From assembly GCA_965216315.1 (NCBI GenBank), contig CBDCFN010000015.1, positions 352,001 through 416,000 on the forward strand: a stretch of DNA of 64,000 nucleotides. Reading direction: 5' to 3'. Made by a program: the position numbers and the translations under genes. This stretch comes from a bacterium (GTDB lineage Bacteria > UBA10199 > 2-02-FULL-50-16 > JAJFLM01). Below, in pieces: positions 1 through 64,000 of this stretch. The notes under the pieces were generated by a model, which saw only the letters and a program-made list of their open reading frames with translations, was not told the origin of the DNA and did not search any database. Numbering within the stretch: position 1 is the stretch's first letter; each line of letters starts with the position of its first letter.

Positions 1-67
1 GCTGGGCCAATGTCTCACTCTGCCAGCTCAAGTTGGGCCAGCAGGCTCTTTGCCATACATAGGTCAT
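1..67 (-). CDS. 5' end of a Fic-family protein (DUF4172-type N-terminus), runs off the window
   Basis: Manual translation from ATG at 67: MTYVWQRACWPNLSWQSETLAQ, matching the W-Q-x3-W-P-x-F/L-x-W start of DUF4172-Fic proteins; not in the ORF track. Confidence 0.6.
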   Translation of the reverse strand, partial: MTYVWQRACWPNLSWQSETLAQ

Positions 68-163
68 GACGTCTCAGCTGTAACATAAGCGCTTCACATT
101 ATGAAGCGATTAATGCCCATAAACGCTTCATCACGACAACGAATTTATGCAAGGTTTAGTTAA

Positions 164-189
164 CAACTATGCGAAATTTTAGTCGATAA
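164..189 (+). promoter_or_regulatory. sigma28-like promoter motif copy 1 (CAAC-N14-GTCGATAA)
   Basis: CAAC 164-167, 14-nt spacer, GTCGATAA 182-189; same geometry at 8 other sites. Confidence 0.6.
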
Positions 190-244
190 GGCCTGTGCTT
201 GCCGATTCTTTCACTTGTCGTGGGGACAAGCGGAGGAAATTTGC

Positions 245-1192
245 ATGTCTTTATTTACCAGTAGTGTTTCCCTGAATGCAATGGCGCTGGCCAGTGCGTC
301 ATCGGCCGTTCCGCTGCTGGAGAGTCCTGCTATCGGATCTTTCCTCGATGCCTTTGCGGCCTCGCCCGCAACGGGCCAGCTGATCGTGCCGCGGGTCACC
401 GCGGATCCGAGCCGCGCCAGCGGATTTCACGTTGAAGCGACACCGCTGACGGGGCGCAATGGGGCGCGCACGGTACGACTCATTCAAGAGCTGGCGGCAG
501 GCTTGCCCGAGGCTGATTTTCCGTTCGGTCGGCCTGCGTTGTCACCCGCGAGTGGGGATTGGGAGCTGGCATATCGGAAGTTGGAAGGACGCTGCACGCT
601 CTTCTTTCAAGCACCTGGTCGCCGCATCGATCTGTGCTATCGCCCGAACGAGCCCTTGGCACGCGCGGTCGTTGTCTACGGTGGTGAGACCGCCAATGTC
701 CGGCAGACCGTGACGATTCAAGGGGCCAACTTCGCGGATATCGTTTTTAACAGCTATACCTTTGAAATTCGCTCTGTGCTGGTTGAAGGCCTGCGCACCT
801 ATCTCGGTCTGCCGACCAATACTCCCCTCGAAGCCGTTGCGCATAGGCTTCCCGTGGCCCTCGATTTTACGGAACAAGTGGAACCGAGTGAGAATCCCCT
901 GCATGAACCGGAGGAAGGGCTCCTGGAACTTGAGAGCCGCAGGGCGGGCCAAATTTTAACGCTGCGAGCCGGTCTCAATCCGGCGGACTTAATGTATTCA
1001 GACTATTCAGAAGAAGTCGGCCTTTGGCTCTACCCTGAAACGGAGACGGGTAAGCGCTTGACTCCCGCCCAACTCCAATTCTGGAACTGGGTCGCGTCCC
1101 AAGTCGAGCCCAGCGAAGAGGACGTTGCCGCCTACCGGGAACGCACCCGGGCGCGTTATCAAACGATTGCCGGCAATGGTGTCGATGCCTAA
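245..1192 (+). CDS. Orphan hypothetical protein with S/A-rich N-terminal leader
   Basis: Long ORF; first ATG at 245 (MSLFTSSVSLNAMALASASS); no recognised domain. Confidence 0.7.
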   Translation: MSLFTSSVSLNAMALASASSAVPLLESPAIGSFLDAFAASPATGQLIVPRVTADPSRASGFHVEATPLTGRNGARTVRLIQELAAGLPEADFPFGRPALSPASGDWELAYRKLEGRCTLFFQAPGRRIDLCYRPNEPLARAVVVYGGETANVRQTVTIQGANFADIVFNSYTFEIRSVLVEGLRTYLGLPTNTPLEAVAHRLPVALDFTEQVEPSENPLHEPEEGLLELESRRAGQILTLRAGLNPADLMYSDYSEEVGLWLYPETETGKRLTPAQLQFWNWVASQVEPSEEDVAAYRERTRARYQTIAGNGVDA

Positions 1193-1214
1193 AAGCTGCC
1201 AATTCGGGGCCGCG

Positions 1215-1589
1215 TCAAAAGGGCATGACGACTTGGGCATCCGTCTTACGCAAATTCCGGTCCAGAGTTAGCAGGGGGACGTCTTCGACCTTGGACAGGG
1301 CATAGGCAAAACAGTCTCCCAGATTGATGGAAAAGCGGAGTCGGGCCTGGGCCGCGATCGCGGCCAGTTCATTGGTCGGTGCGACGAAGCGAATACCTGA
1401 CGTCATTAATTCGTCTTTGAGTTTGGGAAAAAGTTGAGGCTGGTGATCTTCCAACAGGATGAGGAGCTCCGTTAAATTGATCAGGCTCATTCGCAGTAGC
1501 CCTCGGTTTTCTTCCATGAGGTTTGTCACCCAGGGCCCTTGTTCCTCCTTGAAAAATACGGCCATCAGGGCTGAAGTATCAATCACCAT
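1215..1589 (-). CDS. vapC: VapC-family PIN-domain toxin
   Basis: MVIDTSAL start, NLGDCFAYAL and LLTLD motifs; 124 aa. Confidence 0.92.
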   Translation of the reverse strand: MVIDTSALMAVFFKEEQGPWVTNLMEENRGLLRMSLINLTELLILLEDHQPQLFPKLKDELMTSGIRFVAPTNELAAIAAQARLRFSINLGDCFAYALSKVEDVPLLTLDRNLRKTDAQVVMPF

Positions 1590-1591
1590 GG

Positions 1592-1828
1592 TTAGGTCCA
1601 GAGATCATTATCATCGTTAAAGCGGGGCGTTTTGCTGCGTGGGGCGGCGTTGGCGAGCCCTAACCATTCATTAAAGTCACGCCCCTGTGCCGCCGCGAGG
1701 GCGTGTTCGGTGGCTTCGCGAACGGCCTTACGAATGGCCTCAGACTTTTGCCGAATGCCCGTGTGTTTCATATATTGGGCGAGATCCTTCGAAAATTCAG
1801 CGGTTACGTTGAGATTGAGCTGCGACAT
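1592..1828 (-). CDS. vapB: Antitoxin of the VapBC pair (ribbon-helix-helix-like)
   Basis: 78 aa directly upstream of vapC; KSEAIRKAVRE helix pattern. Confidence 0.75.
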   Translation of the reverse strand: MSQLNLNVTAEFSKDLAQYMKHTGIRQKSEAIRKAVREATEHALAAAQGRDFNEWLGLANAAPRSKTPRFNDDNDLWT

Positions 1829-1933
1829 GCATATATGTATATCATCTGTACATCAAGCAGGTCAAGACATACCCGCATGGGCCGTTTTTGAGTAAGTCCT
1901 TATAATAATTAGATAAACCACATTAGGAGTGAC

Positions 1934-3178
1934 TTGGCCGTCGCTTCGCGCCAAGCTGCGCTAGTGATGAGCTATTTACGGCAGCAGCATTGGATTGCGA
2001 TTGTCTGGTTAAGCCTCTGTCTCGGCTGTACGCGCTGTGCCGCGCCACCATCGGGGGCCCAGAGGTTTCAATTTACTCCCGTCGGTTCACCGTTCCCCTC
2101 GACAGACCTCATCGACCTTGAATTTCTCCCCGGCCAGGAGGGGGCGGCGATCGTCTTGGGCAAGGGCGGGACGATCTATTTCATGACCGCCGCGTTTGCG
2201 CCGCTAAGCCAGACGGCCCAGGTCGCAGTTGCAGGGACGGGAGAGCAGGGATTGTTAAAGGTTGTCGCCGATCCCGCCTACGCACAGAATCACTTCATTT
2301 ATCTCTACCTGACCGCCCCGGGGGGCGGTCAGAATCAGGTCGATCGCTTCACGGTGCAGGTTGATAGCGGGGCCGGGAGCTTTGGACTGACAGATCGCCA
2401 GCGTATCATTGAGTTTCCCAAGTCCGATTCCCCCAGCCCGGGCAGCAACCATAACGGCGGTGGGCTCGCCTTTGACAGTGCGGGGCGTCTCTTGATCGGG
2501 GTCGGGGACGGGGGAGGGAGCGGTTCGGCGGACCCGGCGGCTGAGATTGGCCAAGACCCCTCGACGCGCCTGGGAAAGATTCTGCGCGTCAATCCCAATC
2601 GAACTCCCGGTGAGGGTGGTTTTACGCTCCCCAGTGAAGGCAACAGTGGTCCGGTCGATACCTTCCCGGAGATCTTTGCCTTAGGCCTACGCAATCCCTT
2701 TACCTTGGTGGCGCGGGAAGTAGCTGCTTTTATTGGGGATGTAGGGGCAAGCGGCTTTGAAGAGATCAACCTGGCGGATACGGCCGGGCTCAATTTTGGC
2801 TGGCCCTTCGCCGAGGGTCCCGCGGACAACCCCATGTACCAGGACCCGATTCACGGCTACGCCCACGGCGACACGCGCTTTAATGCGGAAGATCCCGAGG
2901 GGAGTGCGACGGCCGTGACCCCCAAGTCGATCATGCTCGGGACCTTCTATTCGGGGCCCCGCTATGACGAGGCGCTCGATAATCGCCTGATCTACGCGGA
3001 GTTCTACGCCGGCTGGGTCCGTGGTCTCGAGTTGGATTCCAATAATAAGGTCCTCAGTGATCGCCATCTGACTCATCTCGCGGGCATGACGGCACTGAAA
3101 CAAGGTCCGGATGGTTTTCTCTACGCCGTCTCGCTGTTTCAATCCGATCGCCTGCTCAAATTAGAATTGGTCGACTAA
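1934..3178 (+). CDS. PQQ-dependent sugar (glucose/sorbosone) dehydrogenase family protein, exported
   Basis: GEQGLL, NHNGG, GVGDGG, LGKILR, GLRNPF, EEIN, NFGWP motifs; hydrophobic N-terminus; start uncertain (1934 or 1967). Confidence 0.88.
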   Translation: MAVASRQAALVMSYLRQQHWIAIVWLSLCLGCTRCAAPPSGAQRFQFTPVGSPFPSTDLIDLEFLPGQEGAAIVLGKGGTIYFMTAAFAPLSQTAQVAVAGTGEQGLLKVVADPAYAQNHFIYLYLTAPGGGQNQVDRFTVQVDSGAGSFGLTDRQRIIEFPKSDSPSPGSNHNGGGLAFDSAGRLLIGVGDGGGSGSADPAAEIGQDPSTRLGKILRVNPNRTPGEGGFTLPSEGNSGPVDTFPEIFALGLRNPFTLVAREVAAFIGDVGASGFEEINLADTAGLNFGWPFAEGPADNPMYQDPIHGYAHGDTRFNAEDPEGSATAVTPKSIMLGTFYSGPRYDEALDNRLIYAEFYAGWVRGLELDSNNKVLSDRHLTHLAGMTALKQGPDGFLYAVSLFQSDRLLKLELVD

Positions 3179-3231
3179 AGTTCCCGTCGGTCTCTTGATC
3201 CGCGCCTGAGCAAGCGCTATACAGAGATGAC

Positions 3232-5121
3232 ATGCAAACACCGCACTATGACATCATCGTGATTGGCGGCGGGCACTCCGGCTGCGAGGCCGCCTTGGCG
3301 GCGGCCCGTATGGGGGCGTCGGTGGCGCTGATCACGTCCAACCATGAGAACATCGCGCAGATGTCCTGCAATCCCGCGATTGGTGGGGTCGGCAAGGGGC
3401 ATCTGGTCCGGGAGATCGATGCCTTGGGGGGCGAGATGGGGCGGGTCGCCGATGCGACGGGGATTCAGTTCCGGCGCTTGAATACCAAGAAGGGGCCGGC
3501 GGTCCAAGGGACGCGTTGTCAGTCGGATATGATCGCGTATAAACGCAAGATGCAGGAGGTACTTGAAGGCCAGGAAAACCTCGCGATTATTCCCACCATG
3601 GTCGATGAAATTTTGACGGCGGGGCAAGCTGACCTCGCCCCGGAGGCTTTTGTCACCGGAGTGGTGACCGAGCATGGGGAGAAGCTTTCTTGTGGTGCCC
3701 TGATCATTACGACGGGGACCTTTTTGAATGGTCGCATCCATATTGGCCACGACAACTGGTCGGCCGGACGGCGCGGGGACAGGGCGGCGACGCGGCTATC
3801 GCAGAGCCTGGCGGCATTTGGGCTCAAACTCGGGCGGCTTAAGACGGGAACCTGTCCGCGCCTTGACGCACGGACGATTGATTTTGACGCACTCATCGCC
3901 CAGCCGGGCGATACGCCCCGGCCGCATTTTTCTTTTGACGAGGTTCCCAATGAAATGGAGCAGGTTTCCTGTTATCTGACGCGGACGACCCCCGCAACCC
4001 ATGAGGTGATACGCCGCAACCTCAAGCGCTCCGCCCTCTTTGGCGGGAATATCGAGAGTCGGGGGCCGCGTTACTGCCCGTCGATCGAGGACAAGATCGT
4101 TAAATTTCCGGAAAAGGGACAGCACCAGATTTTCTTGGAGCCCGAGGGCTTGACCGTCGAAGAATGGTACCCCAATGGGCTCTCGACCTCGTTGCCGGAG
4201 GACGTCCAACGGGAGTTTTTGCGGACCATGCCGGGACTCAGTCGCGTCGCCATTGCCCGGCCGGGTTACGCGATTGAGTATGACTACGTCCCGCCGACCC
4301 AGTTGACGCCGAGCCTCGAAACGAAGGCCGTCCGGGGCCTGTTTTTGGCGGGCCAGATCAATGGAACGACCGGCTACGAGGAGGCCGCTGCGCAGGGGCT
4401 GATGGCGGGGATCAATGCCGTGCTCCAATTGCGGGACGCCGAGCCGTTCGTCTTGGATCGTTCCCAGGCCTACATCGGTTTGATGATCGACGACCTGGTC
4501 ACGCGTGGGGTCGAAGTGGCCGGTCACGATGAGCCCTATCGCATGTTTACGTCGCGTGCCGAGTATCGCTTGCTGCTGCGGGAAGACAATGCGGACCTGC
4601 GGCTCACGGAGTTGGGGCGACAGCTGGGACTGATTTCCGAGGCCCGCTATGCGCGTTTTCAGGCCAAGTGCGGGGAGATCGAACGCCTCAATGGACAGTT
4701 AGCGGCGCATTCCCTGCAGCCGACACGGGAAATTCAGGCCCAATTAGCGGAATTAGGGAGTTCTCCGATTGAAGGCAAATATGATTTGGCCACCCTCTTG
4801 CGTCGGCCGGAGCTATCTATTAAGAAGCTGATGAAAGTAGCGGGTTTGGACTGTCGATACAGTGATGACGTGGAGCAACAAGTGACGATTCAACACCGTT
4901 ATGCCGGGTATATTGCCCGGCAAGAGCTGGAAATTGAGCGTTTTAAAAAGCTCGAAGGCCGGCGGATCCCGGAGGCGTTTCAGTATGAAGGCCTCGCCGG
5001 GCTTCGCCCCGAGATTATTGAGAAACTAAAAAGGGTTCGACCCCGCACCCTCGGTCAGGCGTCGCGCATCAGTGGGATGACGCCTGGCGCGATGTCGGTC
5101 CTGTTAATACATTTGAGGTAA
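3232..5121 (+). CDS. mnmG: tRNA uridine 5-carboxymethylaminomethyl modification enzyme MnmG (GidA)
   Basis: GGGHSGCEAA, MSCNPAIGG, GPRYCPSIEDK, GQINGTTGYEEAAAQG, PYRMFTSRAEYRL. Confidence 0.98.
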   Translation: MQTPHYDIIVIGGGHSGCEAALAAARMGASVALITSNHENIAQMSCNPAIGGVGKGHLVREIDALGGEMGRVADATGIQFRRLNTKKGPAVQGTRCQSDMIAYKRKMQEVLEGQENLAIIPTMVDEILTAGQADLAPEAFVTGVVTEHGEKLSCGALIITTGTFLNGRIHIGHDNWSAGRRGDRAATRLSQSLAAFGLKLGRLKTGTCPRLDARTIDFDALIAQPGDTPRPHFSFDEVPNEMEQVSCYLTRTTPATHEVIRRNLKRSALFGGNIESRGPRYCPSIEDKIVKFPEKGQHQIFLEPEGLTVEEWYPNGLSTSLPEDVQREFLRTMPGLSRVAIARPGYAIEYDYVPPTQLTPSLETKAVRGLFLAGQINGTTGYEEAAAQGLMAGINAVLQLRDAEPFVLDRSQAYIGLMIDDLVTRGVEVAGHDEPYRMFTSRAEYRLLLREDNADLRLTELGRQLGLISEARYARFQAKCGEIERLNGQLAAHSLQPTREIQAQLAELGSSPIEGKYDLATLLRRPELSIKKLMKVAGLDCRYSDDVEQQVTIQHRYAGYIARQELEIERFKKLEGRRIPEAFQYEGLAGLRPEIIEKLKRVRPRTLGQASRISGMTPGAMSVLLIHLR

Positions 5122-5126
5122 ACCGT

Positions 5127-5840
5127 ATGTCTTTCCCGGATGAACTGATCGATAAATTTAAGCAGGGGCTGGAGTCGATGGAGATTCAGGTAGAAGACTC
5201 CGTTGTTGAAAAGACGACGGCCTATCTGGACATGCTCCTGACCCGCACGAAAAAGGTTAATTTGACCGGCATCCGCGATCCGGAAGAAGCGATCGAGAAA
5301 CATCTGCTCGATTCGCTGGCACTACTCCCCATCATCGATCGACTCCCGATCACCAATGATACCAGTACAAACGGGCGGGGTGCCGCCGCGTCGGTTTCCA
5401 AAGGCGCGTTGATGGATATCGGAACGGGTGGGGGCGTGCCGGGGATTCCTATTAAATGTGCGCGGCCGGACATCCGCGTCTCGCTGGTCGAGGCGAAGGC
5501 AAAAAAGGTCCGTTTTCTTAAAGACGCGATTCAGAAGCTGGGCATTAAGGGGGTGCGGGCCTACCACCATTTTCTGGATCCGGAGTGTCCGGTCGATTTC
5601 TTGGGTCGTTATGACTGGATCGTCAGTCGGGCCAGTCTTTCCATCGTTGAGTTTGTGCGCTCGGCCATCCTGTACAAGAAAGAAGAAGGTTCCTTGCTCC
5701 TCATGAAGGGCCCCAACGTCGATGAAGAACTCGAGCAGGCCGCCGGCCAGATCCAACGCCTCGGTCTCAACATCGATCAAAGAATCGAGTTCGAGCTACC
5801 CTTCAGTGGCGCCGGCCGCTCGATCATTATCCTTCGATAA
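5127..5840 (+). CDS. rsmG: 16S rRNA m7G527 methyltransferase RsmG (GidB)
   Basis: NLT, KHLLDS, DIGTGGGVPGIP, SRA, MKG motifs; follows mnmG. Confidence 0.96.
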   Translation: MSFPDELIDKFKQGLESMEIQVEDSVVEKTTAYLDMLLTRTKKVNLTGIRDPEEAIEKHLLDSLALLPIIDRLPITNDTSTNGRGAAASVSKGALMDIGTGGGVPGIPIKCARPDIRVSLVEAKAKKVRFLKDAIQKLGIKGVRAYHHFLDPECPVDFLGRYDWIVSRASLSIVEFVRSAILYKKEEGSLLLMKGPNVDEELEQAAGQIQRLGLNIDQRIEFELPFSGAGRSIIILR

Positions 5841-6027
5841 AGGGCCTGCCCTCCGAAGCTTTAGCGAAGGAGGGGGATAACTCCCACCAAATCGAGGTAA
5901 AAACTCCGCACTCACGGATATATATTCGACCAAGTTCGGTGGATCGCTCGATAGAGCCACCAAAAATAATTCAATAATTACAATAAGTTATATCGATTCG
6001 TCAGATTTTGATAGAAATTTAAGCAGT

Positions 6028-6043
6028 CGGCACGCGCCTTGCA
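6028..6043 (+). promoter_or_regulatory. sigma54 (-24/-12) promoter
   Basis: CGGCACGCGCCTTGCA, i.e. GG-N10-GC; AT-rich IHF-like stretch about 50-60 bp upstream. Confidence 0.65.
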
Positions 6044-6053
6044 TTTACTTGAA

Positions 6054-6123
6054 GACAGATTCCCTCTCAAACCCCTAGACCCACTAAAGGCGTCTCCGTT
6101 CTCGCGGAGGCGCCTTTATTTTT
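6054..6123 (+). ncRNA. Candidate sigma54-dependent small RNA (~70 nt)
   Basis: Lies between a sigma54 site and an intrinsic terminator with no ORF; CU-rich 5' part. Confidence 0.45.
6085..6123 (+). terminator. Intrinsic terminator
   Basis: Stem TAAAGGCGTCTCCG / CGGAGGCGCCTTTA followed by TTTTT. Confidence 0.85.
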
Positions 6124-6135
6124 GTGGCGTTTCAA

Positions 6136-6954
6136 TCAGGCGCGTCCGACGGGCTTTTCACTAATGGCAAGCTGGTCAGGCTCTTTGATGAGATAGGCCT
6201 CCGGGATGGGGACATAACCATTCGCGAAACCATGTTCCTCTCCCATCTTGATGAGTTGGCTGGCATCTCGGTGCAAGAGCAGCGCGCCGACGATGCCAAA
6301 ACCAAGTTGGGCTGGGGTGTGATCGATCCAGACGCCTTGTTGTGAGTTGAGCCAGCGGACACTCATGTCGTGCCAAGTGGAGAGCCCCATGATCGTACCG
6401 AGACCGTAGCCAAAGTAGCAGCGCAGACTCTGGCTGTGGCGCATGTCGTCCTCGATGGACCACTGCAGCTTGTAATAAGGGCGGCAGGGAGCCAAGGGAT
6501 CTTGAGTCTCCATCTCGTGGGTGCTGAAGCGGTGCATAGTCGCCAGGTAGTGTTGTTCATGGCGTTGGCCGTGGTAGACGAGGCTCGCACTGCGGTACAT
6601 TAGCGAGAGGACGTCCCGCATAAAATCAGAACGGGCCGCTCGAATCCAAGTATTCAGCTGGGCCAGCATGTCGCCGAGCTGTAGATAGACTGTCGTCCCC
6701 TTTGGAGGGGTATTGAGCAAGAACACCTGAGAGCAGGGGTGATCGCCCCCCAAGGGACTCCGCACACACGGGTGCCAGGGGCTGCGGGCGATGAGAAGGC
6801 TCAGTTGGTCGCGCAGAGTTCGCGCCACGTCGAGGATGGCTCGATAATTATCGGGGAGATGGAGGGGGGAACGACCCCATGGGACCACGTTGATGGCCTG
6901 GGCGCCAGCGAGCACGGTCGTCGCCTGAAATGCCATTCCTCCTAACAACACCAT
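6136..6954 (-). CDS. Orphan hypothetical protein, paralog of 8504..9310
   Basis: 272-aa ORF; shares QATTVLA N-terminus and Y-x2-W, GFG(I/L) and G(Y/F) C-terminal motifs with 8504..9310. Confidence 0.72.
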   Translation of the reverse strand: MVLLGGMAFQATTVLAGAQAINVVPWGRSPLHLPDNYRAILDVARTLRDQLSLLIARSPWHPCVRSPLGGDHPCSQVFLLNTPPKGTTVYLQLGDMLAQLNTWIRAARSDFMRDVLSLMYRSASLVYHGQRHEQHYLATMHRFSTHEMETQDPLAPCRPYYKLQWSIEDDMRHSQSLRCYFGYGLGTIMGLSTWHDMSVRWLNSQQGVWIDHTPAQLGFGIVGALLLHRDASQLIKMGEEHGFANGYVPIPEAYLIKEPDQLAISEKPVGRA

Positions 6955-6962
6955 AGCGACGC

Positions 6963-6988
6963 TGATCGGATGAAAGCCCGAAAAGTTG
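6963..6988 (-). promoter_or_regulatory. sigma28-like promoter motif copy 2 (CAAC-N14-TCCGATCA)
   Basis: 8 nt upstream of ATG 6954. Confidence 0.6.
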
Positions 6989-7012
6989 TGGCCACGTTTT
7001 CAGTCGGCGGAA

Positions 7013-7028
7013 TGTTCCACGTGGAACA
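7013..7028. promoter_or_regulatory. parS: parS centromere site
   Basis: Perfect palindrome TGTTCCACGTGGAACA near parAB. Confidence 0.93.
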
Positions 7029-7287
7029 TTCGTGGGTATACGCGCATTCATGTGCGCCGGGGCCTGGTTCTTCGCAGACCTTGGGCTGCGTCTCTAAAAG
7101 CAGACGTTCCCAAGGCAGCTCGAACCTGCCTTGCCGGTAGGCAGGCCACCCGGCGTCAAATCGATTCATTTTGGAGCGGGTGGCGCGAGGAGTCGTTTTA
7201 TTGTGACGCCCTCGGCACAAGAAAATGACTCCGTAGGCGACAGGACCCGCTAAGTTGAGAGTGAGGGAAGATGGGCCCCTATATGGA

Positions 7288-7313
7288 CAACTTTTCGCCC
7301 TTTAGGCCGAAAA
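7288..7313 (+). promoter_or_regulatory. sigma28-like promoter motif copy 3 (CAAC-N14-GCCGAAAA)
   Basis: 9 nt upstream of ATG 7323. Confidence 0.65.
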
Positions 7314-7322
7314 GGGCCCGCC

Positions 7323-8405
7323 ATGAGCTATCAAGGTGCCATCCTCTCAACCAGTCGAACCGCGGCGATCATGAACAGTTTTGTCGCTATGCCCCTGAGT
7401 GGCTCTGTCGGGGTGCCCGCGGCCCTTGCCGGGGGGACAGGCTTGAATGGAGTGATGCTGACGGATCAAAACGCGGCCGCCCTGGTCCAGTCGGTCGACA
7501 GCATGACTGCCGAGTCACGCCACCTGGAGGCGCTCCATGATGCCTGGGCACTGCCTCAGAACACGGCTCTTCTCGGCACAACTAATGATTGGTCGATTAG
7601 CGCCTTTCCCGTCCGCGAGTTTCAGTCATTTGATGATATCGATATCGGAGAGAGCCCCGAAGGACTCATTCTGCACGGTCCCCATAACCGGCGTGTCCGA
7701 CTCAATCTACTTAAAGAAGGCCTGGAGGTGAGCCTGGGGCTCAACGGTTCGATCGGGAAGGCCATCCAGACGGTTTTTATTGATTCGGCTCATCGGGTCT
7801 GGACGAGCAGTTATCATCTGGATTTCATGGGGCAAGCGGTCCAAGGCCTCCGCCATTATCTGCAGATTGACGGCGATGCTCCCCTCGCGGCAGTTGCCGT
7901 CTCACTGGTCGAGCAGATCGTCGCCTCTCAACAATTCGCGGGTGTCTCACTCGGTGAAATGACTCCAGGCCCGGCTGAAAACCCGAGCTCGGTTGCGCTC
8001 AGTTCAGAGGCGTGCGTGATTACCAATGGGCGCAGGGAGCATCCCGAGCCGGCCATAGAAATTACGGGCGAGGAGGGCGCCAATGGCTTTTTGACCTTAA
8101 CGATGAGGTGGGATGTCCGGCGCCCGACAGCTAAATCCGAACAGCGCCTGGTACCGCTGTCTCCAGCCGGCTTTAAACTCTGGCGGGGCGCTTCCCTGTG
8201 GGCACTCCACGAGCCGACGCTACAGGAGCAGGTGCAAGCGATTGTGGGCGACCAGATACACAGCCAAGTTATCGAACAAGTGGACCGGGTCGCTCGAGAA
8301 ATGCACAGGAGCATGCACAAGGAGCTTGCAGTGGATATTCGGGAGATTGCCGAGCAAATTATCCAGCGTGCGCTGGCGCCCAATGTGGGCAAAACAGAAT
8401 CCTAA
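7323..8405 (+). CDS. Orphan hypothetical protein with S/A/G-rich leader
   Basis: 360-aa ORF; possible weak similarity to 245..1192 (QGLRHYLQI..PLAAVA vs EGLRTYLGL..PLEAVA). Confidence 0.72.
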   Translation: MSYQGAILSTSRTAAIMNSFVAMPLSGSVGVPAALAGGTGLNGVMLTDQNAAALVQSVDSMTAESRHLEALHDAWALPQNTALLGTTNDWSISAFPVREFQSFDDIDIGESPEGLILHGPHNRRVRLNLLKEGLEVSLGLNGSIGKAIQTVFIDSAHRVWTSSYHLDFMGQAVQGLRHYLQIDGDAPLAAVAVSLVEQIVASQQFAGVSLGEMTPGPAENPSSVALSSEACVITNGRREHPEPAIEITGEEGANGFLTLTMRWDVRRPTAKSEQRLVPLSPAGFKLWRGASLWALHEPTLQEQVQAIVGDQIHSQVIEQVDRVAREMHRSMHKELAVDIREIAEQIIQRALAPNVGKTES

Positions 8406-8427
8406 AATTTGCGTTCACATCGCATAA

Positions 8428-8443
8428 TGTTCCACGTGGAACA
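8428..8443. promoter_or_regulatory. parS: parS centromere site
   Basis: TGTTCCACGTGGAACA. Confidence 0.93.
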
Positions 8444-8467
8444 TTGCGCCGACTGAAAACGTGGCCA

Positions 8468-8493
8468 CAACTTTTCGAGGCGTTGACCGATCA
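8468..8493 (+). promoter_or_regulatory. sigma28-like promoter motif copy 4 (CAAC-N14-ACCGATCA)
   Basis: 10 nt upstream of ATG 8504. Confidence 0.6.
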
Positions 8494-8503
8494 GGGCAGC
8501 GTC

Positions 8504-9310
8504 ATGGTGTGGGTGGTGCAAACAGCAATGCAGGCGACGACAGTGCTCGCCAATGCGGCCGGAGCCGCGACGGTGATCAGCCCGCTGGCGCATGTGCCCC
8601 TGCAGGTACTCGATGAGGCCACGGAATCGTTGGCCGAGTCCGCCTTTAGCCTGACAAAACAACTCTCCTGTGAACTGAGCTATTGCGTGACCCAAACGGC
8701 CTGGGAGCCGGTGCCTCAAGCCGATTTTTCCCGTGCCCACAGTCGAGAGCTGGCACTGACGGGTGAAAGCCTCCATACGGGCAAACGCCGAAATGAGATC
8801 TTTTCCATCGGCCAGTACGCACGGCACCTGAGGCTTGACTGCTCGGATTCATTCATTGCAAATTGCCTCGGTCTGTTGGAGGCGAGCGCGCAACATTTGC
8901 TTCAGCTCGAGCGTTCGGACGCCGTATCGTTGGCGACTATTCTCCGGCGGCGGCTTCCCGATGCTCCAGAGCAAGCCATCCGCAGGGGGCCCGTTGATTT
9001 CTATGTCTTTAAGTGGGTGGATCAAGATAGTCCGCTGATCCTGGCGATCAAGGCCTTTATTGGGCTCAATATGGGCGAGCTGTGGCTCACGGAAGAGTGG
9101 CGCCTGATTAGGCAACGGCGTGAGGCTGTCCTGTTGGCGGATGCGGATCGCGACGTCGGTTTTGGCCTTTATGCGGGGCTGGGACTCTGGCTTGATCACC
9201 CGCAGTATTTGGACTTGTTAAGCGAACCAATGGCACATAGGTCTGGGTTCATCACCCCGCGGAAAGACAGTCTCCAGTTCAATGGGGATTCGTTTACCCT
9301 CACTAAATAA
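8504..9310 (+). CDS. Orphan hypothetical protein, paralog of 6136..6954
   Basis: Start set at ATG 8504 (MVWVVQTAMQATTVLA) by alignment with the paralog and promoter position. Confidence 0.72.
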   Translation: MVWVVQTAMQATTVLANAAGAATVISPLAHVPLQVLDEATESLAESAFSLTKQLSCELSYCVTQTAWEPVPQADFSRAHSRELALTGESLHTGKRRNEIFSIGQYARHLRLDCSDSFIANCLGLLEASAQHLLQLERSDAVSLATILRRRLPDAPEQAIRRGPVDFYVFKWVDQDSPLILAIKAFIGLNMGELWLTEEWRLIRQRREAVLLADADRDVGFGLYAGLGLWLDHPQYLDLLSEPMAHRSGFITPRKDSLQFNGDSFTLTK

Positions 9311-9318
9311 CGGTCGCA

Positions 9319-9334
9319 TGTTCCACGTGGAACA
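9319..9334. promoter_or_regulatory. parS: parS centromere site
   Basis: TGTTCCACGTGGAACA. Confidence 0.93.
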
Positions 9335-9792
9335 ATTCGCAAAGTGAAAGCACGCCGCGCGCAGAGCTTGCGGCACCTGGGGCGCCAGTGGCGCTGAGCA
9401 GAGCTTCCACTTTGCTTTAGCAGGGGAAAGATAACTCTCTCTCCCCTGCACTCCTCATCGTGTGAGCCAATCATTTCTGATTTTGTGGCGGAGTACAGCG
9501 GATCAGTTGCCTGGCATCGACCGTCTGCCGCGCTCACACGCCGCGCGTCCACGGTCTGCGATCTCCCCTTGCTGGCATTATAGGCTGCTAGGGAAAGCAA
9601 GGCTGCGATAGCTGCCGATCAACTGATCCGCTGTACGGAGTGCTTGACCGTGAAAAAAACCAGCTCAGCTAATGTACCATTTGTGCTGCAATAGTGAGGC
9701 TTTTCTCGCATCACTTGATTTTCCATTGCGTTTGCCCCTTGCTTTGGTCTAGTTATCAACAAACTCAGACGAGACCAGCCAAGGGAGGCTAA

Positions 9793-10596
9793 GTGGCTAA
9801 AATCATTAGCATTTGTAACCAAAAGGGCGGCGTGGGCAAGACGACGACGGCCATTAATTTAGGGGCGAGCCTGGCCGCCGCTGAGAAGCGGACGTTAATC
9901 GTCGATTTTGATTCCCAGGCCAATACGACCGGGGGCTTGGGTCTCGCCAAGGGCGGTGATGGACTGAATAGCTACCGGACGGTGTTGGGCGAGGTGACGG
10001 CGGCCGAAGCGACTCACGACACCAATATTTCTTTTCTCAAAGTCATCCCGGCAACGATTGATTTGGTCGCTGCCGAAATCGAGTTGATTGAACAGCCACA
10101 GCGGGAAAGCCGCTTAAAACAAGCCTTGGCGCCGGTTGCCGATGATTATGACTACATTATTATCGACTGTCCCCCCTCTTTAGGCTTTCTGACGATCAAT
10201 GCCTTGGTTGCGTCAAATTCCGTGTTGATTCCGGTTCAATGTGAGTACTACGCCCTTGAAGGACTCAGCGATTTGATGCGGACCATCTCGCAGATTCGCG
10301 AAGAACTCCATCCGGCCCTGGAGATCGAGGGGATACTGTTGACGATGTCGGACATGCGCACCAGTCTCAGTCGTCAGGTCGAGGCGGAGATCCGCGAACA
10401 CTTTAAAGAGAAAGTCTTCAAGGTCCACATCCCGCGAAACGTGCGACTGGCCGAGGCACCGAGTCATGGCAAGCCGGTCCTGACCTATGACTTTCGTTCG
10501 AAAGGGGCCCAGTGCTACCTGGACCTGGCCAAAGAATTTCTTGCGTCACAACCTGCGTCATCCGCAGCAACGGGGGTGAGTCATGGAGCCGCGTAA
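9793..10596 (+). CDS. parA: Chromosome partitioning ATPase ParA/Soj
   Basis: NQKGGVGKTTT, IIDCPPSLG, PVQCEYYALEG, IPRNVRLAEAPSHG. Confidence 0.97.
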   Translation: MAKIISICNQKGGVGKTTTAINLGASLAAAEKRTLIVDFDSQANTTGGLGLAKGGDGLNSYRTVLGEVTAAEATHDTNISFLKVIPATIDLVAAEIELIEQPQRESRLKQALAPVADDYDYIIIDCPPSLGFLTINALVASNSVLIPVQCEYYALEGLSDLMRTISQIREELHPALEIEGILLTMSDMRTSLSRQVEAEIREHFKEKVFKVHIPRNVRLAEAPSHGKPVLTYDFRSKGAQCYLDLAKEFLASQPASSAATGVSHGAA

Positions 10597-11524
10597 AGCC
10601 TTAGGGAAGGGACTGGCCTCGCTGATCCCGAAGTCAACAGTTCCAAAGGCGGTCCCGGACGCGCGTGAGCAAGATGGAGCGTCACCCGCAGCGGTCAGCG
10701 GTCCGTTTCGCGAGGTGGCCATTACCGAGATCAAGGCCTCGGCGGCCCAGCCGCGCAAGTATTTTGATGAAGAGCGGATCGAAGAACTCGCCCAATCCAT
10801 CAAGCAAAAAGGCATTCTCCAGCCCCTGTTGGTTCGCACGGTGGAGGGGGGGTATGAGCTGATCGCGGGGGAACGGCGCTGGCGGGCGGCCAAGCAAGTA
10901 GGTCTCGCCAGGGTCCCCGTCATCGTGCGGGATGTCGCGCAGCAGGAACAGCTGGAGCTGGCGTTGATCGAAAACATTCAGCGTGCCGACCTTGATCCCA
11001 TCGAGGAGGCCCAGGGTTTTTCCGAGTTGATGAGCCGCTTTGATATTACGCAGGAAGAAGTGGCGGAACGAGTGAGTCGGAGTCGCAGTGCGGTGGCCAA
11101 TAGCCTGCGGCTGTTGAAGCTACCGGATAAGGTGCAGCAGGCCCTCCGGTCAGGTGCGATCAGTGTCGGTCATGCCAAGGTACTGTTGGGAGAGACCATC
11201 GATACCCAACTCTTGCTCCTGGACAAGTGCATCAAAGACGACATGGCCGTGCGTCAATTGGAGCGCTTGGCCAAGGCCTTGGGCGGGCGGCGCACCAAGG
11301 CTAAAACCGGGTCGAGCGCGTCAGCCGCCAAGGTCTCGTTGACGCCGACCTTAGAGCGGATCACCGAGGAACTGAAGAAGCGTCTCGGGACCAAGGTCCA
11401 GATCGAAACGACGGAAAAAGGGGGACGCATTCTTATCGATTACTATTCGGATGAGCAGCTGGATGATCTCTACCAGCGCATTACGGGCTATCATTTAACG
11501 CGCCGAAAAACGCGAGGGATATAA
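10583..11524 (+). CDS. parB: Chromosome partitioning protein ParB/Spo0J
   Basis: RKALGKGL, QPRKYF, IAGERRWRA, ALIENIQR, HTH region. Confidence 0.97.
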   Translation: MEPRKALGKGLASLIPKSTVPKAVPDAREQDGASPAAVSGPFREVAITEIKASAAQPRKYFDEERIEELAQSIKQKGILQPLLVRTVEGGYELIAGERRWRAAKQVGLARVPVIVRDVAQQEQLELALIENIQRADLDPIEEAQGFSELMSRFDITQEEVAERVSRSRSAVANSLRLLKLPDKVQQALRSGAISVGHAKVLLGETIDTQLLLLDKCIKDDMAVRQLERLAKALGGRRTKAKTGSSASAAKVSLTPTLERITEELKKRLGTKVQIETTEKGGRILIDYYSDEQLDDLYQRITGYHLTRRKTRGI

Positions 11525-11527
11525 ACT

Positions 11528-11986
11528 ATGTTTGGACAAAAAGAATATGGTGAGGGGGGGGCAGACAGCCAGGTCAGCGCTTTGCTGGAGCCGGGTTGTG
11601 AGTTTGAAGGCAAACTGACCTTTCAAGATACGGTCCGCATCAATGGCCATTTTAGAGGGGAGATCTTTTCAGAAGGGACATTGATCGTTGGTGAAGGTGC
11701 GGTGATTGATGCACGGGTTGAGGTGGGGAGCATTATCATCAACGGCAAGGTCAATGGCGAGATTGAGGCGCAAGACCGGATCGAGATGCGTTGCCCCGCG
11801 CAGGTGCGTGGTGACATCAGTGCGCGCACCTTGGTTGTTGAAGAAGGCGTCGTTTTTGAAGGGGCGTGCCGCATGGGGGAGCCACCCATTATTAGTCAGC
11901 GGGACGGTGACGTCACCCAGCTCCATGCCGCTAACAGCGACGTGAGTGCCGACGAGGGTTTGGGCGAAAGCGGATCTTTAATTTAA
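11528..11986 (+). CDS. Bactofilin (polymer-forming cytoskeletal protein)
   Basis: EFEGKL, VRING, GTLIVGE, LVVEEGVVFEG beta-helix pattern; typical position after parB. Confidence 0.9.
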   Translation: MFGQKEYGEGGADSQVSALLEPGCEFEGKLTFQDTVRINGHFRGEIFSEGTLIVGEGAVIDARVEVGSIIINGKVNGEIEAQDRIEMRCPAQVRGDISARTLVVEEGVVFEGACRMGEPPIISQRDGDVTQLHAANSDVSADEGLGESGSLI

Positions 11987-11998
11987 CTCGATAATCGT

Positions 11999-12007
11999 TT
12001 ATCCACA
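11999..12007 (+). promoter_or_regulatory. Single consensus DnaA box upstream of the atp operon
   Basis: TTATCCACA, followed by TTGACA at 12017-12022. Confidence 0.5.
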
Positions 12008-12056
12008 GGCTTCATCTTGACAGGGCCCGGGGTGCATACTAGAGAGTTTCGGGCCT

Positions 12057-12491
12057 ATGATTGAACTCATTCCCGACAGTACGATTGTTTATCAGTGGGT
12101 CATGTTTATGCTGGCCGCCGTGATCCTGACGTTTGGGGTCTTTAAGCCGGCCCTGCGTATCATTAATGCGCGCCGTTCCGCGACGGATGGCGATGAGGCC
12201 AAGGCCGAAGATTATGAGCGCAAAATCGAGGAGCTCAGCAGCAAGGTAGAAGCGAGCCTCAGTGAAGCCCGGACGGAGGGCCAGGAGGTCATCGCGACGC
12301 TGCGGCAGGAGGCCGAGGAGACGGCCAACCAGACGATCCAGACGGCCCGGGAACAACTGGACGCCGAGCTGCAAACGTTGCGCGCCAAGCTGGAACAGGA
12401 ATCGAAAGAAGTGGAACTGCAGCTCAAGCAACATGCGCAGGACCTCTCCAAGGAGCTGGCGCAACGCGTGTTGGGACGCAATATTAGTTAG
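12057..12491 (+). CDS. atpF: F0F1 ATP synthase subunit b'
   Basis: N-terminal TM helix, FKP motif, long coiled coil; first gene of the atp operon. Confidence 0.88.
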   Translation: MIELIPDSTIVYQWVMFMLAAVILTFGVFKPALRIINARRSATDGDEAKAEDYERKIEELSSKVEASLSEARTEGQEVIATLRQEAEETANQTIQTAREQLDAELQTLRAKLEQESKEVELQLKQHAQDLSKELAQRVLGRNIS

Positions 12492-12499
12492 AGGAGCGG

Positions 12500-13003
12500 A
12501 TGGACCTTCACCTATTATACGCGGCGATCAACTTTGTGATTTTTGCAGGGATGCTGGGTTTTCTGCTCCGGAAGCCGATGCGGGAGTTTTGGGGGAATCG
12601 CTCCGAAGGGTTGCGGACCCGCATCGAACAGGCCCGCCAACGCCGCACGCAGGCCGAGTCCGAGTTCCAACGGCTTGAAGCCCGTGTCAATCAGCTGGGC
12701 CAGGAGATGGCTGCACTTAAGGAGCGCATGAGCCAGGACGGAGCGCTCGAACAGAAAAAAATTATTGAAGAGGCCGATGCGGCGGCGCACCGGCTCAAGA
12801 ACGCGGCAAAACGCATCGGCGAGCAAGAATGGACGAAGGCGCGTTTTCGCCTCCGCGGGACGGCCACCCGGCTGACCGTGGATCTTGCCCAGAACCAGGT
12901 GACTCAGCAGATTAATGAGGACGATCAGAAACGCCTGATCGGAGACTATTTGAATCGCCTCGCGGCCGAAGACCTCAAGGTCTTAGATGGGGGCCTAGCA
13001 TGA
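12500..13003 (+). CDS. atpF: F0F1 ATP synthase subunit b
   Basis: INF...LRKP N-terminus, coiled coil, DQKRLI. Confidence 0.9.
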   Translation: MDLHLLYAAINFVIFAGMLGFLLRKPMREFWGNRSEGLRTRIEQARQRRTQAESEFQRLEARVNQLGQEMAALKERMSQDGALEQKKIIEEADAAAHRLKNAAKRIGEQEWTKARFRLRGTATRLTVDLAQNQVTQQINEDDQKRLIGDYLNRLAAEDLKVLDGGLA

Positions 13004-13016
13004 GAAAGGCAAAGCT

Positions 13017-13556
13017 ATGATTCAGGGCTCGTTGCCGTATCGCTATGCCCGTGCCTTGGTGGAGCTCGCCGAAGAAGCGAATGCCGTCGATAAGATCGCC
13101 GACGAGCTGGCGTTTTTTGAAGAGGTCGCCCGCCAGACGCCCGGCATGATTCGGCTGCTCAGCGATATCGTCGTGATGAAGACAGACCGGCGGCGCGTCC
13201 TGAGCGAAATCCTCGAGCGCATGGCGGCCTCGGAGCTATTTCGTAAGTATGCCAAATATCTGCTCGAGAAAGAGCGCTTCGGTTATTTTACGGGGATTGT
13301 CCGGGCTTACCAGGAATTGCGGGACGAGCGGACCAACCGCATCCGGGCCCGCGTGACCTCGGTAGCACCGCTGGACGCGGCCATTACCGAGCGCCTGGAA
13401 AAAATTCTCGCTGACAAGACGGGCAAACAGGTGGCCGTTGATTATGAACAGGACCCTTCCTTGATTGGGGGGCTAGTGATTCAGATGGGCAGCCGGATCT
13501 ATGACGGATCGGTGAACGGCGAGCTCGTCCGTTTTCAAGCCAAGATGCTTAAATAA
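13017..13556 (+). CDS. atpH: ATP synthase F1 subunit delta
   Basis: RYARAL, DPSLIGG, YDGSV. Confidence 0.95.
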
Positions 13557-13578
13557 GGCGCGTTTTAAGGAGACATCC

Positions 13579-17458
<3,880 letters not shown>

Positions 17459-17459
<1 letters not shown>

Positions 17460-17860
17460 TGAGTGAACTCACCGTCGACATCATTACCGCGGAATCGAGC
17501 CTGCTCGTTGGCGCTCCGGCGTCAAGCATCGTCGCTCCGGGTGTCCAGGGGGCCTTTGAGGTCTTGCCAGGGCACACGACCTTTTTGACCGAGTTGGAGA
17601 CGGGTCCCGTGACCGTTGAGGGTCCCGAGGGGACTCAACGCTTTGTTGTCAGTGGTGGTTTCGCCGAGGTCATGATCGGGCATGTCCGCATTCTGGCGGA
17701 CCACGCCAATGCCGTCGCCGCCATCGATGCCGCTCAAGTCGATCAAGACCTCAAGGCCGTTACGGCCGAGCTCGAAGGGGCCGACCCCTTCGCAGCGGAG
17801 ACCGAGGCCTTGCGTAAGCGCCTGAAATTCCTTGAAGTTCAGCGCTCTCTCCTCAGTTAA
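17459..17860 (+). CDS. atpC: ATP synthase F1 subunit epsilon
   Basis: VLPGH, VSGGFAEV. Confidence 0.95.
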
Positions 17861-17899
17861 TCTGTATACAATCGTGGACAGCATTCCCGAATAAATTCG

Positions 17900-17925
17900 C
17901 AACCTTTTTAGGCAGTGGCCGAAGA
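17900..17925 (+). promoter_or_regulatory. sigma28-like promoter motif copy 5 (CAAC-N14-GCCGAAGA)
   Basis: About 80 nt upstream of the megasynthase start. Confidence 0.6.
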
Positions 17926-18006
17926 GTTTGAGCTTGTGGGCGTCCCTCCTGGGTCGGACGGAATGCCTCAATATATTGTGCACTCGTTAAAGAAGGGGTA
18001 TTGGGC

Positions 18007-21000
18007 ATGCCTATTATTGGTTCCTCACTCGGGTTGGGAAACGCTGGGTTATTGGCTGCTGGAGGGGCGAGCCATAACGTTGGTCTCTTCCAAAGTTTCT
18101 TAGGACAAGCGGTTTCACAGGTCATCGCGTCCGATCGTGCCACGGAAGTTGTCGAGGGCTTGCTCTCACAACCCAATCACGGCACCCTTCTCCAAGAGTC
18201 CGGCATCCAGGCCGAGAGCAGTGAGGACATTCTCGAACAAATAGCCGGTTCCACGGAATATGCCCGCCGTGCCCTCGACAACAGGGAACTCCTCGAGGGG
18301 ATTATTGCCAGTTTTGTTACCCAGGGTCAGGTTGAACTGGGCGATGAGTTTGCGGTTCTCCTCAATCCCGTCACAGCGGGTGTCCATTTTACCGCTGCGG
18401 AGCTCGGAGGAATATACAGCCCCGTGGCGGGGACGGATGCGGGCGCGCGTTATGCGCAACCCCTCTCGCATGCGATTCAAACCGAGACCGCGACCCTGCG
18501 GAACGCCCTGAGTGAGGCGACGACTGCGACGCAGCGTTTAATGGATGCGCGTCATGTGGATGCCACGCAAGCGGCCGCAATTAACGCGGTGTGGACGTCG
18601 ATGGCACGCCTGGACCGGCTCCTCAACGTCGATGTCGTGCAGAAACCCGCCCGGCTGGGAGAAATCGATGAGCTCCAAAAGGCAACGGAGGCCTATCTGA
18701 GTGACTTAGGACTTCAACCGATGTCGCAGTTGGCGCTTGAGATGCGTGAAGGCAATTATCGATTCATGCTCCAGGCCCCGGGTCAGGCCAATGAATATAT
18801 TGGTCTGTTTAAACAGGTCTATGGGCGGTCGGATGTTGCCCGTCGTTTTGTCGACGAGATCGTGATTCCGGCGTTGCGCTCCGAAGGCATTGACGTCAAC
18901 GAATATCTGGACATGGATCCGGCCCAACTCAGCCTCGAGCAGAATAAAGCGGTCCTCAATAGCTCGCGTATTTCGCAGCCGATGATACTGGCGACGCAGC
19001 TGGCGCTGCTGGAAGAATTGAAGTCCTATGGCTTTGATCCGCAGTTTTTTACCGCGGGTTCCGGGCATTCCCAAGGGTTATTGTTGGCGTCGGTAGCGGC
19101 CGGCAAGACAGGTCCGGCTGAAGCCCTGCGCATTGTGGCTATTCACGGACGTGAGATGCAGAACGGCACCAAGGCGGCGAACACGAAGGTGCCGATGGTT
19201 TCCGTGCTGGGTATTTCGCGCATGGAAGCCGCGCGCATGAGTAATGAGATCAATTTGCACTTAGCGCTCGTCAACGGGATACCCGGTGAGACGGCTCCAC
19301 TCAATCCCTCACAGTTGCGCGAACTCAAGGAAAAGGCCGATTCCGATATGCTGTATGGCCGGCTTTTTCCGGTCGAAAAAATGGCCCAGGATCCGGCGTT
19401 GCGTGCGGCCTATCCTTTCTTTGCCCGTTATTTTAACCGCGATTTTCATCTGACGGACGAAGAGATTCGCAAGTTGGGTCTGCCGCGTGGCCTCAATGAG
19501 AGCGCCGCCTTTATCATTCGTGGTGACATGGAAACGACCTATACGGCACTGATCAATATGGAACCGAGTGATGGTTCCCGAACTCGCGGCGTCATGCCGG
19601 CGTTCATCTTTTCCGGGACGCATCAGGCTCAGGAGTTGGTGTTAGGATTATTGGGCAACAAACAAGCCGGAACCGAACCCCATCCCGCGTTTCGCAATGT
19701 CGGGTATAATTTTAATAAGAAAGAAGAGACGACCTTTCCCAAGACGGCAGTCTTGATCACCTCATCACCGTTCCATCATGCCGGGGAACAACGGGCTGCC
19801 TTTGAAAAATCCGTTGCGCGTGCCGATGAGACCCGTGGGGAGGCGACTTTTCCCGTCGTGCTCAACAGCGAGCCCGCGAGTTTTGCCGAACTCGGATTGA
19901 CGCCCCAGCAGGAGGCCCAGCGGATTACGGCGGAACAACATGTGCGCCACGTCGATTGGCCGGCAACGGTCGAAAAAATGCTGACTTTTGGCGATCAGAC
20001 GAAACCGGCTGTATTTGTCAGCATGGGAGACGGAGTGGTGGCGGGTTTTACCGCAGCGACAACCGCGGGTCGTGCGACGACGATTGCCGCGGCCAATAAA
20101 GATGGCAGTGGCTTTGCTCAACTGACTTCACGCAAATCCGCAGGGCTCCGCTTGAGGACCGCCCCACTGGCCGACCGCAGTATCTATGAGCCGATCGAAG
20201 CCCAGGTCTTGGCGGGGCGACCGAACGTCGATGGCCAGTATCTGGGGCCCATAGGCTATCTCTCCAGCGTCACACTCGGCAATGATAAGCAACGCCTGGA
20301 TCTGATTCGCCGCATCCGGAAGGTCGTCGATTTTTCGGATCCCATGCATCCCAAGTTCAATAACGATGAAATTCTAGCACGCCTGGGGGCCGAAGGACCT
20401 TATGGCGTGGCAGCGATGACGGGTCCAGGGACCTCTAAGCTCATCGGCGCCGTCGCCCGCGCAGGGCGGACCGCCTATCTCGCGGCGGGTAATTACCCGG
20501 GCAAGGCCCACCTGAATATTTCTATTAAGCAAGGCTTTATTACCGGACTTATTGATACCGCATGGGAAACAACCCGCAGTGCCGACCCCGCAACCGGCGA
20601 ACTTGATGCGGGGTCCCTGACCTATGGAGGCGAGCCGGTCGTACGCGGTTCGATTGAGACGTATTCGGACCGTGCTCAGACGGATGGTCAGTATCTGGGT
20701 GAGGCCCGCTTTGAAGGCCCGATGAAATCATTCGGCGTCAATCTCATGCATGCTGCCGGCGGCGGTGTTTTCAGTAAGGCGCAGTGTGATGCGACCGCTG
20801 AAATGATCGATCGCGGTCTCCCCATCGATAAGATCAGTGTGGGGATCTATCTGATCCAGGATAATGCGGAACTGCGCCGTTACATTCCTTTGTTGGCTCG
20901 CGGCGTGCGCTTTGCCCCGTTGCTTCCCAACATGAATGCGATTCGAATCTATCAAGATGAGCATATTCCTTACCTTAAAGAGGAGTTGAAAAAATACCTT

Positions 21001-24000
21001 GAGGGCGGGTGGCGCACCTTCAATGCCGATAACCCGGGTTATTATGAAAGTGACGCGATTCACAGCCGTTTTGCGGCGGCCCATCCGGAGTATTTCGGCA
21101 AGGGGGGCTATGACCGCTTCATGGCCGACCATCCCGATCTCCTCATGAAGATGAGAGAGGGGAATGACGGGGGCGGACACAATTCCCCTGAAGGCACCCC
21201 GACCTATCGTCTCGTGCAAGACGCAGTGGTGAATCCGAAGAATGAGAAGACCAAAAATATTTCCACCGGGGGGTATTCTTTCGGAGTTGCGGTGGCCGAT
21301 GCTTTGTTGTCCGGAGCGGCTGGCGTTCAGGCGGGGAGTGTCTTTGAGATCACTCAGGAAGCTGACCTTCCCTACAAGGTGAAGGCCTTGATCATGGAGG
21401 TGGCGGACCCGGACTCCCCACGTGAAGCGACGAACATTGTCAGTGAATTTGGTAAGCCGCTCAATGTTGCGGTGAATGCCTTTAGTCAGGCCTATGTGGA
21501 TTTGGTGGCCACCGATGACGCCGAAGAGATTCTGGATATACTGGCGCGGGAACCCGTCGACTCGGTACGTTTTCACCGCGAGTTCTGGAACAACGGCATT
21601 GAGACCGAAGATCCCGCGCTCAACTTTGTCATGAAAAACGAAGCGGTCTTCGAACCCATTTGGGATTTTCTCGTCGGCGATCGCCAGTCGGGGCGCCAAG
21701 CGGCCCTGGACGCCATCCGTAAGCTAAACGCCGAGGACGAGAAACGCTGCCATGCCAATTTCTTGAAGAAGCATAAAGATGAGTCAACGCGTCCCGCGTG
21801 GAACCCCACCGAGGGGAATGACAAGGCGCAACTGATTACATTTTATCGCGTGTTCCGGACCAACATGATCCAGAGCGGCGAGGTCGATCCCGAGTGGGCC
21901 TATGTCCTCGTCGGTCGTTCGATCACGCGCATGCCGCAACAGTTCTTAGAGCGCTTCAAGGCGGACGGAACCCTGCCGACCGTGAGCGAGTTTATCAATA
22001 CGATCGAGTCGGATGCCTTGAGCTACCTGACTCAGTTGATGGGGCGCGCGTTGACCGTGCAGGCCCAACGGGCCCAGGCCTATGAGCTACAATCTTTTGA
22101 TCCGGTGCCGAATGTCCAGATTTTCCGGCAGGCCAGCGAAGAGGGTCAACAGACCTTGCGTGTCCGTCCGCTTGGGGCGATGAGTGAAGATGCGCTGGCC
22201 TCCTTTCGTCGTGCTGCGAAGGCACAGGGGTATGGTCACGTGGCGGAGGTATTGCGCCAGGGCTCTGAATTTAATCGCTTCTTTACCCCGAGAGCGGGAC
22301 GCGAGTTCTACTTCGACCTGCAAGCGACGGATGGCCAGAGTCCTCAGCTGGTGGCCGTTCGTATCCTCCAAGACGGCAAAGAGATCGCACGTGTCGAGTC
22401 ACCATCAGCGACGGAAGTCACCATGTCTTATGAAGTGCCCCGGGATGCGTATGGAGAGCTGGAGCCGCGAACCCTCACGTATCAATACAATCTTCAAGAG
22501 CCAGTTCCAGGCGTTCATGAATGGCGCCTGGATCGCGAGCGCGTCCAACGCGAATCGACCGCTATTTTTGGCGAGTTGTTGACGGGGACGCAGCTGGATT
22601 ACACGGGTCGCACGATCAGTGACACATATACCGATCAACGCCCGGTGAGTGAGGAGCGAGTGCGCGAATATGCGCGTATCGTCGGTGAGGGCTATGACGT
22701 CTTTCATCGCGAAGGTGTCGTACATCCCGGCTTGGTTGGGGTTGAGAGTCTGCGCAGTGCGGTCCTCGCCAGCAATCATCCGGATTTCCAGACCGATCGC
22801 TTCCAACTGTTGCATGCCTTCTTTAATCAGAGTTTTGGAACCTCGGCATCTGTTGGGAGCGACGTCCAAGTGGCCTCTCGTAATACCGAGGCCACCGGAC
22901 TCGATAACGGGGGCTTCAGTCAAGATGCACGCATTGTCACGCGCAATGCGGCAGGTGACGTTGTCAGTGAAGTCGATACCGGCTTTGTCAATCTCGACCC
23001 GAGGAGTCGTTTTACGCCGCTGTCGGAAAGCATTGATCCTGAGCTGGCGGATCCCGCGACGGCCGAGACGCTGACAGGTTTTGCGGCCTATCCGATCTGG
23101 CAGCCCGAGCGGGTGGTCAAGGTCACGCGGCAGGATATTCTCGATTATACGATGTTCGATCCCAATGCGATCCACCATGCCGATTTCGTGGCTCAGATGG
23201 CGGGATTGGATGATGGGATTATTGCCCAAGGCATGCTGGTTCACGGCAAGATGGTGTCACACATGTTGGGGGGGTATCTGCAAGGAGACCTCGATCGTGC
23301 CGTTTCGGTCAAGACCACGTTTACCGGCAAGGTTCTCCCCGGCGAAGACCTGGATCTGGTTGCCTACCGCATCGGTCAGCAAGGCGAATACGATATCTTA
23401 CGGTTTGACGCGACCAACGCCGATGGCAATACGGTCGTGACCCAGGAGTGGAAAGTCCGGCGCAATGGTCAGATCGTGGCCTTTCCGGGACAGGGTTTTC
23501 AAAAGGCGGGCATGTGGACGAGCGTTACGAACCGCTACCAGGCACCGCAGGACGCCAAACCCGAGCTGAAGGCGGCCTATGAGCGCGCGCAGCAAGCACA
23601 ACGAACCTTTCTAAAGCAGGTGGATCAGCATAGTCTTGAGAGGTGGGGCTTTAGGCTCTCCGATGTCGTCAAACATGCGCCCAAGACGTTGAGTTTTAAC
23701 GTCAGCGAAGATTACGCCGGTGAGTCCTATCGAGGCCGGTCAAAAGGGGAGCGGCTGACGGTTCGCAACGCCAGCCAAAATGGCATCCTTAGCGAAACCG
23801 ATTTTACCCAGCCGGCGCTGTTTGTTGCCTATGTCCTCGATTGGATCGGCATGCGCGAGTTAGGCAAGATTCATCCGGATGCGGATATCGTTTATAACTC
23901 GCTCGGCAAGATTGCGGCGCTGGTTGCGGTCGGGGCCATCTCACCGGTTGATGGTCTTCAATTGGCCCGGGCCCGTGGTGTGTTCATGGGCGAGGTCAAG

Positions 24001-27000
24001 GGGGCCTTCGGGGTCGCGAGCATCAAAGGGAAGAATGGTCTGTGGGATGTCGTGGAAAGAGAAGCCCAGAAGGTGCGCGATGAATTGGGTCCTGACTATA
24101 ATGTTCACGCGACCAACCAAAATTCAACGCGGCAAGTCGGCTTTGCCGGGACGGAAAAGGGTGTCGAGGCCCTGGTCCATCGCCTCAGTGATCTTGGTAT
24201 CGACGGGTTGAAGACCCGGCGTCTCAATGCGATTGAAAACCCCTTTCATACGGACGCCTATGCCGATGCCGCCGAACGGATGTATCAATACCTGCAGGGA
24301 CTGGAGATCGACACATCACGCCTGCACCACATGATTTTAAACCATACCGGCGAGCGCTTTGCACCCGGAGACCAGGATATACGCCGTGCCCTCGCCAATC
24401 ACATCATGATGCCGATTCGGGTCGCCGATGGGCTTGAAACCGCCATTCGCGCCAATCCGAGCGCCGAACTGTTGGAGCTCGGCCATGTGACTGAATTGAC
24501 CAAGCGCGCTGCTGAAACGGTGGATGATCGAGGTTTGAATCACACGGGGGCAAGTCATTCCGCAGCGGATTCCTTTGCAGCGCTGACGTACGCCGAGCCC
24601 GATGACAAGATTGAGGTGGAGCAGCGGGCCGTGCGCTTGACGTCCGCGACGCCGCAGGCCGCTCCGGCAGCCGCCCCCGCAGCACAAGCGGCGGCAGCCG
24701 CGCCCGCAGCGGCAGTAGCCGCCCCCGTGGCGAGTGCCGCTGTGAGTGGAAAATATATTGAACCGCCCGCAGCCGGGACTCCCGAACACACGGCCTTACA
24801 GCAGGACGTGCGGGTGAGCTCCGCGATGCTGCTGACGGTTATGCCGGGGGCTTATAACAATATGCGCAGTGGCGCCCTGGCCCCCGATGACGCGGATTTA
24901 GTCGCGGCCGGGACCAATGCCCTGGTGACTTTAGGACCCGGGGCGATCGAGGGGCTTCAGACCGAACTCAAACACCGCGAAGACGCGCGGGATCGTTCCA
25001 CTGGCGCCGATAAGAAGATCCAGGAATTCATCGTCACGGCGCTCAATGCGGCGATCGAACGCTTGAAGGCCGCTCGCAAGGAGTTGGAGGCGTCCAAAGG
25101 CGGCGGCGGAGGGGGAGTCGACGTCGATTCACCGGAATTCCGGAGTGGTGTTGCGCAGGTCATGGATGCCGAAGCTGAAAAATTGGGTTTTGTCAGGACC
25201 TCAGCGGAGCAATTAAGCGACGCATCCAGCTACATTGCTGAAGTGGGTTCTGACGGCACGCTCTATCAACCCGGTGGGGTCAAGCAGGTGCAGGCCCAAG
25301 CGATCGCCGATGAGATCGCGACCAATACCTCCAAGCGTTTTGTTCGGATGATGACGGGTTCTTATAATGGCATCCGTTTCCACATGGATCAGATCCAGCA
25401 CAATGGGGCGGAAACCAATCTGTTTAACCTGGCCCGCGAACTCCGCGTGGCCGACAATGCCGGAACCCTCGCTAACATGTCGCAGGCGGCGATAGCACGC
25501 CGACGCCGGCGTTTGGCCAATCAGTTGGATGCGGATGGCGCAGCGCGTGCCGAAGCGCTGGCCGATCTGGCGGAGAGTCAAGGTTATGGGGCCGCCGCTG
25601 AAGTGTTGCGCGGTGTCGCGGCCGAAACCCGTGAGAGTTTGCAGGTCGGTGGATTACCACCGCTTCATCACTTTGAAATCACCGATTTTGATCCCCTTTA
25701 CGGCACGACTCAAATGGGTCGCGATGTATCCCGCGATATGTCGCCTGAGGAATCGCTGCAGTATCTCAAGGCGAACCAGCTGATCGACCCGGAACTGGCC
25801 GATCGTATCTTGGATTTCGTGACGGGCAAGGTCTCGTTGCGGGGTGAACGTGTCCTTGTAATGGGGAGTGGTACGATCTCAACACCCCTGATTGGTTTTC
25901 TCCTGGAGCAGGGGGCCCACGTTATTATGACGACGACGCGTCAGCGCGAACGCGTCAATCAGGAGGTCCATGACCTGTTCCAGGAATACGCCTCGCGCGA
26001 GGCGCGCTTGGAGGTCAAGACCGAGTTCGGCTTTAATCCGACCAACTACGTCAAATTGCGTGATGAAATGCGGTTGGATGGCTTTGCACCGACCCTTTTT
26101 CTCAATGGGGCCGGTCTGGGTGACTACGGTGCGTTTGCGGACGTTAGTACCGAAGACTGGCATGCCGTTTCCGAGGCCCTCGTGCGAGCACCCCTCTACA
26201 TGACCCGACTCTTGGCCAACTGGTATCTCCAGGAACAAAACGGCGTGACCTATACTTATATGGAACTCGCCAGTCCGGCCGCGGCCCGGCCTCTGCCTGG
26301 CAGTGGCTCTTATCGGGCGGCGAAGAATGCCCTCGATAACTTCGGCTGGGTCGATCATGTCGTTGCCTCTGAGGGGATGCGCCATGCCGACGGCACCCCG
26401 GTCGCGCGCCAAAAACAGCTCGTAGTCGGCTGGGTGAATGCCCCGGCCGATGCCAGCGGGAAATTGATGAGCGAGATGCGCAATAACTCGATGGCCGTCG
26501 TCGACCGCGCCCGTGAGGAAACGAATGTCCTGTTACATATCTTTAATGGTCAAACCATGGCGTCTGGGGCCCTTGGTGTCCTTCATCCGGCGCATCGAGG
26601 TCAGTCGGAACGTCTGGAGGCCTTAGGAAACTTTGATCATCCGCAATTAGAAGAAAATGGGCGCCTGGCGCAGATTATGGATGCCGTCAATAAGGCGGAA
26701 AAAGAGAAACACGACCAGGCGAAACGCCAGAACGGTAACAAGCCCCTGTCGGTTGCCGCGTCGCTACGTCATGCGGGCCGCACCGAGGAGGCCGATCGTC
26801 TTGAGGCCGCGCAACGCGAGGCCCGTGAAGTGGCGGAGGCCCATCCGTTTCAACATGGCTTGTTGTTCCGTGTTTGGGACATGCCTTTTTACATTCGTGA
26901 TGCGGCCAATGATGTCGATACTTTTGATGCCAACCGCCATGTCGAGGCCAGTAACGATGATCTCGTCGCCGTCGGTGTCGCCGGCACGGGTCCTTATGGC

Positions 27001-29571
27001 AAGACTTTGATCGGTAACTATCGCAATCCGCTGGAACGTTGGGGCGTGACCGGTGATTGGGGCGGTGCGGATTGGCAGGAATTAACGTCCACGATGCCGG
27101 ATATTCAGGCGGCCATGGTCAAGGCCATTGATGGCGTCGATAAGCCGGAAGACCTGACGCCGGAGCACTTCCGCGCGGAGTCTCCGGACGGCAAACCCTG
27201 GAGCGATAGAATTTTTGCGCAATCCGGTCTGCGTCAATTGGAGCACCTTGCCCGTCATCGTCGACTCGGATCGACCGTACTCAGTGACGATGCGTGGGTG
27301 CCGCTCTCGATTAACAATAAAGAGGTGATCAAACGCCACAGCGATGCGGGTCATGAAATCAAGGTTGAAGAGGCCTACAACGCCGAAACCGGCGAATATG
27401 AAACGCGGGTTTATGGCCGGGTGCCTCAAGGCGAAGATGTCTTTACCTGGGTGATCGATTCGCTCAACGTGTCGACGCTGGCGGATCTCCCGGGCGGGAC
27501 CGATAACTTCTTTAAGGCGATTACCGGGGTCTCTCCCAATGAGATGGTGATTCGCTCGTTTGCAACGGTGCTGACACGACTCACGGTCTCGCAGCTCCTG
27601 CGTTTTATGGGGATGAATGCGACCGATATACGCCGTGAAGTGACCGCGGCGGCGATTAACGTCGTGGCCGGGATCGGGATGGTCGACTTTAATCCGACGG
27701 ACGAGATGATGCTGTCGGCCGCACTTCGGGACAAGACCGAAAAAGACGCGATTGAAAAGGCGATTCCCAATGCGGTTTCCAATGCCAAGATCCATCAATT
27801 GGGCGCTGCGGACAGTTCGACGACGACCTCCGAGGCCTGTGCGACGGGTCCGGGGGCCCTTAAGATCGTTGAGGAGCAATACCTTGCGGCGAAGGCGCTG
27901 ATGGACAAAACGGCCGCGGCCGTGGCCGCCGGGCATGCCACGGAGGATCAACTCTTTAATGTGGCCCTCGATTACTACATGAAGGCCTACTTTGCCTGGT
28001 CCGTGGATCACGCCCAGGGGGCTGCTAACGTGCAGTCCTTTGATGCCCTCGGTGATCGTGGCGCGATGGCGCGGGATGACTTTTTGGCCGAGAATGGCCT
28101 GCCCCATCACTTGGCCTTGGCCGCGCACAATGAATATCGAGACGGTTTTATCGCCGGCGTCATGATCGGTGGGATTACCTTCTTCCCACGTCTGCTGGCG
28201 GATATCGTCGGGGCCCGACCGATTGCCCGCATGATTGGGGTGACGGGATCAACGGACTTTAATCCGCAGATCAGTGGAGGCAGTTCCAGCCGGGCGGATA
28301 CCGCGCCGGGAGTAGAAGGTCAGATCTTATCACTGATACGCTTGATCGATCGACTCAAGCAAGAAGGGTACAGCATCGATGATATCGTTGCCTGGTTTAC
28401 CCACTCAACGGGGACCATGGGCGATGACAAGCAGTCCGAGGCCCTACGCGAGGCCTTAGAGTTGGCCAACGCGGCCGAACCGGGCTTGGCTGTTGAGGTC
28501 TTTGCTAAACAAATCTTTGGTCATGGTCTCGGGGCGACGATGTTTGAGCAGGCCATTGCCTTGGTCTTTCTCCACATCGGACAAACATTGGGTCAACCGG
28601 CCTTGAGCCGGACGATTGCGGCGACGGCGGAGAATCCGCACATGTTTCCGAGCCGCCAGCCCTTGGACGTCTTTGGCGCCGTGGGACGCAGTCCGCGTCG
28701 CGGGGTCGTCGGAACCAATTTTGGGTTCCACGGTGAAAACCGCGCCTGGGCGATGTTTGCGGATACGACAGGGTATCAATCCGTCGGTGCGGCCATTGCG
28801 GGGCAAGAGCGTCGGGTCCTTAATGAGGCCCAGGCGATTGCGGACACGCATGCCAATCGCGACGGCGCGATGGATGATATCACCAAGTACAATACCGAAC
28901 ATGCGCCGGTCAGTAGTCATCCGCACGCCCAATTTATGGCCGATCATGCCCGCACGATTGCGATGATGATGGTCGAACAAGAGTTGACCGATCGTGCCTT
29001 CGACTTTGATAGCAATCTAGAAAATGAGGTCCTGGCCTATGAAGCCCGCCTGCGTCAACAAGGGCAGCTGCCTGGTCGGGTGACCTTGGGCCATAAGCGA
29101 GCCCTGGCAGCCATGGGTGGCGCGGATTACCAAGGACCCAACGCAGCAGTCGTGAACGCCCACCAGAGCGAGCAACAGGTCAGCAATGACGCGGTCCGTA
29201 CGGCTTACCAGCAATGGGGGGAGGGTTTTGCCGATGTGGCGGAGACCCTCGGTATCGATCAAGATTTCGTCCAGGGATATCTCGATCAATATGCCCGCGT
29301 CATGAGCCAGCTCAATGTCGCGCGACAGATCCCGCGTGATTGGAATTATCTGGCCAAGAGTTATCTTATCAAGGTTGGCGCCAAGGACGCCGCGTTGCTC
29401 TTACAGCGCACCATTGCTGATTTGACGCGTCGTCACGGTGAGGATCCTGTCTTGAGCCAGGCCATGGCCCTTTGGGTCTATCAGATGGCGGCCCAGAATC
29501 GTTTAAATGAAGTAAGTTGGGCACAGGTCCGGCAGTTGTGGGCGAATCGCCAGACGGCTGCTGCAGAATAG
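18007..29571 (+). CDS. Giant divergent type I fatty acid synthase of fungal/mycobacterial architecture (AT-ER-DH-MPT-[partial ACP]-KR-KS)
   Basis: In order: APGQAN, GHSQG, SPFH (AT); AAMTGP, GGGHNS (FMN ER); DPNAIH..IAQGM (DH); FPGQG, FTQPAL, NSLG, PFHT (MPT); Ala/Pro linker; VLVMGSG..GAHVIMTTTR, YRAAK (KR); GPYG, ACATG, HSTGT, GHGLG, NFGF (KS). ATG 18007 follows AAGAAGGGG. Confidence 0.88.
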   Translation: MPIIGSSLGLGNAGLLAAGGASHNVGLFQSFLGQAVSQVIASDRATEVVEGLLSQPNHGTLLQESGIQAESSEDILEQIAGSTEYARRALDNRELLEGIIASFVTQGQVELGDEFAVLLNPVTAGVHFTAAELGGIYSPVAGTDAGARYAQPLSHAIQTETATLRNALSEATTATQRLMDARHVDATQAAAINAVWTSMARLDRLLNVDVVQKPARLGEIDELQKATEAYLSDLGLQPMSQLALEMREGNYRFMLQAPGQANEYIGLFKQVYGRSDVARRFVDEIVIPALRSEGIDVNEYLDMDPAQLSLEQNKAVLNSSRISQPMILATQLALLEELKSYGFDPQFFTAGSGHSQGLLLASVAAGKTGPAEALRIVAIHGREMQNGTKAANTKVPMVSVLGISRMEAARMSNEINLHLALVNGIPGETAPLNPSQLRELKEKADSDMLYGRLFPVEKMAQDPALRAAYPFFARYFNRDFHLTDEEIRKLGLPRGLNESAAFIIRGDMETTYTALINMEPSDGSRTRGVMPAFIFSGTHQAQELVLGLLGNKQAGTEPHPAFRNVGYNFNKKEETTFPKTAVLITSSPFHHAGEQRAAFEKSVARADETRGEATFPVVLNSEPASFAELGLTPQQEAQRITAEQHVRHVDWPATVEKMLTFGDQTKPAVFVSMGDGVVAGFTAATTAGRATTIAAANKDGSGFAQLTSRKSAGLRLRTAPLADRSIYEPIEAQVLAGRPNVDGQYLGPIGYLSSVTLGNDKQRLDLIRRIRKVVDFSDPMHPKFNNDEILARLGAEGPYGVAAMTGPGTSKLIGAVARAGRTAYLAAGNYPGKAHLNISIKQGFITGLIDTAWETTRSADPATGELDAGSLTYGGEPVVRGSIETYSDRAQTDGQYLGEARFEGPMKSFGVNLMHAAGGGVFSKAQCDATAEMIDRGLPIDKISVGIYLIQDNAELRRYIPLLARGVRFAPLLPNMNAIRIYQDEHIPYLKEELKKYLEGGWRTFNADNPGYYESDAIHSRFAAAHPEYFGKGGYDRFMADHPDLLMKMREGNDGGGHNSPEGTPTYRLVQDAVVNPKNEKTKNISTGGYSFGVAVADALLSGAAGVQAGSVFEITQEADLPYKVKALIMEVADPDSPREATNIVSEFGKPLNVAVNAFSQAYVDLVATDDAEEILDILAREPVDSVRFHREFWNNGIETEDPALNFVMKNEAVFEPIWDFLVGDRQSGRQAALDAIRKLNAEDEKRCHANFLKKHKDESTRPAWNPTEGNDKAQLITFYRVFRTNMIQSGEVDPEWAYVLVGRSITRMPQQFLERFKADGTLPTVSEFINTIESDALSYLTQLMGRALTVQAQRAQAYELQSFDPVPNVQIFRQASEEGQQTLRVRPLGAMSEDALASFRRAAKAQGYGHVAEVLRQGSEFNRFFTPRAGREFYFDLQATDGQSPQLVAVRILQDGKEIARVESPSATEVTMSYEVPRDAYGELEPRTLTYQYNLQEPVPGVHEWRLDRERVQRESTAIFGELLTGTQLDYTGRTISDTYTDQRPVSEERVREYARIVGEGYDVFHREGVVHPGLVGVESLRSAVLASNHPDFQTDRFQLLHAFFNQSFGTSASVGSDVQVASRNTEATGLDNGGFSQDARIVTRNAAGDVVSEVDTGFVNLDPRSRFTPLSESIDPELADPATAETLTGFAAYPIWQPERVVKVTRQDILDYTMFDPNAIHHADFVAQMAGLDDGIIAQGMLVHGKMVSHMLGGYLQGDLDRAVSVKTTFTGKVLPGEDLDLVAYRIGQQGEYDILRFDATNADGNTVVTQEWKVRRNGQIVAFPGQGFQKAGMWTSVTNRYQAPQDAKPELKAAYERAQQAQRTFLKQVDQHSLERWGFRLSDVVKHAPKTLSFNVSEDYAGESYRGRSKGERLTVRNASQNGILSETDFTQPALFVAYVLDWIGMRELGKIHPDADIVYNSLGKIAALVAVGAISPVDGLQLARARGVFMGEVKGAFGVASIKGKNGLWDVVEREAQKVRDELGPDYNVHATNQNSTRQVGFAGTEKGVEALVHRLSDLGIDGLKTRRLNAIENPFHTDAYADAAERMYQYLQGLEIDTSRLHHMILNHTGERFAPGDQDIRRALANHIMMPIRVADGLETAIRANPSAELLELGHVTELTKRAAETVDDRGLNHTGASHSAADSFAALTYAEPDDKIEVEQRAVRLTSATPQAAPAAAPAAQAAAAAPAAAVAAPVASAAVSGKYIEPPAAGTPEHTALQQDVRVSSAMLLTVMPGAYNNMRSGALAPDDADLVAAGTNALVTLGPGAIEGLQTELKHREDARDRSTGADKKIQEFIVTALNAAIERLKAARKELEASKGGGGGGVDVDSPEFRSGVAQVMDAEAEKLGFVRTSAEQLSDASSYIAEVGSDGTLYQPGGVKQVQAQAIADEIATNTSKRFVRMMTGSYNGIRFHMDQIQHNGAETNLFNLARELRVADNAGTLANMSQAAIARRRRRLANQLDADGAARAEALADLAESQGYGAAAEVLRGVAAETRESLQVGGLPPLHHFEITDFDPLYGTTQMGRDVSRDMSPEESLQYLKANQLIDPELADRILDFVTGKVSLRGERVLVMGSGTISTPLIGFLLEQGAHVIMTTTRQRERVNQEVHDLFQEYASREARLEVKTEFGFNPTNYVKLRDEMRLDGFAPTLFLNGAGLGDYGAFADVSTEDWHAVSEALVRAPLYMTRLLANWYLQEQNGVTYTYMELASPAAARPLPGSGSYRAAKNALDNFGWVDHVVASEGMRHADGTPVARQKQLVVGWVNAPADASGKLMSEMRNNSMAVVDRAREETNVLLHIFNGQTMASGALGVLHPAHRGQSERLEALGNFDHPQLEENGRLAQIMDAVNKAEKEKHDQAKRQNGNKPLSVAASLRHAGRTEEADRLEAAQREAREVAEAHPFQHGLLFRVWDMPFYIRDAANDVDTFDANRHVEASNDDLVAVGVAGTGPYGKTLIGNYRNPLERWGVTGDWGGADWQELTSTMPDIQAAMVKAIDGVDKPEDLTPEHFRAESPDGKPWSDRIFAQSGLRQLEHLARHRRLGSTVLSDDAWVPLSINNKEVIKRHSDAGHEIKVEEAYNAETGEYETRVYGRVPQGEDVFTWVIDSLNVSTLADLPGGTDNFFKAITGVSPNEMVIRSFATVLTRLTVSQLLRFMGMNATDIRREVTAAAINVVAGIGMVDFNPTDEMMLSAALRDKTEKDAIEKAIPNAVSNAKIHQLGAADSSTTTSEACATGPGALKIVEEQYLAAKALMDKTAAAVAAGHATEDQLFNVALDYYMKAYFAWSVDHAQGAANVQSFDALGDRGAMARDDFLAENGLPHHLALAAHNEYRDGFIAGVMIGGITFFPRLLADIVGARPIARMIGVTGSTDFNPQISGGSSSRADTAPGVEGQILSLIRLIDRLKQEGYSIDDIVAWFTHSTGTMGDDKQSEALREALELANAAEPGLAVEVFAKQIFGHGLGATMFEQAIALVFLHIGQTLGQPALSRTIAATAENPHMFPSRQPLDVFGAVGRSPRRGVVGTNFGFHGENRAWAMFADTTGYQSVGAAIAGQERRVLNEAQAIADTHANRDGAMDDITKYNTEHAPVSSHPHAQFMADHARTIAMMMVEQELTDRAFDFDSNLENEVLAYEARLRQQGQLPGRVTLGHKRALAAMGGADYQGPNAAVVNAHQSEQQVSNDAVRTAYQQWGEGFADVAETLGIDQDFVQGYLDQYARVMSQLNVARQIPRDWNYLAKSYLIKVGAKDAALLLQRTIADLTRRHGEDPVLSQAMALWVYQMAAQNRLNEVSWAQVRQLWANRQTAAAE

Positions 29572-29601
29572 CAACGCAACGAGTTGTAGAAGGAGAGAAG
29601 C

Positions 29602-29898
29602 ATGTTTGCATCAATTGGAATGACGTCACTTTATTCCATGGCCGTCCCGACGCTGGCCTCATCGAGTTTTGATATGGCCCTGACTTCAGTGCGCAATTTG
29701 GTCGTGGAAATCAGCGGCAACCAAGCAGCCGCCCAGGCTCCGGCGACGGCAGAATTTACGGATTTTATGGGTTCGGATCTCTTGCCAACGGTCTTGACGG
29801 GATTGGCGAATGCCGTCGGCGAAGATGCCGATACGCTGCGCGGTAAGAAAATTATGACTTTTGGTCAGGCGGCTCAGTATATTCTGGATCGCTCCTAA
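29602..29898 (+). CDS. Divergent stand-alone acyl carrier protein with N-terminal extension
   Basis: VRNLVVE..FTDFMGSDLL..KIMTFGQAAQYI matches ACP helix pattern; GGAG RBS; directly after the FAS gene. Confidence 0.65.
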   Translation: MFASIGMTSLYSMAVPTLASSSFDMALTSVRNLVVEISGNQAAAQAPATAEFTDFMGSDLLPTVLTGLANAVGEDADTLRGKKIMTFGQAAQYILDRS

Positions 29899-31537
29899 GC
29901 GCGACGACACTCACGATCGCATCCCCTGCACGATGGACGATGCCTTCGGCATGATGGGCCTGCCATTGACGCAAGCCGGCCAAGCTTCCCCCGCTTAATT
30001 CCAGTCGGTGCCAACGTTCCGTTTCAAGTGGCGCGTTAAACTCGCGGTACATCCACATATTATGACGCGCATCCGGATGGTGCGGGTAGAGGGCCTTGAA
30101 GATCGCCTCACTGATCGCATGACGTTCGGCCATCTGATGGGCACTGGGCCGCGTGTCACCGGGAAACAGCTCTTGGTAGCGGTCTTTAGGGAAATAAATC
30201 TTGGGATCTCCTGGTCCCCACCAGCCTTCTTCGTGGCGCCAAAAAACCCGGGCATCGGCCAGATCGATACCCAGACCGAGAAGATGCGGTGTTTGATGGG
30301 CCGCGCGAATACTCAATAAGCCGAGGGACAAACGGCCCACATCAGTAAAGCTGAGCCGGATATCACCAATGTTGCGCGCCTGTCTTATGCGCTCGAGTGG
30401 TTCGGATAACTGAAACTGCGCGAGACCCGTGTCTGGATCGGGAAAAATTTCAATATCCTGAGGACTCCAGAGGGTATCTCCGCATTCCGGGGCTTGATCG
30501 GTGAGGTATTGCCAGAGGGCCCGCTTGATCTCGATCCAGTTTGTTAGCTTGCGAATCTGTTCCTCGGGATGGTCCTTGAGGGCGGCGATACGTTCCATAA
30601 AGTAGCCCTGCTGCTCCGCGGGAGAAAAATAGTGAGTGATGAGACTGAGGGGCTCGCGACGCTGTTGGCGGCCAATGGGCTGCGTGTCAGCGGCCCAAAA
30701 GATCAGCCCGTGCAGGGGATCCGTCCGGCTTCGGGCGCGCTTAATGACGCGGAGTTGATGCTTGTCCGAATGAATGATGTCGGGGCTGACGGGACCCTGA
30801 AAGAGGGCATTAAGCTCCTGTGCGAAGTCAATCCAGCGCTGGCGTTCGCGCCTCTTGGGTGAAAGCTTCATGGGACGGTAGCCCCGGTAGACCTTTAGTT
30901 CACGTTGTTTTTCGTGACGTGTTTGCCGGGCCGCAAAGGTCTTGGGCAGGAGTCTCTGTCCGAGTTCACGACCGAGATCGAGGCTGAGACTGACCATCAA
31001 GGCCTGACCGGCAAGTCCTAAGGAGGCCCCGAAGAAGCCCGTGTCGCCGGCGATAGACAGGCCTAATAAGATGGCGCCAAATTGGAGACCTTCGCGCAAG
31101 AGAAAGCGGTAGACCTTGCCGGCCGTACTCAGTTCGCTGCGTCGTCCAGGCTTATTCAACAGTCCGTGTTGCAGGAGCCAGGTTGTGGCCTGCTCTTCCG
31201 TCCAGGCGGCGGCCTTGACCAGGCCGACGACGGCCGCAACCGAGGCCGTCGTCGAAAGGAGGTCGGCACCGGAAACGGCGGCCTCACCGGCCGCGAGCTG
31301 ACCGATGGCCTGCTCAATGTTGTGCGTGACGCTTAAGGTGACGGTCTCCGCCGCCAAGCCGATGCCGCGGGCCTTCAATAAGTCGCTCGACTCGGGGCTA
31401 AGCGGATTGATCTCAGCCCCTCGATCAATGGCATTGTCGACGGTTTCGCCCGCCAGCATATTTACGGTGTTGGCAGCGAGACCCCCGAGGAGGCTCGAAG
31501 AGGCCAGGATCGTCGATTGAGTACATACAGGCAACAT
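29852..31537 (-). CDS. Multidomain protein with C-terminal AcpS-type phosphopantetheinyl transferase domain
   Basis: LGLGIDLA and AERHAISEAIFKAL resemble AcpS GxD and RFAAKEA.xKAL motifs; hydrophobic N-terminal half; start set at ATG 31537. Confidence 0.7.
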   Translation of the reverse strand: MLPVCTQSTILASSSLLGGLAANTVNMLAGETVDNAIDRGAEINPLSPESSDLLKARGIGLAAETVTLSVTHNIEQAIGQLAAGEAAVSGADLLSTTASVAAVVGLVKAAAWTEEQATTWLLQHGLLNKPGRRSELSTAGKVYRFLLREGLQFGAILLGLSIAGDTGFFGASLGLAGQALMVSLSLDLGRELGQRLLPKTFAARQTRHEKQRELKVYRGYRPMKLSPKRRERQRWIDFAQELNALFQGPVSPDIIHSDKHQLRVIKRARSRTDPLHGLIFWAADTQPIGRQQRREPLSLITHYFSPAEQQGYFMERIAALKDHPEEQIRKLTNWIEIKRALWQYLTDQAPECGDTLWSPQDIEIFPDPDTGLAQFQLSEPLERIRQARNIGDIRLSFTDVGRLSLGLLSIRAAHQTPHLLGLGIDLADARVFWRHEEGWWGPGDPKIYFPKDRYQELFPGDTRPSAHQMAERHAISEAIFKALYPHHPDARHNMWMYREFNAPLETERWHRLELSGGSLAGLRQWQAHHAEGIVHRAGDAIVSVVALRSDPEYTEPPDQKS

Positions 31538-31544
31538 CGTCCCT

Positions 31545-31570
31545 GTTTCGGCGAGCGGGACGGACTGTTG
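31545..31570 (-). promoter_or_regulatory. sigma28-like promoter motif copy 6 (CAAC-N14-GCCGAAAC)
   Basis: 7 nt upstream of ATG 31537. Confidence 0.62.
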
Positions 31571-31644
31571 CTCGAAAATGAGCAATAATTAGCCTTTATT
31601 TTCAAAGACTTGTCAGATATCACTTTGTTAGCGAGGAGACTCGG

Positions 31645-32910
31645 ATGTCGGTCAGTGATCGTGCGAAAAAAATGAAGCCCTTTTTGGCCATGGAACTTTT
31701 GGAGAAGGTTCAGGCCGCCCAGGCCGAGGGGCGCGATGTTATTTCCCTCGCACTCGGCGAACCAGACTTTGACGCGCCAGAATGCGTCAAGAAATCTATT
31801 GGTGCTGCAATCGCCGCGAACGAGACCAAATACACTCACAGCCAAGGATTGATGGGGCTTCGCGAGGAAATCTGTCGCCATTATTATGAGCGTTATAAAG
31901 TTGAAATTAGCCCAGAGCGCGTCATAGTGACGTCGGGAACTTCGCCGGCCTTGGTCCTGATTTTTGGGGCCCTGCTTGACGCGGGTGAGGAGTTCATCCT
32001 GCCGGACCCTCATTATCCCTGCTACCCGAGTTTTGTCCAATTCCTGAACGGTCAACCCGTCTACGTCCCCGTCGCGGAAGCTGACGGTTTTCAGTACCGG
32101 CCGGAAGAGGTCAAAAAGCGCGTCACGAACCAGACCAAGGGAATCATGCTGACCTCGCCGGCGAACCCGACGGGGACGATTATGGACGCCGATACGATGG
32201 AACAGATGGCTGAACTGGTAGGGGCGCCGCTTGCTGCGCCCGATAAAGGCCCCTACATTGTCAGCGACGAGATTTATCATGGGCTCGTGTATGAACCAAT
32301 TGCGCCGGGTGACGCGGGACACATTTTCGCGAACGAGACTTCAGCGAGCGAGCCGAAAATCGTGTCGCAGCGGCAGGACCCGGCCACTCGTTGCGAACAT
32401 TCCATTCTTGAGTTCACCGACCGTGCCTTCGTCATCAACGGCTTCTCCAAGGCCTATGCGATGACCGGTTTCCGGCTCGGCTACTGCATCGTCCCGGAGG
32501 ACTTCGTCCGTCCCATGCAGATCATGCAGCAGAACCTGTTTATTTCGGCCAATAGCTTCGTCCAGCAGGCCGGCATCACGGCCCTGCGTGACGCGGGACC
32601 CGACGTCGAGCGCATGCGTCAGGAATTCGATCGCCGCCGCCGCCTTGTGTTGACGCGCTTGCAGGAAATGGGCTTCCGGATCGCGGTCGAACCGCTCGGG
32701 GCCTTCTATGTCTTCGCGAATGCCAAGCATCTCACCCAAGATAGCTTCCAGTTTTGCATGGACCTCTTTGACGCGACCGGAGTGGCGGTGACACCGGGCA
32801 TTGATTTCGGACCCGGGGGGGAAGGTTACCTGCGTTTTTCATACGCGAATTCGCTGGAGACAATTCAGGAGGCGCTGAACCGAATAGCAGCCTATTTGAA
32901 GGCGACCTAG
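31645..32910 (+). CDS. PLP-dependent aminotransferase class I/II (aspartate aminotransferase-like)
   Basis: GEPDF, SPANPTG, SDEIY, GFSKAYAMTGFRLG, YLRFSYA. Confidence 0.94.
   Translation: MSVSDRAKKMKPFLAMELLEKVQAAQAEGRDVISLALGEPDFDAPECVKKSIGAAIAANETKYTHSQGLMGLREEICRHYYERYKVEISPERVIVTSGTSPALVLIFGALLDAGEEFILPDPHYPCYPSFVQFLNGQPVYVPVAEADGFQYRPEEVKKRVTNQTKGIMLTSPANPTGTIMDADTMEQMAELVGAPLAAPDKGPYIVSDEIYHGLVYEPIAPGDAGHIFANETSASEPKIVSQRQDPATRCEHSILEFTDRAFVINGFSKAYAMTGFRLGYCIVPEDFVRPMQIMQQNLFISANSFVQQAGITALRDAGPDVERMRQEFDRRRRLVLTRLQEMGFRIAVEPLGAFYVFANAKHLTQDSFQFCMDLFDATGVAVTPGIDFGPGGEGYLRFSYANSLETIQEALNRIAAYLKAT
32218..32241 (+). repeat. GTAG-type REP-like palindrome in frame inside the aminotransferase
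   Basis: GTAGGGGCGCCGCTTGCTGCGCCC, encodes VGAPLAAP. Confidence 0.75.
32296..32394. repeat. In-frame palindromic insertion in the aminotransferase
   Basis: About 33 extra codons between GLVYE and EHSILEF; arms GCCGGGT/ACCCGGC and GACACATTTTCG/CGAAAATCGTGTC. Confidence 0.6.
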
Positions 32911-32918
32911 CGGGCTGG

Positions 32919-34220
32919 TCAGGGCGTCAAGGGGAGTGCGCGCAAGGCATATTCCTCGAGCAATTTCTCCATCTCCCGAAGCTGGCCGGAAAAATAGCGC
33001 CGGCGTTTCTCGTCGACGATTTCGGTCAGAAAGCGATAATCAAAAATGGGTTGGGTGTCAGGCCGTGTGCCGTGTTCACAGGAGCGGATATAGGAGGCGG
33101 CCTGACTGCAGTAGGTGTCGAAGGCGTTGAGGACGGTATCGGGCAGCTCGGTTTTCCCTTGTTTCTTTGCCTTGCGTGGTTCGTATACCAAGTTTCGCTG
33201 GATTTCCCCCCAGCGGAAGTTGCCCATCGTCATGACCTGGATCTCTGCGGCGGGGCGTGGGAGGCGCATGCTGCCCTCAAAGCTCTTGAGGATGTTGATA
33301 TGGCTCGCCTGATACCCGCTCGGATAGTCATGGGTTTCCACCTGATGAATTTGATAGGCGTAGGGTTGCTGTTCATCGGGATCCCCAAAGCGGGAACGGG
33401 TCAGGGCCTCTTCAATGCGTTTAATCGTTGGACCGACATCCATCGGTCCGGAGACGACGACACGCAGCCCGGCCAGGTCGAAGATGTCATTCATGTTCTT
33501 CATGCCGCGGGTGACGAGTTTTCTGAGGACCCCTTGCTTGATGCGGCCAAAGATCAGCTCCGTGCCGGGCATCCAACCGACTTCTCGGTCGAGCAGGCTT
33601 TGCAATTCCTGGAGCCCCAGTAAATAGGGCTCGAGAAAATTGGCTTCAGCCTCGTTGCGTGACTTGCGATAGCTCAGGAGCTGTTCAAACAAGAAACGGG
33701 CAAAGTGTTCGTAGTCGGAGCCCAAGTAAGACAGGGTGCGCGCCATTCCCTCGATCAAGTGACTCGCGAAACAATCCGCGTCACGCAGCCGGTTGACCTC
33801 TTGCAACGCGGCGAGGGTGAGTTCCGCCTCGCGAACGACCTCGTGAGGGGCCTTGTTTTCGGCGTGGACTTGGCTCAACAACCATTGCTCGATCATCGTA
33901 TGGATACGGGCGGTCGGGACTTCGTCTCCGGGCCGCGCATTTTCGACGAGTTCCGCGAACTCAGCGGTGATCCGGTGGGCCATGTTCTGGAGGACTTCGG
34001 CGTCACCATTGCGAAACATGGTCGGGACCAGAAAATGGGCCGGTTGGTTGAGGTGCTCCTGCAAGGGCTTGGAACCGGCCGGTAGCTCCCAGGGCCGGTT
34101 GGTCAGGACGACGGCCGGCTGTCCATTGACGCTCGGCTGAATCACCGTGTGCGGATTCAGCAGGCTTGCACCCATCGTTGCTGCAGCGGATGCCGGAACT
34201 ATGAAATACTGAAAAGACAT
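32919..34220 (-). CDS. RelA/SpoT synthetase-domain protein (small alarmone synthetase-like) with novel N-terminal region
   Basis: GRIK, DLAGLRVV, SGYQASHI, EIQVMT motifs; no HD, TGS or ACT domain seen. Confidence 0.82.
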   Translation of the reverse strand: MSFQYFIVPASAAATMGASLLNPHTVIQPSVNGQPAVVLTNRPWELPAGSKPLQEHLNQPAHFLVPTMFRNGDAEVLQNMAHRITAEFAELVENARPGDEVPTARIHTMIEQWLLSQVHAENKAPHEVVREAELTLAALQEVNRLRDADCFASHLIEGMARTLSYLGSDYEHFARFLFEQLLSYRKSRNEAEANFLEPYLLGLQELQSLLDREVGWMPGTELIFGRIKQGVLRKLVTRGMKNMNDIFDLAGLRVVVSGPMDVGPTIKRIEEALTRSRFGDPDEQQPYAYQIHQVETHDYPSGYQASHINILKSFEGSMRLPRPAAEIQVMTMGNFRWGEIQRNLVYEPRKAKKQGKTELPDTVLNAFDTYCSQAASYIRSCEHGTRPDTQPIFDYRFLTEIVDEKRRRYFSGQLREMEKLLEEYALRALPLTP

Positions 34221-34229
34221 CGGGCGTCT

Positions 34230-34255
34230 TTTTCGGCAGCTTGTCGCCAGGGTTG
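34230..34255 (-). promoter_or_regulatory. sigma28-like promoter motif copy 7 (CAAC-N14-GCCGAAAA)
   Basis: 9 nt upstream of ATG 34220. Confidence 0.65.
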
Positions 34256-34381
34256 TGAACTAAAGCGGATAAATAGCACTCCAAGGCGGTTTGCTTTGCG
34301 AATTCATGCGAAGAGCGGGTGTTCCGTACGCGTTATGTGGGCATTTGGCCGGCTCGCAAATTTCTGCAACCGCTGTATTGG

Positions 34382-34407
34382 CAACTTTTGGCAAAGAATT
34401 GCGACAA
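34382..34407 (+). promoter_or_regulatory. sigma28-like promoter motif copy 8 (CAAC-N14-TGCGACAA)
   Basis: 9 nt upstream of in-frame GTG 34417; weakest -10 match. Confidence 0.5.
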
Positions 34408-34416
34408 ACGGGAACG

Positions 34417-35967
34417 GTGTATGTCTCAGCTTTAACAAGTTCTACAACCGCAGCAACGATGCTGGCGGCATCGGCGCCGATTCGGCCCCATCTGTTCCAG
34501 CGCGTGCGGGAGCGTGTGGTTGAGCCGGCGGTCAGCTCGGTGCGGACGCCGGAAGGGCGTTCCCATCTGGCGCGTTTGACCCGCTTGGGCGTGCGTGCTG
34601 CGAGTGCGCGCCTTTTGCACGGCCGTTCGGAGCGGCCCTCGCTGGAAACCGCGCGCGAAGAGGGCCTGCACTTTGCGAGCCGGCCCTCCGAAAAAGACGA
34701 ATTTTTAACGGCCCTGCTCGGTGATGAAAGCTACGTCTGGAACCTGCTCGGGCTGAAAGCGACGTTCGGTTCAATGGTGCGGGGGTTGTGGCAGTACGGC
34801 CAAGTGGTCGGCCTCCGGCAGTTTGTTTCCGATTATCGTCATACCTTCAACAGTCGCGAACGGCTTCCGATCAATCCCGCCTATCTGGACAAGGGCCGGA
34901 GGGTCTTTGGGGAGTGGTGCATTCGTTATGCGGCAGCCAACAACATTGATGTTCAGTTTGAGGGGTTGGAGAAAATTCCGGCCGAGGGCCCGGTTGTCTA
35001 CGCAATGGGCCCGCATAGCAGTATTTTTCCCGACTTTCTCTTCGCGATCGCCGATCCGCGCCTCGGTTTCGTCGCAGCGGCCGACAACTTTCGAGATAAC
35101 CTCGCGGCCCGCATCATGGGTTTTTCGCTGCTGAGCGACGAATTAGGGATTCCACTCGTCGACCGCAATGATATTGAGTGGAATAAAGTCCTCTATCCGT
35201 TGATTATTCAGACGGCGATGGAGTTCGGGATTCGCCCGGCCTGGTGGTGGCATGGAAGACGTCTTCCGGAGGCCTACAACGATGAAGGCCATTCGGATCG
35301 CGTCGGGTACTATTCAGCCGTCGATCCGATCAAGGACGGCAAGTTCAATCCACTCCAGTACCGGCGTTTGGGAGGTGTGATCGATAACGCCCTCGAATTG
35401 GCGATCCAGTCCCAGCAGACAGTGAAACTGATTGTCGTGACTGTTGACGGAGCGGAGACCGTCATGCCCAAGCGCACGAGTAAGTTTCCCTTTTGGCAGG
35501 AAAATCGGGCCGGTAAGACCGTGCGCTATAAGGTCGTCGAGGTCATTGATGTCGAACCTCCACAACGGTCGAAACGGGCCCTGGTCCGCCCCTTGAGTAA
35601 CGCGATTGAGGAGGCAACCAAAGAGGATATGGGCATCGATCAATTCCTTGCCGCTACGGTGACGCGGTGGGGGGCCTTACGTGGCTACGCAAACAGCGGG
35701 GAGCGCTTCTTGGAACTTGCTCGCCGGGATAGAAAGGCCCGCTTGTTCATGGTCGCTGATCGAATCCGTTCCATCCATCCGGCTTCGGAGGATAAACACA
35801 GTCGCCGTGAGTTGATCGATCGGCTCTTACATATCGTGCATGCCGAGGCGGGTGACAATGAGGCCGAAAGAATCATGTCGGTCGCGTGGCTCGATCTCTT
35901 GCTGCATGACGTTTCGGAACAGGTCTCCCAGACCCAGTATCGGCCGCCGCGGCGGCTTTCAGCCTAA
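34417..35967 (+). CDS. Divergent PlsC/LPAAT-family acyltransferase with N- and C-terminal extensions
   Basis: VQFEGLEKIP, PHSSIFPD (HX4-5D), IPLVDR, WWHGRR (FPEGTR-like). Confidence 0.68.
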   Translation: MYVSALTSSTTAATMLAASAPIRPHLFQRVRERVVEPAVSSVRTPEGRSHLARLTRLGVRAASARLLHGRSERPSLETAREEGLHFASRPSEKDEFLTALLGDESYVWNLLGLKATFGSMVRGLWQYGQVVGLRQFVSDYRHTFNSRERLPINPAYLDKGRRVFGEWCIRYAAANNIDVQFEGLEKIPAEGPVVYAMGPHSSIFPDFLFAIADPRLGFVAAADNFRDNLAARIMGFSLLSDELGIPLVDRNDIEWNKVLYPLIIQTAMEFGIRPAWWWHGRRLPEAYNDEGHSDRVGYYSAVDPIKDGKFNPLQYRRLGGVIDNALELAIQSQQTVKLIVVTVDGAETVMPKRTSKFPFWQENRAGKTVRYKVVEVIDVEPPQRSKRALVRPLSNAIEEATKEDMGIDQFLAATVTRWGALRGYANSGERFLELARRDRKARLFMVADRIRSIHPASEDKHSRRELIDRLLHIVHAEAGDNEAERIMSVAWLDLLLHDVSEQVSQTQYRPPRRLSA

Positions 35968-36960
35968 GTTAATCTTCCGGACAATCACGCCCGCATCTTG
36001 TAGGAGTTTGGTAGGAACTTCGCCCATAGAGTATTGGTTGGAAAAGACCACTTCGGCGATGCCGGAATTCAAGATCATCTTGGTGCAGAGCAGACAGGGC
36101 GAGAAGGTCGTGTAGATCGTCGCCTTCTTGATATTGACGCCGTGGTAGGCGGCCTGGACGATGGAGTTTTCCTCGGCGTGCGAGCAGTAACACTCCTCGA
36201 GGGACTTGCCGCTTTCGCCCAAAGCGTTACAGCGGGGGCAACCGCCTTCGTTGCAATTGGGCAGCCCGCGTGGGGTCCCGTTGTAACCGGTCGAAATGAT
36301 GCGCCGGTCCTTGACGATGATCGCGGCCACTTTGCGCTTGATGCAGTTGGAACGCATCGCGACGGTCTGGGCGATGCGCATGAAGTACTCGTCCCACTCC
36401 GGGCGTTTTACGCTCCCTGCCAGGCGCTGAAGACACCTCCGGACAGCTTCGTGGAGGTCTTCGAGGCTGCCGTTATTTTCGAGGGACGTGTCGGCCAGAT
36501 CTTCGGTGGCGGAGAGTTGTTGTTTCGCGGGGTCATCTGTCGTCATCTCGGCGGATTCGTGACGACGGAACTCCTCGAGGGACTGGGCATCACTCTCGCG
36601 CTGGCGTGTCTTGACGCGTTCGAAGCGGACTTCTTCAGTGGCGGCAACTTTCAAGAGACGAAAATTACCCCGCTTTTGCAGGGCCTTGACCTCGAACGGG
36701 TTGCGGATCGAGTCGATGACGTAATTTTTGTCCGGTTCGAGTTTTTCAAGGACCCGCTCGGCGAGGACAGAAGGGCCATAATTGCGGCGCAATTCGGTGC
36801 CGATCTCGATCAGGTTGTCCCGCGTGATGTCCATGCTGCGGGTCTTGAGTTCTTCGCGGATCATGTCGGAGAGGGAATAGTAGCTGTAGCCGATTTTCTT
36901 GAGGAATTCGGCGACTTCGCCCTTTCCCGCGCCGTTCTTACCGACGAGTCCGATGATCAT
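35959..36960 (-). CDS. dCMP deaminase fused to an N-terminal P-loop nucleotide kinase-like domain
   Basis: GLVGKNGAGKG, DSIRN; RPEWDEYFM, GYNGTP, HAEEN, PCLLC. Confidence 0.9.
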   Translation of the reverse strand: MIIGLVGKNGAGKGEVAEFLKKIGYSYYSLSDMIREELKTRSMDITRDNLIEIGTELRRNYGPSVLAERVLEKLEPDKNYVIDSIRNPFEVKALQKRGNFRLLKVAATEEVRFERVKTRQRESDAQSLEEFRRHESAEMTTDDPAKQQLSATEDLADTSLENNGSLEDLHEAVRRCLQRLAGSVKRPEWDEYFMRIAQTVAMRSNCIKRKVAAIIVKDRRIISTGYNGTPRGLPNCNEGGCPRCNALGESGKSLEECYCSHAEENSIVQAAYHGVNIKKATIYTTFSPCLLCTKMILNSGIAEVVFSNQYSMGEVPTKLLQDAGVIVRKINLG

Positions 36961-37259
36961 TTGAAAATGGGGGTGTGTGCTGAGCCCAACACCCCCATAC
37001 CCCCGCTCCGGTTCTCTCGCGCGGAGTGAATCCGACGCTCGTTCACAAACAATTCCATCAAGCCTCTCTAGATCATCTACAGAATGCTGTCTAGTGGGTT
37101 CAGAACACTCACAAATTCTTGCTAATTCTGGGGTGAACCTATGCTAAAATAGCCGCGGTTGCGCCCCCTTTTCTAGCGCAGGAAAGGGTAGGAGGAAGGA
37201 TGATGAAGAATCACCCTTATCTCAGGCCTCCCCCGATAGGGGGAGGAGGCGCACCATTT

Positions 37260-37317
37260 AGAGGGGCTAGCGTCGCCCCCTCCGGTCGGCAAAGCCGCCG
37301 GAGCCTCCCCCTCTCGG
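37260..37317 (+). repeat. ~57-bp palindromic repeat element; inverted copy at 48302-48357
   Basis: AGAGGGGCTAGCGTCGCCCCCTCC...CGGAGCCTCCCCCTCTCG. Confidence 0.7.
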
Positions 37318-37354
37318 ACGCATTGCGTCCTATGGGGAGAGACAAGGAGGAAAT

Positions 37355-37657
37355 ATGTTGGCAGAAATATCCGTTGCTCCGGCCGACCATTGGGACCATA
37401 TGAGTCCGTATGTTGCGGAATCCTTGCAGCTGATCAAGAATAGCGGGCTCGATTATCAGCTGGGCCCGATGGGCACGGTGATTGAAGGCGAGCCGGAAGC
37501 CGTTTTTGATCTCGTCAAGTCACTACATCTCAATATGCGCAAGCATTCCCTGCGCATTTCGACGACGATCAAGATCGATGACGATGTCCGGCGGCCCACT
37601 GGTCGCATGATCGGCAAGGTCGTCGCCGTGGAAGAAAAAATCGCCGGAGGACACTAA
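37355..37657 (+). CDS. MTH1187/YkoF-family thiamine-binding protein
   Basis: AEISVAP, SGLDYQLGPMGTVIEG, IKIDD. Confidence 0.88.
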   Translation: MLAEISVAPADHWDHMSPYVAESLQLIKNSGLDYQLGPMGTVIEGEPEAVFDLVKSLHLNMRKHSLRISTTIKIDDDVRRPTGRMIGKVVAVEEKIAGGH

Positions 37658-38064
37658 TGAAGGTAAAGATTTTTGGTTTGCTTATGACCATTGCCCTAGG
37701 GGCTCTGCTGGCTGCGCCCTCATACGCATTCACCCTACAAGATCCTATCCTTAAACAGAAGGGAATCGAATACGCGATCACCGGGGTCGCCGAATCCAAG
37801 CAGGATCCGCGGTGGCAGGATGCCCGGCGCTTTCCCCTCAAACTGGAGTTTGCGACGGCCCGGGGTGAGCTCTATTCCGATGTTGATGTGCGGATTTACA
37901 CAATGGACCAAAAATTGGTGCTCAACGTCCGCGTCAATGCGCCGTGGCTGATGGTCGGGCTTAAGGCGGGGACCTACAATGTCTACGTTCAGGGGCCGAG
38001 TAAGAAGTCGACGGTCGTCACGATTACGCCGGGACAGCAGGTGTATAAGACGTTTAAGTGGTAA
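37657..38064 (+). CDS. Secreted beta-sandwich hypothetical protein
   Basis: Sec signal (..APSYA); PWLMVGLKAGTY. Confidence 0.7.
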   Translation: MKVKIFGLLMTIALGALLAAPSYAFTLQDPILKQKGIEYAITGVAESKQDPRWQDARRFPLKLEFATARGELYSDVDVRIYTMDQKLVLNVRVNAPWLMVGLKAGTYNVYVQGPSKKSTVVTITPGQQVYKTFKW

Positions 38065-38145
38065 TTGATTGGTTTTTGCGCCGTGAACTCAAGGGCCTGA
38101 CCATTCATTACGAAGGCCCTATGTTCGGTCTTATGGCCTGCTGTG

Positions 38146-38907
38146 CTAATTGGCGCGTCCCTTGAGTCGTGCGAAGAGAAGACCCACTTCATATAGAAGC
38201 CAAATGGGGATGGCCAAAAGGATCTGGGATACGACGTCCGGCGGCGTCAGCAACATCCCTACAACAAATGCGGCGAGGATGACATACGGGCGTTTTGCCG
38301 CAAGCGACTTCACGTCCATGATCCCACTGTGGGCGAGGAAAAAAATCACAACGGGGACCTCGAACGAAAGCCCGAATGAGAGGAATAGTTTGAGACAAAA
38401 ATCCAAGTACAGTCGAATGTCCGGCGTGATGACCAATCCTGGCGGTGCCACCCGTGTAAAAAAACCGAATGCCAACGGTAGAACCAAAAAATAGGCGAAT
38501 GCCATTCCCAGGTAGAACAAACCTGTACTTACTGCGATTAACGGCCAGACCATGTGCTGTTCATTTTTATAAAGGGCTGGTGCGAAGAATCCCCATAAGA
38601 AGTAGGCTAAGACCGGAATAGATATGACGAACGAGCTGACGAAGGAGAGTTTAAGCGGCGCCAAAAATGATGAAGTGACGGCCGTGGCAATGATGCTTTG
38701 ATGCTCCGGCAATACGGTTAAAAGCGGTATCGCGACTAGCTCAAATAGGTCGCTTGCAAAATAAAACAAGATCAAGAACGTGATCAGAACGGTAGTGGCG
38801 CATTTGAGCAGACATGTTCGTAGGCCGATGAGATGCGCTATGAGCGGCGAACCGACATCATTGTCAGCGGCCATCGATGTTGCGTGTTTGCCCATTTTCC
38901 CATCCAT
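38146..38907 (-). CDS. tatC: Twin-arginine translocase TatC
   Basis: PLIAHL, APALYKNE, SFEVPV, LTPPDVVSQ; start may be 38877. Confidence 0.95.
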   Translation of the reverse strand: MDGKMGKHATSMAADNDVGSPLIAHLIGLRTCLLKCATTVLITFLILFYFASDLFELVAIPLLTVLPEHQSIIATAVTSSFLAPLKLSFVSSFVISIPVLAYFLWGFFAPALYKNEQHMVWPLIAVSTGLFYLGMAFAYFLVLPLAFGFFTRVAPPGLVITPDIRLYLDFCLKLFLSFGLSFEVPVVIFFLAHSGIMDVKSLAAKRPYVILAAFVVGMLLTPPDVVSQILLAIPIWLLYEVGLLFARLKGRAN

Positions 38908-39220
38908 TATGTTCCGGAGCGGCTTTTTTGATCGGTTGCGACGCGTCAGTGTTCATGGCCGGAATCCTCGGATTAAAACTGATACGAACCCGTTTCTTGC
39001 CGGTGACCGGGCCGACGTTATCCAGGTCGTTTTGGAAATCATTTTTACTCAACTCGTCACTAAGTGATCTAAGCTCACTTTTAAATCGAGACACATGCGC
39101 GTGCAGATACCTCCACCACTGTCCTAGTTTTTGGGCCATTTCCGGGAGACGTTTAGGGCCGATGACAAGGAGGGCCACAAAACCTAAAAGAAGTAACTCC
39201 ATCGATCCAATATCAATCAT
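38864..39220 (-). CDS. tatB: Twin-arginine translocase TatB
   Basis: MIDIGSMELL..VIGPKRLP. Confidence 0.9.
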   Translation of the reverse strand: MIDIGSMELLLLGFVALLVIGPKRLPEMAQKLGQWWRYLHAHVSRFKSELRSLSDELSKNDFQNDLDNVGPVTGKKRVRISFNPRIPAMNTDASQPIKKAAPEHNGWENGQTRNIDGR

Positions 39221-39235
39221 GGCCTTATCGGCTTT

Positions 39236-39424
39236 CTATTGCGATTGCACTGTTTCGGCTGATTTAGGACCGTTCTGCTGATCCCTATCCGCCGCATTCT
39301 TAAAGCTTCGGACCGCTGCGCCAAGATCACTTCCTACGTTGCGCAGCCGCTTTGCTCCAAATATGACGAGAGCAATCAGCAATATTAAAATCAGCGAACC
39401 AATACTCATTCCACCAATACCCAT
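39236..39424 (-). CDS. tatA: Twin-arginine translocase TatA
   Basis: TM helix, FGAKRLRNVGSDLG..FK. Confidence 0.93.
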   Translation of the reverse strand: MGIGGMSIGSLILILLIALVIFGAKRLRNVGSDLGAAVRSFKNAADRDQQNGPKSAETVQSQ

Positions 39425-39444
39425 TCCGAGTTCTCCTTATCCAT

Positions 39445-41433
39445 TCAAGCTATTTTATCTGCACAACGGCCGGTATTTTCTTCGACAATGCGCACATCAC
39501 AGCCCACATCAACATAGTGATTATCTGCGATGATATGGGGCGGGTTCGGCGACGTGATCACGCGAATTCCTGTTTCCGAATGCCGACAAAGGTTGGACGT
39601 CACCTTCGCCGCGGGCACGTTGTCTAACACCAGGCAGTTCTCGGCTCCTGTACAGCGGTTGCCACTCACCTCAACGCCGCTTGCTCCCTCTGCAATGCTT
39701 ATGCAATCGGTCTCTGGGTTGCGGCACATATTCTCGTGCAGTTGGATGTCGTTGCCGCCGATGACCTCGATACAGCTGCCGGAGTCTGCGCAGACGTTTT
39801 TCTGTAATGTTATTTCATTGCCATGGTTGACCTCAATGCAGGCATGGGCATCAGCACACGTATTCATACTGGCTTCGGTCGAGGCGGCGCTATTGAGCTG
39901 GAGGCAGGCAATGTCTGCGCCATGACAATTATTTTCTCGGATAGTGGCCTCTTCCAGATAATTCCCCATGAAGCAAATCTCGCGACCATCGCATTCGTTG
40001 TTTTTTATTATGCTTCCATTGAGGAAATTAGCCGTGACACAGGTCGCCGATGCGGCACATGAATTGTGCTCTAGCCGCAGCTGCATCAGCACTCGCTTTG
40101 AAGGTGACATGGCTGCTGAATTTGCATTGTCGTTTAAATTTGCACATGTGGTCCCTGGAGTCGGTGCGTCCATACCCGGCGGCACGACATATTCGCAGCT
40201 ATTATGGTGAACGTGCCATCTTGAAGCGGCCGTAGCCAGGCTAGACGGGTCCGGCTTATAGACCGGAATGCCCGTCACCGGATGCGGTTGGGCATTCGGT
40301 GACCAGTTTGCATTAATCGGAAATCCAATCGTTGCAAAGAGGCCTTCGAATCCGAAAATACAACCTAGGCTACTCGGAGCCCCCGTTTCGTCGTCGAAGA
40401 AGGCCTGGCAGACCAGATCGTTGTGTCCGACGTTTATGTCGCAGTTTTCCGTGTCTACGATATTCATACAACCTGCCCGACATCTTCGCGTTTTGTTATG
40501 AGCAAGTGTTAAGGCACCGTCTTTTAGGCCGACAAATGCCGGACCAAAGCGGCAGTTTCTAAACGTGCAATTTGTCAGGCGCACATTTCCCGGAGCTTTT
40601 GTAACAGATGCAATGCCTGCATGAGGACCCAAGCCGTCGGTGTTGCCAATGCTGCCGTCGTAGTTGGGATCTAAGACAACGCTTCCATAGACGACAATAC
40701 AACTGCAGCCGCAACCCCAGCGGCCATAATGGATCGAGTTTAGATCTTCATGGCCGTCGACTTCGATATGCTTAAAGGTAGCATCCTGTCTGGTCGGGAT
40801 TTGAGCGCGCTCCGGTTGACTCCAGTCAATCGTATTCAAGACCACAAAACAGCCCTGTTCAGGATGCTTGAGACTGCCCAGGGCCCACGGCTCTCCATAA
40901 CCGGAACCGCTGCAGGTCATTCCCTTGACGGAGATGCTGTTGGCGCCCGCTCCCGGTGACTTGTAAAATAGAAAGAACGTCGGCGAGGCTTTAGTGGCAT
41001 ATCCTGTCTCGATTCTTGGGAATGGGAGCGCGGCATCGCCCGATACGGCGATACTCGTTCGGTCACTGTTCAGGATACGCGTTTTTCCCGTTCCCGCACC
41101 GGCAAAAGTTCCGTTAAAATTTGTCACCAGCACCCCCGCATCCAGCTTATAATCACCTTCGACTAGCTTGACGATGCCCCCATCCGGCGCATGATTCAGT
41201 GCCCAGCTAAGATTGCAATGATCGGTCTGGATGCCATCAACCATCGCACCCGGTCGTACTCGGTAACCATTTGGAATCTCATCGATAAACTCAAAATCAG
41301 GCTCGGATTTAGCGGTACCGTTGGCCATCGCCATGCTCAGGCCCGCGAAGGTCGTGGTGCTTGCCGTCAAGACGGCTCCCGCTGCGAGCCCCGTCTTGAC
41401 GAAATCTCTCCTCGTCATTTTAGTACTTGTCAT
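39445..41433 (-). CDS. Tat-exported Cys-rich right-handed beta-helix protein
   Basis: TRRDFVK signal; repeated N-x-C...C-I units about 22 aa apart in the C-terminal third; GAGTGKT beta-helix start. Confidence 0.8.
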   Translation of the reverse strand: MTSTKMTRRDFVKTGLAAGAVLTASTTTFAGLSMAMANGTAKSEPDFEFIDEIPNGYRVRPGAMVDGIQTDHCNLSWALNHAPDGGIVKLVEGDYKLDAGVLVTNFNGTFAGAGTGKTRILNSDRTSIAVSGDAALPFPRIETGYATKASPTFFLFYKSPGAGANSISVKGMTCSGSGYGEPWALGSLKHPEQGCFVVLNTIDWSQPERAQIPTRQDATFKHIEVDGHEDLNSIHYGRWGCGCSCIVVYGSVVLDPNYDGSIGNTDGLGPHAGIASVTKAPGNVRLTNCTFRNCRFGPAFVGLKDGALTLAHNKTRRCRAGCMNIVDTENCDINVGHNDLVCQAFFDDETGAPSSLGCIFGFEGLFATIGFPINANWSPNAQPHPVTGIPVYKPDPSSLATAASRWHVHHNSCEYVVPPGMDAPTPGTTCANLNDNANSAAMSPSKRVLMQLRLEHNSCAASATCVTANFLNGSIIKNNECDGREICFMGNYLEEATIRENNCHGADIACLQLNSAASTEASMNTCADAHACIEVNHGNEITLQKNVCADSGSCIEVIGGNDIQLHENMCRNPETDCISIAEGASGVEVSGNRCTGAENCLVLDNVPAAKVTSNLCRHSETGIRVITSPNPPHIIADNHYVDVGCDVRIVEENTGRCADKIA

Positions 41434-41473
41434 GGCGCTACCTCCTCATAATGCTGTCGCGTGAGCGGCCATT

Positions 41474-41512
41474 AAAAAACCCACCTATCGCCTCTGGCGA
41501 AACAGGTGGGTT
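41474..41512 (-). terminator. Intrinsic terminator in the riboswitch leader
   Basis: Minus strand AACCCACCT...AGGTGGGTT followed by T-run. Confidence 0.75.
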
Positions 41513-41576
41513 CCAATGGCTCGCAATCTACTTCTTGCGACAGCACGAGCCGCGCGTAGATTGTTTATCTCGTCCC

Positions 41577-41648
41577 TTGGTAGCCCTGCTGTCCCTTAAG
41601 GGACCAGAGGCTTTGCGTCCCTGCCTTACGGCAGGTTTGCCTTTTCAT
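41577..41648 (-). ncRNA. Cyclic di-GMP-I (GEMM) riboswitch
   Basis: Minus strand AAGGCAAACCTGCC-GTAA-GGCAGGGACGCAAAGCCTCTGGTC..GACAGCAGGGCTACC; GGCAAAC, GNRA loop and GGACGCAAA hallmarks. Confidence 0.88.
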
Positions 41649-41733
41649 GAACAGTCACGAAAAAATTTTTATTCAAAAAATATAATGACTATCCTCCGCT
41701 TAGCTTGTCTTTCATTCTTTATTCCAGAATGCT

Positions 41734-41804
41734 TTGTAAGCATATAGGCTAGCCTCCTGCTTTTCTTGGCAGAGACGTTCAAAAATTTGCTTTAAAAGGT
41801 CAAA
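41734..41804. repeat. 71-bp direct repeat copy A
   Basis: Core GCTTTTCTTGGCAGAGACGTTCAAAAATTTGCTTTAAAAG identical at a 2,180-bp offset. Confidence 0.85.
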
Positions 41805-41810
41805 GGAGAC

Positions 41811-43262
41811 TTAATGAATTGAGCGCATCAGGCTGCACCCGCCACCTGCATTACCATTGTCGCTACCATCGCTGCCACCACCGTTGGATCCGTTGCCATT
41901 GCCGCCGCTATCCTCACTGCAGACCGATGGCTCCCCCGCGCATGTGAAGCCGCTTTCGAGTTGGCACGAGGCGTCACAACCATCGTTCGCTGCGGTATTG
42001 CCATCATCACAGGTCTCACCGGTGTTGGTGTTGACGGAACCGTCACCACAGGTGCTCGCCTCGTCGGCACCGATATCCGGTGTTGCGCCCAGAACCCGTG
42101 GATCTCCTTCAAAATCCATACCGGGCAGATCTGGCGCCAACCCGCTTCCCTGGCCTATCAACGGCGAGCCGGCCTGTAGATGAAAATCACCAGACGCAGG
42201 ATCAAGTAAGAGTGGATCTTCGCCGATCACGTTGTCACCTTCATCGTCGCCCAAAGCAGTAGGGTCACATCCACCCAGATCAACAGAACAGAATTCGGCA
42301 AAGAGATTATTGAATAGTCTCAAAGGAGCGAAGATAAGATTATCATCTCCATCAACATTAGCAAAAATATCATCACCTTGTTCACCGGCTCTATTAAGAT
42401 AAAAGAGGTTATTATAGATATCCGCTTCGGAATCATCAAAGCGAGTGACAATAAAAATTCCGCCACCGCGGCCGTCGTTTGGAACCGCTGTGATTGCATC
42501 ATTTTCATAGAAAGTATTATTGATTAGCGCAATGCGGCCATTGTCCGTATCCAATAACGAAGCGCCACCTAAGCGTGCCGTATTATGTGCAAAAACGTTA
42601 TTCACGGCCATGATTGTCCCATCACCTGTCAAAGCCATGAGGCCTCCGCCCCGGTCAACGGCCGCGTTTTCTAGAAAATGATTCGACTGTACGGTGACAT
42701 TGCCATGCACCGTTTCGATATAGGCCGCGCCACCCAGGTTGGGAGTGCCGTTGTCGTGCAAGAGACAGCCCTCAACTACAACCGGTGCACTCTCTGTTAA
42801 GACAAAAAGGCCGCCTGCTCTTGAGGTCATTCCGCTCGCCGGCTGAAAGCCATTGCGAAGGGTGAGGCCTGAAATGTGAAGCGCAGCAGCGCTATCGTCG
42901 CTCAGTGTGGTGGTTCGAATGAACAGAACTTCTTTTACATTACCGCCGTCCAATATTGTGGTCGCGGCATCGGTCCCTTGCAGAGTGAGAGAAAAATTCT
43001 CTTCAGTCCCGTCTGGGTTGCCATCGTCGGCGATGTAGAAAAAAGTTTCTCCTGGTATGTTATATACTCCCGCCGCTAGGTTGAGGACGTCATTATCGTC
43101 GTTATTCTGTGCCGTTGTCAGGGCCGCTTGGAGATTGCAGGCTAAATCACCGCAATCGTCATCGCCGTTCGAAGTGACTTCAAAGGTTGCGGCATGAGCG
43201 TGAGTTAGCGGGTATAACAGGAGCCCACAAATCAACAAGATATGGTAAGTGAGGCGATGCAT
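41811..43262 (-). CDS. Secreted beta-helix protein with Myxococcus-type Cys-rich repeat (DUF4215-like) and Gly-rich/GGCSL tail
   Basis: Signal ..HAHA; GG-A repeats; DFHL..GSP, PDIGADE; CGDG..ETCDDGN..DGC. Confidence 0.82.
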   Translation of the reverse strand: MHRLTYHILLICGLLLYPLTHAHAATFEVTSNGDDDCGDLACNLQAALTTAQNNDDNDVLNLAAGVYNIPGETFFYIADDGNPDGTEENFSLTLQGTDAATTILDGGNVKEVLFIRTTTLSDDSAAALHISGLTLRNGFQPASGMTSRAGGLFVLTESAPVVVEGCLLHDNGTPNLGGAAYIETVHGNVTVQSNHFLENAAVDRGGGLMALTGDGTIMAVNNVFAHNTARLGGASLLDTDNGRIALINNTFYENDAITAVPNDGRGGGIFIVTRFDDSEADIYNNLFYLNRAGEQGDDIFANVDGDDNLIFAPLRLFNNLFAEFCSVDLGGCDPTALGDDEGDNVIGEDPLLLDPASGDFHLQAGSPLIGQGSGLAPDLPGMDFEGDPRVLGATPDIGADEASTCGDGSVNTNTGETCDDGNTAANDGCDASCQLESGFTCAGEPSVCSEDSGGNGNGSNGGGSDGSDNGNAGGGCSLMRSIH

Positions 43263-43280
43263 GACTTTAAAGATACTGAA

Positions 43281-43889
43281 TTACTGGACGACCGTTGCTT
43301 CAGTTGGTTTCTCTGAATCTCGAATACAAGCGCAGATAGCTCTAACTTTTTTCGGCGGATTTAAGCATTTCCACCCTTTACCACATAATGCGCATGAGCA
43401 CTTTGGAAACTCGCCGGATTGTGGCGGCCCCGATATTGTTGCGGTCACTTGTCGAAAAACTTGTCCAAAATATGCTTCTGACGACGTCATGACCTCAGCT
43501 GACATTGCGCTAAGTACTTCCGATTTTAAGACTTCCAGATCGATTGCCGAAAATGCCTTGAATGTTTCCGCATCGTAACGCGCCTCAATAATCTTTGCAA
43601 CCACTTCAAAGGACAGGTCCATCGCGTCGTTCTTGGACAGACCTTGCTCAACGAAGAACTCATAATTCTTCCCGATCAGTCGAGGCAGCAATGAGCTTTT
43701 GACCTGAGACGTAAGAGTGACCTCCGTGCCCGCTTGGCTTGTCACGGCCGTTGGCTTCATTTGAACGAGTGCTTTTTGCTCAAAAGGCTGAGGCTGTTGC
43801 CTACCATCAACTGTTGGTCGTGCCTCCAGGGATGTACTGGCGGCAAGGGCTGTGACTATTGATATCAATAAAAAGGCTGTGAATTTCAT
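43281..43889 (-). CDS. Secreted hypothetical protein with Cys-rich C-terminus
   Basis: MKFTAFLL signal; CSCALC..C..CAC. Confidence 0.68.
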   Translation of the reverse strand: MKFTAFLLISIVTALAASTSLEARPTVDGRQQPQPFEQKALVQMKPTAVTSQAGTEVTLTSQVKSSLLPRLIGKNYEFFVEQGLSKNDAMDLSFEVVAKIIEARYDAETFKAFSAIDLEVLKSEVLSAMSAEVMTSSEAYFGQVFRQVTATISGPPQSGEFPKCSCALCGKGWKCLNPPKKVRAICACIRDSEKPTEATVVQ

Positions 43890-43913
43890 AGCCAATTCCT
43901 CTTCTTCCAAACG

Positions 43914-43984
43914 TTGTAAGAATATCGGCTAGCTTCTCGCTTTTCTTGGCAGAGACGTTCAAAAATTTGCTTTAAAAGACCAAA
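43914..43984. repeat. 71-bp direct repeat copy B
   Basis: See 41734-41804. Confidence 0.85.
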
Positions 43985-44005
43985 AATACGCCTTAGTAAG
44001 GATTA

Positions 44006-44869
44006 TTAATTGCCGGCCGTTCGGTAATCTCGAGGAGATTTTCCAAATTTTAATTTGAAGGCCCTGCTAAAATGGGACAGGTCTTCGAAACCGCATTGAG
44101 AGGCAATTTCGGTGATACTGCTTGGGGTCGTCTGCAAAAGAATAGCTGAATGTTGTAGACGTCGCTCCAGTAACCATTTTCCCGGTGACGTGTCATAACA
44201 CTTTCGAAATTCCCGCTTAAAAGAAGATGCACTTTGATGACACATTTGGGCGAAGGCTTCAACGGGTAGGTTTTGGCAAAAATTAAGCTCCATGACTGTG
44301 GTGAGGTCCGGCCCAACGGAACTTGCAACTGAGCGTAAATAGGTCGCTAAGTCCGGATTGCTTTGGCCCAAAAGGATGCTTGCCAGGAGCTCTTTGAGTT
44401 TCAATTTCAAAAGGGCATCCGGTGGCCTTTCCTCATTCGCAAAGTAAGTCGTCATTGCGTCAAAAAATACTGACAAAGCAACATCATTTTGAACTCGGAT
44501 CGTCATCTTTCTGGCATCAATAGGTTCCGGGCTTTTTGGTAGGTCGGGTGCATATTCTATGACGGCCTCTTTAACAAATTCGTCAGGAAAGAAAAAATAT
44601 TCTAAACAAAGCTCATTCCCCGAGTGCTCCGGCATGATGTAGGCCCCCTTCCTGAAAAATACCGTTGTACCCGCTTCGGCCGTGCACGTTCCGGTATTAT
44701 CCGTCCAGGTTTGTTCCCCGGAGACAACATGAAGCAGGTGATCCATGGGCATCCAAATCCCAACTGGCTCTTCCTGTGGAGGGCAGGTGAATTGTGCTAA
44801 AAGTATGTCCCCAATTTGAAAAGTCTTTGATTGTGGTTTCGACAAGATTACATCTATCGCATTCAACAT
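44006..44869 (-). CDS. AraC-family transcriptional regulator
   Basis: SSFKREF, SPGKWL, CGFEDLSHFSRAFK. Confidence 0.93.
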   Translation of the reverse strand: MLNAIDVILSKPQSKTFQIGDILLAQFTCPPQEEPVGIWMPMDHLLHVVSGEQTWTDNTGTCTAEAGTTVFFRKGAYIMPEHSGNELCLEYFFFPDEFVKEAVIEYAPDLPKSPEPIDARKMTIRVQNDVALSVFFDAMTTYFANEERPPDALLKLKLKELLASILLGQSNPDLATYLRSVASSVGPDLTTVMELNFCQNLPVEAFAQMCHQSASSFKREFRKCYDTSPGKWLLERRLQHSAILLQTTPSSITEIASQCGFEDLSHFSRAFKLKFGKSPRDYRTAGN

Positions 44870-45003
44870 AACTTTAAGCCTGTATTTTATAGGATGTCCC
44901 CAGCAACGGGCAATGTTAAAAAAAAACAGTGATTTCCAGTTTTTGACAGGGCCGGCCTATATTGATATGTCTCAATCCTCTTACTCGAAGGAAGATTTGC
45001 GTA

Positions 45004-45912
45004 ATGCATCACGATGAAGACATGCCTCGTATTTCCCTAAACGGAACCGAGCTGATGTACTTCGATGAAGGTCGGGGCGATCCACTAGTGCTGGTGCACG
45101 GTTCCGTTAGTGATTACCGGACTTGGGAGTTACAGCGTCGGGCTTTTGCGGAGCGGTTTCGCGTCATTACCTACAGTCGGCGCTATCACTGGCCGAATGC
45201 CCCTATCTCTGACGGGGACGACTATGTGATGGCCGAGCACGTTGACGATCTTGAAGCGCTGGTAGAACATTTGGGCCTTGCGCCGTTGCACCTGGTCGGA
45301 CATTCCTATGGAGCCTTTTTGTGCCTGCTGCTCGCAATCCGAAAACCGCAATGGGTGCGCCGGCTGGTGCTGGCGGAGCCACCCGTGGTCCCACTGTTTC
45401 TCAGCAATCCTCCTCGGCCATGGCAACTGATTCAATTGCTATTGCGCCACCCCCGAACGGCTGCAGCTATTTTTAAAATTATGGCGACTGGATTTGGTCC
45501 GGCGACGCGAGCGTTCAAGCGAGGGGATACAGAGACCGGTCTCCGTCGCGTCGGCGAAGCCATTTTTGGTCGGGCCGCTTTTGAGAATTTTAAAGGTGGC
45601 CATGGGGCACAGATAACAGCCAATACGAGTGCCACGGTGGCGGAATTTTTGGGGCCGGGATTCGAGCCGCTTGATGTAGATAGCGTTCGCGCCGTGTCGA
45701 TGCCGACCTTGCTGGTAAATGGTCAGGAAAGCAGGGGCATTTTTCATCGTCTTACCGATCGACTCGCCGAACTCATGCCGAATACCCAGCGTGTGTGGAT
45801 CCCCAGGGCGTCTCACGGCATGCATGAGACCAATGACCAGGCCTTCAATGCGGCTGTCCTCACGTTCCTACGACCCGACAAAACCCTTGCCCAGCCGGAT
45901 TCCATCCGATAG
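45004..45912 (+). CDS. Alpha/beta-fold hydrolase
   Basis: LVHG, GHSYG, PTLLVNG, ASH; start 45004 or 45022. Confidence 0.9.
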   Translation: MHHDEDMPRISLNGTELMYFDEGRGDPLVLVHGSVSDYRTWELQRRAFAERFRVITYSRRYHWPNAPISDGDDYVMAEHVDDLEALVEHLGLAPLHLVGHSYGAFLCLLLAIRKPQWVRRLVLAEPPVVPLFLSNPPRPWQLIQLLLRHPRTAAAIFKIMATGFGPATRAFKRGDTETGLRRVGEAIFGRAAFENFKGGHGAQITANTSATVAEFLGPGFEPLDVDSVRAVSMPTLLVNGQESRGIFHRLTDRLAELMPNTQRVWIPRASHGMHETNDQAFNAAVLTFLRPDKTLAQPDSIR

Positions 45913-45921
45913 AAGGCATTT

Positions 45922-47067
45922 GTGCCTAACTACGACCTGACCGAAGAACAAAACATGCTCCGCAAGTCCGTTCGCGACTTTGCCGAGGGCGAAATCAAAC
46001 CGGTCCGCCAGGAACTCGATGATCAGGAGAAATTCTCCTACGAGCTGACCCAGAAGATGGCGGACTTGGGCCTCTTTGGGGCGATGATCTCACCGGACTA
46101 TGGCGGGCAGGGCCTGGACTATCTTTCCTACGTGATTGCGGTGGAAGAAATCGCCCGGGTCGACGGCTGTCAGGCCGCGACCTTGGCGGCCCATAATTCG
46201 CTGGGGGTCCTGCCGATCTACAACTTCGGTCGCGAAGAGCAGAAGCAGAAGTATCTTCCGGATCTCTGTAAGGGCAAGCTGTGGGCCTTTGGTCTGACTG
46301 AGGCCAATGCGGGTTCGGATGCCGGGGCCTCCCAGACCAAGGCGGAACTCAAGGACGGACAGTGGGTGATCAATGGGTCCAAGATTTTTATTACGAATGG
46401 AGCCACCAAAGTAACGGCCGGTGTGACCGTGCAGGCGGTGACCGGAGAAAGCAACGGCAGCAAGGAACTCTCGACGATAATCGTCGATCAAGGGACGCCT
46501 GGTTGGACCGCCCGGGAAATGCACGGCAAGTTGACCTGGCGCTCATCGAATACTTCCGAGATGTTTTTTGATAACTGCCAGGTCCCTGAAGAGAATCTCC
46601 TCGGCCAACGCGGTCATGGTTTTCGCCAGATGTTGCAGACCCTGGACTCGGGACGCTTGAGTATCGCTGCGATGGGTTTGGGCGGCGCGCAGGGGGCCTT
46701 TGAGGCTGCACTGCAGTATTCGAAAGAGCGGGAGACCTTTGGCAAACCGATTTGCAAGCACCAGGCGATCGCCTTTAAGCTGGCGGACATGGGCACCGAA
46801 ATCGAAGCGGCGCGCAATCTCCTCTACCGCGCGTGTTGGCTCAAGGATGAGGGACGCAACTTTGGCAAAGAGGCCGCGATGGCCAAGCTCTACTGCTCAG
46901 AAGTGATGGGTCGCGTCGTCAATCATGCGGTGCAGATCTATGGCGGTTATGGGCTGATGAACGAGTATCCGGTTGCAAAGTTTTACCGGGATCACAAGTT
47001 GCTCGAGATCGGTGAGGGCACGAGCGAAGTGCAAAGAATCGTTATTTCACGCCACTTGGGTTGCTAA
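45922..47067 (+). CDS. Acyl-CoA dehydrogenase
   Basis: FGLTEANAGSD, NGSKIFITNG, QIYGGYG, IGEGTSEVQR. Confidence 0.95.
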   Translation: MPNYDLTEEQNMLRKSVRDFAEGEIKPVRQELDDQEKFSYELTQKMADLGLFGAMISPDYGGQGLDYLSYVIAVEEIARVDGCQAATLAAHNSLGVLPIYNFGREEQKQKYLPDLCKGKLWAFGLTEANAGSDAGASQTKAELKDGQWVINGSKIFITNGATKVTAGVTVQAVTGESNGSKELSTIIVDQGTPGWTAREMHGKLTWRSSNTSEMFFDNCQVPEENLLGQRGHGFRQMLQTLDSGRLSIAAMGLGGAQGAFEAALQYSKERETFGKPICKHQAIAFKLADMGTEIEAARNLLYRACWLKDEGRNFGKEAAMAKLYCSEVMGRVVNHAVQIYGGYGLMNEYPVAKFYRDHKLLEIGEGTSEVQRIVISRHLGC

Positions 47068-47076
47068 TGGGATGAT

Positions 47077-47108
47077 TCCCCCTTTCTCAAAGGGGGGTAG
47101 GGGGATTT
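47077..47108 (+). repeat. CCCCCTTT/AAAGGGGG REP-like element; inverted copy at 61485-61517
   Basis: TCCCCCTTTCTCAAAGGGGGGTAGGGGGATTT between convergent genes. Confidence 0.7.
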
Positions 47109-47112
47109 TTCC

Positions 47113-47808
47113 TTATCTTCCCATCCATTTCTTCCCCTCACGTTCCAAGACCTGCATAAACTTGGGAGCGACGTACTTGGTGGCTTCTTTGATCATCCAG
47201 TCCGCGATGATGCCGCCGGGATCCGTCCAGATATACAAATCGAGTTTGGTTTGCTTCGGATGGCCGGGGGCCTTGGAGAGCGTCAACTTGAATTCGTAAG
47301 TCGGTTGGCGGCCAAAGATGAGCTTTCCGGTCTGAGTGACCTTGCCTTGAGCGAGCTTGGTTTCGTCGTTCATTGCTTTCGCCATGATCCAACGATCCGA
47401 GAGGGGAAAGGGATAATCGAACTGCTGGTAGACATGATAGTCCCACTGCTTTCCTTCAGCGCGTGCCTCGATCGGTTTGCACTTCTTGCCGGCATAGCGG
47501 CGCTGCACGGTGCGGCCATTGCGCAGGCCGTCTTTCTTGGCCTGCATAACATCGGCTTCGGACATACAAAAAGAGGCCACCATGCGTGGATATTTCCCGC
47601 CGTGGGTGTTGGCATCGAGCACGGCCTTCCAGATCGCTTCAACGGGAGCATCCAGCCGCGCGGTGACGTTGGCACGAGCGCCGGGAAATCCCTTGGTCTT
47701 GACTTCAATCGAAAAATCTTTGGGTTTGTAGTCTTCTTTGGCGTACGCGCTGACGGCAACGGTCACTGCCAAGGTCAGGCAGACTAGGCTTCGAGTCAAA
47801 AATTTCAT
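47113..47808 (-). CDS. Secreted START/SRPBCC-like protein
   Basis: Signal ..SAYA; PFPLSDRW, TDPGG..W motifs. Confidence 0.65.
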   Translation of the reverse strand: MKFLTRSLVCLTLAVTVAVSAYAKEDYKPKDFSIEVKTKGFPGARANVTARLDAPVEAIWKAVLDANTHGGKYPRMVASFCMSEADVMQAKKDGLRNGRTVQRRYAGKKCKPIEARAEGKQWDYHVYQQFDYPFPLSDRWIMAKAMNDETKLAQGKVTQTGKLIFGRQPTYEFKLTLSKAPGHPKQTKLDLYIWTDPGGIIADWMIKEATKYVAPKFMQVLEREGKKWMGR

Positions 47809-47811
47809 AAT

Positions 47812-48264
47812 TTACCTCTTATTTCTCATGGCCTGTTCAATCTCTCGATGTTGAGCCTTCTTTTTTAATTCATCCCTTCGGTCCCGCTGATGCTTCCCTT
47901 TGGCCAGGGCCAGCTCAATTTTGGCCCGACCGTCCTTGAAGTAGACGCGGGTAGGCACCAGAGTCAAGCGATCCCTTTGGATCTTGCCGGCAAGGGTATC
48001 AATTTGGGCGCGATGGAGCAGAAGTTTGCGGCGCCGGGTCGGTTCATGATTGCGGAGATTGGCCGGCGGATACGTCGCGATGTGGCAGTTAAGGAGGTAA
48101 AGCTGTCCATTGTCGATCGTCGCATAAGCATCGACGAGCTCGATATGGTTATTGCGCAGCGATTTCACCTCACTGCCGGTCAAGACCATGCCCGCCTCGT
48201 ACTTCTCCAAAAAGATATAACGATGCGAGGCCTTTTTATTAACTTTGATGACCTTAATGCCCAT
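47812..48264 (-). CDS. smpB: SsrA-binding protein SmpB
   Basis: NKKA, EAGMVLTGSEVKSLR, RKLLLH, AKGK. Confidence 0.97.
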   Translation of the reverse strand: MGIKVIKVNKKASHRYIFLEKYEAGMVLTGSEVKSLRNNHIELVDAYATIDNGQLYLLNCHIATYPPANLRNHEPTRRRKLLLHRAQIDTLAGKIQRDRLTLVPTRVYFKDGRAKIELALAKGKHQRDRRDELKKKAQHREIEQAMRNKR

Positions 48265-48265
48265 A

Positions 48266-48403
48266 TCAACTCCGCTGAGCATCGCTAGCGAGCAAAGCGA
48301 GCGAGAGGGGGAGGCTCCGCGAGCTTTGCTTGTGGAGGGGGCGACGCGAGCCCCTCTGATAGCGCGAGGCCTTTTTGTTCACCTTGATGACTTTAATGCC
48401 CAT
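48266..48403 (-). other. 45-codon upstream ORF carrying a duplicate of the first 13 smpB codons plus a palindromic repeat
   Basis: MGIKVIKVNKKAS encoded twice; stop TGA lies 1 nt before the smpB ATG. Confidence 0.6.
48302..48357 (-). repeat. ~57-bp palindromic repeat element, same family as 37260-37317
   Basis: Reverse complement AGAGGGGCTCGCGTCGCCCCCTCC...CGGAGCCTCCCCCTCTCG. Confidence 0.7.
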
Positions 48404-48498
48404 CTCTGCTTTGTAGCGATCCTGGGGGGGTAAAACAAGAACTAGAAATAATGGGCAAGATGTTGCTCCTCGTCGCTATTTGGACTAGGGTTCTGTCC

Positions 48499-49635
48499 AT
48501 GCAGCCATTCAACCAAGACCACGAAACCTTCCGTCAAACCGTTCGCAATTACGTCCAAAAGGAACTCCTGCCCCATCAAGAGGAGTGGGAGACCAACAAA
48601 GGCTTTCCTAAGGAAGTTTTTCGCCAACTCGGGGAACTGGGATTTTTAGGCATACGCTTTCCCGAGGAGCTGGGTGGGAGCGGACTCGATTACTGGTACA
48701 CGATTTGTTTCTACGAAGAGTTGTTGCGTTGCCGTATGAGCGGCCTCTCGATGGACGTCATGGTCCAGACCGAAATCTCGACGCCGATTATCAACGTACT
48801 CGGGACCGATGAGCAAAAACAAGAATTCCTCTTGCCCGCGATCAAGGGTGAAAAGGTTGGGGCTTTGGGCATCACCGAACCGGATACGGGATCGGATGTT
48901 GCCAACATCAAAACAACGGCCAAGGTCGACGGCGATGACTACGTCATCAACGGGGCCAAGATGTACATCACCAATGGCAGCAAGGCGGATTTTATTACCT
49001 TGTCCGTGCGCACCGGTGAAGCGGGCCACAAGGGACTCAGCCTCGTGACCTTTCCAACCGACACCAAGGGTTTTGAGGTTGGTAAAAAACTCGAAAAGCT
49101 TGGCATGGATTCATCGGATACGGCGCTGTTGTTTTTTGATAACTGCCGTATTCCGCGGCGCTACGTGTTGGGTGAAGAGAACCGCGGTTTCTATTACATC
49201 ATGCAGAATTTCCAGGGCGAGCGTTTGGGCGCGGCGGTGACCTGTGTGACTGAAGGGCAGTACATGATCGAGGATGCCTTGAAATACGGGCGCGAACGTG
49301 AGGCCTTTGGGAGGCCGATTCTCGGTTTCCAGGTCTGGCGGCACAAGTTTGCGCAACTTATGACTGAACTGGAAGCGGGCCGCCAGTTGACCTACCACGC
49401 GGCCGACATGTTTAACCGCGGCGAAGAATGCGTGACCGAAATCTCAATGGCCAAGCTCTACGCCTCCGAACTCGCCAATCGCATCGCGTATGATTGCCTG
49501 CAATTCCACGGTGGCGCGGGCTTCATGAAGGAGTATGACATCTCCCGCTCCTTTCGCGACCTGCGTCTCATTCCCATCGGCGCCGGAACCTCCGACGTCA
49601 TGCGCGAGATTATCGCGAAGAATAAGGGGTTCTAA
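48499..49635 (+). CDS. Acyl-CoA dehydrogenase
   Basis: GITEPDTGSD, NGAKMYITNG, QFHGGAG, IGAGT. Confidence 0.95.
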   Translation: MQPFNQDHETFRQTVRNYVQKELLPHQEEWETNKGFPKEVFRQLGELGFLGIRFPEELGGSGLDYWYTICFYEELLRCRMSGLSMDVMVQTEISTPIINVLGTDEQKQEFLLPAIKGEKVGALGITEPDTGSDVANIKTTAKVDGDDYVINGAKMYITNGSKADFITLSVRTGEAGHKGLSLVTFPTDTKGFEVGKKLEKLGMDSSDTALLFFDNCRIPRRYVLGEENRGFYYIMQNFQGERLGAAVTCVTEGQYMIEDALKYGREREAFGRPILGFQVWRHKFAQLMTELEAGRQLTYHAADMFNRGEECVTEISMAKLYASELANRIAYDCLQFHGGAGFMKEYDISRSFRDLRLIPIGAGTSDVMREIIAKNKGF

Positions 49636-49638
49636 TGG

Positions 49639-50268
49639 TTAATGCCCTTCTTCTCCTTCCTCAGAGGGCTCTTCAGTGCGATTCAAGTTAGGCTGATCTT
49701 CTCCCGTGCCACCATGCCAGTAGGTTGAACATCGTGTGACCGCGAAATCATCGGAAAGCCTATCGTTACGCAGAGAGTCGGGCCAACTCTGACACGCAAT
49801 GCAAACGGCTTGACGGGCTTCCGATAATTCTTGCTGCAAGACTTCGAGGGTGTGACTCCCTCCACGGCAGAGACGGTCTTTTTCGAGCCATTGCTGGTTG
49901 AGCCGCAAATACTCAGTCCAGAGTCGGTCCGATTCAGTGTGAATGAAGGCCGTGCATTCTGCGTTAGGTGCTCGTGAGGCGACTCTAATAAATCCATAGG
50001 ATTGCTGACGCACTGTCAGGCTCTCCTGTTCAAGCTGATCCGCTTCGTGACAAATTTGTTCTTTTTCATCGTGACGCCGTTTGGCTGACTGGTACTGTTG
50101 GGTGGCGAGGACGCAATTATCGAGCTGGAGCGGAGGTCGATTAGCGGCCGAAATGTCGATCACTTTTTTGCTGATGCCAAAATCGCGCAGGCTGATGGCA
50201 TGGCTACTTGATAGGGGCCAAATGAATGTCAGCCCGATGACGATAATAAAGAGTTTAATGATATTCAT
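49639..50268 (-). CDS. Secreted Cys-containing coiled-coil hypothetical protein
   Basis: Signal ..SSHA; GGAGG RBS. Confidence 0.72.
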   Translation of the reverse strand: MNIIKLFIIVIGLTFIWPLSSSHAISLRDFGISKKVIDISAANRPPLQLDNCVLATQQYQSAKRRHDEKEQICHEADQLEQESLTVRQQSYGFIRVASRAPNAECTAFIHTESDRLWTEYLRLNQQWLEKDRLCRGGSHTLEVLQQELSEARQAVCIACQSWPDSLRNDRLSDDFAVTRCSTYWHGGTGEDQPNLNRTEEPSEEGEEGH

Positions 50269-50279
50269 GGTAGCCTCCT

Positions 50280-50858
50280 TTACTCGGTACCCAGCGCACT
50301 TGTACGTAAGCAGACCGCATAGCGCGTGACTTCAAATTTCACAGGCGATGAGCTTGTTCCATCCAGCGCGTTGACCAGGGAAACAGCGATAGGCTTGCCG
50401 GTTTCCGGAGATGTAATCGTTCCAAAACCCGTCTTCATGCCTAAACGCTTCGTCGTGGCATTTTTAGTCTGCGAGGTGTCAGGCAGTGCCTGGAAGGCGA
50501 ACAGTTTGTCACCGCGCTTGCATTTAAGCGCAGGCGGATCATTGTAGCCGGGTTCCGGGTTATTGGAACTCTGAGCAAAGTTCCGATCATAGCAGTAGCG
50601 GTGAATATAAATCGAATCTTCCGGATAGTATGTCTTGGGACTTCCGCAATAAATAGACTGCACGTCCTTTCTCAAATAGATCATTTTGGGACTCGTCACC
50701 TTGACTGGATTGATAATGGATATTGCCTGGGTTGCCGATGGCGTTGAAGGTTCGACCCCTGTCGCTGGAATTTTTACATTGTAAAATTCGGCGAATGCGG
50801 GACCCGTAATCAGTGCTATCGCAATGACAAATGTGACCTTGCTCAGTGTCTTTCCCAT
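50280..50858 (-). CDS. Secreted hypothetical protein
   Basis: Signal ..PAFA; GGAGG RBS before ATG 50858. Confidence 0.72.
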   Translation of the reverse strand: MGKTLSKVTFVIAIALITGPAFAEFYNVKIPATGVEPSTPSATQAISIINPVKVTSPKMIYLRKDVQSIYCGSPKTYYPEDSIYIHRYCYDRNFAQSSNNPEPGYNDPPALKCKRGDKLFAFQALPDTSQTKNATTKRLGMKTGFGTITSPETGKPIAVSLVNALDGTSSSPVKFEVTRYAVCLRTSALGTE

Positions 50859-50886
50859 GGTAGCCTCCGTTCTGGCTATTAGGTCT

Positions 50887-50902
50887 TGCAAAACTTATGC
50901 CA
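50887..50902 (-). promoter_or_regulatory. sigma54 promoter
   Basis: Minus strand TGGCATAAGTTTTGCA. Confidence 0.7.
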
Positions 50903-51069
50903 TGATCACCGGACCATAAATTAAATAACTTATTGAAATTATTTAATAAATTTACTCTTCTTGTGCATGGCCCCATTATCATTCTGATAAAATTATCAAA
51001 TTGATAATATTTGTCGTTGGCCCGCTACGGAAAAAGTGAAGGAAATTGGCGAGTTAGCAAAACGGTGTT

Positions 51070-51085
51070 TGGCATAGATCATGCA
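51070..51085 (+). promoter_or_regulatory. sigma54 promoter
   Basis: TGGCATAGATCATGCA, GG-N10-GC. Confidence 0.62.
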
Positions 51086-51108
51086 AAGACGGCAGGGAGG
51101 AGGATGCG

Positions 51109-51486
51109 ATGCAACATATTAAGTGGGTCATGGCCGTAGCCATCTTGGGGTCCTGTTTCGTTATTAACGTCCCGTCCGGAGTTGAGGCGCGGTCCGATCT
51201 AGTCGTCGGGAGCGGTGAGCTGAGCGAGGCACAAAAACAAAAAGAGGTCTGCGGGAAGTTACGCGATGAGTGTAAGCAGAGCTGCAAGCGTAATTACGAC
51301 CACGAACTCAACCTCGCGCGTGAAGAGGCCAAGCGCGGTGCGATAGCCACGATCATCTTTGGGGAGTCTGCGGATCCCCAGGTGGAACTCGATGCCGCCC
51401 TGGAAAAATGTAAAGGCAATTGTGATGAGGATTTTACCTGTTGCCTCGAACAGCAGGATCCGCTGGGCTGCTTTTACGGGATCTAA
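51109..51486 (+). CDS. Small secreted Cys-rich hypothetical protein
   Basis: Signal peptide; C-x6-C-x3-C and C-x3-C-x5-CC patterns; GGAGG RBS. Confidence 0.75.
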   Translation: MQHIKWVMAVAILGSCFVINVPSGVEARSDLVVGSGELSEAQKQKEVCGKLRDECKQSCKRNYDHELNLAREEAKRGAIATIIFGESADPQVELDAALEKCKGNCDEDFTCCLEQQDPLGCFYGI

Positions 51487-51527
51487 TCGCTACCTAATTA
51501 CGAATTGCTCCATCTGAATAGAGACTT

Positions 51528-52667
51528 TTAGAAACTTCGAACAAAACTGATTCGTGAAGTTATGGGCTTAAAGCCGAGCGTGCGATTTAGGCTGATCATA
51601 CCGGTATTGCTCGACTCATTAGCGACGAGGATAGTTGGAATTCCCTGTTCTTGTGCGTAGGCAATTGTTCGTACTTTGAGGGCGAGTGCAATTTGGCGGC
51701 GGCGGTAAGCCGATTTCACTCCGGTGAGGTGGCTCCAGGCATGTTGCATGACTGCGCGGCCGAGCAGACTGCTCGTGCCGATATAATTCCCTTCGTGAAG
51801 GGCGACAAAGTAGGCGTCGGGTGAGAAGCCTGGGCTTTGAAGAATAACCTTTGAAAAGCTCTCAAAACTCATCTTGAGCGTGCCCTCTGGAAAAGGAGCG
51901 TCACTCAAGAGTTCGTTTTCAAGGTCATAAAGCTTACGGTCGCGTTCCGGATCAGCTGCCAGCTCGCTCATCGATTTGATTTCTATTCCCTCGTTATTCA
52001 ATCGAGTCTCATGTTCTTGATAAGGCGCCAAATTAGCCAGAGCGACGGGCAAAGTCATGACGACGTCACGCATACGCTCTCGGAAACCGCGTTGTTTCAG
52101 AAAGGCGATTCCCGCCGACGATTCCTGGTTCAGAACGACGCGGATGGTTTGAGGATTGAGAACTTGCAGTGCCGTCATGATCGTGGAGAAAAGGCGACTT
52201 CCTATTCCGCGCTTTTGAAATTGCGGGTGAACAAAGATCTTTATTGTGTATTTGTCGGGATGATAAACGATATATGGCTGATCATATTCAGCAAAAGCGA
52301 TGATTTCACCCTCGTGCCTGACGACCCAGCGCTGAAGGCGGCAGCGAGGATCCCGACTCACATCAAAAAAACGGATTTCGTCAGCAGTGAGTGGACGTTC
52401 AGGATAAGCGATATTTTGAAGTACACTGATCGCAGGGGCGTCGATAGGGCGATAGAGTTGGAGCGGATAAGCCCGGTTTCGAACTGCCTGGATTGTGTTT
52501 GTGCGCTGAAAGGCGAGATTGCGTTGATGTTGGGTGGCCAGCAGCGTCGGAGGTCCCTCAAAATGAAAGCTGTCCAGGCGGCGATAAGGACACGCGGTTT
52601 CCACAGGCGGTAACAAGGCCGTCGTGATTCCGAAACCGCTGAGAGAAGTTAGCAGGGGTGAGCTCAT
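51528..52667 (-). CDS. Tandem GNAT acetyltransferase with S/T/L-rich leader
   Basis: VHPQFQKRGIG, TGVKSAYRRRQIA, N..M..LN..LGF; start at ATG 52667. Confidence 0.88.
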   Translation of the reverse strand: MSSPLLTSLSGFGITTALLPPVETACPYRRLDSFHFEGPPTLLATQHQRNLAFQRTNTIQAVRNRAYPLQLYRPIDAPAISVLQNIAYPERPLTADEIRFFDVSRDPRCRLQRWVVRHEGEIIAFAEYDQPYIVYHPDKYTIKIFVHPQFQKRGIGSRLFSTIMTALQVLNPQTIRVVLNQESSAGIAFLKQRGFRERMRDVVMTLPVALANLAPYQEHETRLNNEGIEIKSMSELAADPERDRKLYDLENELLSDAPFPEGTLKMSFESFSKVILQSPGFSPDAYFVALHEGNYIGTSSLLGRAVMQHAWSHLTGVKSAYRRRQIALALKVRTIAYAQEQGIPTILVANESSNTGMISLNRTLGFKPITSRISFVRSF

Positions 52668-52676
52668 CGTGATGCC

Positions 52677-52702
52677 GTATCGGCTGTTGAAACACAATGT
52701 TG
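52677..52702 (-). promoter_or_regulatory. sigma28-like promoter motif copy 9 (CAAC-N14-GCCGATAC)
   Basis: 9 nt upstream of ATG 52667. Confidence 0.65.
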
Positions 52703-52793
52703 CTGAGGCAGAATGACAAGTGTTTACGGGAGTATACGCAGGATTCTCTTTCATTGTAGTTAAGGTAGTGGCGTGGCATAATACAAAAAATAC

Positions 52794-54374
52794 ATGCCGA
52801 AGCTCTGTTTGATTAATCCACCGACCACGACCTCAACGGAGGAGATTTATTTTCCGATGGCCTTAGTGGCCTTGGGCTCGATGTTGAAGGCCGGTCAAAT
52901 ACCTTTTGAACTTATCGATTTTGACCTGGAACTTCAGAACAAGCCGCTCTTGTCGCAATGGCACTATTTTAAAGATTATGCCCTTCGCAGGCTTAAGAAA
53001 ACCGATACGAGGTGTTTCGGGATTTCGAGCATTTGTTCCAACTACCCCGTGTCTCTCTTGCTCGCGAAGGCCATCAAAGAGCGCTGGCCGCGCAGTTGTA
53101 TCATCCTAGGGGGTCCTCAGCCGTCAGCGGTGCCGGAAGAAACCTTGCGGCTCTGCCCCTGGGTCGATGTCATTGTTATTGGTGAGGGAGAATGGACCTG
53201 CGTTGAACTGATGAAAAGTGATTTGAGCGCTGAATCACTGCGTACAATTGCGGGAATTGTCTTTAGGGATGGCGATGAAATTGTGCGAACCGAACGGCGC
53301 CCCTTGATAGAAGACTTGGATACGCTTCCTTTTCCAGATTATAGCTTGGTTCCGCTCAAGGAATATCTGCCGATCACGAATCACGTCGATTTGATTGAGG
53401 CTGGCCGGGGGTGCCCTTTTCTTTGTTCGTTTTGTTCGACGGCCTTAATGTGGGAACGCAAGTTCCGGGTGAAATCTCCGGCGCGCATTCTCGAAGAAAT
53501 GCGCCGGCTCAACGCGGATTACGGTTTGGTTTCGTTCGGGTTGACCCACGACAATTTTACGACCTCGCACCGTCATGTGGCGGCGTTCTGCGAGTACTTT
53601 CGTACGCATAATCACGAACAATTTATCTGGTCAGCCAGTGCGAGGAGTGACACGCTGAACCCGGAACGTATACAGGCCTTGTATGATGCGGGCTGTCGCG
53701 GGCTATTTTTTGGAGTCGATTCCGGTTCAGTCCGCATGCAAAAGGTCATGAAAAAGCAGCTCAACCTTGCGCAATTCAAGGAGCATCACAATATATCGAG
53801 TCATCTCGGTATGTCGTCGATTACGTCGCTGATACTTGGGTTTCCTGAAGAAACAGCGGAGGATGTGGATGCGACGATTCGCTTAGGACTTTGGGCCAAG
53901 CTCAACGGTTCTTCAACGGTCCAGTTTCATCGCTTATCAGTCTTGCCGAGCACGGCCCTCTCCAAGCAGCATCACGGTGCCCTGTTTTTTGATACGCAAA
54001 AGACCTCGTGGGATTTTGACAGGCAATCGCATGAGAGCCGTGAGATCGATCGCCAGATTCGTAAGAGCCCGGAGCTTTTTTCAACCTTTTATACTTTGCC
54101 AACACCTTTGCTCGGATCGATAAACATCGAAGCGTTAGCCTTTTTCTACCATGAACTCGTCAATTTTATGGCCCCGACGCTTGACCATATCTTTATGGTT
54201 ACAGGCTGGAGCACCGTCGAATTGTTTGAATGCTGGTTGCGGTGGAAGGAAAACTACTATCCGAAACGGCGGGTGAGCGGGCCTTTTATTTTTAATACTT
54301 TTGCGGAATTTGTTCGTAAGGAGGTCACACGGAGCGAAGGAAATGGATTCAATATTCAACAGGAGGCGTTATGA
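52794..54374 (+). CDS. Cobalamin-binding radical SAM enzyme
   Basis: GGP, GEGE, RGCPFLCSFC, DNFT, GFPEET. Confidence 0.92.
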   Translation: MPKLCLINPPTTTSTEEIYFPMALVALGSMLKAGQIPFELIDFDLELQNKPLLSQWHYFKDYALRRLKKTDTRCFGISSICSNYPVSLLLAKAIKERWPRSCIILGGPQPSAVPEETLRLCPWVDVIVIGEGEWTCVELMKSDLSAESLRTIAGIVFRDGDEIVRTERRPLIEDLDTLPFPDYSLVPLKEYLPITNHVDLIEAGRGCPFLCSFCSTALMWERKFRVKSPARILEEMRRLNADYGLVSFGLTHDNFTTSHRHVAAFCEYFRTHNHEQFIWSASARSDTLNPERIQALYDAGCRGLFFGVDSGSVRMQKVMKKQLNLAQFKEHHNISSHLGMSSITSLILGFPEETAEDVDATIRLGLWAKLNGSSTVQFHRLSVLPSTALSKQHHGALFFDTQKTSWDFDRQSHESREIDRQIRKSPELFSTFYTLPTPLLGSINIEALAFFYHELVNFMAPTLDHIFMVTGWSTVELFECWLRWKENYYPKRRVSGPFIFNTFAEFVRKEVTRSEGNGFNIQQEAL

Positions 54375-54880
54375 TTAAGCGAGTGAAAACGAAGGTCTTT
54401 TCCATATTTTCCATCTTAACCGGTTTTCTTATGGGAACGGCGACACAGGCAAAAGCGGCGGATATTTTCTATAAGCCCGCTGCCAAAGCGGATTCGAATG
54501 CTTCAAGGGGTGCGCCGACCATGACCGAGCATGGAGCCCCGATCATGACGGAGCACGGCGCGCCAACTTACCGGGCACTTGGTGCGCCGACCATGACCGA
54601 GCATGGAGCCCCGATCATGACGGAGCACGGTGCGCCAACTTACCGGGCACTTGGTGCGCCGACCATGACGGAGCATGGAGCTCCGACCATGACGGAACAC
54701 GGTGCGCCAATGGTCACTGACTTAGGGCGGACGGAAAGCATACGAGACAGTAATGACGAGGTCGTTGATGTCCCAGCGGAGACGAAGGTTCTTCTGGATA
54801 CCAAAATTCTCCTCGAACGCTTGAGAGGCATTGAAAGTTCTCTTGAGCGGCTGGAGCAAAAAATCGAGCGAGAAAAGTGA
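54371..54880 (+). CDS. Candidate RiPP precursor: signal-like N-terminus, 9 GAPxxxxx octapeptide repeats, C-terminal coiled coil
   Basis: GGAGG RBS; 4-nt overlap with the upstream rSAM gene; repeats GAPTMTEH/GAPIMTEH/GAPTYRAL. Confidence 0.7.
   Translation: MIKRVKTKVFSIFSILTGFLMGTATQAKAADIFYKPAAKADSNASRGAPTMTEHGAPIMTEHGAPTYRALGAPTMTEHGAPIMTEHGAPTYRALGAPTMTEHGAPTMTEHGAPMVTDLGRTESIRDSNDEVVDVPAETKVLLDTKILLERLRGIESSLERLEQKIEREK
54509..54724 (+). repeat. 9 x 24-bp coding tandem repeat
   Basis: Units start GGT/GGA GCG/GCC/GCT CCG/CCA; 72-bp higher-order duplication. Confidence 0.92.
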
Positions 54881-54888
54881 GGAATAGA

Positions 54889-55053
54889 ATGATTAAAGAT
54901 CAAGAAGTTAGAAATGAAGAGCGAAGGATGGATGCCGAACGCGAGATTACACAGTATGCGATTCTTCAAGCCCTTGATGCGATTGAAAAGCGAATTGCAG
55001 CTCTCGAGTCTCGGCTAGAGATGAGAGATGGCGCCCAGAATACTAGTCCTTAA
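54889..55053 (+). CDS. 54-aa coiled-coil protein similar to the precursor C-terminus
   Basis: Manual translation MIKDQEVRNEERRMDAEREITQYAILQALDAIEKRIAALESRLEMRDGAQNTSP; GAGGA RBS. Confidence 0.6.
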   Translation: MIKDQEVRNEERRMDAEREITQYAILQALDAIEKRIAALESRLEMRDGAQNTSP

Positions 55054-56527
55054 TCCGCCCAGCCCCGGCCGCGCGTACCTGAATCGTGATCTCATGGGTG
55101 GCATGGGAGTTCATAACCCGAGGGGCAAGAGCCTGCGGGCGAAACTCTTATTTAAGCTCAAAGGCACGACAATTCACATGCCCGTCATGCAGCTGGTGTA
55201 TGGTGCCACCTTGCTCAAACGAGAGGGCTTTGACGTTCGTGTGATCGATGCCGTGAATGAAGGTCTTCATTTGACGGATGTGCTCAAAAAGGCCGATGAC
55301 TTTGCACCGGACGTGATTTTAATGGCGACGAGCAGCGCCGGTTTTAGGTTTGAACGTGATGAAGTGGCGCGTGGCCTGAAGTCGCTGTGTCCAGAGGTCA
55401 AGATCATTGTCGTCGGTGACATGGTGACGGCCCTGCCGGAACAATTGTTGCCCTGGTTTGACGTGGCGGTCATGGGGGAGGTGGAACAGGCGGTCGTGTC
55501 ACTCTGCCACGGCGATGATTATGAAACAATTCCATCGATCATCTGGCGTGAGGGAGATCGGGTGCATCAGAGTTCGCGCGGTAAGTCGTTTCTGGCGGTT
55601 CGAACACTGGAGACACTGCCGTTCCCGGATTGGAGTCTCTTTCCCTATACGCATTATTCCTATTACCCGCAGCTCAGCCAGGCGCCGGTTGCGTTGATTC
55701 AGGCCTCGCGAGGCTGTCCTTACGAATGTGGTTATTGTCCCTATCCGTCGAATCAGGGGCGGCAATGGCGGGCCCGCAGCGCGGAAAACGTCTATGCCGA
55801 GATTCAGTGGGATCTTGAATTTGGATTCAATGCTTTTTTCTTTCGAGACCCGCTTTTCACGGCGGATCAGGAGCGTGTGGAGGCCTTGTGCGATCTGATC
55901 TTGGGGGATGGCGTCAAGATAGAGTTCGTTTTTGAGACACGGCCTGAACTTTTGACGCGTCCCGGTTTGATCGAGAAGCTAGCGCGTGCGGGATGCCAGG
56001 CGATCAACTTTGGAGTTGAAGACGTTCATCCAGAAATTCTGCGCTCGATTAACCGTCGGCCCGTACCACTCGACCAGATTCGAGCGACGTTGCGCGCCTG
56101 CGAGACGAGTGGGATCAAAACGACCTGTTTCTATATTTTAGGTCTTCCGGGGGCGACAAAAGAGTCGATGAAAGAGACGATCCAATTCAGCCGCGAAGTT
56201 CTGAGTCATTTCGTCGAGTATAAAGTTGCAACGCCGTTTCCCGGCACTTCTCTTTATCACCTTGCAAAGTTGAATGGTTGGATGAAGCGTGAGGGCTTCG
56301 ACCAGCTTGGGGGTTACAGCGCAGCGATGCGCGTATCCGATGAATACGATGAGGGTTATTTAGAGGGCTTAGCGGAGCGTAGTGCCATCGAGTATTACTT
56401 CCATCCACGCTATCTCTATCGTTTTATCCGGCGGGGCGAATTGTTCAAGCTTTTTAAAGTCTATGCTAAGACTCACTTTCAGAGACCGATGCAGTCTCTG
56501 AAGCTCGCGCACGAGCGGTCTCCGTAA
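55028..56527 (+). CDS. Cobalamin-binding radical SAM enzyme
   Basis: LNPP, SRGCPYECGYC, FRDPLF, ETRPE, GLPG, TPFPGT. Confidence 0.92.
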   Translation: MAPRILVLNPPSPGRAYLNRDLMGGMGVHNPRGKSLRAKLLFKLKGTTIHMPVMQLVYGATLLKREGFDVRVIDAVNEGLHLTDVLKKADDFAPDVILMATSSAGFRFERDEVARGLKSLCPEVKIIVVGDMVTALPEQLLPWFDVAVMGEVEQAVVSLCHGDDYETIPSIIWREGDRVHQSSRGKSFLAVRTLETLPFPDWSLFPYTHYSYYPQLSQAPVALIQASRGCPYECGYCPYPSNQGRQWRARSAENVYAEIQWDLEFGFNAFFFRDPLFTADQERVEALCDLILGDGVKIEFVFETRPELLTRPGLIEKLARAGCQAINFGVEDVHPEILRSINRRPVPLDQIRATLRACETSGIKTTCFYILGLPGATKESMKETIQFSREVLSHFVEYKVATPFPGTSLYHLAKLNGWMKREGFDQLGGYSAAMRVSDEYDEGYLEGLAERSAIEYYFHPRYLYRFIRRGELFKLFKVYAKTHFQRPMQSLKLAHERSP

Positions 56528-57221
56528 AGCGCAGGGGTTTGAAGCGATAGAGTAGAATGCACCACAGGGCCTTAAATCCATCCGTTACGCCGATTTTTTT
56601 GCCGTCTTCGTAAGTGCGGCCGTGATAAGCAATGCCGACTTCATATATCCGTGCCTTTAACCGGGCCATCTTACAGGTTATTTCTGGTTCGATCCCGAAG
56701 CGGTCTTCTTCAAGGACGAGCGACTGAATCAACTCGCGACGAAAAATTTTATAACAGGTCTCGATATCGGAGAGGTTGAGGTCGGTGAGGATGTTGCAGA
56801 ACGAAGTAATTACCTTGTTGCCGATATAATGCCAAAACATCAGGGCGCGATGCGCTTGATCGGAAAAAAAACGAGAGCCGTACACGACATCGGCGCGGTC
56901 TTGCTCAAGCGGTTCAAGTAGTTTGGCATAGTCGTTCGGATCGTATTCTAAATCAGCGTCCTGAACGATCACATACTGACCGCGCGCGAGGCGAAAACCG
57001 GTGCGGATCGCTTTGCCTTTGCCGTAGTTGCGCGCGAGGCGAATCACGCGCGTGTTAGTCGATTTGGCTTCGATCTGGCACAGGTGTTCGGGCGTGCGAT
57101 CCGTTGACCCGTCATCAACGATGATCAATTCTTTGTCAATGTCGACGCGCTGCACCTTTTCGACGATCTCACGTATAGTATCTTGTTCGTTATAAACGGG
57201 AATAATGACGGATAGTTTCAC
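56466..57221 (-). CDS. GT2 glycosyltransferase (polyprenol-phosphate sugar synthase-like)
   Basis: [27 protein letters not shown]. Confidence 0.93.
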
Positions 57222-58171
57222 AGCTTACCTGCCAAGAGATCGTCGTAGTATTGAATGGTTCGTTTCAGGCCATCTTCGAGAGTGACCTTGGGATGCCAGT
57301 CGAGTTGGGCCTGCGCCAGGCTAATGTCAGGGCAGCGTTGCGTCGGGTCGTCTTCCGGCAAAGGTTCAAAGACAAGTGCCGATTGAGAGCCCGTGAGATC
57401 CAAGATCAATTGAGCGAGATCGAGTACGCTTATTTCTTGGGGATTACCAAGGTTGACCGGACCAACGAAATCATCATCGCTGTGCATCAATCGGATGAGG
57501 GCATCTATCAAGTCCGTAACGTAACAGAAAGAACGTGTTTGTTCGCCTTTGCCAAAGATCGTGATTGATTCGGCTTTGAGGGCCTGCACGATGAAATTCG
57601 AAACGACGCGGCCGTCATTGAGACTCATGCGAGGACCATAGGTATTAAAGATGCGCGCGACTTTTATCGGTAGCTGGTATTGCCGGTGGTAATCGAAGAA
57701 CAGCGTTTCCGCGCAGCGCTTGCCTTCATCGTAGCAAGCCCTCACGCTGATGGGATTGACATGGCCCCAATAGGACTCATTCTGGGGATGTTCATCGGGG
57801 TCACCGTAAACTTCACTCGTTGAGGCCTGCAATATCTTCGCGTTGAGTCGCTTTGACAAGCCCAGCATGTTGATCGCTCCGTGAACACTAGTCTTTGTCG
57901 TCTGTACCGGACTGCGCTGGTAGTGAGTTGGGGCTGCGGGACAGGCGAGGTTGTAGATCTCGTCGATTTCGACATAGAGAGGGAAACAGATGTCGTGACG
58001 CATCAATTCGAAGTAAGGGTTCGCGATGAGAGTTGCAATATTTCGCTTTGCTCCCGTAAAGAAATTATCAACACAAAGGACTTCGTGACCATCCCGGAGA
58101 AGTTGCTCACACAGATAAGATCCAAGAAAACCGGCGCCCCCGGTGACGAGTATTCGCTTGCTCTGTTTCAT
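57218..58171 (-). CDS. uxs: UDP-glucuronate decarboxylase (UDP-xylose synthase)
   Basis: [39 protein letters not shown]. Confidence 0.93.
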
Positions 58172-58902
58172 TACCGTATCCGCTTGAAAATTCCTTCAGG
58201 AATGAGTTTAGCGGATTTTGCGATCAACCACCAAAACTTTGGGACGTAAATGCTGTTTTTTTTGCGCTGGATGGCCTTGTAAATGCCTTTCCCGACCCTC
58301 TCCGCGCTCGCAAACAGCGGATTCTTGTTTCGCTCTGCGGTCATGGGCGTGTCGACGTAGCCCGGCTTGATCGTGAGCACATGAACGCCCTCGCGATAAA
58401 GCCTCTTTCTCAAGCCCTCTAAATAAGTGGTCAGTGCCGCCTTTGCGGAGGCGTAGATGTAATTATAACGGAGTCCGCGATCACCGGCGACCGACGTGAT
58501 GACGGCGATTGTGCCGCTACCCTGTGCGCTCAGCCTGTTGGCGAGCGTGGTGAGTAACGAGACGGCACTCAGATAGTTGGTATGGATCTCTTGCTCCGCA
58601 ATGCGAAAGTCACTTTCAGAACGCAATTGATTTCCATAGGAGCCATGGGCGATCAATACCGTGTCAAGCTGCGGGAAGGTCGTAAAAACTTCATTGATGA
58701 GACTTTTATGGCGGTTGAATTCATTTAAATCAGCGATGGCTGTTACGACCGATGCTCCGCGGTCGCGAAGATCCCCAGCGACCTGATTCAATTTATCCGG
58801 GTTACGCGCGATCAAATACAGGGTATCCCCTCGGGCGGCGAAATGTTTGGCGACTTCGTGGGCTATTTTGGAGGTGGCTCCGAGGATGAGACGTGTCGCC
58901 AT
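58171..58902 (-). CDS. SDR oxidoreductase, DprE2-like
   Basis: [30 protein letters not shown]. Confidence 0.85.
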
Positions 58903-58914
58903 AAAAGTATAGTA

Positions 58915-60624
58915 TCAAGGCGTACTCGGTACGGGCAAGAACCAAAGCGCGCGATTAGCGCCATAAACCGCGGTCAAAAAACGCGCGCCACGGTGCTGTC
59001 CCTCGGGCCACTGGGTTCCGCTGATGATGAGAGGTGTCGTGGGAATAAGGTTTTGACTCATTGAAAAGAGGTGAATCTTGGACTCTGGCAATAGAAAGTG
59101 CAATCCTGTTATGAAGGCCGTGCGTCCGGGATAGACGGATGGGGCGTCGACATCAAAGTTGATGTGAGCGGCATAGGGGCCCAGTTCTCGGATCGAAGCG
59201 GCAATCTGGAAATGCCGGGCGAGGTAGTGTCCTTTGGAAAGGATGCGGCGATAGGCATGAGCCGTGCTCAATACGAAGGCCATAGAGACCAGAATGAGTC
59301 CCATCGCATAGGCGCGCTTCGTACTAAGTGCGAGCGTGAACCAGATTCCACAGACGACGAGGGTGCCGACGGCAAAACTCAAACTCGTGGTTCCGTATAA
59401 ATACCATGGTCCTAAGCCAAATAGACTCGAGCCTGGATCATGAACAGCTGGGAACACCTGTACGCCGCGAATTGCATAGAGCAGCGCTGTTATGGCAACG
59501 ATGATCAATGGTACCAGCAAGACTTTTCGCCAGCTACGCGGTTTCATTTCGGTGTAGAGCCCCAACAACGCAATTGCAATAAAGACCGCGATGAAACCTT
59601 CATTATAGCGTCCATAAATAAAATTGACCCATTCCGGGATGATTAAGATGCGCCCGGCCAAGTGTAGATTGGCGGTGAAGAACATGCCCGTGCTGGTAGT
59701 CAGTAGAAATAAGAGGGTATGTGACTCGCTATTGCGAAAGCAGCCTAGCGCTGTTTGTTGTCCGGCCTTCCATAGCGTGCGGATCAGAAAGAAAATCCCG
59801 AAGAGAAAGAGGCCGTAGGTGGCGACGGTCAGGTACCACGTCTGCCCCAGGGCTTCGATGAAGAATTCCCACCAGCCGCTAAGTGTCGATAAAGTTACGA
59901 ATAAATCAGTGACCGAATGTCGAATTGCTCCGACTGCGAAAGCGACGTGCTCATTGATCCATTCGACCATGAAATACCCTCCGAGCAGACAGCTGCACCC
60001 GAGTCCTCCGGTCCAGAGAGAAAGGCGTCGTATAAACATGAGGATAATCAGATGAAGGAAACTCAAGATAATGACGGGAAAGGCCTTGCCATGGGCGGCA
60101 TAGAGCAGGGGCACGATGAGTCCGAAGAGCAGAACCCAACGAATGTTGCCGCGGATGCACAATCGCCAAAAGGTGATGATAGCGCCGGTGTACAAAGGAA
60201 TGAAGAGGTTTTCTGAAAGGGCAAACTGAGCATTGATGATAAAGGCGGGATAGAGTGCCGTGACAAAGGCGATCGCAGCGGCCAACTTAAGCGGCGCTTT
60301 CAGAATGCGATGGATGAGTACCAAGAGAGAAAAATAAATGGTACTCAACAGGCTGGCATTGAATAACAATACGGCTTTGTAGGCCTGCAGTGGATCCGTG
60401 AAAATCCAGAGAAAGGGCGCAATGAGGGCGGGGTAAAGGGAGGGCCTTAGGTATTGACCGGTAAGGTCCGGGATGATGCCAGAGCCGGCAAAGTAGCGCG
60501 CTGTTACCAGGAACGAAAATTCATCTGGAACGACGCTGGGAAACCGGACTTTTAAGCTGAGCGCTGCATGGAACGCGACGAGGGCGAGATACGGGATACA
60601 GTACCAAAGGCGGGACTTAGACAT
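58915..60624 (-). CDS. Polytopic membrane protein, probable GT-C glycosyltransferase
   Basis: PDE after TM1, YP..IAP, SENL, YGRY; many TM segments. Confidence 0.65.
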   Translation of the reverse strand: MSKSRLWYCIPYLALVAFHAALSLKVRFPSVVPDEFSFLVTARYFAGSGIIPDLTGQYLRPSLYPALIAPFLWIFTDPLQAYKAVLLFNASLLSTIYFSLLVLIHRILKAPLKLAAAIAFVTALYPAFIINAQFALSENLFIPLYTGAIITFWRLCIRGNIRWVLLFGLIVPLLYAAHGKAFPVIILSFLHLIILMFIRRLSLWTGGLGCSCLLGGYFMVEWINEHVAFAVGAIRHSVTDLFVTLSTLSGWWEFFIEALGQTWYLTVATYGLFLFGIFFLIRTLWKAGQQTALGCFRNSESHTLLFLLTTSTGMFFTANLHLAGRILIIPEWVNFIYGRYNEGFIAVFIAIALLGLYTEMKPRSWRKVLLVPLIIVAITALLYAIRGVQVFPAVHDPGSSLFGLGPWYLYGTTSLSFAVGTLVVCGIWFTLALSTKRAYAMGLILVSMAFVLSTAHAYRRILSKGHYLARHFQIAASIRELGPYAAHINFDVDAPSVYPGRTAFITGLHFLLPESKIHLFSMSQNLIPTTPLIISGTQWPEGQHRGARFLTAVYGANRALWFLPVPSTP

Positions 60625-61471
60625 TCTTCAGTTTGAGAATCGCCGCAGTTTCTTCAACCGTTGCCGGCGCACGGCCGCGTTCCTTGACCTTGGTGACGGC
60701 TGCCGCGACGAGATCGCCGTTACTCGCGGCCATCTCACCACCCGGTAGATAGAAATTGTCTTCCAGGCCGACCCGGATATCGCCGCCAAGCTCCAGGGCC
60801 TCATCGATCAAGGCCCATTGCTCCCGACTAATACCAATTACCTCCCAATGCGAGTTTTCAGGCAGATTCTCCGCCATGCACTTGAGGTTACCGGGCTGAG
60901 CGGGAATGCCTCCCAAGACACCAAGAATCAACGAATAATGAAACGGCGGTTTCAAGAGTTCGAGATCGATAAAGGGCAGGGAGTTGCCGACATGCCCGAC
61001 GTCGAAACACTCGAGTTCGGGTAAGGCAGCTGCGGCGTTGATATGCTCGAGGCAATAGCGAATGTCTTTGAAGGGATTGGCAAAGACGTGATCGTGGTAA
61101 AACTTCTTTTTCTTCGGGCTGTACATCGCGTAGTTCATCGAGCCCATGTTGAGGGCGGCGATCGCGGGTTTGTGGTCCGTGATGTGTTGGACGCGCTCTT
61201 CAATCGGCAGGCCGATACCGCCGCTGGAAAAATTCAAGATGACCGGACAACGTTTTTGGATCTCGGCCTTGATCTCGCCGAAGACCGCGGACTCCCATGA
61301 GGGTCCCCCCTCAGCGGTGCGTGCGTGAATGTGAACGACGGCCGCGCCGGCCTCGTAGGCCCGCTGGGCCTCTTCGGCGATCTCGACGGGTGAATAGGGA
61401 ATCGCCGGGCACTGTTCCTTCTTGGCGAGGACACCGGTGAGCGCACAGGTAATGATACATTTATTTGACAT
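60617..61471 (-). CDS. Beta-keto acid cleavage enzyme (3-keto-5-aminohexanoate cleavage family)
   Basis: ITCALTG, VHIHAR, NMGS, PELECFD, RVGLEDN. Confidence 0.93.
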   Translation of the reverse strand: MSNKCIITCALTGVLAKKEQCPAIPYSPVEIAEEAQRAYEAGAAVVHIHARTAEGGPSWESAVFGEIKAEIQKRCPVILNFSSGGIGLPIEERVQHITDHKPAIAALNMGSMNYAMYSPKKKKFYHDHVFANPFKDIRYCLEHINAAAALPELECFDVGHVGNSLPFIDLELLKPPFHYSLILGVLGGIPAQPGNLKCMAENLPENSHWEVIGISREQWALIDEALELGGDIRVGLEDNFYLPGGEMAASNGDLVAAAVTKVKERGRAPATVEETAAILKLKNV

Positions 61472-61484
61472 ATTGTTAGCGATT

Positions 61485-61517
61485 AAATCCCCCTAACCCC
61501 CCTTTACAAAGGGGGGA
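61485..61517 (-). repeat. CCCCCTTT/AAAGGGGG REP-like element
   Basis: Inverted near-copy of 47077-47108. Confidence 0.7.
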
Positions 61518-63071
61518 TCAAACGGGGCTGACTCCATGTTTTTTTGGTAACTGCTGAACCTGTTTATTGGCCGTCAACTCCAACGCCTCCCATAGGACCT
61601 TGCGCGTATCCCGCGGATCGATGACCTCGTCGATGTAATGTCCCGCCGCCGCCTGCTCGACGGAGATACGTTTGGCATATTCCTCGACCAGTTTCTTGCG
61701 CACCTCTTCGCCGCCTTTTTCGATCTCCTTGCGGAAGATAATATTGACCGCGCCTTCTGCGCCCATTAAGGAGATCTCCGCTGAAGGCCAGGCATAGACG
61801 CGATCGGCTCCGAAGGAGCGCCCGCACATCGCGTAGTAACCCGCGCCGTACGCCTTGCGGATCACGACGGTTAGTTTGGGAACACTGGCGCGGCTAACCG
61901 CGTACAGAAGCTTGGCGCCATGCCGAATGATGCCGGCCTTTTCGACCTTGCTGCCGACCATGAAACCGGGAACGTCTTGTAAAAAGATCAACGGGATGTT
62001 GAAGGCATCGCAGAGGTTGATGAAACGGGCGCCCTTGTCGGCCGAATCGTTATCGAGGATGCCGCCTGCGACCTGGGGTTGGCTCGCGACGATGCCGACC
62101 GGGTGACCGCCGAGACGGGCAAAGCTCGTGATCAGCGTCGGGCCGAACGCGGGTTTCAGCTCCAGCAGCGAGCCACTGTCCGCAATAAGCTTGAGGATGT
62201 CGCGCATGTCGTAGGGTTGACGCGAGTTGTCGGGGAGAATGTTCAAAATTTCATCCGAGATCAACTGGCCTTTTTCTTCGGTTTCAATCTCTTGTCGCGG
62301 GGGTGTTTCCCCACTGTGCGCAGGAAAGTAACTTAAATATTTTCGGATGGTACGGATGCAGTCTTCGTCATCCGACGCTTCGTAATCGGCGACCCCGGAG
62401 ACTTCACAGTGGACGGTCGACCCGCCAAGGTCTTCGACGCTGACTTCTTCGCCGGTGACCGCCTTGACGAGCGGGGGGCCCGCGAGGGCCATCGACGAGG
62501 TCCCCGCGACCATCGGAATAAAGTCACACAAGGCGGGGATGTAGGCCGTGCCGGCGGCACAGGGTCCCATCACCGCGGCAACGGTCGGGATGACCCCGCT
62601 CATTTGGATCAACTCGTAAAATACCGAACCGCTCTCGGCGAAATGCGAGCCGGCGACCTCTTGGATGCGTGCGCCGGCAGAGTCGACCAACCAGATCAAG
62701 GGCACACGTTCCTGCACCGCCATCTGGCGGATGCGCGTCGATTTGCGTTCGTTGACCTCACCGATCGTGCCCGCCATCACGGTAAAATCGTAGGCGATGA
62801 CGTAGGCCTTGCGGCCGTTGATCGTGCCGTGTCCCGCGACCATGCCGTCGGCGGGAGTTGCCTTGTCCTTCATGTCGGGATGATAGGATTGATGGTGATC
62901 GAGGGAGCCCTGCTCGACGAAGCTCCCTTCGTCAAAAAGTTTGGCGATGCGTTCACGCGCGGTGAGTTTGCTGTCGAGGTGCTGCTTGCGCACCGCCTCC
63001 TTGCCGCCCATCTCGCGTGCCTTGGCTTGCAGCGCACTGATGTGATCGCTTTGGTCTTTAAGTTTCCCCAT
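61518..63071 (-). CDS. Acyl-CoA carboxylase carboxyltransferase (beta) subunit
   Basis: KLTARERI, DSAGARIQE, DVPGFMVG, RKAYGAG. Confidence 0.95.
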   Translation of the reverse strand: MGKLKDQSDHISALQAKAREMGGKEAVRKQHLDSKLTARERIAKLFDEGSFVEQGSLDHHQSYHPDMKDKATPADGMVAGHGTINGRKAYVIAYDFTVMAGTIGEVNERKSTRIRQMAVQERVPLIWLVDSAGARIQEVAGSHFAESGSVFYELIQMSGVIPTVAAVMGPCAAGTAYIPALCDFIPMVAGTSSMALAGPPLVKAVTGEEVSVEDLGGSTVHCEVSGVADYEASDDEDCIRTIRKYLSYFPAHSGETPPRQEIETEEKGQLISDEILNILPDNSRQPYDMRDILKLIADSGSLLELKPAFGPTLITSFARLGGHPVGIVASQPQVAGGILDNDSADKGARFINLCDAFNIPLIFLQDVPGFMVGSKVEKAGIIRHGAKLLYAVSRASVPKLTVVIRKAYGAGYYAMCGRSFGADRVYAWPSAEISLMGAEGAVNIIFRKEIEKGGEEVRKKLVEEYAKRISVEQAAAGHYIDEVIDPRDTRKVLWEALELTANKQVQQLPKKHGVSPV

Positions 63072-63187
63072 CGCGTCCTCGCATGCTCGGCGTTTTATTC
63101 ACCTTTGTCAAAAAATAATCGGATTCGCGTTATCATTTTGAGAATATTCTCATTTTGATAATGAAATGAAATAAAAAACAATATAAA

Positions 63188-63239
63188 TATCAAATAGTTA
63201 TCAAGGAAATGCCCCTTCGTGCATGGCATGGTAATTGCA
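63188..63239 (+). promoter_or_regulatory. IHF site plus sigma54 promoter
   Basis: TATCAA-ATAG-TTA at 63188-63200; TGGCATGGTAATTGCA at 63224-63239. Confidence 0.72.
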
Positions 63240-63288
63240 TTGAAATGCACGCGACCAGTTGATTACTGATTTTAGTGAAGGGGGAGTC

Positions 63289-64000
63289 ATGCTCAAAAAG
63301 ATAATTTTGATCACATTCTGCGGTTTGTTTGTGTTCGGATTCAACATTGCAACAAGAGTTGATGCCGCCGAACTTAAAGAAGCACCTCGTGAAATAATGG
63401 TGGTGCGCCCCACGATTCTCCAACAGGACACCCTTCAAATCAACGAAGTGCCTTTTACTAAGTTGAAGCGTCTCGCCTATGAAGTGCTCGCACTTAAAGA
63501 ACAGATCGGTCAGAAAAAATATCAGGCCTGGGTCGCGCGAGAAGCGAGAATCAAAGCCTTGGCCGATCAAATATCCATTCCTAAAACGGATACGAACTTA
63601 CTCAGCCAAAACTCGATTCGGTCAAAAGTTTCCTCCAGCTTTTTTGGAAACTTATTCTCCCGCTTCTTCGGTAAGCAAGATGATGCCAAGACGATTGAAA
63701 GCAAACCAATCAAGTCGGTACTGCGACCGGAACTCGAGCAAAAGCAAATACGTGCCGCAGCTATTAAACCCAGTGCAACCCCAAGCTTCGGCAAGCTGGC
63801 CGTGCAAGAGCGCCTCAGAAATCAAGAGATAAAACGGTTGGAGAATAAAATTGCGGATAAAGTGGAGGTAATTTCCGGTTTAATTGAGTCAATCTTTGGG
63901 AGTGTTCCGACAGATGTGCAGATCGACGGCTCAAGCCTTAAACTGGAAGCGGCTGTCGCGACCATAGCTAGCTTAGCCTGGGCCGATGCCATCACCAGGC
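63289..64000 (+). CDS. Secreted hypothetical protein, 3' end outside the window
   Basis: GGGGAG RBS; MLKKIILITFCGLFVFGFNIATRVDA signal; frame open to the window end; not in the ORF track. Confidence 0.78.
   Translation, partial: MLKKIILITFCGLFVFGFNIATRVDAAELKEAPREIMVVRPTILQQDTLQINEVPFTKLKRLAYEVLALKEQIGQKKYQAWVAREARIKALADQISIPKTDTNLLSQNSIRSKVSSSFFGNLFSRFFGKQDDAKTIESKPIKSVLRPELEQKQIRAAAIKPSATPSFGKLAVQERLRNQEIKRLENKIADKVEVISGLIESIFGSVPTDVQIDGSSLKLEAAVATIASLAWADAITR

Follow-up and report, generated by a model that had tools for sequence, protein, structure and literature searches.

A conserved two-box motif resembling sigma-28 promoters, and its probable T3SS-linked regulon, in an uncultured bacterial lineage

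The window, a stretch of 64,000 nucleotides of a bacterial genome, carries nine copies of a two-box motif, all of them at the coordinates reported in the first-pass annotation (Table 1). The copy at 164 lies 55 nt from ATG 245 and 25 nt from an upstream TTG. GGAGG stands 8 nt upstream of the ATG, from which a 315-aa orphan would be translated (N-terminus MSLFTSSVSLNAMALASA, no Pfam family) behind a predicted leader of ~48 nt that includes the GGAGG. Downstream of the copy at 6988 is a 272-aa orphan (6136–6954), likewise without a Pfam family, and its divergent neighbour at 7288 precedes a 360-aa orphan (7323–8405) whose ortholog in one relative (G001) keeps the motif, 10 nt from its ATG, together with the divergent partner promoter. 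The 268-aa orphan that follows 8468 (8504–9310) is a distant paralog of the protein at 6136–6954 (22% identity, E 2e-9). The target of 17900 is a protein of 3856 residues (18001–29571) with acyltransferase, MaoC dehydratase and short-chain dehydrogenase domains in Pfam, a type I fatty-acid-synthase-like set. The remaining targets are a 561-aa orphan without a Pfam family (site 31570, N-terminus MLPVCTQSTILASSSLLGG), a 433-aa protein with a RelA/SpoT-like Pfam domain (34255), whose ortholog in another relative (G002, 41% identity) retains the motif 9 nt from its ATG, a 516-aa orphan starting at GTG 34417 (34382) and a 379-aa protein with a GNAT acetyltransferase domain by Pfam (52702).

Table 1 Putative promoter sites and palindromes in the window. 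Distances to the start codon are counted from the last A of box 2.
Feature	Coordinates	Strand	Score	Remarks
Promoter, N15 class (CAAC..TCGATAA)	164..189	+	17.1	
Promoter, N15 class	6963..6988	-	19.5	8 nt to ATG 6954, predicted leaderless
Promoter, N15 class, divergent from 6988(-)	7288..7313	+	18.7	9 nt to ATG 7323
Promoter, N15 class	8468..8493	+	19.5	10 nt to ATG 8504
Promoter, N15 class	17900..17925	+	19.0	75-81 nt to start, predicted leader ~70 nt
Weaker promoter (CCGAAAC)	31545..31570	-	14.2	7 nt to ATG 31537
Promoter, N15 class	34230..34255	-	15.0	9 nt to ATG 34220
Promoter, N15 class (GCGACAA), divergent from 34255(-)	34382..34407	+	16.0	9 nt to GTG 34417
Promoter, N15 class	52677..52702	-	17.8	9 nt to ATG 52667
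16-bp palindrome TGTTCCACGTGGAACA	7013..7028			centre 32.5 nt upstream of CAAC of promoter 6988(-)
16-bp palindrome TGTTCCACGTGGAACA, second copy	8428..8443			centre likewise 32.5 nt upstream of CAAC, promoter 8468(+)

The spacer is fixed, as had been claimed, but its length is that of CAAC-N15-CCGA. The N14 given earlier left an optional G in the second box, and a pattern search of the window for the literal CAAC-N14-CCGAWNA finds no match. Weight-matrix scores of the nine sites lie between 14.2 and 19.5, and three sites depart from CCGA(T/A)NA (TCGATAA at 164, CCGAAAC at 31570 and GCGACAA at 34382). The motif is well above the level of the shuffled window: CAAC-N15-CCGA has 12 matches where 2.74 are expected and CAAC-N16-CGAWNA has 11 where 1.27 are expected, neither count being reached in any of 100 shuffles. 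The first-pass annotation also holds in that the start codon follows box 2 by 7–10 nt at seven of the nine sites, that the motif resets the starts of at least four ORFs (8504, 31537, 34417 and 52667), and that housekeeping genes lack it, no motif with a score of at least 15 being found in the window upstream of gidA, gidB, parA, parB, the atp genes, tatC or smpB. Two intragenic matches with scores of at least 15, at 10120 in parA and at 46857 in an acyl-CoA dehydrogenase gene, look like chance. The flanks of the window sites are unrelated except for those of 6988 and 8468, which are not independent, as ~45 nt of their upstream flank is identical. The palindrome TGTTCCACGTGGAACA found there has only three copies genome-wide, all inside the window, and is probably a site for a local regulator.

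The genome has 99 copies of the exact sequence CAAC-N15-CCGAWNA, compared with 15–37 at the 15 other spacers in the range 8 to 23, and a weight-matrix scan at a score of at least 15 gives 228 sites at N15 against 20–61 at spacers shifted by 1–4. The regulon would thus comprise about 200 promoters and not nine. Intergenic DNA, 11.4% of the genome, holds 163 of the 228 N15 sites; at control spacers the intergenic share is 1–10 of 20–43 sites. The motif points strictly towards the downstream gene, with a sharp peak in the distance to its start, and the sequence between the boxes is degenerate while its length is fixed.

The proposal that the second box is of the sigma-28 −10 type is borne out by its background-corrected consensus, [C>G>T]CGA(T>A)(A>G)A. 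The excess over background is C 74, G 45 and T 32 at the first position, which is followed by CGA, then T 53 and A 21, then A 37 and G 26, and a final A. The letter after CG is A; T at that position gives 13 matches, compared with a background of 12. At −35 the box reads GCAAC(T)TT instead of TAAA. TAAA-N15-CCGAWNA has 16 matches in the genome, which is the background level, and TAAA is not enriched at the usual distance. The −35 box therefore does differ from that of sigma-28, as had been noted, but CAAC aligns with −33 to −30 (AAAG) of the canonical promoter and not with TAAA itself, and the AA at −32/−31 are the only −35 letters common to the N15 class and canonical sigma-28 promoters. For the P. 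aeruginosa fliC promoter the accessible part of PMC12784957 gives the boxes as (−36)TCTAAAG(−30) and (−15)GCCGATAA(−8).

This numbering bears on where transcription may begin. With GCCGATAA at −15 to −8 in the P. aeruginosa sigma-28 open complex (PMC12784957, accessible part), seven intervening nucleotides would put +1 on the A of the ATG. By our own gene calls, which make counts near gene starts approximate, a start codon lies 5–14 nt past the −10 box at 80 of the 228 sites, with a mode of 7 nt (23 sites), and is ATG in 67 of the 80; control spacers give 4–20 such sites of 122–201. The modal distance fits a sigma-28 start ~8 nt past the last A of the −10 box. A short GGAG-like word is present at 10 of the 80 close-start sites, and at most of them there is no room for a Shine-Dalgarno sequence. 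The near-leaderless spacing first noticed in the window thus appears as a genome-wide peak that seems also to be kept in relatives, and from the geometry of the putative starts one third of N15-class mRNAs would apparently be leaderless.

The motif is enriched in all 20 relatives searched, which represent 15 families: GCAAC-N16-CGATAA occurs 11–73 times per relative against 0–3 times for the control, in 20/20. An ATG lies 5–10 nt past this sequence at 168 of 607 sites in the relatives and at 16 of 47 in the source genome, the chance rate being estimated at ~9%, and in five of the 20 (G005, G007, G013, G015 and G020) the leaderless share does not exceed chance. Orthologs with 36–41% identity keep the promoter.

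Five sigma-70-family genes are found in the genome: RpoD, RpoH, two ECF sigmas and one FliA/WhiG-like sigma of 299 residues. The fliA paralogs that were to be looked for do not exist here, this sigma being the single one of its type, and it is present in 21/21 genomes searched. Its best family is TIGR02479 at 133 bits, below the curated cut-off of 189.6. Among solved structures its seven best matches, the only ones with E <= 1e-12, all belong to WhiG or FliA. The −35 recognition helix in region 4.2, LSKSW(T/V)SRLH, is clade-specific and invariant in 43/43 relatives, compared with ESRVSQ(L/I)H in solved FliA and WhiG, and by offset-based alignment the changed positions include one that matches Q228, one of two base-contacting residues. 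The GCAAC box together with this helix would fit the altered −35 specificity suggested at first pass.

The sigma gene is part of a non-flagellar T3SS cluster, with sctJ on one side and sctL-N-O-P-Q-R-S-T on the other, a position that suits the early guess of an attack or infection programme. A profile search of the genome gives no match to Flagellin_N or Flg_bb_rod, and the single FHIPEP gene is inside the same cluster. PF04316, the FlgM anti-sigma family, is without a match in the genome at E <= 1, a divergent analogue being possible. The cluster contains no secretin, and sctU is elsewhere in the genome, outside the cluster.

Motif sites are found within the cluster itself (contig C16, positions 347330, 349486, 360552, 362887, 368179 and 370761). 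A second class, with a spacer longer by 2 bp (N17), stands in front of the T3SS apparatus operons, the one with the sigma gene among them, and of genes for proteins carrying Sec or lipoprotein signals. Relatives have N17 sites at conserved positions in their T3SS clusters, with 80 matches over 45 loci, compared with 5–27 at other shifted spacers (23 at N15). Apparatus operons and dispersed candidate substrate genes hence have a common promoter motif upstream, which is a feature of T3SS effector regulons. The targets of the two classes differ in type: of the proteins behind N15 sites 98 are uncharged, 11 Sec-like and 87 of other kinds, and of those behind N17 sites 3, 13 and 24, respectively (Fisher p = 1e-5 and 1.5e-7).

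Of 180 regulon proteins 98 have no more than one charged residue in positions 2–25, compared with 115 among 2091 other proteins, and only 8 of the 180 have Sec-like N-termini. The first ~25 residues are uncharged, with an abundance of Ser, Thr, Ala and Leu, a compositional bias and not a defined signal. No Pfam family is assigned to 60 of the 85 regulon proteins scanned; those with a match include a kinase, a cyclase, a patatin, a GGDEF protein, RtcB and enzymes with N-terminal extensions, and among further members are regulators (DUF4423), LamG lipoproteins, a protease and metabolic enzymes. Some ordinary enzymes (RibBA, PanD, amidase) are either chance matches or part of a broader programme. 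The gene directly after sctT has the promoter too, and an N-terminus of this uncharged type. Uncharged N-termini are found in leadered members as well (38/95) and so are not due to leaderless translation alone. From this N-terminal composition the orphans are probably secretion substrates, and we regard them as candidates for the T3SS.

Could another class of sigma read the motif, or is it not a promoter? ECF promoters have AAC at −35 and CGT at −10, and GCAAC/GAAAC at −35 with ~16 nt to CG resembles the SigW and SigM promoters of B. subtilis, so that by this general pattern GCAAC with AAC-N16-CG looks as ECF-like as sigma-28-like, and two ECF sigmas are at hand in the genome. The AAC is indeed present, but in the −10 box the CG is followed by A, the T of CGT bringing no excess over background, and the extended GCCGATAA is a sigma-28 signature. 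Neither ECF gene has the motif upstream, and in 8 of the 20 relatives, all 20 of which carry the motif, there is no match to either ECF query. Two relatives bear on this most directly: G004, with RpoD and the FliA/WhiG-like sigma only, and G009, with these and an RpoH-sized sigma only, have no ECF-sized Sigma70_r2 match and yet show the motif 115 times against 7 for the control and 57 times against 4, respectively, which leaves the FliA/WhiG-like sigma as the probable reader. Reading by one of the two ECF sigmas is thus very improbable. Still less credible is a transcription-factor site or dispersed repeat. Promoter status is deduced from sequence, and some copies, such as 6988 and 8468, were duplicated with their flanks, but other flanks are unrelated, and two boxes at a fixed distance with degenerate letters between them, the strict orientation with its sharp distance peak and the match to sigma-28 promoters in sequence and geometry all argue for a promoter.

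A different objection accepts promoter and sigma and takes the regulon as a general lifestyle-phase programme instead of T3SS cargo, the uncharged N-termini serving membrane association or other export or reflecting leaderless translation. In the accessible text on Bdellovibrio, 92 of the 140 attack-phase promoters are FliA-driven, and many of the genes are non-flagellar (PMC3627812); the DUF4423 regulators, LamG lipoproteins, protease and metabolic enzymes suit such a programme, and the N-terminal bias is compositional. Against it, the T3SS cluster encloses the sigma gene both in the source genome and in the loci of relatives, Sec-like signals are rare in the N15 class (11/196), the gene after sctT shares promoter and N-terminus type, and uncharged N-termini extend to leadered members. 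We consider this rather unlikely. Our preferred reading, to which we give a probability of about 0.7, is that the motif marks promoters read by the sole FliA/WhiG-family sigma and linked to the T3SS, the N15 class serving its cargo and the N17 class the apparatus and Sec proteins.

In the mechanism that we propose, this sole sigma-28-type sigma, made from the T3SS cluster, would read about 200 promoters in spacer classes. The −10 box is of the canonical GCCGATAA type, and the −35 box, GCAAC(T)TT, keeps the AA at ~−32/−31 and would be matched by the changed region 4.2 helix. The main class, CAAC-N15-CCGATAA with ~160–190 sites, would control fast-evolving, mostly orphan cargo (effectors), and in one third of it transcription would begin at the start codon itself, ~7 nt past the −10 box. 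The minor class, with its spacer 2 bp longer, would control the apparatus operons, including that of the sigma gene, and Sec or lipoprotein proteins, with ordinary Shine-Dalgarno leaders; it is assumed that one sigma can read spacers 2 bp apart. A bolder version, which we find on balance doubtful, is that a relic flagellar-type sigma in an early-type, secretin-less T3SS cluster sets a two-step hierarchy by promoter geometry, the 17-nt spacer for apparatus and Sec envelope proteins and the 15-nt spacer with leaderless starts for cargo, and that ribosomes loading on nascent transcripts couple transcription and translation to secretion. On this view some of the putative cargo enzymes act on bacterial-type signals (for example the GGDEF, RelA/SpoT-like and RtcB proteins), a hint that prey bacteria, instead of eukaryotic hosts, could be the targets.

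No publication on the biology of the source lineage was found in the literature searched, and the motif offers a sequence-only catalogue of its probable secreted arsenal, which comes to about 200 genes in this genome and to tens in each genome among relatives from 15 families. It also ties the regulatory logic of flagella (FliA) to a non-flagellar T3SS, which bears on the origin of injectisomes from flagella, and it connects predicted leaderless translation with one sigma factor and not with a whole genome. For −35 reading by sigma-28 it supplies a natural pair, GCAAC with helix KSWTSR and TAAA with helix ESRVSQ.

The closest known system is the class-3 flagellar promoters of sigma-28 (FliA/SigD/WhiG), TAAA-N15-GCCGATAA, which have the same −10 box and geometry and whose FliA and WhiG are the best solved relatives of the sigma described here. 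The present system differs in its GCAAC −35 box and changed recognition helix, in having no flagellar genes and no FlgM found, and in its ~200 promoters, of which a third are predicted to be leaderless, with a second spacer class. Chlamydia, a non-flagellated bacterium with a T3SS, likewise keeps sigma-28 for a developmental stage; Shen et al. in 2006 are said to have described late-gene promoters with few targets and a TAAA-like −35, and a leaderless design is not known there, nor is the sigma gene reported to lie inside the T3SS cluster.

In plant-pathogenic Pseudomonas and Erwinia, HrpL, which belongs to the ECF (group 4) sigmas, reads the hrp box, GGAACC-N15/16-CCACNNA, and makes leadered mRNAs. 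It too is a T3SS-linked alternative sigma with one two-box promoter before apparatus operons and dispersed effector genes, and just as the hrp box can serve to list effectors, so could the motif here, although the two sigmas belong to different families. In Bdellovibrio bacteriovorus the attack-phase regulon depends on FliA and TTAAG-N16-CCGATA (Karunker et al. 2013, PMC3627812). According to the accessible text of that paper, in which the word 'leaderless' does not occur, there too, in a former 'deltaproteobacterium', a sigma-28-type promoter acts as a global lifestyle switch, with many proteins among its targets that are non-flagellar, uncharacterised or secreted; Bdellovibrio has flagella, whose genes remain under FliA, whereas here the sigma is in a non-flagellar T3SS cluster, with another −35 box and helix. 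Bordetella, by the accessible part of PMC10732220, pairs a T3SS sigma of the ECF type, BtrS, with a T3SS-secreted anti-sigma, BtrA. No anti-sigma was found in the source genome, a difference from that pair and from flagellar FliA-FlgM, and both are possible models for how secretion competence might gate the sigma here.

All nine copies of the motif that the first-pass annotation had reported for the window are present (see the table), and the motif reaches far outside the window. Their spacing is fixed, as had been claimed, but it amounts to 15 nt from CAAC to CCGA and not 14; a literal N14 pattern has no match because the optional G had been counted with the second, −10 box (box 2). CAAC-N15-CCGA is found 12 times in the window against 2.74 expected and CAAC-N16-CGAWNA 11 times against 1.27 expected, numbers reached in 0 of 100 shuffles in both cases; CCGATAA by itself shows no enrichment there (9 vs 8.2 expected). 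The description of a start codon 7–10 nt past box 2 in seven of the nine cases is borne out, and at least four ORF starts are reset by the motif (8504, 31537, 34417 and 52667), in keeping with the four that had been proposed. Sites 6988(-) and 8468(+) are duplicates with common flanks, and the flanks of the remaining seven are unrelated. The products of the nine sites are six proteins without a Pfam family, a RelA/SpoT-like protein, a GNAT protein and a 3856-aa type I fatty-acid-synthase-like protein.

Positions of the motif sites in the window, of 2-bp-longer-spacer (N17) examples in the genome under study (G000) and of the FliA-like sigma gene. Bare numbers are window positions; C15 and C16 are contigs of the genome, and the window is G000:C15:352001-416000.
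Feature	Position	Last A of box 2 to start codon (nt)	Remark
N15 site	164(+)	55	GGAGG 8 nt before ATG 245
N15 site	6988(-)	8	
N15 site	7288(+)	9	
N15 site	8468(+)	10	
N15 site	17900(+)	75–81	
N15 site	31570(-)	7	
N15 site	34255(-)	9	
N15 site	34382(+)	9	
N15 site	52702(-)	9	
N17 site	C16:630393		
N17 site	C16:661666		
N17 site	C16:2034456		
N17 site	C16:2035747		
N17 site	C15:44928		
N17 site	C15:294069		
299-aa FliA-like sigma gene	C16:350511-351410		inside T3SS cluster

The orphan proteins encoded at 6136-6954(-) and 8504-9310(+) are 22% identical (E 2e-9), and their promoters with ~45 nt of upstream sequence are nearly identical; by this comparison of sequences, conservation is much stronger in the control region than in the genes themselves. 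A 16-bp palindrome, TGTTCCACGTGGAACA, has three copies in the genome, all in the window. Two of them (7013-7028 and 8428-8443) precede the CAAC of 6988(-) and 8468(+), respectively, by exactly 32.5 nt, which places them at ~ −65.5 from the predicted start, and the third (9319-9334) lies just past the stop of the 8504-9310 gene. A local regulator probably binds the palindrome. Elsewhere in the window, the first regulon gene is adjoined by a PIN-domain gene (1215-1589(-)), parAB is directly followed by a bactofilin gene (11528-11986(+)), and two B12-binding radical SAM genes (52794-56527(+)) diverge from the GNAT regulon gene. The G+C content is 56–59% in window positions 1-36000 and 51–54% in 36001-64000; in the small contigs C1–C7 it is 40–48%.

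In the 2.96-Mb assembly, exact CAAC-N15-CCGAWNA occurs 99 times against 15–37 at each of 15 other spacers from 8 to 23, and TAAA at the same distance from the −10 box is at background (16 in the genome). After subtraction of the background, taken as the mean over the other spacers, the letters in excess are C A A C(G), 15 nt, [C>G>T] C G A T>A A>G A; CAAC is flanked by G or A on its 5′ side and by a T-run on its 3′ side. Because unsupervised re-estimation of a weight matrix on all genomic sequence came to follow coding periodicity, a background-corrected matrix with a threshold score of ≥15 was used instead. The genome scan with this matrix, a check of the kind that had been proposed, gives 228 N15 sites against 20–61 at spacers shifted by 1–4 nt, a regulon far larger than the nine promoters first claimed. 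Most of the N15 sites (163/228) fall outside the longest-ORF gene calls, a space of 11.4% of the genome, compared with 1–10 of 20–43 sites at spacers −4 to −1, +3 and +4. At spacers +1 and +2, 30/61 and 22/51 sites are intergenic, indicating that these also contain real sites.

The 2271 genes are crude longest-ORF calls, which makes the numbers linked to their starts approximate. At 80 of the 228 N15 sites, the called gene has its first in-frame start 5–14 nt after the box, most often at 7 nt (23 sites), then at 6 nt (13), 10 nt (12) and 9 nt (10), and this start is ATG in 67 of the 80; control spacers have such starts at 4–20 of 122–201 sites. PMC12784957 gives the fliC promoter in the cryo-EM open complex of Pseudomonas aeruginosa sigma-28 as (−36)TCTAAAG(−30) and (−15)GCCGATAA(−8). 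On this numbering, the CAAC of the N15 class lies at −33 to −30, with the two A's at −32/−31 kept, and so aligns with AAAG and not, as had been thought, with TAAA; the seven intervening bases would put +1 on the A of the ATG. The N15 class thus has canonical sigma-28 geometry with a changed −35 box. A GGAG peak is found 5–8 nt before 341 of the 2271 called starts, and a sigma-70 −10 box (TANNNT) has no clear peak 5–9 nt before them (counts of 15–63 across all offsets), so that the predicted leaderless design looks specific to the regulon rather than genome-wide, within the accuracy of crude start calls.

The genome contains five sigma-70-family genes, encoding RpoD, RpoH, two ECF sigmas and the 299-aa protein, and also encodes sigma-54. 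Among NCBIfam families, the 299-aa protein scores best against FliA/WhiG, with 133 bits, under the cut-off of 189.6, and its top seven matches of solved structure (each at E ≤ 1e-12) are WhiG or FliA proteins. The T3SS cluster around its gene runs SctV, SctD, SctJ, sigma, FliG_C-like, SctL, SctN, SctO, FliK-like SctP, FliM/FliN-like, FliO, SctR, SctS, SctT, with SctU encoded elsewhere in the genome; no secretin was found in the cluster, and three small proteins adjoining the sigma gene have no Pfam family. This sigma is present in 21/21 genomes (54–81% identity), and its relatives come from uncultured ‘Deltaproteobacteria’, ‘Myxococcota’ or unclassified MAGs, several of them labelled UBA10199. 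Its region-4.2 helix is LSKSW(T/V)SRLH in 43/43 relatives, and (T/S/G)ESRVSQ(I/L)H in the solved WhiG and FliA proteins. PMC12784957 assigns the base contacts within this helix to S224 and Q228; in an alignment made on the assumption that the paper's numbering and that of the solved chain differ by 5 residues, the sigma studied here retains the serine and has arginine in place of the glutamine. A FliA/WhiG-like sigma with a changed helix and a GCAAC −35 box support the original proposal of a sigma-28-type factor with altered −35 specificity. One relative's locus carries an NtrC-type sigma-54 activator (L045:7978-9408(-)) as an insertion immediately upstream of the sigma gene, on the other strand; what feeds into the sigma may vary from lineage to lineage.

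The GCAAC box resembles the −35 box of ECF promoters, and the possibility that the motif is read by an ECF sigma of the genome, not by the FliA-like sigma, was therefore tested directly. The two ECF queries have no match in eight relatives that are 91–99% complete (G003, G004, G006, G007, G009, G012, G016 and G019). Five of these were scanned with the Pfam region-2 model, which found RpoD and the FliA-like sigma alone in G004, and in G009 these two plus an RpoH-sized sigma and no other; both genomes are nevertheless rich in the motif (115 vs 7 in the control and 57 vs 4). As, in addition, no motif was found upstream of either ECF gene in the studied genome, we reject this reading in favour of the FliA-like sigma as the probable reader.

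The motif is conserved in the relatives: GCAAC-N11-21-CGATAA is enriched in 20/20 of them, from 15 families (30–115 vs 2–23 in the reversed control), and GCAAC-N16-CGATAA occurs 11–73 times per genome vs 0–3. An ATG follows the latter by 5–10 nt at 168/607 sites in the relatives and 16/47 in the studied genome, for a chance rate estimated at ~9%. Five relatives (G005, G007, G013, G015 and G020) have only 0–1 such ATGs among 11–35 sites, and the predicted leaderless design is therefore widespread, not universal. The regulon proteins evolve fast; that starting at 7323 has matches in 2/20 relatives and that of 32919-34220 in 4/20. The promoter is retained where family-level orthologs exist: G001 keeps the divergent promoter pair with ATGs at 10 and 7 nt, G002 keeps the promoter of an ortholog with the ATG at 9 nt, and the motif upstream of the G001 ortholog of the 32919-34220 protein is followed by a leader of ~60 nt.

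Within the T3SS cluster, a spacer longer by 1 or 2 bp and a Shine-Dalgarno leader precede apparatus and small-protein genes (C16:347330, 349486, 368179 and 370761). A +2-spacer site lies upstream of the small operon containing the sigma gene, with corresponding sites ~1.1 and ~3.3 kb upstream of that gene in relatives' loci, G009 included. Over the 45 T3SS-cluster loci of relatives, the +2 spacer has 80 matches vs 5–27 at other shifted spacers and 23 at N15, and its sites are at conserved positions. In the genome as a whole, the proteins downstream of N15 sites comprise 98 uncharged, 11 Sec-like and 87 others, and those downstream of N17 sites 3, 13 and 24, respectively (Fisher test: Sec-like, p = 1e-5; uncharged, p = 1.5e-7), where perhaps half of the N17 matches at this threshold are chance. 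The comparison suggests that envelope and apparatus genes are set apart from cargo genes by the length of the spacer. We assume that one sigma reads both spacers, the sole observation in support being that in G009, which has no ECF sigma, N17 sites adjoin the sigma gene. GCAACTC...N...CCGATAA with the 2-bp longer spacer is also seen before classical Sec or lipoprotein signal-peptide proteins with ordinary leaders.

The products were compared as 180 genes with a site ≤100 nt upstream and 2091 other called genes. No more than one charged residue is present in positions 2–25 of 98/180 regulon proteins vs 115/2091 others, Ser, Thr, Ala and Leu being enriched and Lys, Glu, Asp and Arg depleted; only 8/180 are Sec-like. 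The bias is strongest in the predicted leaderless class (57/80; leadered members 38/95). A Pfam scan (E ≤ 1e-5) covered 85 of 183 candidate regulon proteins, those within 20 genome regions, and left 60 of them without a family. Among the others are a Ser/Thr kinase, adenylate/guanylate cyclase, patatin, GGDEF protein, RtcB, acyltransferase, LamG proteins, subtilase and two DUF4423 regulators; the few ordinary enzymes may be chance hits. In some of the enzymes the catalytic domain begins 85–200 residues in, after an uncharged N-terminus. The 717-aa gene directly after sctT has an N15 promoter, 10 nt to the ATG and an N-terminus of the uncharged type, from which we infer that N15-class products are T3SS cargo.

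Among individual products, the 3856-aa protein (18001-29571(+)), with N15 promoter and uncharged N-terminus, has acyltransferase, MaoC dehydratase, enoyl-reductase-like and short-chain dehydrogenase domains. A weak match to the RelA/SpoT nucleotidyltransferase domain (PF04607, E 6.6e-8) is found in the 32919-34220(-) protein, whose fold resembles that of small alarmone-synthetase-type toxins. Both DUF4423/TIGR02147-type regulator genes (C16:97715-98599 and 105078-105926) have the motif upstream, so this regulator family would be downstream of the sigma.

The interpretation as a sigma-28-type promoter regulon is thus supported, with box alignment and scale corrected and with starts, sigma binding and secretion as predictions. 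Titles and abstracts gave no description of a T3SS or sigma of the UBA10199 lineage, nor did the literature searched on leaderless sigma-28 promoters or on injectisome effectors and FliA describe this system. The hrp-box regulon of HrpL, an ECF sigma, works alike. FliA–FlgM and Bordetella BtrS–BtrA (PMC10732220) are models for gating of a sigma by secretion; the FlgM family has no match in this genome. Bdellovibrio is flagellated (PMC3627812), whereas no flagellin or rod gene was found in the studied genome, and the word ‘leaderless’ is absent from that paper. The closest biological parallel is nonetheless its FliA attack-phase regulon, in which the same paper reports TTAAG-N16-CCGATA at 92 of 140 promoters.

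Follow-up and report, generated by a model that had tools for sequence, protein, structure and literature searches.

Ten proteins encoded in a 64,000-nucleotide stretch of DNA from an uncultured bacterium (the window) begin with an uncharged leader rich in Ser, Thr, Ala, Gly and Leu. What is the function of this leader? The preliminary description of the window proposed that it may be an export tag that does not use the Sec route. Here, we describe the leaders, their promoters and their cargo, together with the export machinery found in the genome (2.96 Mb, 98.3% complete).

The leader genes in the window

All 10 of the N-termini quoted in the preliminary description are present in the window, and nine of these genes are preceded by the motif CAAC-N15-[C/G/T]CGA[A/T]. 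Every one of the nine intergenic CAAC-N15-CCGA(T/A) promoters lies upstream of a leader gene, and the start codon of seven leader genes is located 6–9 nt past the −10-like octamer. The window holds 14 further loose matches to the motif, mostly intragenic; behind these, an ORF is either missing or both charged and wrongly spaced, and they appear to be chance matches.

The first gene (promoter 164–190, CDS 245–1192, + strand) has a 54-nt 5′ leader with GGAGG and encodes a 315-residue protein with the N-terminus MSLFTSSVSLNAMALASASS and no Pfam match. The next (promoter 6988–6962, CDS 6954–6136, − strand; 272 residues, N-terminus MVLLGGMAFQATTVLAGA) has its ATG 7 nt past the octamer, so its mRNA is probably leaderless. 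It is a paralog of a 268-residue protein (promoter 8468–8494, CDS 8504–9310, + strand) with the ATG at 9 nt. The gene for a 360-residue protein with one Arg within its first 20 residues (promoter 7288–7314, CDS 7323–8405, + strand) has the ATG at 8 nt. None of these three proteins has a Pfam match.

The largest product is a FAS-like megaenzyme of 3854 residues (promoter 17900–17926, CDS 18007–29571, + strand) with the N-terminus MPIIGSSLGLGNAGLLAAGG, whose gene has a 74/80-nt 5′ leader with a Shine-Dalgarno site. It contains segments for an enoyl reductase (NMO/FabK-like), a MaoC dehydratase, a malonyl/palmitoyl transferase (MPT) and a ketoreductase, in the order of the fungal/CMN type I FAS, and the DH-MPT part aligns to yeast FAS beta. 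Sequence searches detected no ketosynthase, ACP or PPTase segment in this protein. An ORF of 98 residues (29602–29898, + strand; leader MFASIGMTSLYSMAVPTLASSS) follows 3′ in the operon, with a Shine-Dalgarno site and without a promoter of its own. The opposite strand encodes a 561-residue protein (promoter 31570–31544, CDS 31537–29852; ATG at 6 nt) that has a Gly-rich hydrophobic stretch near residues 150–185 and two known homologs, the N-termini of both being uncharged. The 98- and 561-residue products had been labelled as ACP and PPTase, respectively, but these labels find no support in Pfam, NCBIfam, PDB sequences or Atlas.

A RelA/SpoT-like protein of 433 residues (promoter 34255–34229, CDS 34220–32919, − strand; ATG at 8 nt) has a C-terminal domain predicted to fold as in small alarmone synthetases and CapRel. 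Its residues 1–70 are modelled with low confidence, and no fold is modelled for the leader. Divergent from this gene, across a 196-bp spacer, lies the gene of a 516-residue protein (promoter 34382–34408, CDS 34417–35967, + strand) that starts with GTG at 8 nt; its earlier label, PlsC-like, is tentative, the single lead to it coming from a language model. The last of the genes (promoter 52702–52676, CDS 52667–51528, − strand; ATG at 8 nt) encodes a double-GNAT acetyltransferase of 379 residues. For the FAS-like, RelA-like and GNAT proteins, the earlier labels are supported, as is the claim that the leaders are attached to enzymes of cytoplasmic type.

Composition of the leader

Gene starts were taken from a crude ORF caller rather than a trained gene finder, and charges were counted in the resulting 2511 ORFs, a gene being called promoter-spaced if its start codon lies 3–11 nt past the promoter. 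Residues 1–20 contain no Asp, Glu, Lys or Arg in 59 of the 94 promoter-spaced genes, compared with 84 of the 1443 Shine-Dalgarno genes and 42 of the other 974; 76 of the 94 have at most one such residue. The charged fraction in the promoter-spaced genes is 0.4% in residues 1–10, 1.8% in residues 11–20 and 8.8% in residues 21–30, and then reaches about 20%, as in other proteins. The low charge described for the window is borne out genome-wide and goes well beyond what chance would give. About 158 ORFs (6% of genes) bear the leader, and many of these encode enzymes of the usual cytoplasmic kinds. A few entries in the set are clearly false positives, namely GpsA, MurG, a cytochrome c assembly protein and a DHOD electron-transfer subunit. 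The leader is 25–30 residues long, with a median uncharged stretch of about 29 residues (a value partly set by the definition of the leader set), and charged residues make up 1.3% of its residues 2–22.

A recurrent box, [LIVM]-L-[AS]-[ASG]-[STAG], is found near residues 14–19 in 24 of 76 leaders but in only 1 of 76 internal windows. It is encoded with five Leu codons, four Ala codons and both Ser codon families. Asn and Gln, whose codons likewise have A in second place, are retained in the leaders. Selection acts on the leader as protein and not as RNA, because only Asp, Glu, Lys and Arg are lost, the codons vary, and 82 of the 158 leader ORFs, many with a Shine-Dalgarno site, do not have the leaderless spacing. 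The last point also shows that the leader does not arise merely as a consequence of leaderless translation. The concern that the true starts lie downstream is largely answered, since translation of the leaders is indicated both by how the ATG is spaced from the promoter and by the variety of codons used.

The leaders were said to lack both the basic n-region and the AxA site of Sec signals. Sec signals combine a basic n-region with a hydrophobic core of 7–15 residues, and the leaders do not fit this pattern. The absence of a basic n-region is confirmed, and for the best 10-residue Kyte–Doolittle (KD) window the median is 1.64 in leaders, 2.80 in the genome's Sec-like N-termini and 1.02 in cytoplasmic N-termini. 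Only 1% of leaders reach a KD of 2.3, which is the threshold that defined the Sec-like set. The absence of an AxA site needs some correction, as the box in its form L-A-[AS]-[STAG] resembles such a site and fits small residues at −3/−1. The leaders show no helical amphipathicity (muH 0.242, compared with 0.249 ± 0.005 for shuffles), and no NCBIfam model matches them. They are Ser/Thr-rich with no acidic residue in the first 12, and 63% carry Pro or an aliphatic residue as their third or fourth residue, compared with 48%; both observations are partly circular, as the set was chosen for absence of charge. The comparison free of this bias is that of 59 of 94 promoter-spaced genes with 84 of 1443 Shine-Dalgarno genes.

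The promoter and its spacing from the start codon

Genome-wide, the spacing between motif and start codon shows a sharp peak at 4–10 nt, with 109 of 578 motif matches, and beyond it there are about 3 matches per 1-nt bin. Past the −10 octamer the peak is at 5–9 nt, a spacing that leaves no room for a Shine-Dalgarno site. The start codons at promoter spacing are 67 ATG, 8 GTG and 1 TTG, whereas those of Shine-Dalgarno genes are 1006, 216 and 221, a preference for ATG that leaderless translation would lead one to expect. Judging from this spacing, genes at 3–11 nt probably give leaderless mRNAs.

The −10 element is CCGATAA (GCCGATAA-like), and 15 nt separate it from the CAAC element upstream. 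The −10 element and the spacing agree with the sigma-28 consensus, while CAAC does not, the −35 element of sigma-28 being TAAA. In a scan of 117 rows, ordinary Sec or lipoprotein signals account for at least five charged N-termini at promoter spacing. Since the same promoter drives these genes, export appears to be a feature of the entire regulon.

Cargo and composition of the mature proteins

The leader proteins include, besides the FAS-like synthase, phosphofructokinase (PFK), protein kinases, GDH, acyl-CoA ligases, acyltransferases, GGDEF proteins, a cyclase, helicases, phospholipases and nucleotide-signal synthetases; 108 of 157 (about 69%) have no Pfam domain. Their enzyme domains begin 25–150 residues past the start codon (GDH at 78, the lyase at 39 and PFK at 79). 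Because much of this cargo requires ATP, NAD(P)H or CoA, the periplasm or the medium cannot be its workplace. Some of it is odd for effectors, namely hybrid histidine kinases, GGDEF proteins, PFK and the histidine/phenylalanine ammonia-lyase; for the last two, as for the DAG-kinase-like protein, the leader-tagged copy is the only one detectable in the genome. A LamG paralog array contains copies with leader-like N-termini and others in which a hydrophobic core and a lipobox Cys come after a leader-like start.

The mature parts of the leader proteins (n = 157) differ from 1265 other proteins in containing 0.37 times as much Cys and 0.67 times as much Lys, and K/(K+R) is 0.27 compared with 0.48 (p 7e-39). 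The depletion persists within GC bins and in 5/5 tagged/untagged paralog pairs, three of them marginal. It fits work in another compartment.

The type III secretion system and its sigma factor

The preliminary description, which found no secretion apparatus in the window, called for a search of the genome for export machinery. Such machinery is present, which answers the objection that the genome might offer no suitable export system. A single non-flagellar T3SS is encoded outside the window (contig C16, 339–360.5 kb). Its core is complete, with SctV, SctU, SctR/S/T, SctN, SctL, SctO, an SctP-like protein, SctQ/FliM/FliN, SctJ and FHA/YscD-like proteins; the profiles matched in the cluster are FHIPEP (787 bits), SctJ TIGR02544 (115 bits), FliP/Q/R, the ATPase, FliH/SctL, YscO, FliK/HpaP, FliM/N, YscJ, YscD-like FHA and FlhB/SctU. 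The nearest named SctV sequences, at 53%, are from Myxococcota MAGs. A 147-residue TPR protein of the cluster is similar to LcrH/SycD, at an E of 1.5e-10 that falls short of the cut-off. The recognisable apparatus proteins, such as the FliK/HpaP-like one, start without an uncharged leader. The promoter precedes both genes directly after sctT (717 residues, probably leaderless; 491 residues) and not the structural operons.

No secretin was found for this T3SS. The genome has two Secretin matches, one of them weak (27.6 bits, a 262-residue ORF); the other, of 988 residues, was rejected as a T3SS secretin, as it is the GspD of a complete T2SS. Needle and translocon families gave no match in the cluster, although small divergent needle proteins could escape such a search. 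With neither recognised, injection into another cell is hypothetical. A search for CesT-type chaperones gave no match in the genome and was also silent in control genomes. Flagellin, rod and hook proteins, as well as T4SS (VirB4), T6SS (TssC) and a contractile sheath, were not found in the genome; its only T2SS is a classical one, and a further T2SSE-type ATPase that could serve a Tad or Kil pilus is absent.

The only FliA/WhiG-like sigma factor of the genome lies inside the T3SS cluster. Its best model is TIGR02479, with 133 bits against an NCBIfam cut-off of 189.6, and the next two score 108 and 67. No FlgM was recognised; a 162-residue ORF 3′ of the sigma gene has no family match. All 41 genomes of the class have an ortholog of the cluster sigma factor, with 52–81% identity, and in at least 17 of them it lies on the sctV contig.

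The leader in related genomes

Orthologs of the RelA-like protein, the FAS-like protein (in genome G001) and the 561-residue protein retain an uncharged leader while its sequence drifts. In G002, of the same family, 12 of 17 open reading frames that follow the promoter carry no more than one charge, compared with 1 of 14 in G031 (family f18), 6 of 15 in G030, 0 of 6 in G016, 0 of 2 in G009 and 2 of 4 in G010 (family f9), counted over 20 residues. G031, G030, G016 and G009 all retain the T3SS and the sigma factor. As a test of signal type, this shows that the leader is not retained wherever the same T3SS is. The T3SS, the sigma factor and the promoter are class-wide; given its uneven retention among genomes bearing the T3SS and the sigma factor, the leader is characteristic of family f1 and, in part, of f9, and is confined to these.

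Proposed function of the leader

We consider the chances about even that the leader is the type III export signal of an effector regulon of sigma-28 type. In such a mechanism, the leader genes would form one regulon under the FliA/sigma-28-like factor encoded in the T3SS cluster, and this factor would read the CAAC-N15-CCGATAA promoters. Transcription would begin at or beside the ATG to give leaderless mRNAs. Since the genes would be one regulon, their approximately 150 products would be made together, late in a flagellum-like hierarchy. The T3SS would then recognise the leader and take up the products, and the cargo may do its work in the cytoplasm of a host or prey cell.

The uneven retention of the leader, against a class-wide T3SS, sigma factor and promoter, speaks for a different role, that of a lineage-specific sorting or processing tag for another exporter, for packaging (vesicles) or for an intracellular site, possibly with cleavage at L-A-[AS]-S. 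The conserved small-residue box also resembles a cleavage or docking site more than a degenerate type III signal, and the partner machine could be among the many leader proteins without a Pfam domain. We regard this as an appreciable but lesser possibility, as the VirB4, TssC and sheath searches leave no candidate machine, the leader matches no NCBIfam model and lacks amphipathicity suited to membrane docking, and the ties to the T3SS-cluster sigma factor and the sctT-adjacent genes would be coincidence. A role inside the cell on a stage-specific set of proteins that are never exported, as a degradation or stability tag or an aid to leaderless expression, would account for the single-copy enzymes (PFK, ammonia-lyase, DAG-kinase-like) and the bacterial signalling proteins in the cargo, and co-regulation by an alternative sigma factor is seen in developmental programmes. 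This seems improbable to us: about half of the leader ORFs lack the leaderless spacing, the tolerance of Asn and Gln with exclusion of charges is a protein-level rule, a degron leaves the Lys/Cys depletion along the whole mature protein unexplained, and the sharing of the promoter with genes for Sec and lipoprotein signals suggests an export theme.

It is very unlikely that the leaders are unusual signals of Sec or lipoprotein type, without a basic n-region, that direct proteins to the periplasm or surface. Their length of about 20–25 residues, the AxA-like box, a hydrophobicity above that of cytoplasmic N-termini and the mixed LamG array would agree with this, but their core is much less hydrophobic than in the Sec signals of this genome, there is no basic residue, and the cofactor-dependent cargo includes a 3854-residue synthase, helicases and kinases. 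An artefact of mis-called starts or compositional chance, which the crude ORF caller and the few clear false positives might suggest, is hardly credible in view of the sharp promoter-to-ATG spacing, the tenfold enrichment, the conservation of the leader in orthologs and the distance of the enzyme domains from the start codon.

Comparison with known systems

The signals of T3SS effectors, such as the Yops of Yersinia and the Hops of Pseudomonas syringae, lie in the first 20–30 residues, are Ser/Thr-rich, have no consensus and tolerate charges. The leader is like them in position, in its Ser/Thr content, in having no acidic residue in the first 12 residues, in the frequent aliphatic residue or Pro at position 3/4 and in not being modelled as folded. 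Effector signals are borne by enzymes acting in another cell, and the leader too is borne by many proteins with enzyme domains. Unlike effector signals, the leader has a recurrent box and excludes all four charged residues. In the flagellar class-3 hierarchy, sigma-28 (FliA) promoters drive the late T3SS substrates, and export of the anti-sigma factor FlgM is the checkpoint. The present system shares with it a FliA-family sigma factor encoded with the export apparatus, the CCGATAA −10 element with its 15-nt gap, and a promoter that serves putative substrates instead of structural operons. It differs in having no flagellum, CAAC as the −35 element, no recognised FlgM and a regulon of about 100–150 genes, mostly with probable leaderless mRNAs.

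Chlamydia has sigma-28-dependent late genes and metabolic enzymes with type III signals. The small genome, the absence of a flagellum, the sigma-28 homolog and the metabolic enzymes with N-terminal extensions are common to both, whereas the lineage, the consensus signal, the probably leaderless transcripts and the share of genes (about 6%) set the present system apart. Chloroplast transit peptides, which serve import into a eukaryotic organelle, are rich in Ser, Thr and Ala, acid-poor, basic and longer. The likeness of the uncharged, shorter leader to them is compositional only, as an extension on cytoplasmic-type enzymes, and homology is not implied.

Among the three nearest loci of non-flagellar type, none encodes a FliA-like sigma factor less than 10 kb from sctV. 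In Myxococcus xanthus, a 'needleless' T3SS* and the Kil Tad pilus carry out contact-dependent prey lysis, with effectors that are reported to be still unknown (PMC12075869). The T3SS described here is similar in having a sorting platform and export gate with no recognised secretin, needle or translocon; it differs in that its genome is small and has no second ATPase of the Tad/Kil kind.

That a flagellum-like circuit has been turned into a switch for about 150 effectors with a consensus secretion signal, sending whole metabolic modules to a host or prey, is a bolder reading that we put forward as doubtful. If it is true, the delivered modules would include the FAS-like synthase with acyltransferases and acyl-CoA ligases, PFK, GDH, kinases and alarmone synthetases. 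The depletion of Lys and Cys would be an adaptation to the host or prey cytoplasm, for example, for the avoidance of ubiquitin in a eukaryotic host. This would then be the first T3SS with cargo that can be read directly from the sequence, and it would provide a guide to the effectors of related myxobacterial T3SS*.

Results

Leader genes and promoters in the window

The ten uncharged N-termini listed in the preliminary description are all present in the window where it had placed them, and each opens a long ORF. They belong to g1 (start 245, + strand, 315 aa), g2 (start 6954, − strand, 272 aa), g3 (start 7323, + strand, 360 aa), g4 (start 8504, + strand, 268 aa), a FAS-like multi-enzyme (18007–29571, + strand, 3854 aa), a 98-aa ORF that follows it in the same operon (start 29602, + strand), a 561-aa protein (29852–31537, − strand, start 31537), a RelA/SpoT-like protein (start 34220, − strand, 433 aa), a 516-aa protein (GTG start at 34417, + strand), and a double-GNAT protein (start 52667, − strand, 379 aa). 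The regulon motif, CAAC-N15-[C/G/T]CGA[A/T], consists of a sigma-28-like −10 element (CCGATAA) with CAAC upstream. All nine intergenic copies in the window lie upstream of a leader gene. Another 14 loose matches, mostly intragenic, have behind them either no ORF or a wrongly spaced charged ORF and seem to be due to chance. For seven of the window leader genes, the start codon lies 6–9 nt after the −10 octamer, which leaves no room for a ribosome-binding site, and leaderless mRNAs are thus predicted. A 5′ leader with a Shine-Dalgarno sequence is found at g1 (54 nt) and at the gene for the 3854-aa protein (about 80 nt).

A perfect palindrome, ATGTTCCACGTGGAACAT, stands some 25 nt before CAAC in both paralogs, g2 and g4 (at about 7010–7035 for g2, on the − strand, and about 8420–8447 for g4), and is followed in each by the identical spacer CGCCGACTGAAAACGTGGCCA. 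This palindrome looks like an operator added to the sigma-28-like promoter. The divergent RelA-like and 516-aa genes are separated by 196 bp (34220–34417) containing two back-to-back promoters of the same type, each with leaderless spacing.

Extent of the leader class in the genome

The genome (2.96 Mb in 16 contigs, 98.3% complete), in which the window is C15:352001–416000, contains 578 copies of the motif. The distance from the octamer to the first start codon opening an ORF of ≥80 aa peaks at 4–10 nt, with 10, 16, 30, 8, 22, 17, and 6 cases, 109 in total, against about 3 cases per 1-nt bin beyond the peak. Our own crude caller gave 2511 non-overlapping ORFs of ≥100 aa, 94 of which have the promoter at 3–11 nt. 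Residues 1–20 are free of D, E, K, and R in 59 of these 94 (63%), and 76 (81%) have at most one charge; the corresponding charge-free counts are 84 of 1443 (5.8%) for Shine-Dalgarno genes and 42 of 974 (4.3%) for the remaining genes. In successive ten-residue bins, the charged fraction of the 76 leaders is 0.4%, 1.8%, and 8.8%, and then about 20% as elsewhere, showing that the leader is about 25–30 residues long. Residues 2–22 are rich in L (17%), A (16%), S (14%), T (9%), and G (7%), with D, E, K, and R together at 1.3% and no depletion of N or Q. A short box, [LIVM]-L-[AS]-[ASG]-[STAG], occurs in 24 of the 76 leaders, mainly at positions 14–19, vs 1 of 76 internal control windows; it is also seen in 42 of 1443 Shine-Dalgarno-gene N-termini, of which 19 belong to the charge-free group of 84.

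Beyond the leaderless class there are 126 charge-free N-termini, about 30 from membrane proteins and about 85 from leader-like ORFs, many of which have the promoter 16–90 nt upstream together with a Shine-Dalgarno site. A 29-position leader profile HMM run on six-frame ORFs gave at most 12.6 bits and no discrimination, so rule-based sets were used. The rule (few or no charges, modest hydrophobicity, richness in S, T, A, G, and L) selects 158 ORFs, 6.3% of ORFs and 8.8% of residues, including a few clear false positives, namely GpsA, MurG, a protein of cytochrome c assembly, and a subunit of DHOD.

A type III secretion system and its sigma factor

There is no secretion apparatus within the window. 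The preliminary description had called for a search of the genome for export machinery, and profile searches located a T3SS cluster outside the window at C16:339083–360514, on another contig. Its SctV matches FHIPEP with 787 bits, and the cluster also encodes the SctJ lipoprotein, two FHA/YscD-like proteins, an LcrH/SycD-like TPR protein (147 aa), FliH/SctL, the ATPase, a YscO/FliJ protein, a FliK/HpaP-like protein, FliM-like, FliN, FliO, and FliP/Q/R proteins, a weak FliG-like protein, and a 299-aa sigma-70-family factor. Flagellar-type components (FliG-like, FliM-like, FliO, and the FliA-like sigma) are thus mixed with injectisome-type ones (SctJ, YscD-like FHA, YscO, and LcrH-like TPR). Neither flagellin nor rod or hook proteins were found in the 98.3%-complete genome, so the T3SS is non-flagellar. 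Searches of the genome for VirB4, TssC, and a contractile sheath were likewise negative. The one good secretin is the GspD of a complete T2SS, which has the only T2SSE ATPase of the genome, and no T3SS secretin, needle, or translocon was recognized. A search for CesT chaperones gave no match in this genome or in any control genome. The sctU gene lies apart at C16:805 kb (C16:803995–806090), next to genes for a Ser/Thr kinase with PEGA domains and an FHA/YscD-like GGDEF protein; these neighbors suggest phospho-signaling control of the apparatus. Among named SctV sequences, those of Myxococcota MAGs are the closest (53%), followed by those of Chlamydiae (46–49%).

The sigma factor of the cluster is the only FliA-like one in the genome. 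Its best model is FliA/WhiG TIGR02479, at 133 bits, below the cut-off of 189.6, and the next matches are at 108 and 67 bits. Both SctV/T3SS and an ortholog of the sigma factor (52–81% identity) were found in all 41 sampled genomes of the class (20 families), and in at least 17 of the 41 the sigma gene is on the sctV contig, about 10–18 kb away. The three nearest non-flagellar loci outside the class have no FliA-like sigma within 10 kb of sctV. The promoter precedes both genes directly after sctT, encoding a 717-aa protein (leaderless, with the leader) and a 491-aa protein; it was not found upstream of the T3SS structural operons. Ordinary Sec or lipoprotein signals account for at least five of the charged N-termini that occur at leaderless spacing in the genome. 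In most relatives, the promoter followed by ATG is enriched over a reversed-pattern control (65 vs 4 in G000, 74 vs 3 in G031, and 48 vs 0 in G040), with weak enrichment in G005, G007, G013, and G021.

Putative cargo of the regulon

Pfam was scanned at E ≤ 1e-4 with 157 of the 158 leader ORFs, and the FAS-like enzyme was scanned separately. A family was assigned to 49 ORFs and none to 108 (69%). Lipid enzymes include a patatin, a DAG-kinase catalytic domain, a PlsC-type acyltransferase, two acyl-CoA-ligase-type AMP-binding enzymes, and the FAS-like enzyme; signaling proteins include four Ser/Thr kinases, GGDEF, a class III cyclase with AAA and TPR, hybrid histidine kinases, and RelA/SpoT. The other domains are GNAT, Exo_endo_phos nuclease/phosphatase, metallophosphatase, HAD, metallo-beta-lactamase fold, methyltransferase, four FGE-sulfatase, pentapeptide repeats, FHA, helicases with sigma region 4, LamG, and TPR. 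Plain metabolic enzymes are also present: PFK, glutamate dehydrogenase (GDH), an aromatic ammonia-lyase, malic enzyme, a PLP enzyme, RtcB, an amidase, and a class-V aminotransferase adjoining a cysteine dioxygenase. A tblastn search of the genome found a second, divergent copy of GDH, RtcB, malic enzyme, the amidase, and the aminotransferase, each with charged residues in its N-terminus, and no second copy of PFK, the ammonia-lyase, or the DAG-kinase-like protein.

The functional labels given earlier to the window genes fared unequally. The 3854-aa protein, described as a fatty acid synthase, has FabK-type ER, MaoC DH, MPT/AT, and KR segments, and its DH-MPT part aligns to yeast FAS beta, but neither Pfam nor PDB sequence search found KS, ACP, or PPT segments. 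In this single chain ER, DH, MPT, and KR are ordered as in fungal/CMN type I fatty acid synthases; such a type-I-FAS-like enzyme is unusual for a bacterium of this kind, and homologs of its N-terminal part were found in families f1 and f9 only. The RelA-like assignment held: by Foldseek (E about 1e-6), its C-terminal domain is similar to small alarmone synthetases and to the pyrophosphokinase of CapRel. In four genomes from other families of the class (G020, G022, G027, and G036), a RelA/SpoT-like domain lies within giant open frames of 2733 to 17 560 aa, where effector-like domains seem to have been fused into very large proteins. For the 516-aa protein, the PlsC-like label has a language-model lead to PF01553 (score 0.93) as its only backing. 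The names phosphopantetheinyl transferase for the 561-aa protein and ACP for the 98-aa ORF are unsupported; the former is not recognizable as such an enzyme and had no usable Atlas match. Homologs are few (two for the 561-aa protein and one for the 717-aa protein). A Gly-rich hydrophobic stretch of about 35 residues in the 561-aa protein (around 150–185), conserved in both homologs, could be a membrane hairpin.

Discussion

Could the leaders be an artefact of gene calling, with translation starting elsewhere? The box draws on five different codons for Leu, four for Ala, and both codon families for Ser; charged residues are excluded from the leaders, unlike Asn and Gln, whose codons likewise have A in second position; and 82 of the 158 leader ORFs lack the leaderless spacing. 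The leader stays uncharged as its sequence drifts in the RelA-like orthologs of G002, G001, and G010 (with promoter and spacing kept in G002 and G010), in the FAS-like ortholog of G001, and in both known homologs of the 561-aa protein. Known enzyme domains begin well inside the proteins, at residue 78 in GDH, 39 in the ammonia-lyase, 79 in PFK, and 85 in the class-V aminotransferase. Start codons behind the promoter (67 ATG, 8 GTG, and 1 TTG, vs 1006, 216, and 221 in Shine-Dalgarno genes) fit leaderless initiation. These patterns argue for translation of the leader and for selection acting at the protein level, and we give an artefact hardly any credence. That it is an odd Sec signal is very improbable. 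The leaders have no basic residue, and the median Kyte-Doolittle value of their best 10-residue window is 1.64 (10th–90th percentile 1.29–2.00), vs 2.80 for Sec-like N-termini, a set itself defined by a Kyte-Doolittle threshold of 2.3, and 1.02 for other N-termini of the same genome. A membrane-binding amphipathic helix was also rejected, the hydrophobic moment at 100 degrees being 0.242 vs 0.249 ± 0.005 for shuffles. No NCBIfam model matches the leader. In the RelA-like protein, modelled by AlphaFold from a 4-sequence alignment (mean pLDDT 83), it is not confidently folded, residues 1–70 being at 43–74 and the remainder confident. Outside the window, a tandem array of LamG paralogs (C16:444173–456136) has five copies with leader-like N-termini, for example ..SAQPILASS and ..SARPVLASS, and three with a leader-like start ahead of a hydrophobic core and a Cys lipobox; N-termini of one kind may turn into the other in this array.

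A role inside the cell, in stability or expression, is unlikely. Beyond residue 40, the 157 leader proteins of >120 aa (one of ≤120 aa was dropped) have less Cys (0.47% vs 1.28%, x0.37) and Lys (3.3% vs 4.9%, x0.67) than 1265 Shine-Dalgarno-class proteins of >120 aa, and more Arg (x1.35), His (x1.33), and Gln (x1.29). The median K/(K+R) is 0.27 vs 0.48 (Mann-Whitney p = 7e-39), and the gap persists within GC bins (0.29 vs 0.47 at 50–55% GC; residual p = 4e-32) and in 5 of 5 tagged/untagged paralog pairs, two clearly and three marginally. Because the set was chosen on the first 20–35 residues only, this gap is independent of that choice, and it says that the leader proteins are subject to constraints of a different kind. 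Lysine depletion is known from toxin A chains as ubiquitin avoidance in the eukaryotic cytosol; literature listings and abstracts gave no support for lysine-poor T3SS effectors. Sorting or processing by a route not yet known is a possible, though doubtful, explanation, and it is bound up with the distribution of the leader. Of the open frames that follow the promoter, the fraction carrying no more than one charge in 20 residues is 12/17 in G002 (f1; 20 of 21 listed sites fetched, 17 of them with frames of ≥45 codons, which were counted), 2/4 in G010 (f9; 4 of 4 strict sites), 6/15 in G030 (f13; 23 of 23 listed sites), 1/14 in G031 (f18; 16 of 20 strict sites), 0/6 in G016 (f13; 12 of 12 listed sites), and 0/2 in G009 (f8; 5 of 12 listed sites). 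Boxes in G002 include PLLAAG and PILAAT, and the G030 leaders are Pro-rich and occur alongside ordinary Sec signals. These shares indicate that the leader is an innovation of f1, and partly of f9, atop a conserved T3SS, sigma factor, and promoter. Conservation with the apparatus is expected of a type III signal, but the uncharged leader is not class-wide, which is the chief evidence against the T3SS reading given below; all 41 sampled genomes have a T3SS, leaving no T3SS-less genome for a co-occurrence comparison. Either f1 has refined a signal that is normally degenerate, or the leader has some other function.

The preliminary description had proposed that the leaders are export tags of effectors, and we lean, with confidence evenly balanced, to the leader being a T3SS export signal of a sigma-28-type late regulon whose cargo acts in another cell. 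The FliA-like sigma of the cluster would transcribe this regulon from CAAC-N15-CCGATAA promoters, mostly as leaderless mRNAs, and the uncharged leader would be recognized by the T3SS export gate or by a general chaperone. The cargo would then act in the cytoplasm of another cell, a workplace suggested by its need for ATP, NAD(P)H, or CoA. Signals for type III secretion are notoriously difficult to recognize, and lists of effectors normally have to come from experiments; the present leaders are a putative signal of this kind. Neither a leader like this one nor a T3SS regulon of sigma-28 type with leaderless mRNAs was described in the literature listings and abstracts.

About 6% of the genome (8.8% of coding residues) is singled out by a single combination of promoter, spacing, and leader type. 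Should the link to the T3SS be wrong, the tag still marks a large class of proteins set apart by their composition. The 'needleless' T3SS* of Myxococcus xanthus (PMC12075869) resembles the present system in having no recognized secretin, needle, or translocon, judged here from the genes; that account gives its effectors as unknown and has the Myxococcus relatives of this T3SS taking part in prey killing. Given a signal that can be read from sequence in a sister system, the open question of these effectors becomes testable. If the export reading is true, a non-flagellar T3SS can retain flagellar sigma-28 logic, large metabolic enzymes can be T3SS cargo, and a ready catalogue of effectors would be at hand for an uncultured, small-genome lineage with a T3SS in 41 of 41 sampled members.

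Follow-up and report, generated by a model that had tools for sequence, protein, structure and literature searches.

Cytoplasmic editing of a precursor followed by export through a general pathway has precedents in bufferins, HXS and DAG-RiPPs (PMC11626156, PMC13128918, PMC13056109). According to the available parts of these reports, bufferins and DAG-RiPPs arise from precursors that bear a Sec or lipoprotein signal peptide and are modified by an MNIO, and no dedicated exporter or protease is involved in the export and signal cleavage of the products, which can be protein-sized (PMC11626156, PMC13056109); in HXS, the His-Xaa-Ser repeat effector HxsA is matured by the radical SAM (rSAM) enzymes HxsB and HxsC (PMC13128918). 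ApyD, the B12-rSAM enzyme of aminopyruvatide, is a peptide Tyr C-beta-methyltransferase and is termed 'RRE-containing' in the accessible portion of its report, which does not state the position of the RRE (PMC10635010). Together with the TvgA/TvgB system, bufferins, HXS and ApyD are the closest precedents for the locus described here, which is a member of none of them. The locus lies within a window of 64,000 nucleotides (the whole stretch of DNA that was analysed) from a bacterium of the uncultured phylum UBA10199.

Organisation of the locus

Four genes, encoding rSAM1, a 169-aa repeat pre-protein, a 54-aa small protein (p54) and rSAM2, follow one another on the same strand and are tightly coupled (Table 1). 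The first two overlap by 4 nt (ATGA), 8 nt separate the second from the third, and the third overlaps the fourth by 26 nt, which indicates a single operon. The original prediction, made from the sequence, had proposed such an operon with two B12-dependent rSAM enzymes and no adjacent protease or transporter, and all of this is borne out: both enzymes pass the Pfam gathering scores for Radical_SAM and for the B12-binding domain (47.9 bits for rSAM1 and 45.3 for rSAM2, against 32.1), and a Pfam scan of 12 neighbouring ORFs returned no protease or transporter family. The CxxxCxxC cysteines (C207, C211 and C214) are invariant.

Table 1 Features of the locus and of the adjoining glycan module.
Feature	Position (nt)	Strand	Length or residues	Basis or remark
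rSAM1, class B (cobalamin-type) radical SAM enzyme	52794..54374	+	526 aa	Pfam B12-binding and Radical_SAM
Repeat pre-protein	54371..54880	+	169 aa	ORF, repeat and signal analyses
Signal-like region of pre-protein	54371-54457	+	residues 1-29	
Nine 8-residue GAP units of pre-protein	54509-54724	+	residues 47-118	
C-terminal tail of pre-protein				Leu/Glu-rich, helix-like; zipper character read off the sequence only
p54, charged helix-like protein	54889..55053	+	54 aa	ORF and ribosome-binding site
rSAM2, B12-binding-domain radical SAM enzyme	55028..56527	+	499 aa	Pfam
GT2 glycosyltransferase, polyprenyl-phosphate-sugar synthase type	56466..57221	-	251 aa	Pfam Glycos_transf_2
UDP-glucuronate decarboxylase (UDP-xylose synthase, UXS)	57218..58171	-	317 aa	phmmer against PDB
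Short-chain dehydrogenase	58171..58902	-	243 aa	NCBIfam PRK07102, 280 bits (cut-off 267)
Polytopic membrane protein, GT-C-fold glycosyltransferase architecture	58915..60624	-	569 aa	AF2 and Foldseek

The N-terminus of the pre-protein, with a net charge of +4, a hydrophobic stretch and then A-K-A, is signal-like as predicted, according to our own heuristic (used for all signal-peptide calls here in place of SignalP), and its repeat units stand exactly in the order claimed, namely GAPTMTEH-GAPIMTEH-GAPTYRAL twice, GAPTMTEH twice and GAPMVTDL. Tandem Repeats Finder reported a 72-bp unit in 2.8 copies at this gene (96% matches, score 369), and the self-repeat score of the protein was 40.5, whereas none of 200 shuffles exceeded 5. 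Positions 54538-54640 are spanned by no Logan contig from the four public runs holding the locus, so that the unit count of nine is that of the source assembly alone. No Pfam or NCBIfam model matches, in keeping with the new family that had been anticipated. The single close homolog, in genome G037, has units of the form GAPTPT[KAT]TEY, with neither Met nor His, and lacks the C-terminal helix.

The best NCBIfam matches of rSAM1 were ApyD, BchE and HpnJ, in that order. Its AF2 model (pLDDT 91), closed by a C-terminal three-helix bundle, gave TsrM, MgmA, AprD4, CysS, TokK and OxsB as top Foldseek matches, and the modelled fold agrees with cobalamin radical SAM methylases, the protein methylase MgmA included. 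B12-type radical SAM enzymes also do much besides methylation. For rSAM2, NCBIfam matches to HpnJ (181 bits) and AprD4 (140 bits) were both under cut-off, and AprD4 6fd2 was the best PDB match (E 1.7e-34). At E<=1e-70, rSAM2 was found in one of the 93 genomes of the UBA10199 set, in which no ortholog was detected elsewhere in the phylum (next best match 32% identity), and homologs of 59-65% identity lie outside the phylum, the few named ones being from Woesearchaeota and Nanoarchaeota. Judged by these matches, rSAM2 is foreign to UBA10199 and most like the sugar-modifying AprD4 and HpnJ. The p54 gene starts with an ATG at 54889, preceded by GAGGAA 7 nt upstream (an alternative GTG at 54877 would give 58 aa); its product has no Pfam, NCBIfam or PADLOC match, no significant match to the C-terminal module of the partner-protein family described below (E 4.5) and no counterpart in the G037 locus.

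The GT2 gene of the neighbouring glycan module overlaps rSAM2 by 62 nt at their 3' ends, and the best solved relatives of its product are dolichol-P-mannose synthase 5mlz, ArnC and GtrB-type sll0501. UXS matched human UXS1 (4gll/2b69) at E 7e-120 and 403 bits, with the next family at 130 bits (phmmer, PDB), and the short-chain dehydrogenase matched the polyprenyl-P-2-keto-pentose reductase DprE2 in NCBIfam (171 bits, below the cut-off of 250), DprE2 21gq being its single PDB match at E<=1e-15 (2.4e-25). The AF2 model of the GT-C protein (pLDDT 82, pTM 0.86), in which D34-E35 is invariant, had ArnT 5f15 as its top Foldseek match (E 6e-8, TM 0.53/0.56), with further matches to ALG12, STT3/PglB/AglB, AftA/AftD, Pmt4 and Emb. 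GT-C enzymes of such fold, as the top match to ArnT illustrates, also serve lipid A and glycans. Among the 93 genomes, only G000, from which the window comes, and G037 carry the GT-C gene, and the same two encode a GAP-repeat protein; in both, the repeat-protein and GT-C/UXS/GT2 operons are convergent neighbours, with extra rSAM genes in either. The G037 cluster contains GT2 and UXS homologs, and the dehydrogenase is missing from it. The two genomes, on which the glycan link rests, could share one transferred island.

Pairing of rSAM1 with signal-peptide proteins

The rSAM1 clade is confined to UBA10199 in a quick maximum-likelihood tree (21 rows, support 100), and 14 of its 21 genes directly adjoin a gene for a signal-peptide protein, including all ten rows of one subclade. 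The seven unpaired members (L012, L030-L034 and L046), among them L012 as the sister of the pair formed by the window and L027, indicate that pairing is not obligatory. Half of the metagenome loci L112-L125 (7/14; 40-54% identity) are also paired. A profile of 18 partner proteins matched 19 places in 14 of the 93 genomes, and 15 of these places, which span five families within UBA10199, directly adjoin an rSAM1-family gene in neighbourhoods that are otherwise unrelated to each other. The nearest rSAM1 relatives outside UBA10199 adjoin short precursor-like ORFs, one of which is Nif11-leader-like as judged by eye only.

The partner proteins measure 130-240 aa and begin with a signal peptide; the central part is hypervariable, often made of tandem repeats, and is followed by a helical tail. 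A search of 1.84 billion representatives yielded just 54 proteins of this kind. A signal-like N-terminus is present in 51 of the 54 and a helical tail in most, with tandem repeats scoring above every shuffle in 27; the other 27 are without repeats, and the repeats may therefore not be the modified element. Repeat units vary from genome to genome, and Ala-Pro occurs within the units of all ten group-I proteins, the dipeptide being enriched in eight of them. The pre-protein of the window was the top-ranked yet weak match of the family profile (E 2.2e-4 among 862 frames, with window and L027 sequences excluded from the profile), and a profile of group II only gave E 0.18. This match falls mostly in the signal region and could mirror generic signal-peptide composition; on sequence grounds, kinship with the wider family is weak.

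As judged from gene neighbourhoods, the conserved unit is rSAM1 with a signal-peptide protein and not the rSAM pair, so that the predicted unit of two rSAMs and a precursor is present in the window but not conserved, rSAM2 having no ortholog in the phylum set. As had been proposed, the repeat protein itself very probably has as its partner a B12-rSAM that modifies peptides or proteins: homologous rSAM1 genes, whose lack of any repeat peptide would have spoken against the proposal, carry adjacent repeat proteins.

A candidate route for editing an exported protein

The explanation that we favour, and to which we give about an even chance, is cytoplasmic editing of the pre-protein by rSAM1, with C-methylation near Ala-Pro as the probable chemistry, followed by Sec export and, in the GAP subtype, by probable pentosylation of Thr; we infer this whole mechanism from genomic evidence. 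The core module would consist of two genes, for the cobalamin-type rSAM1 and its protein substrate, the pre-protein, on which rSAM1 would act while it is unfolded. Each repeat unit would receive a single radical-mediated modification, the likeliest being C-methylation of its Ala-Pro or of a residue beside it. After Sec export and signal peptidase cleavage following A-K-A (residue 29), the mature product would be protein-sized rather than a set of excised peptides, retaining its repeats and helical tail and residing in the periplasm or at the surface; this would account for the absence of a dedicated protease or exporter. In G000 and G037, the exported Thr-rich GAP repeats would probably also be O-pentosylated outside the membrane, with UXS providing UDP-xylose, GT2 loading the pentose onto polyprenyl phosphate and the GT-C protein transferring it, and rSAM2, perhaps with the DprE2-like reductase, may tailor the pentose or add a second peptide modification. 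If true, this would be an undescribed route for editing exported proteins, recurrent with differing repeats across one uncultured phylum.

The identical or near-identical units would also suit a classic multi-core RiPP, patterned on the TvgA proposal or on fungal signal-peptide multi-core precursors, in which the N-terminus is a leader, the repeats are cores and unlinked proteases free the modified peptides. Such a scheme agrees with the short precursor-like ORFs beside the wider rSAM clade, with the missing C-terminal helix of the G037 homolog and with the action of the rSAM TvgB on every TVGG repeat of TvgA, as far as the available account goes (PMC9062424). We nevertheless consider it unlikely, as a Pfam scan of the window and of chosen neighbour ORFs in L011-L019 found no protease or exporter, visual inspection of the ORF lists of the remaining paired loci added none, and no conserved cleavage motif was seen by eye between units. 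Moreover, a Sec-type signal and C-terminal helix are kept in a family half of which is repeat-free, which argues for a modified exported protein rather than the multiple excised cores originally envisaged.

The likeness of rSAM2 to enzymes that act on sugars, the GT-C/UXS/GT2 module adjoining in both genomes and the three further rSAM genes inside the G037 glycan operon would be expected if the rSAMs tailored a polyprenyl-linked or nucleotide pentose and the repeat protein were merely a glycosylation acceptor or bystander. We regard this as improbable, since no glycan genes were seen around the pair at 13 of 15 genome places and at seven metagenome loci, which ties rSAM1 to the protein and not to sugars. 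The alternative raised in the original prediction, in which the enzymes work for the neighbouring glycan genes, is partly right in the GAP subtype, with which alone the module co-occurs and where rSAM2 is sugar-enzyme-like; for rSAM2 alone it could still hold.

It seems very unlikely that the signal-peptide protein is an unmodified envelope component, acting for instance as scaffold or regulatory partner, whose gene merely accompanies that of the rSAM with no enzyme-substrate relation. The modification is deduced purely from genomes, sequence conservation is weak outside the signal region and seven clade members have no partner protein; against this stand the translational coupling in the window (4-nt overlap) and the adjacency at 15 of 19 places in varied contexts, and enzyme plus substrate is the simplest reading of a two-gene module that joins an enzyme to a low-complexity protein. 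Soft metals are typically bound by Met and His, and Met-Thr-Glu-His occurs in six of the nine units, but the remaining proposal, an exported Met/His-rich metal-binding (e.g. copper) repeat protein with dispensable neighbouring enzymes, is highly improbable, as the repeats of the closest homolog contain neither residue and metal binding is therefore not a conserved theme, units in other family members are unrelated, the mid-regions of the family are poor in Met (2.0%) and His (1.5%) and free of Cys (0%), and the scan of 12 neighbouring ORFs returned no family linked to metal homeostasis.

Comparison with known systems

As described in the accessible parts of the bufferin and DAG-RiPP reports, a cytoplasmic metalloenzyme edits a precursor bearing a general-pathway signal (PMC11626156, PMC13056109), and the same is proposed here. 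The enzyme is a B12-rSAM here and an MNIO there, the Cys targeted in those systems is absent from the mid-regions of our family, and bufferins and DAG-RiPPs have neither tandem hypervariable repeats nor a glycan module. The likeness to HXS, on the available account, lies in an rSAM-matured repeat protein, in cytoplasmic maturation (with periplasmic action there) and in a single operon that encodes a pair of rSAMs and an additional small protein (PMC13128918). Unlike HXS, the present locus has no peptidoglycan-binding domain and no HxS units, and its enzymes carry B12-binding domains; no Hxs family is among the NCBIfam matches listed for the two rSAMs (best 25 of 31 and of 30), and PADLOC gave only a weak generic rSAM match at the locus, with no phage-defence link found.

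The glycan module matches the parts list of polyprenyl-phosphate-sugar/GT-C pathways (ArnA-ArnC-ArnT, Ppm1-PMT and DprE2), sharing a nucleotide-sugar decarboxylase (UXS), a GT2 polyprenyl-P-sugar synthase, a DprE2-like reductase and an ArnT-like GT-C transferase. In mycobacteria, the Ppm1-PMT route is one of protein O-mannosylation, in which PMT attaches mannose to Thr where proteins exported by Sec are rich in Ala, Pro and Thr. Unlike the GT-C enzymes of known pathways, the one here matches no Pfam or NCBIfam model, has only 11 homologs in 5.8 billion proteins and has a putative acceptor, and no DprE1-type oxidase or ArnB/ArnD-type gene was seen among the scanned neighbours.

In the poly-cyclopropylglycine RiPP system TvgA/TvgB, one residue per repeated motif (TVGG) is modified by an rSAM, much as proposed here (PMC9062424). 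The two systems have no sequence relation, and the available account places TvgB, unlike rSAM1, in a screened subfamily of multi-[4Fe-4S]-cluster peptide-modifying rSAMs, gives the tvg cluster a peptidase/transporter and an oxidase, and does not describe a Sec signal for TvgA (PMC9062424). The ApyD substrate ApyA is described as a short peptide that receives its one modification at a C-terminal GYLYD (PMC10635010), compared with a signal-bearing repeat protein here. While the score of rSAM1 is far under the 750-bit ApyD cut-off and model positions 437-645, the C-terminal part, are left unmatched, ApyD (NF050148) is its best curated match, the B12 and rSAM core scoring 266 bits.

The four-gene operon and its repeat protein

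Four plus-strand genes, encoding rSAM1, a repeat protein with GAP units, the small ORF p54 and rSAM2, occupy positions 52794–56527 of the window, with junctions consisting of a 4-nt overlap, an 8-nt gap and a 26-nt overlap, and we therefore read them as one translationally coupled operon. The N-terminus of the repeat protein is positively charged, then hydrophobic, and ends in A-K-A, nine 8-residue units fill residues 47–118, and the C-terminal tail is Leu/Glu-rich. At the DNA level the units form a 72-bp super-repeat (96% matches, score 369 in TRF), and the protein has a self-repeat score of 40.5, compared with values of 5 or less in 200 shuffles. ORF calling, TRF and the shuffles bore out the original prediction of this operon and its nine-unit protein, and the units match those listed there exactly. 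Public short-read contigs (four runs from one study) all break inside the repeat array and so are silent on repeat-number variation, leaving the count of nine to rest on the source assembly; over the locus they contain no indels and a single C>T at 54559 in one low-depth contig. No RNA run was seen among the five listed runs holding the locus, Rfam at gathering thresholds returned nothing in or near it, and promoter and terminator scans did not rise above shuffles (6 vs 7.2 and 9 vs 8.3, respectively).

Features of the locus and its surroundings in window coordinates
Feature	Position	Strand	Product or remark
c-di-GMP-I-GGC riboswitch aptamer (RF03167)	41575–41650	−	
Three small signal-like ORFs	49639–51486	−, −, +	209 aa; 203 aa; 125 aa, Cys-rich
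Two-domain GNAT protein	51528–52754	−	
rSAM1	52794–54374	+	526 aa
Repeat protein	54371–54880	+	169 aa
p54	ATG at 54889 or GTG at 54877	+	54 aa (GAGGAA seven bases upstream of ATG) or 58 aa
rSAM2	55028–56527	+	499 aa
Overlap of rSAM2 and GT2 3' ends	56466–56527		62 nt, convergent
Four-protein convergent operon	56466–60624	−	GT2, UXS, short-chain reductase, 569-aa membrane protein
Acyl-CoA carboxyltransferase	61518–63071		

Elsewhere in the window, the riboswitch aptamer (68.4 bits against a gathering threshold of 59) is unrelated to the locus, and three small signal-like ORFs that lack a Pfam family lie upstream of it, adjoining the GNAT protein.

Both radical SAM enzymes have a predicted class B architecture, an N-terminal B12-binding domain (PF02310; 47.9 bits for rSAM1 and 45.3 for rSAM2, cut-off 32.1) preceding the radical SAM core (PF04055; 72.5 and 82.7 bits, respectively). 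The CxxxCxxC cysteines of rSAM1 (C207, C211 and C214) are invariant in alignments of 7, 5 and 34 sequences, and the rSAM2 motif was read from the sequence at residues 229–236. The B12-binding domain is not in itself proof of cobalamin use by either enzyme, because the structural neighbour AprD4 has this domain and is not known to use cobalamin. The best curated match of rSAM1 in NCBIfam is ApyD, followed by BchE, HpnJ and a RiPP C-methyltransferase subfamily, and scores against the ApyD equivalog NF050148 (266 bits for rSAM1, 108 for rSAM2) lie below its cut-off of 750 bits. The rSAM1 match extends only to model position 436 of 645, the C-terminal part of ApyD being absent, and the structure model places three helices and no beta strands in residues 445–511; an RRE peptide-binding domain as in ApyD was thus not found in rSAM1. 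The rSAM1 model (pLDDT 91) superposes on TsrM, AprD4, CysS, TokK, OxsB and the protein glutamine methylase MgmA. Its nearest relatives outside the phylum (31–37% identical, 550–750 aa) lie beside short precursor-like ORFs, one of them Nif11-leader-like by eye, so that within the superfamily rSAM1 falls in a peptide-modifying neighbourhood. A complex prediction combining the rSAM1 alignment with that of the associated protein family scored 0.00, which speaks neither for nor against binding.

This neighbourhood would also suit a classic multi-core RiPP whose units are excised, a reading that is unlikely given the lack of a dedicated leader protease or transporter. The adjacent genes had been described as free of both, and a Pfam scan found neither among 12 window ORFs, nor among 35 ORFs selected from nine related loci; by eye, none was seen in further paired loci.

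rSAM2 and the convergent glycan operon

The minus-strand operon that converges on rSAM2 encodes a GT2 most closely related, among solved structures, to dolichol-P-mannose synthase, ArnC and GtrB-type enzymes, a UDP-glucuronate decarboxylase (UXS; 403 bits to human UXS1 over residues 2–310, with the next family at 130 bits) assigned at full length and well above other SDR sugar enzymes, and a short-chain reductase with DprE2 as nearest relative. GT2 has a longer tail than its counterpart in G037, the other genome with a GAP-repeat protein, and rSAM2 is about 10 residues longer than its closest homologs (487–494 aa). The 569-aa membrane protein has no Pfam or NCBIfam match at E ≤ 0.01 and falls into no named CAZy or Pfam family (GT39, GT83 and others). 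Folded from an alignment of 11 known homologs, it gave a model (pLDDT 82, pTM 0.86) whose best 31 Foldseek matches are all GT-C glycosyltransferases, led by ArnT (E 6e-8, TM 0.53/0.56) and followed by ALG12, STT3/PglB/AglB, AftA/AftD, Pmt4 and Emb, and the model points clearly to a polytopic GT-C fold. The first loop facing outward contains the acidic motif of residues D34 and E35, invariant in the 11 homologs; GT-C enzymes have as their catalytic signature a D-E/DxD motif in loop 1. ESM Atlas neighbours (RgtA-D-like, GT39/PMT_2) serve as a lead only. Judged from homology and modelling, the four genes are predicted to provide a polyprenyl-phosphate-pentose donor pathway and a periplasm-facing transferase, whose candidate acceptor is the repeat protein. 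The GT-C gene occurs in exactly two of the 93 UBA10199 genomes, that of the window and G037.

For rSAM2, the nearest curated families are HpnJ and AprD4, both of which act on sugars, and the nearest solved structure is AprD4 (E 1.7e-34). No ortholog was found in the other 92 of the 93 genomes (best match 32% identical), which make up the whole phylum in the set searched, so that a phylum-wide rSAM2 search gave the same genomes. Homologs of 59–65% identity exist, the few with names being Woesearchaeota and Nanoarchaeota MAGs, and rSAM2 and the DprE2-like reductase were found in the window's genome only. Together with this reductase, rSAM2 may deoxygenate or otherwise tailor a sugar, which would parallel the AprD4/AprD3 pair, or it could act on the peptide. 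Service to the glycan pathway alone is still plausible for rSAM2; as an account of both enzymes it is improbable.

Pairs of rSAM1 relatives and signal-bearing proteins in UBA10199

Contig scans and ORF listings place the rSAM1 relatives of UBA10199, whose MAGs are often labelled 'Deltaproteobacteria bacterium', usually directly beside a protein of 130–240 aa with one build: the N-terminus is signal-like, the middle rich in Pro/Thr/Ser/Ala and the tail helix-like. Tandem units frequently occupy the middle and are wholly different between genomes (GILAAPATQx, SSGLNQAPAPN, SGQWNAPVP, AGSLMAPAP, TKGWLTAEHA, NIERPS, TFPPE[AG]RY, APAWPSQGMEI, GIRAMFPDPP, SDRNVAG and one unit of 25 residues). A quick maximum-likelihood tree was inferred from 35 sequences, comprising that of the window, 20 others (≥38% identity, ≥450 residues) and the first 14 of 54 more distant ones, leaving out the partial genes L044, L045 and L063. 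The UBA10199 sequences form one clade (support 100), in which 14 of 21 rows are paired, that is, have the rSAM1-family gene directly beside a signal-peptide protein. All 10 rows of one subclade are paired; in the window's subclade four of five are, with the window and G037 as sisters (support 97) and L012, the sister of these two, unpaired; the six rows of a third group have polyketide/fatty-acid-like or HMGL-like surroundings and lack the protein. Among 14 further metagenome loci (L112–L125, 40–54% identity), seven are paired, five have no partner in the available sequence and two are cut at a contig edge.

A profile of 18 of these proteins retrieved 54 proteins at E ≤ 1e-3 from 1.84 billion representatives, 49 of them at E ≤ 1e-10 and all of 103–240 aa. 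Signal-like N-termini were recognised in 51 of the 54, including the window's protein, by a heuristic requiring a positive n-region, a 12-residue hydrophobic maximum >1.6 and a small-x-small site, which indicates a Sec-type signal peptide with a signal-peptidase site across the family. Tandem repeats exceed all 100 shuffles in 27 of the 54, and the mid-regions contain 0% Cys. Over the 93 genomes the profile marks 19 places in 14 genomes from five families of the phylum; 15 adjoin an rSAM1-family gene, for three weaker ones no such gene lies within about 3.5 kb, and the remaining one is G010:C66. The neighbourhoods of the pairs are otherwise unrelated (methionine sulfoxide reductase, ketopantoate hydroxymethyltransferase and others), which leaves the two-gene pair as the conserved unit. 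Set against this recurrence, the view that enzyme and protein have no enzyme–substrate relation, which would suit the unpaired rows, is very unlikely.

The adjacency of the window's protein to rSAM1 and its translational coupling would suit a short RiPP precursor, whereas its 169 aa, within the size range of the family, and the helical tail of most members would suit one less. With the window and G037 proteins left out, a profile still ranked it first among 862 frames (E 2.2e-4). A profile of only the larger group II, as distinct from the ten proteins of group I, gave E 0.18; since this sequence link is weak, family membership rests mainly on enzyme phylogeny and shared architecture. Ala-Pro is the sole element common to the units of the ten group-I proteins, which are unrelated in other respects; the dipeptide is enriched over shuffles in eight, and a metagenome scan with four of them matched 486 pattern stretches, none of which was confirmed. 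The suggestion that p54 represents the C-terminal helix of the family as a separate protein was not supported (E 4.5 among 862 frames with a C-terminal-module profile, which also fails to retrieve the tail of the window's own protein from these frames).

A word-indexed search of 5.8 billion proteins matched the 169-aa protein to itself only, and the ESM Atlas gave no usable match. Six-frame searching of the 93 genomes gave one convincing homolog, in G037 (E 3.7e-11), and weaker matches in G004, G019 and G081 (E 3.7e-4 to 7.9e-3). The G037 homolog directly follows an rSAM1 ortholog of 58% identity and has a similar N-terminus, with seven 10-residue units of the form GAPTPT[KAT]TEY and no helical tail. 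These units contain neither Met nor His, which makes the reading of the window's protein as a Met/His metal-binding protein extremely improbable. Convergent with this rSAM1 and repeat protein is a cluster in the order rSAM (494 aa), GT-C (586 aa, 44% identical to that of the window), UXS, GT2, rSAM (505 aa) and rSAM (431 aa). The G037-type protein exists in two versions, of 149 aa with seven units (L027, the G037 locus, 8628–9077) and 119 aa with four (library entry P0175), and the difference of exactly three 10-residue units reflects either true variation in copy number or a collapse of the repeats in one of the assemblies.

Several related loci depart from the common arrangement. At L043 (6112–6956; the same gene in L015 and G005) the partner gene, with 18-residue DSGRAFKQPSEGSSTQSV-type units, is broken by an N run and reads as two ORFs because assembly failed inside the repeats. 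An orphan 103-aa ORF at L203 (3541–3852; G010:C45) combines the family N-terminus with an unrelated basic tail, and has no rSAM1-family gene within about 3.5 kb. About 0.9 kb away is a homolog of the acyl-CoA carboxyltransferase found in the window some 5 kb from the cluster; the orphan ORF may be a remnant of the ancestral site. In the unpaired rSAM1 subclade, L014 (12894–13895) and L033 (2009–2425) have, besides HMGL-like genes and additional B12-rSAMs, one or two proteins of about 140 aa in which an Ala/Val-rich N-terminal hydrophobic stretch leads through a charged helical middle to an acidic Tyr/Asp tail; these proteins may represent a different substrate type. Finally, an rSAM1-like ORF at L128 (781–1539; 56% identical) starts only at query residue 179, immediately after two small minus-strand ORFs, and may be a truncated copy.

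Proposed maturation and relation to known systems

On the basis of synteny and precedent, we propose as the most likely course that rSAM1 would edit the unfolded pre-protein in the cytoplasm, that Sec would export the edited protein, and that signal peptidase would cut after residue 29, the mature repeat protein being kept whole. Such a course would explain why protease and exporter are missing. In rSAM1's part of the superfamily C-methylation is the most frequent outcome, and it is also the activity of ApyD. Ala-Pro, being shared by the units of all ten group-I proteins, is our best guess as to which site is recognised or modified.

For the GAP subtype, we think that the Thr-rich units are probably also pentosylated outside the membrane, because the two of 93 genomes that have the repeat protein are also those with the GT-C gene, adjacent to it in both, with extra rSAM genes in either operon. 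This exclusive co-occurrence with a rare GT-C suggests a dedicated bacterial route of protein O-pentosylation, and the two genomes concerned could share one island. More broadly, UBA10199 might possess a class of protein-sized, Sec-exported, RiPP-like envelope proteins with hypervariable repeats edited per unit by a B12 rSAM, on which, in the GAP subtype, radical chemistry and a private polyprenyl-P-pentose/GT-C pathway act at the same repeats; we consider this full picture quite unlikely. In its boldest version, rSAM1 would perform an oxygen-independent hydroxylation or other activation at Ala-Pro, followed by pentosylation, as an anaerobic bacterial counterpart of plant Hyp-O-arabinosylated extensin/arabinogalactan-type repeats.

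If rSAM1 does edit each unit, cobalamin radical SAM chemistry would join that of the MNIO bufferins/DAG-RiPPs and HXS in pre-export rewriting, about 50 enzyme/substrate pairs with different repeat units would form a natural panel for substrate rules, and the envelope biology of a phylum with no cultured member would gain a first handle. Among the openly accessible full texts listed, there was no published description of a UBA10199 radical SAM or of a B12-rSAM with a signal-peptide repeat precursor.

The proposed course follows the logic of bufferins, which are modified in the cytoplasm and exported by the general pathway (PMC11626156), of DAG-RiPPs, with the same edit-then-export logic (PMC13056109), and of HxsA, an rSAM-matured periplasmic repeat effector (PMC13128918). 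Compared feature by feature, the locus belongs to none of the bufferin/HXS, TvgAB and ApyD families. Bufferin-like systems combine an MNIO enzyme with Cys targets, whereas the locus has an rSAM and mid-regions devoid of Cys; HXS is defined by an HxsA with His-Xaa-Ser units and a PG-binding domain together with HxsB/HxsC/HxsD, but His-Xaa-Ser units are absent here, and no Hxs model appears among the best 25 of 31 and of 30 NCBIfam matches. The only PADLOC match of both rSAMs was PDC-M51A (about 51 bits). TvgB is an rSAM that can act on every copy of a repeated motif (PMC9062424). ApyD is a cobalamin rSAM that C-beta-methylates Tyr of a ribosomal peptide and is called RRE-containing, with the domain left unplaced in the accessible part of its description (PMC10635010), whereas rSAM1 lacks the C-terminal part of ApyD and ends in a three-helix bundle. 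The locus thus resembles a combination of edit-then-export of the bufferin/HXS type, the per-repeat logic of TvgAB and an ApyD-like class B rSAM.
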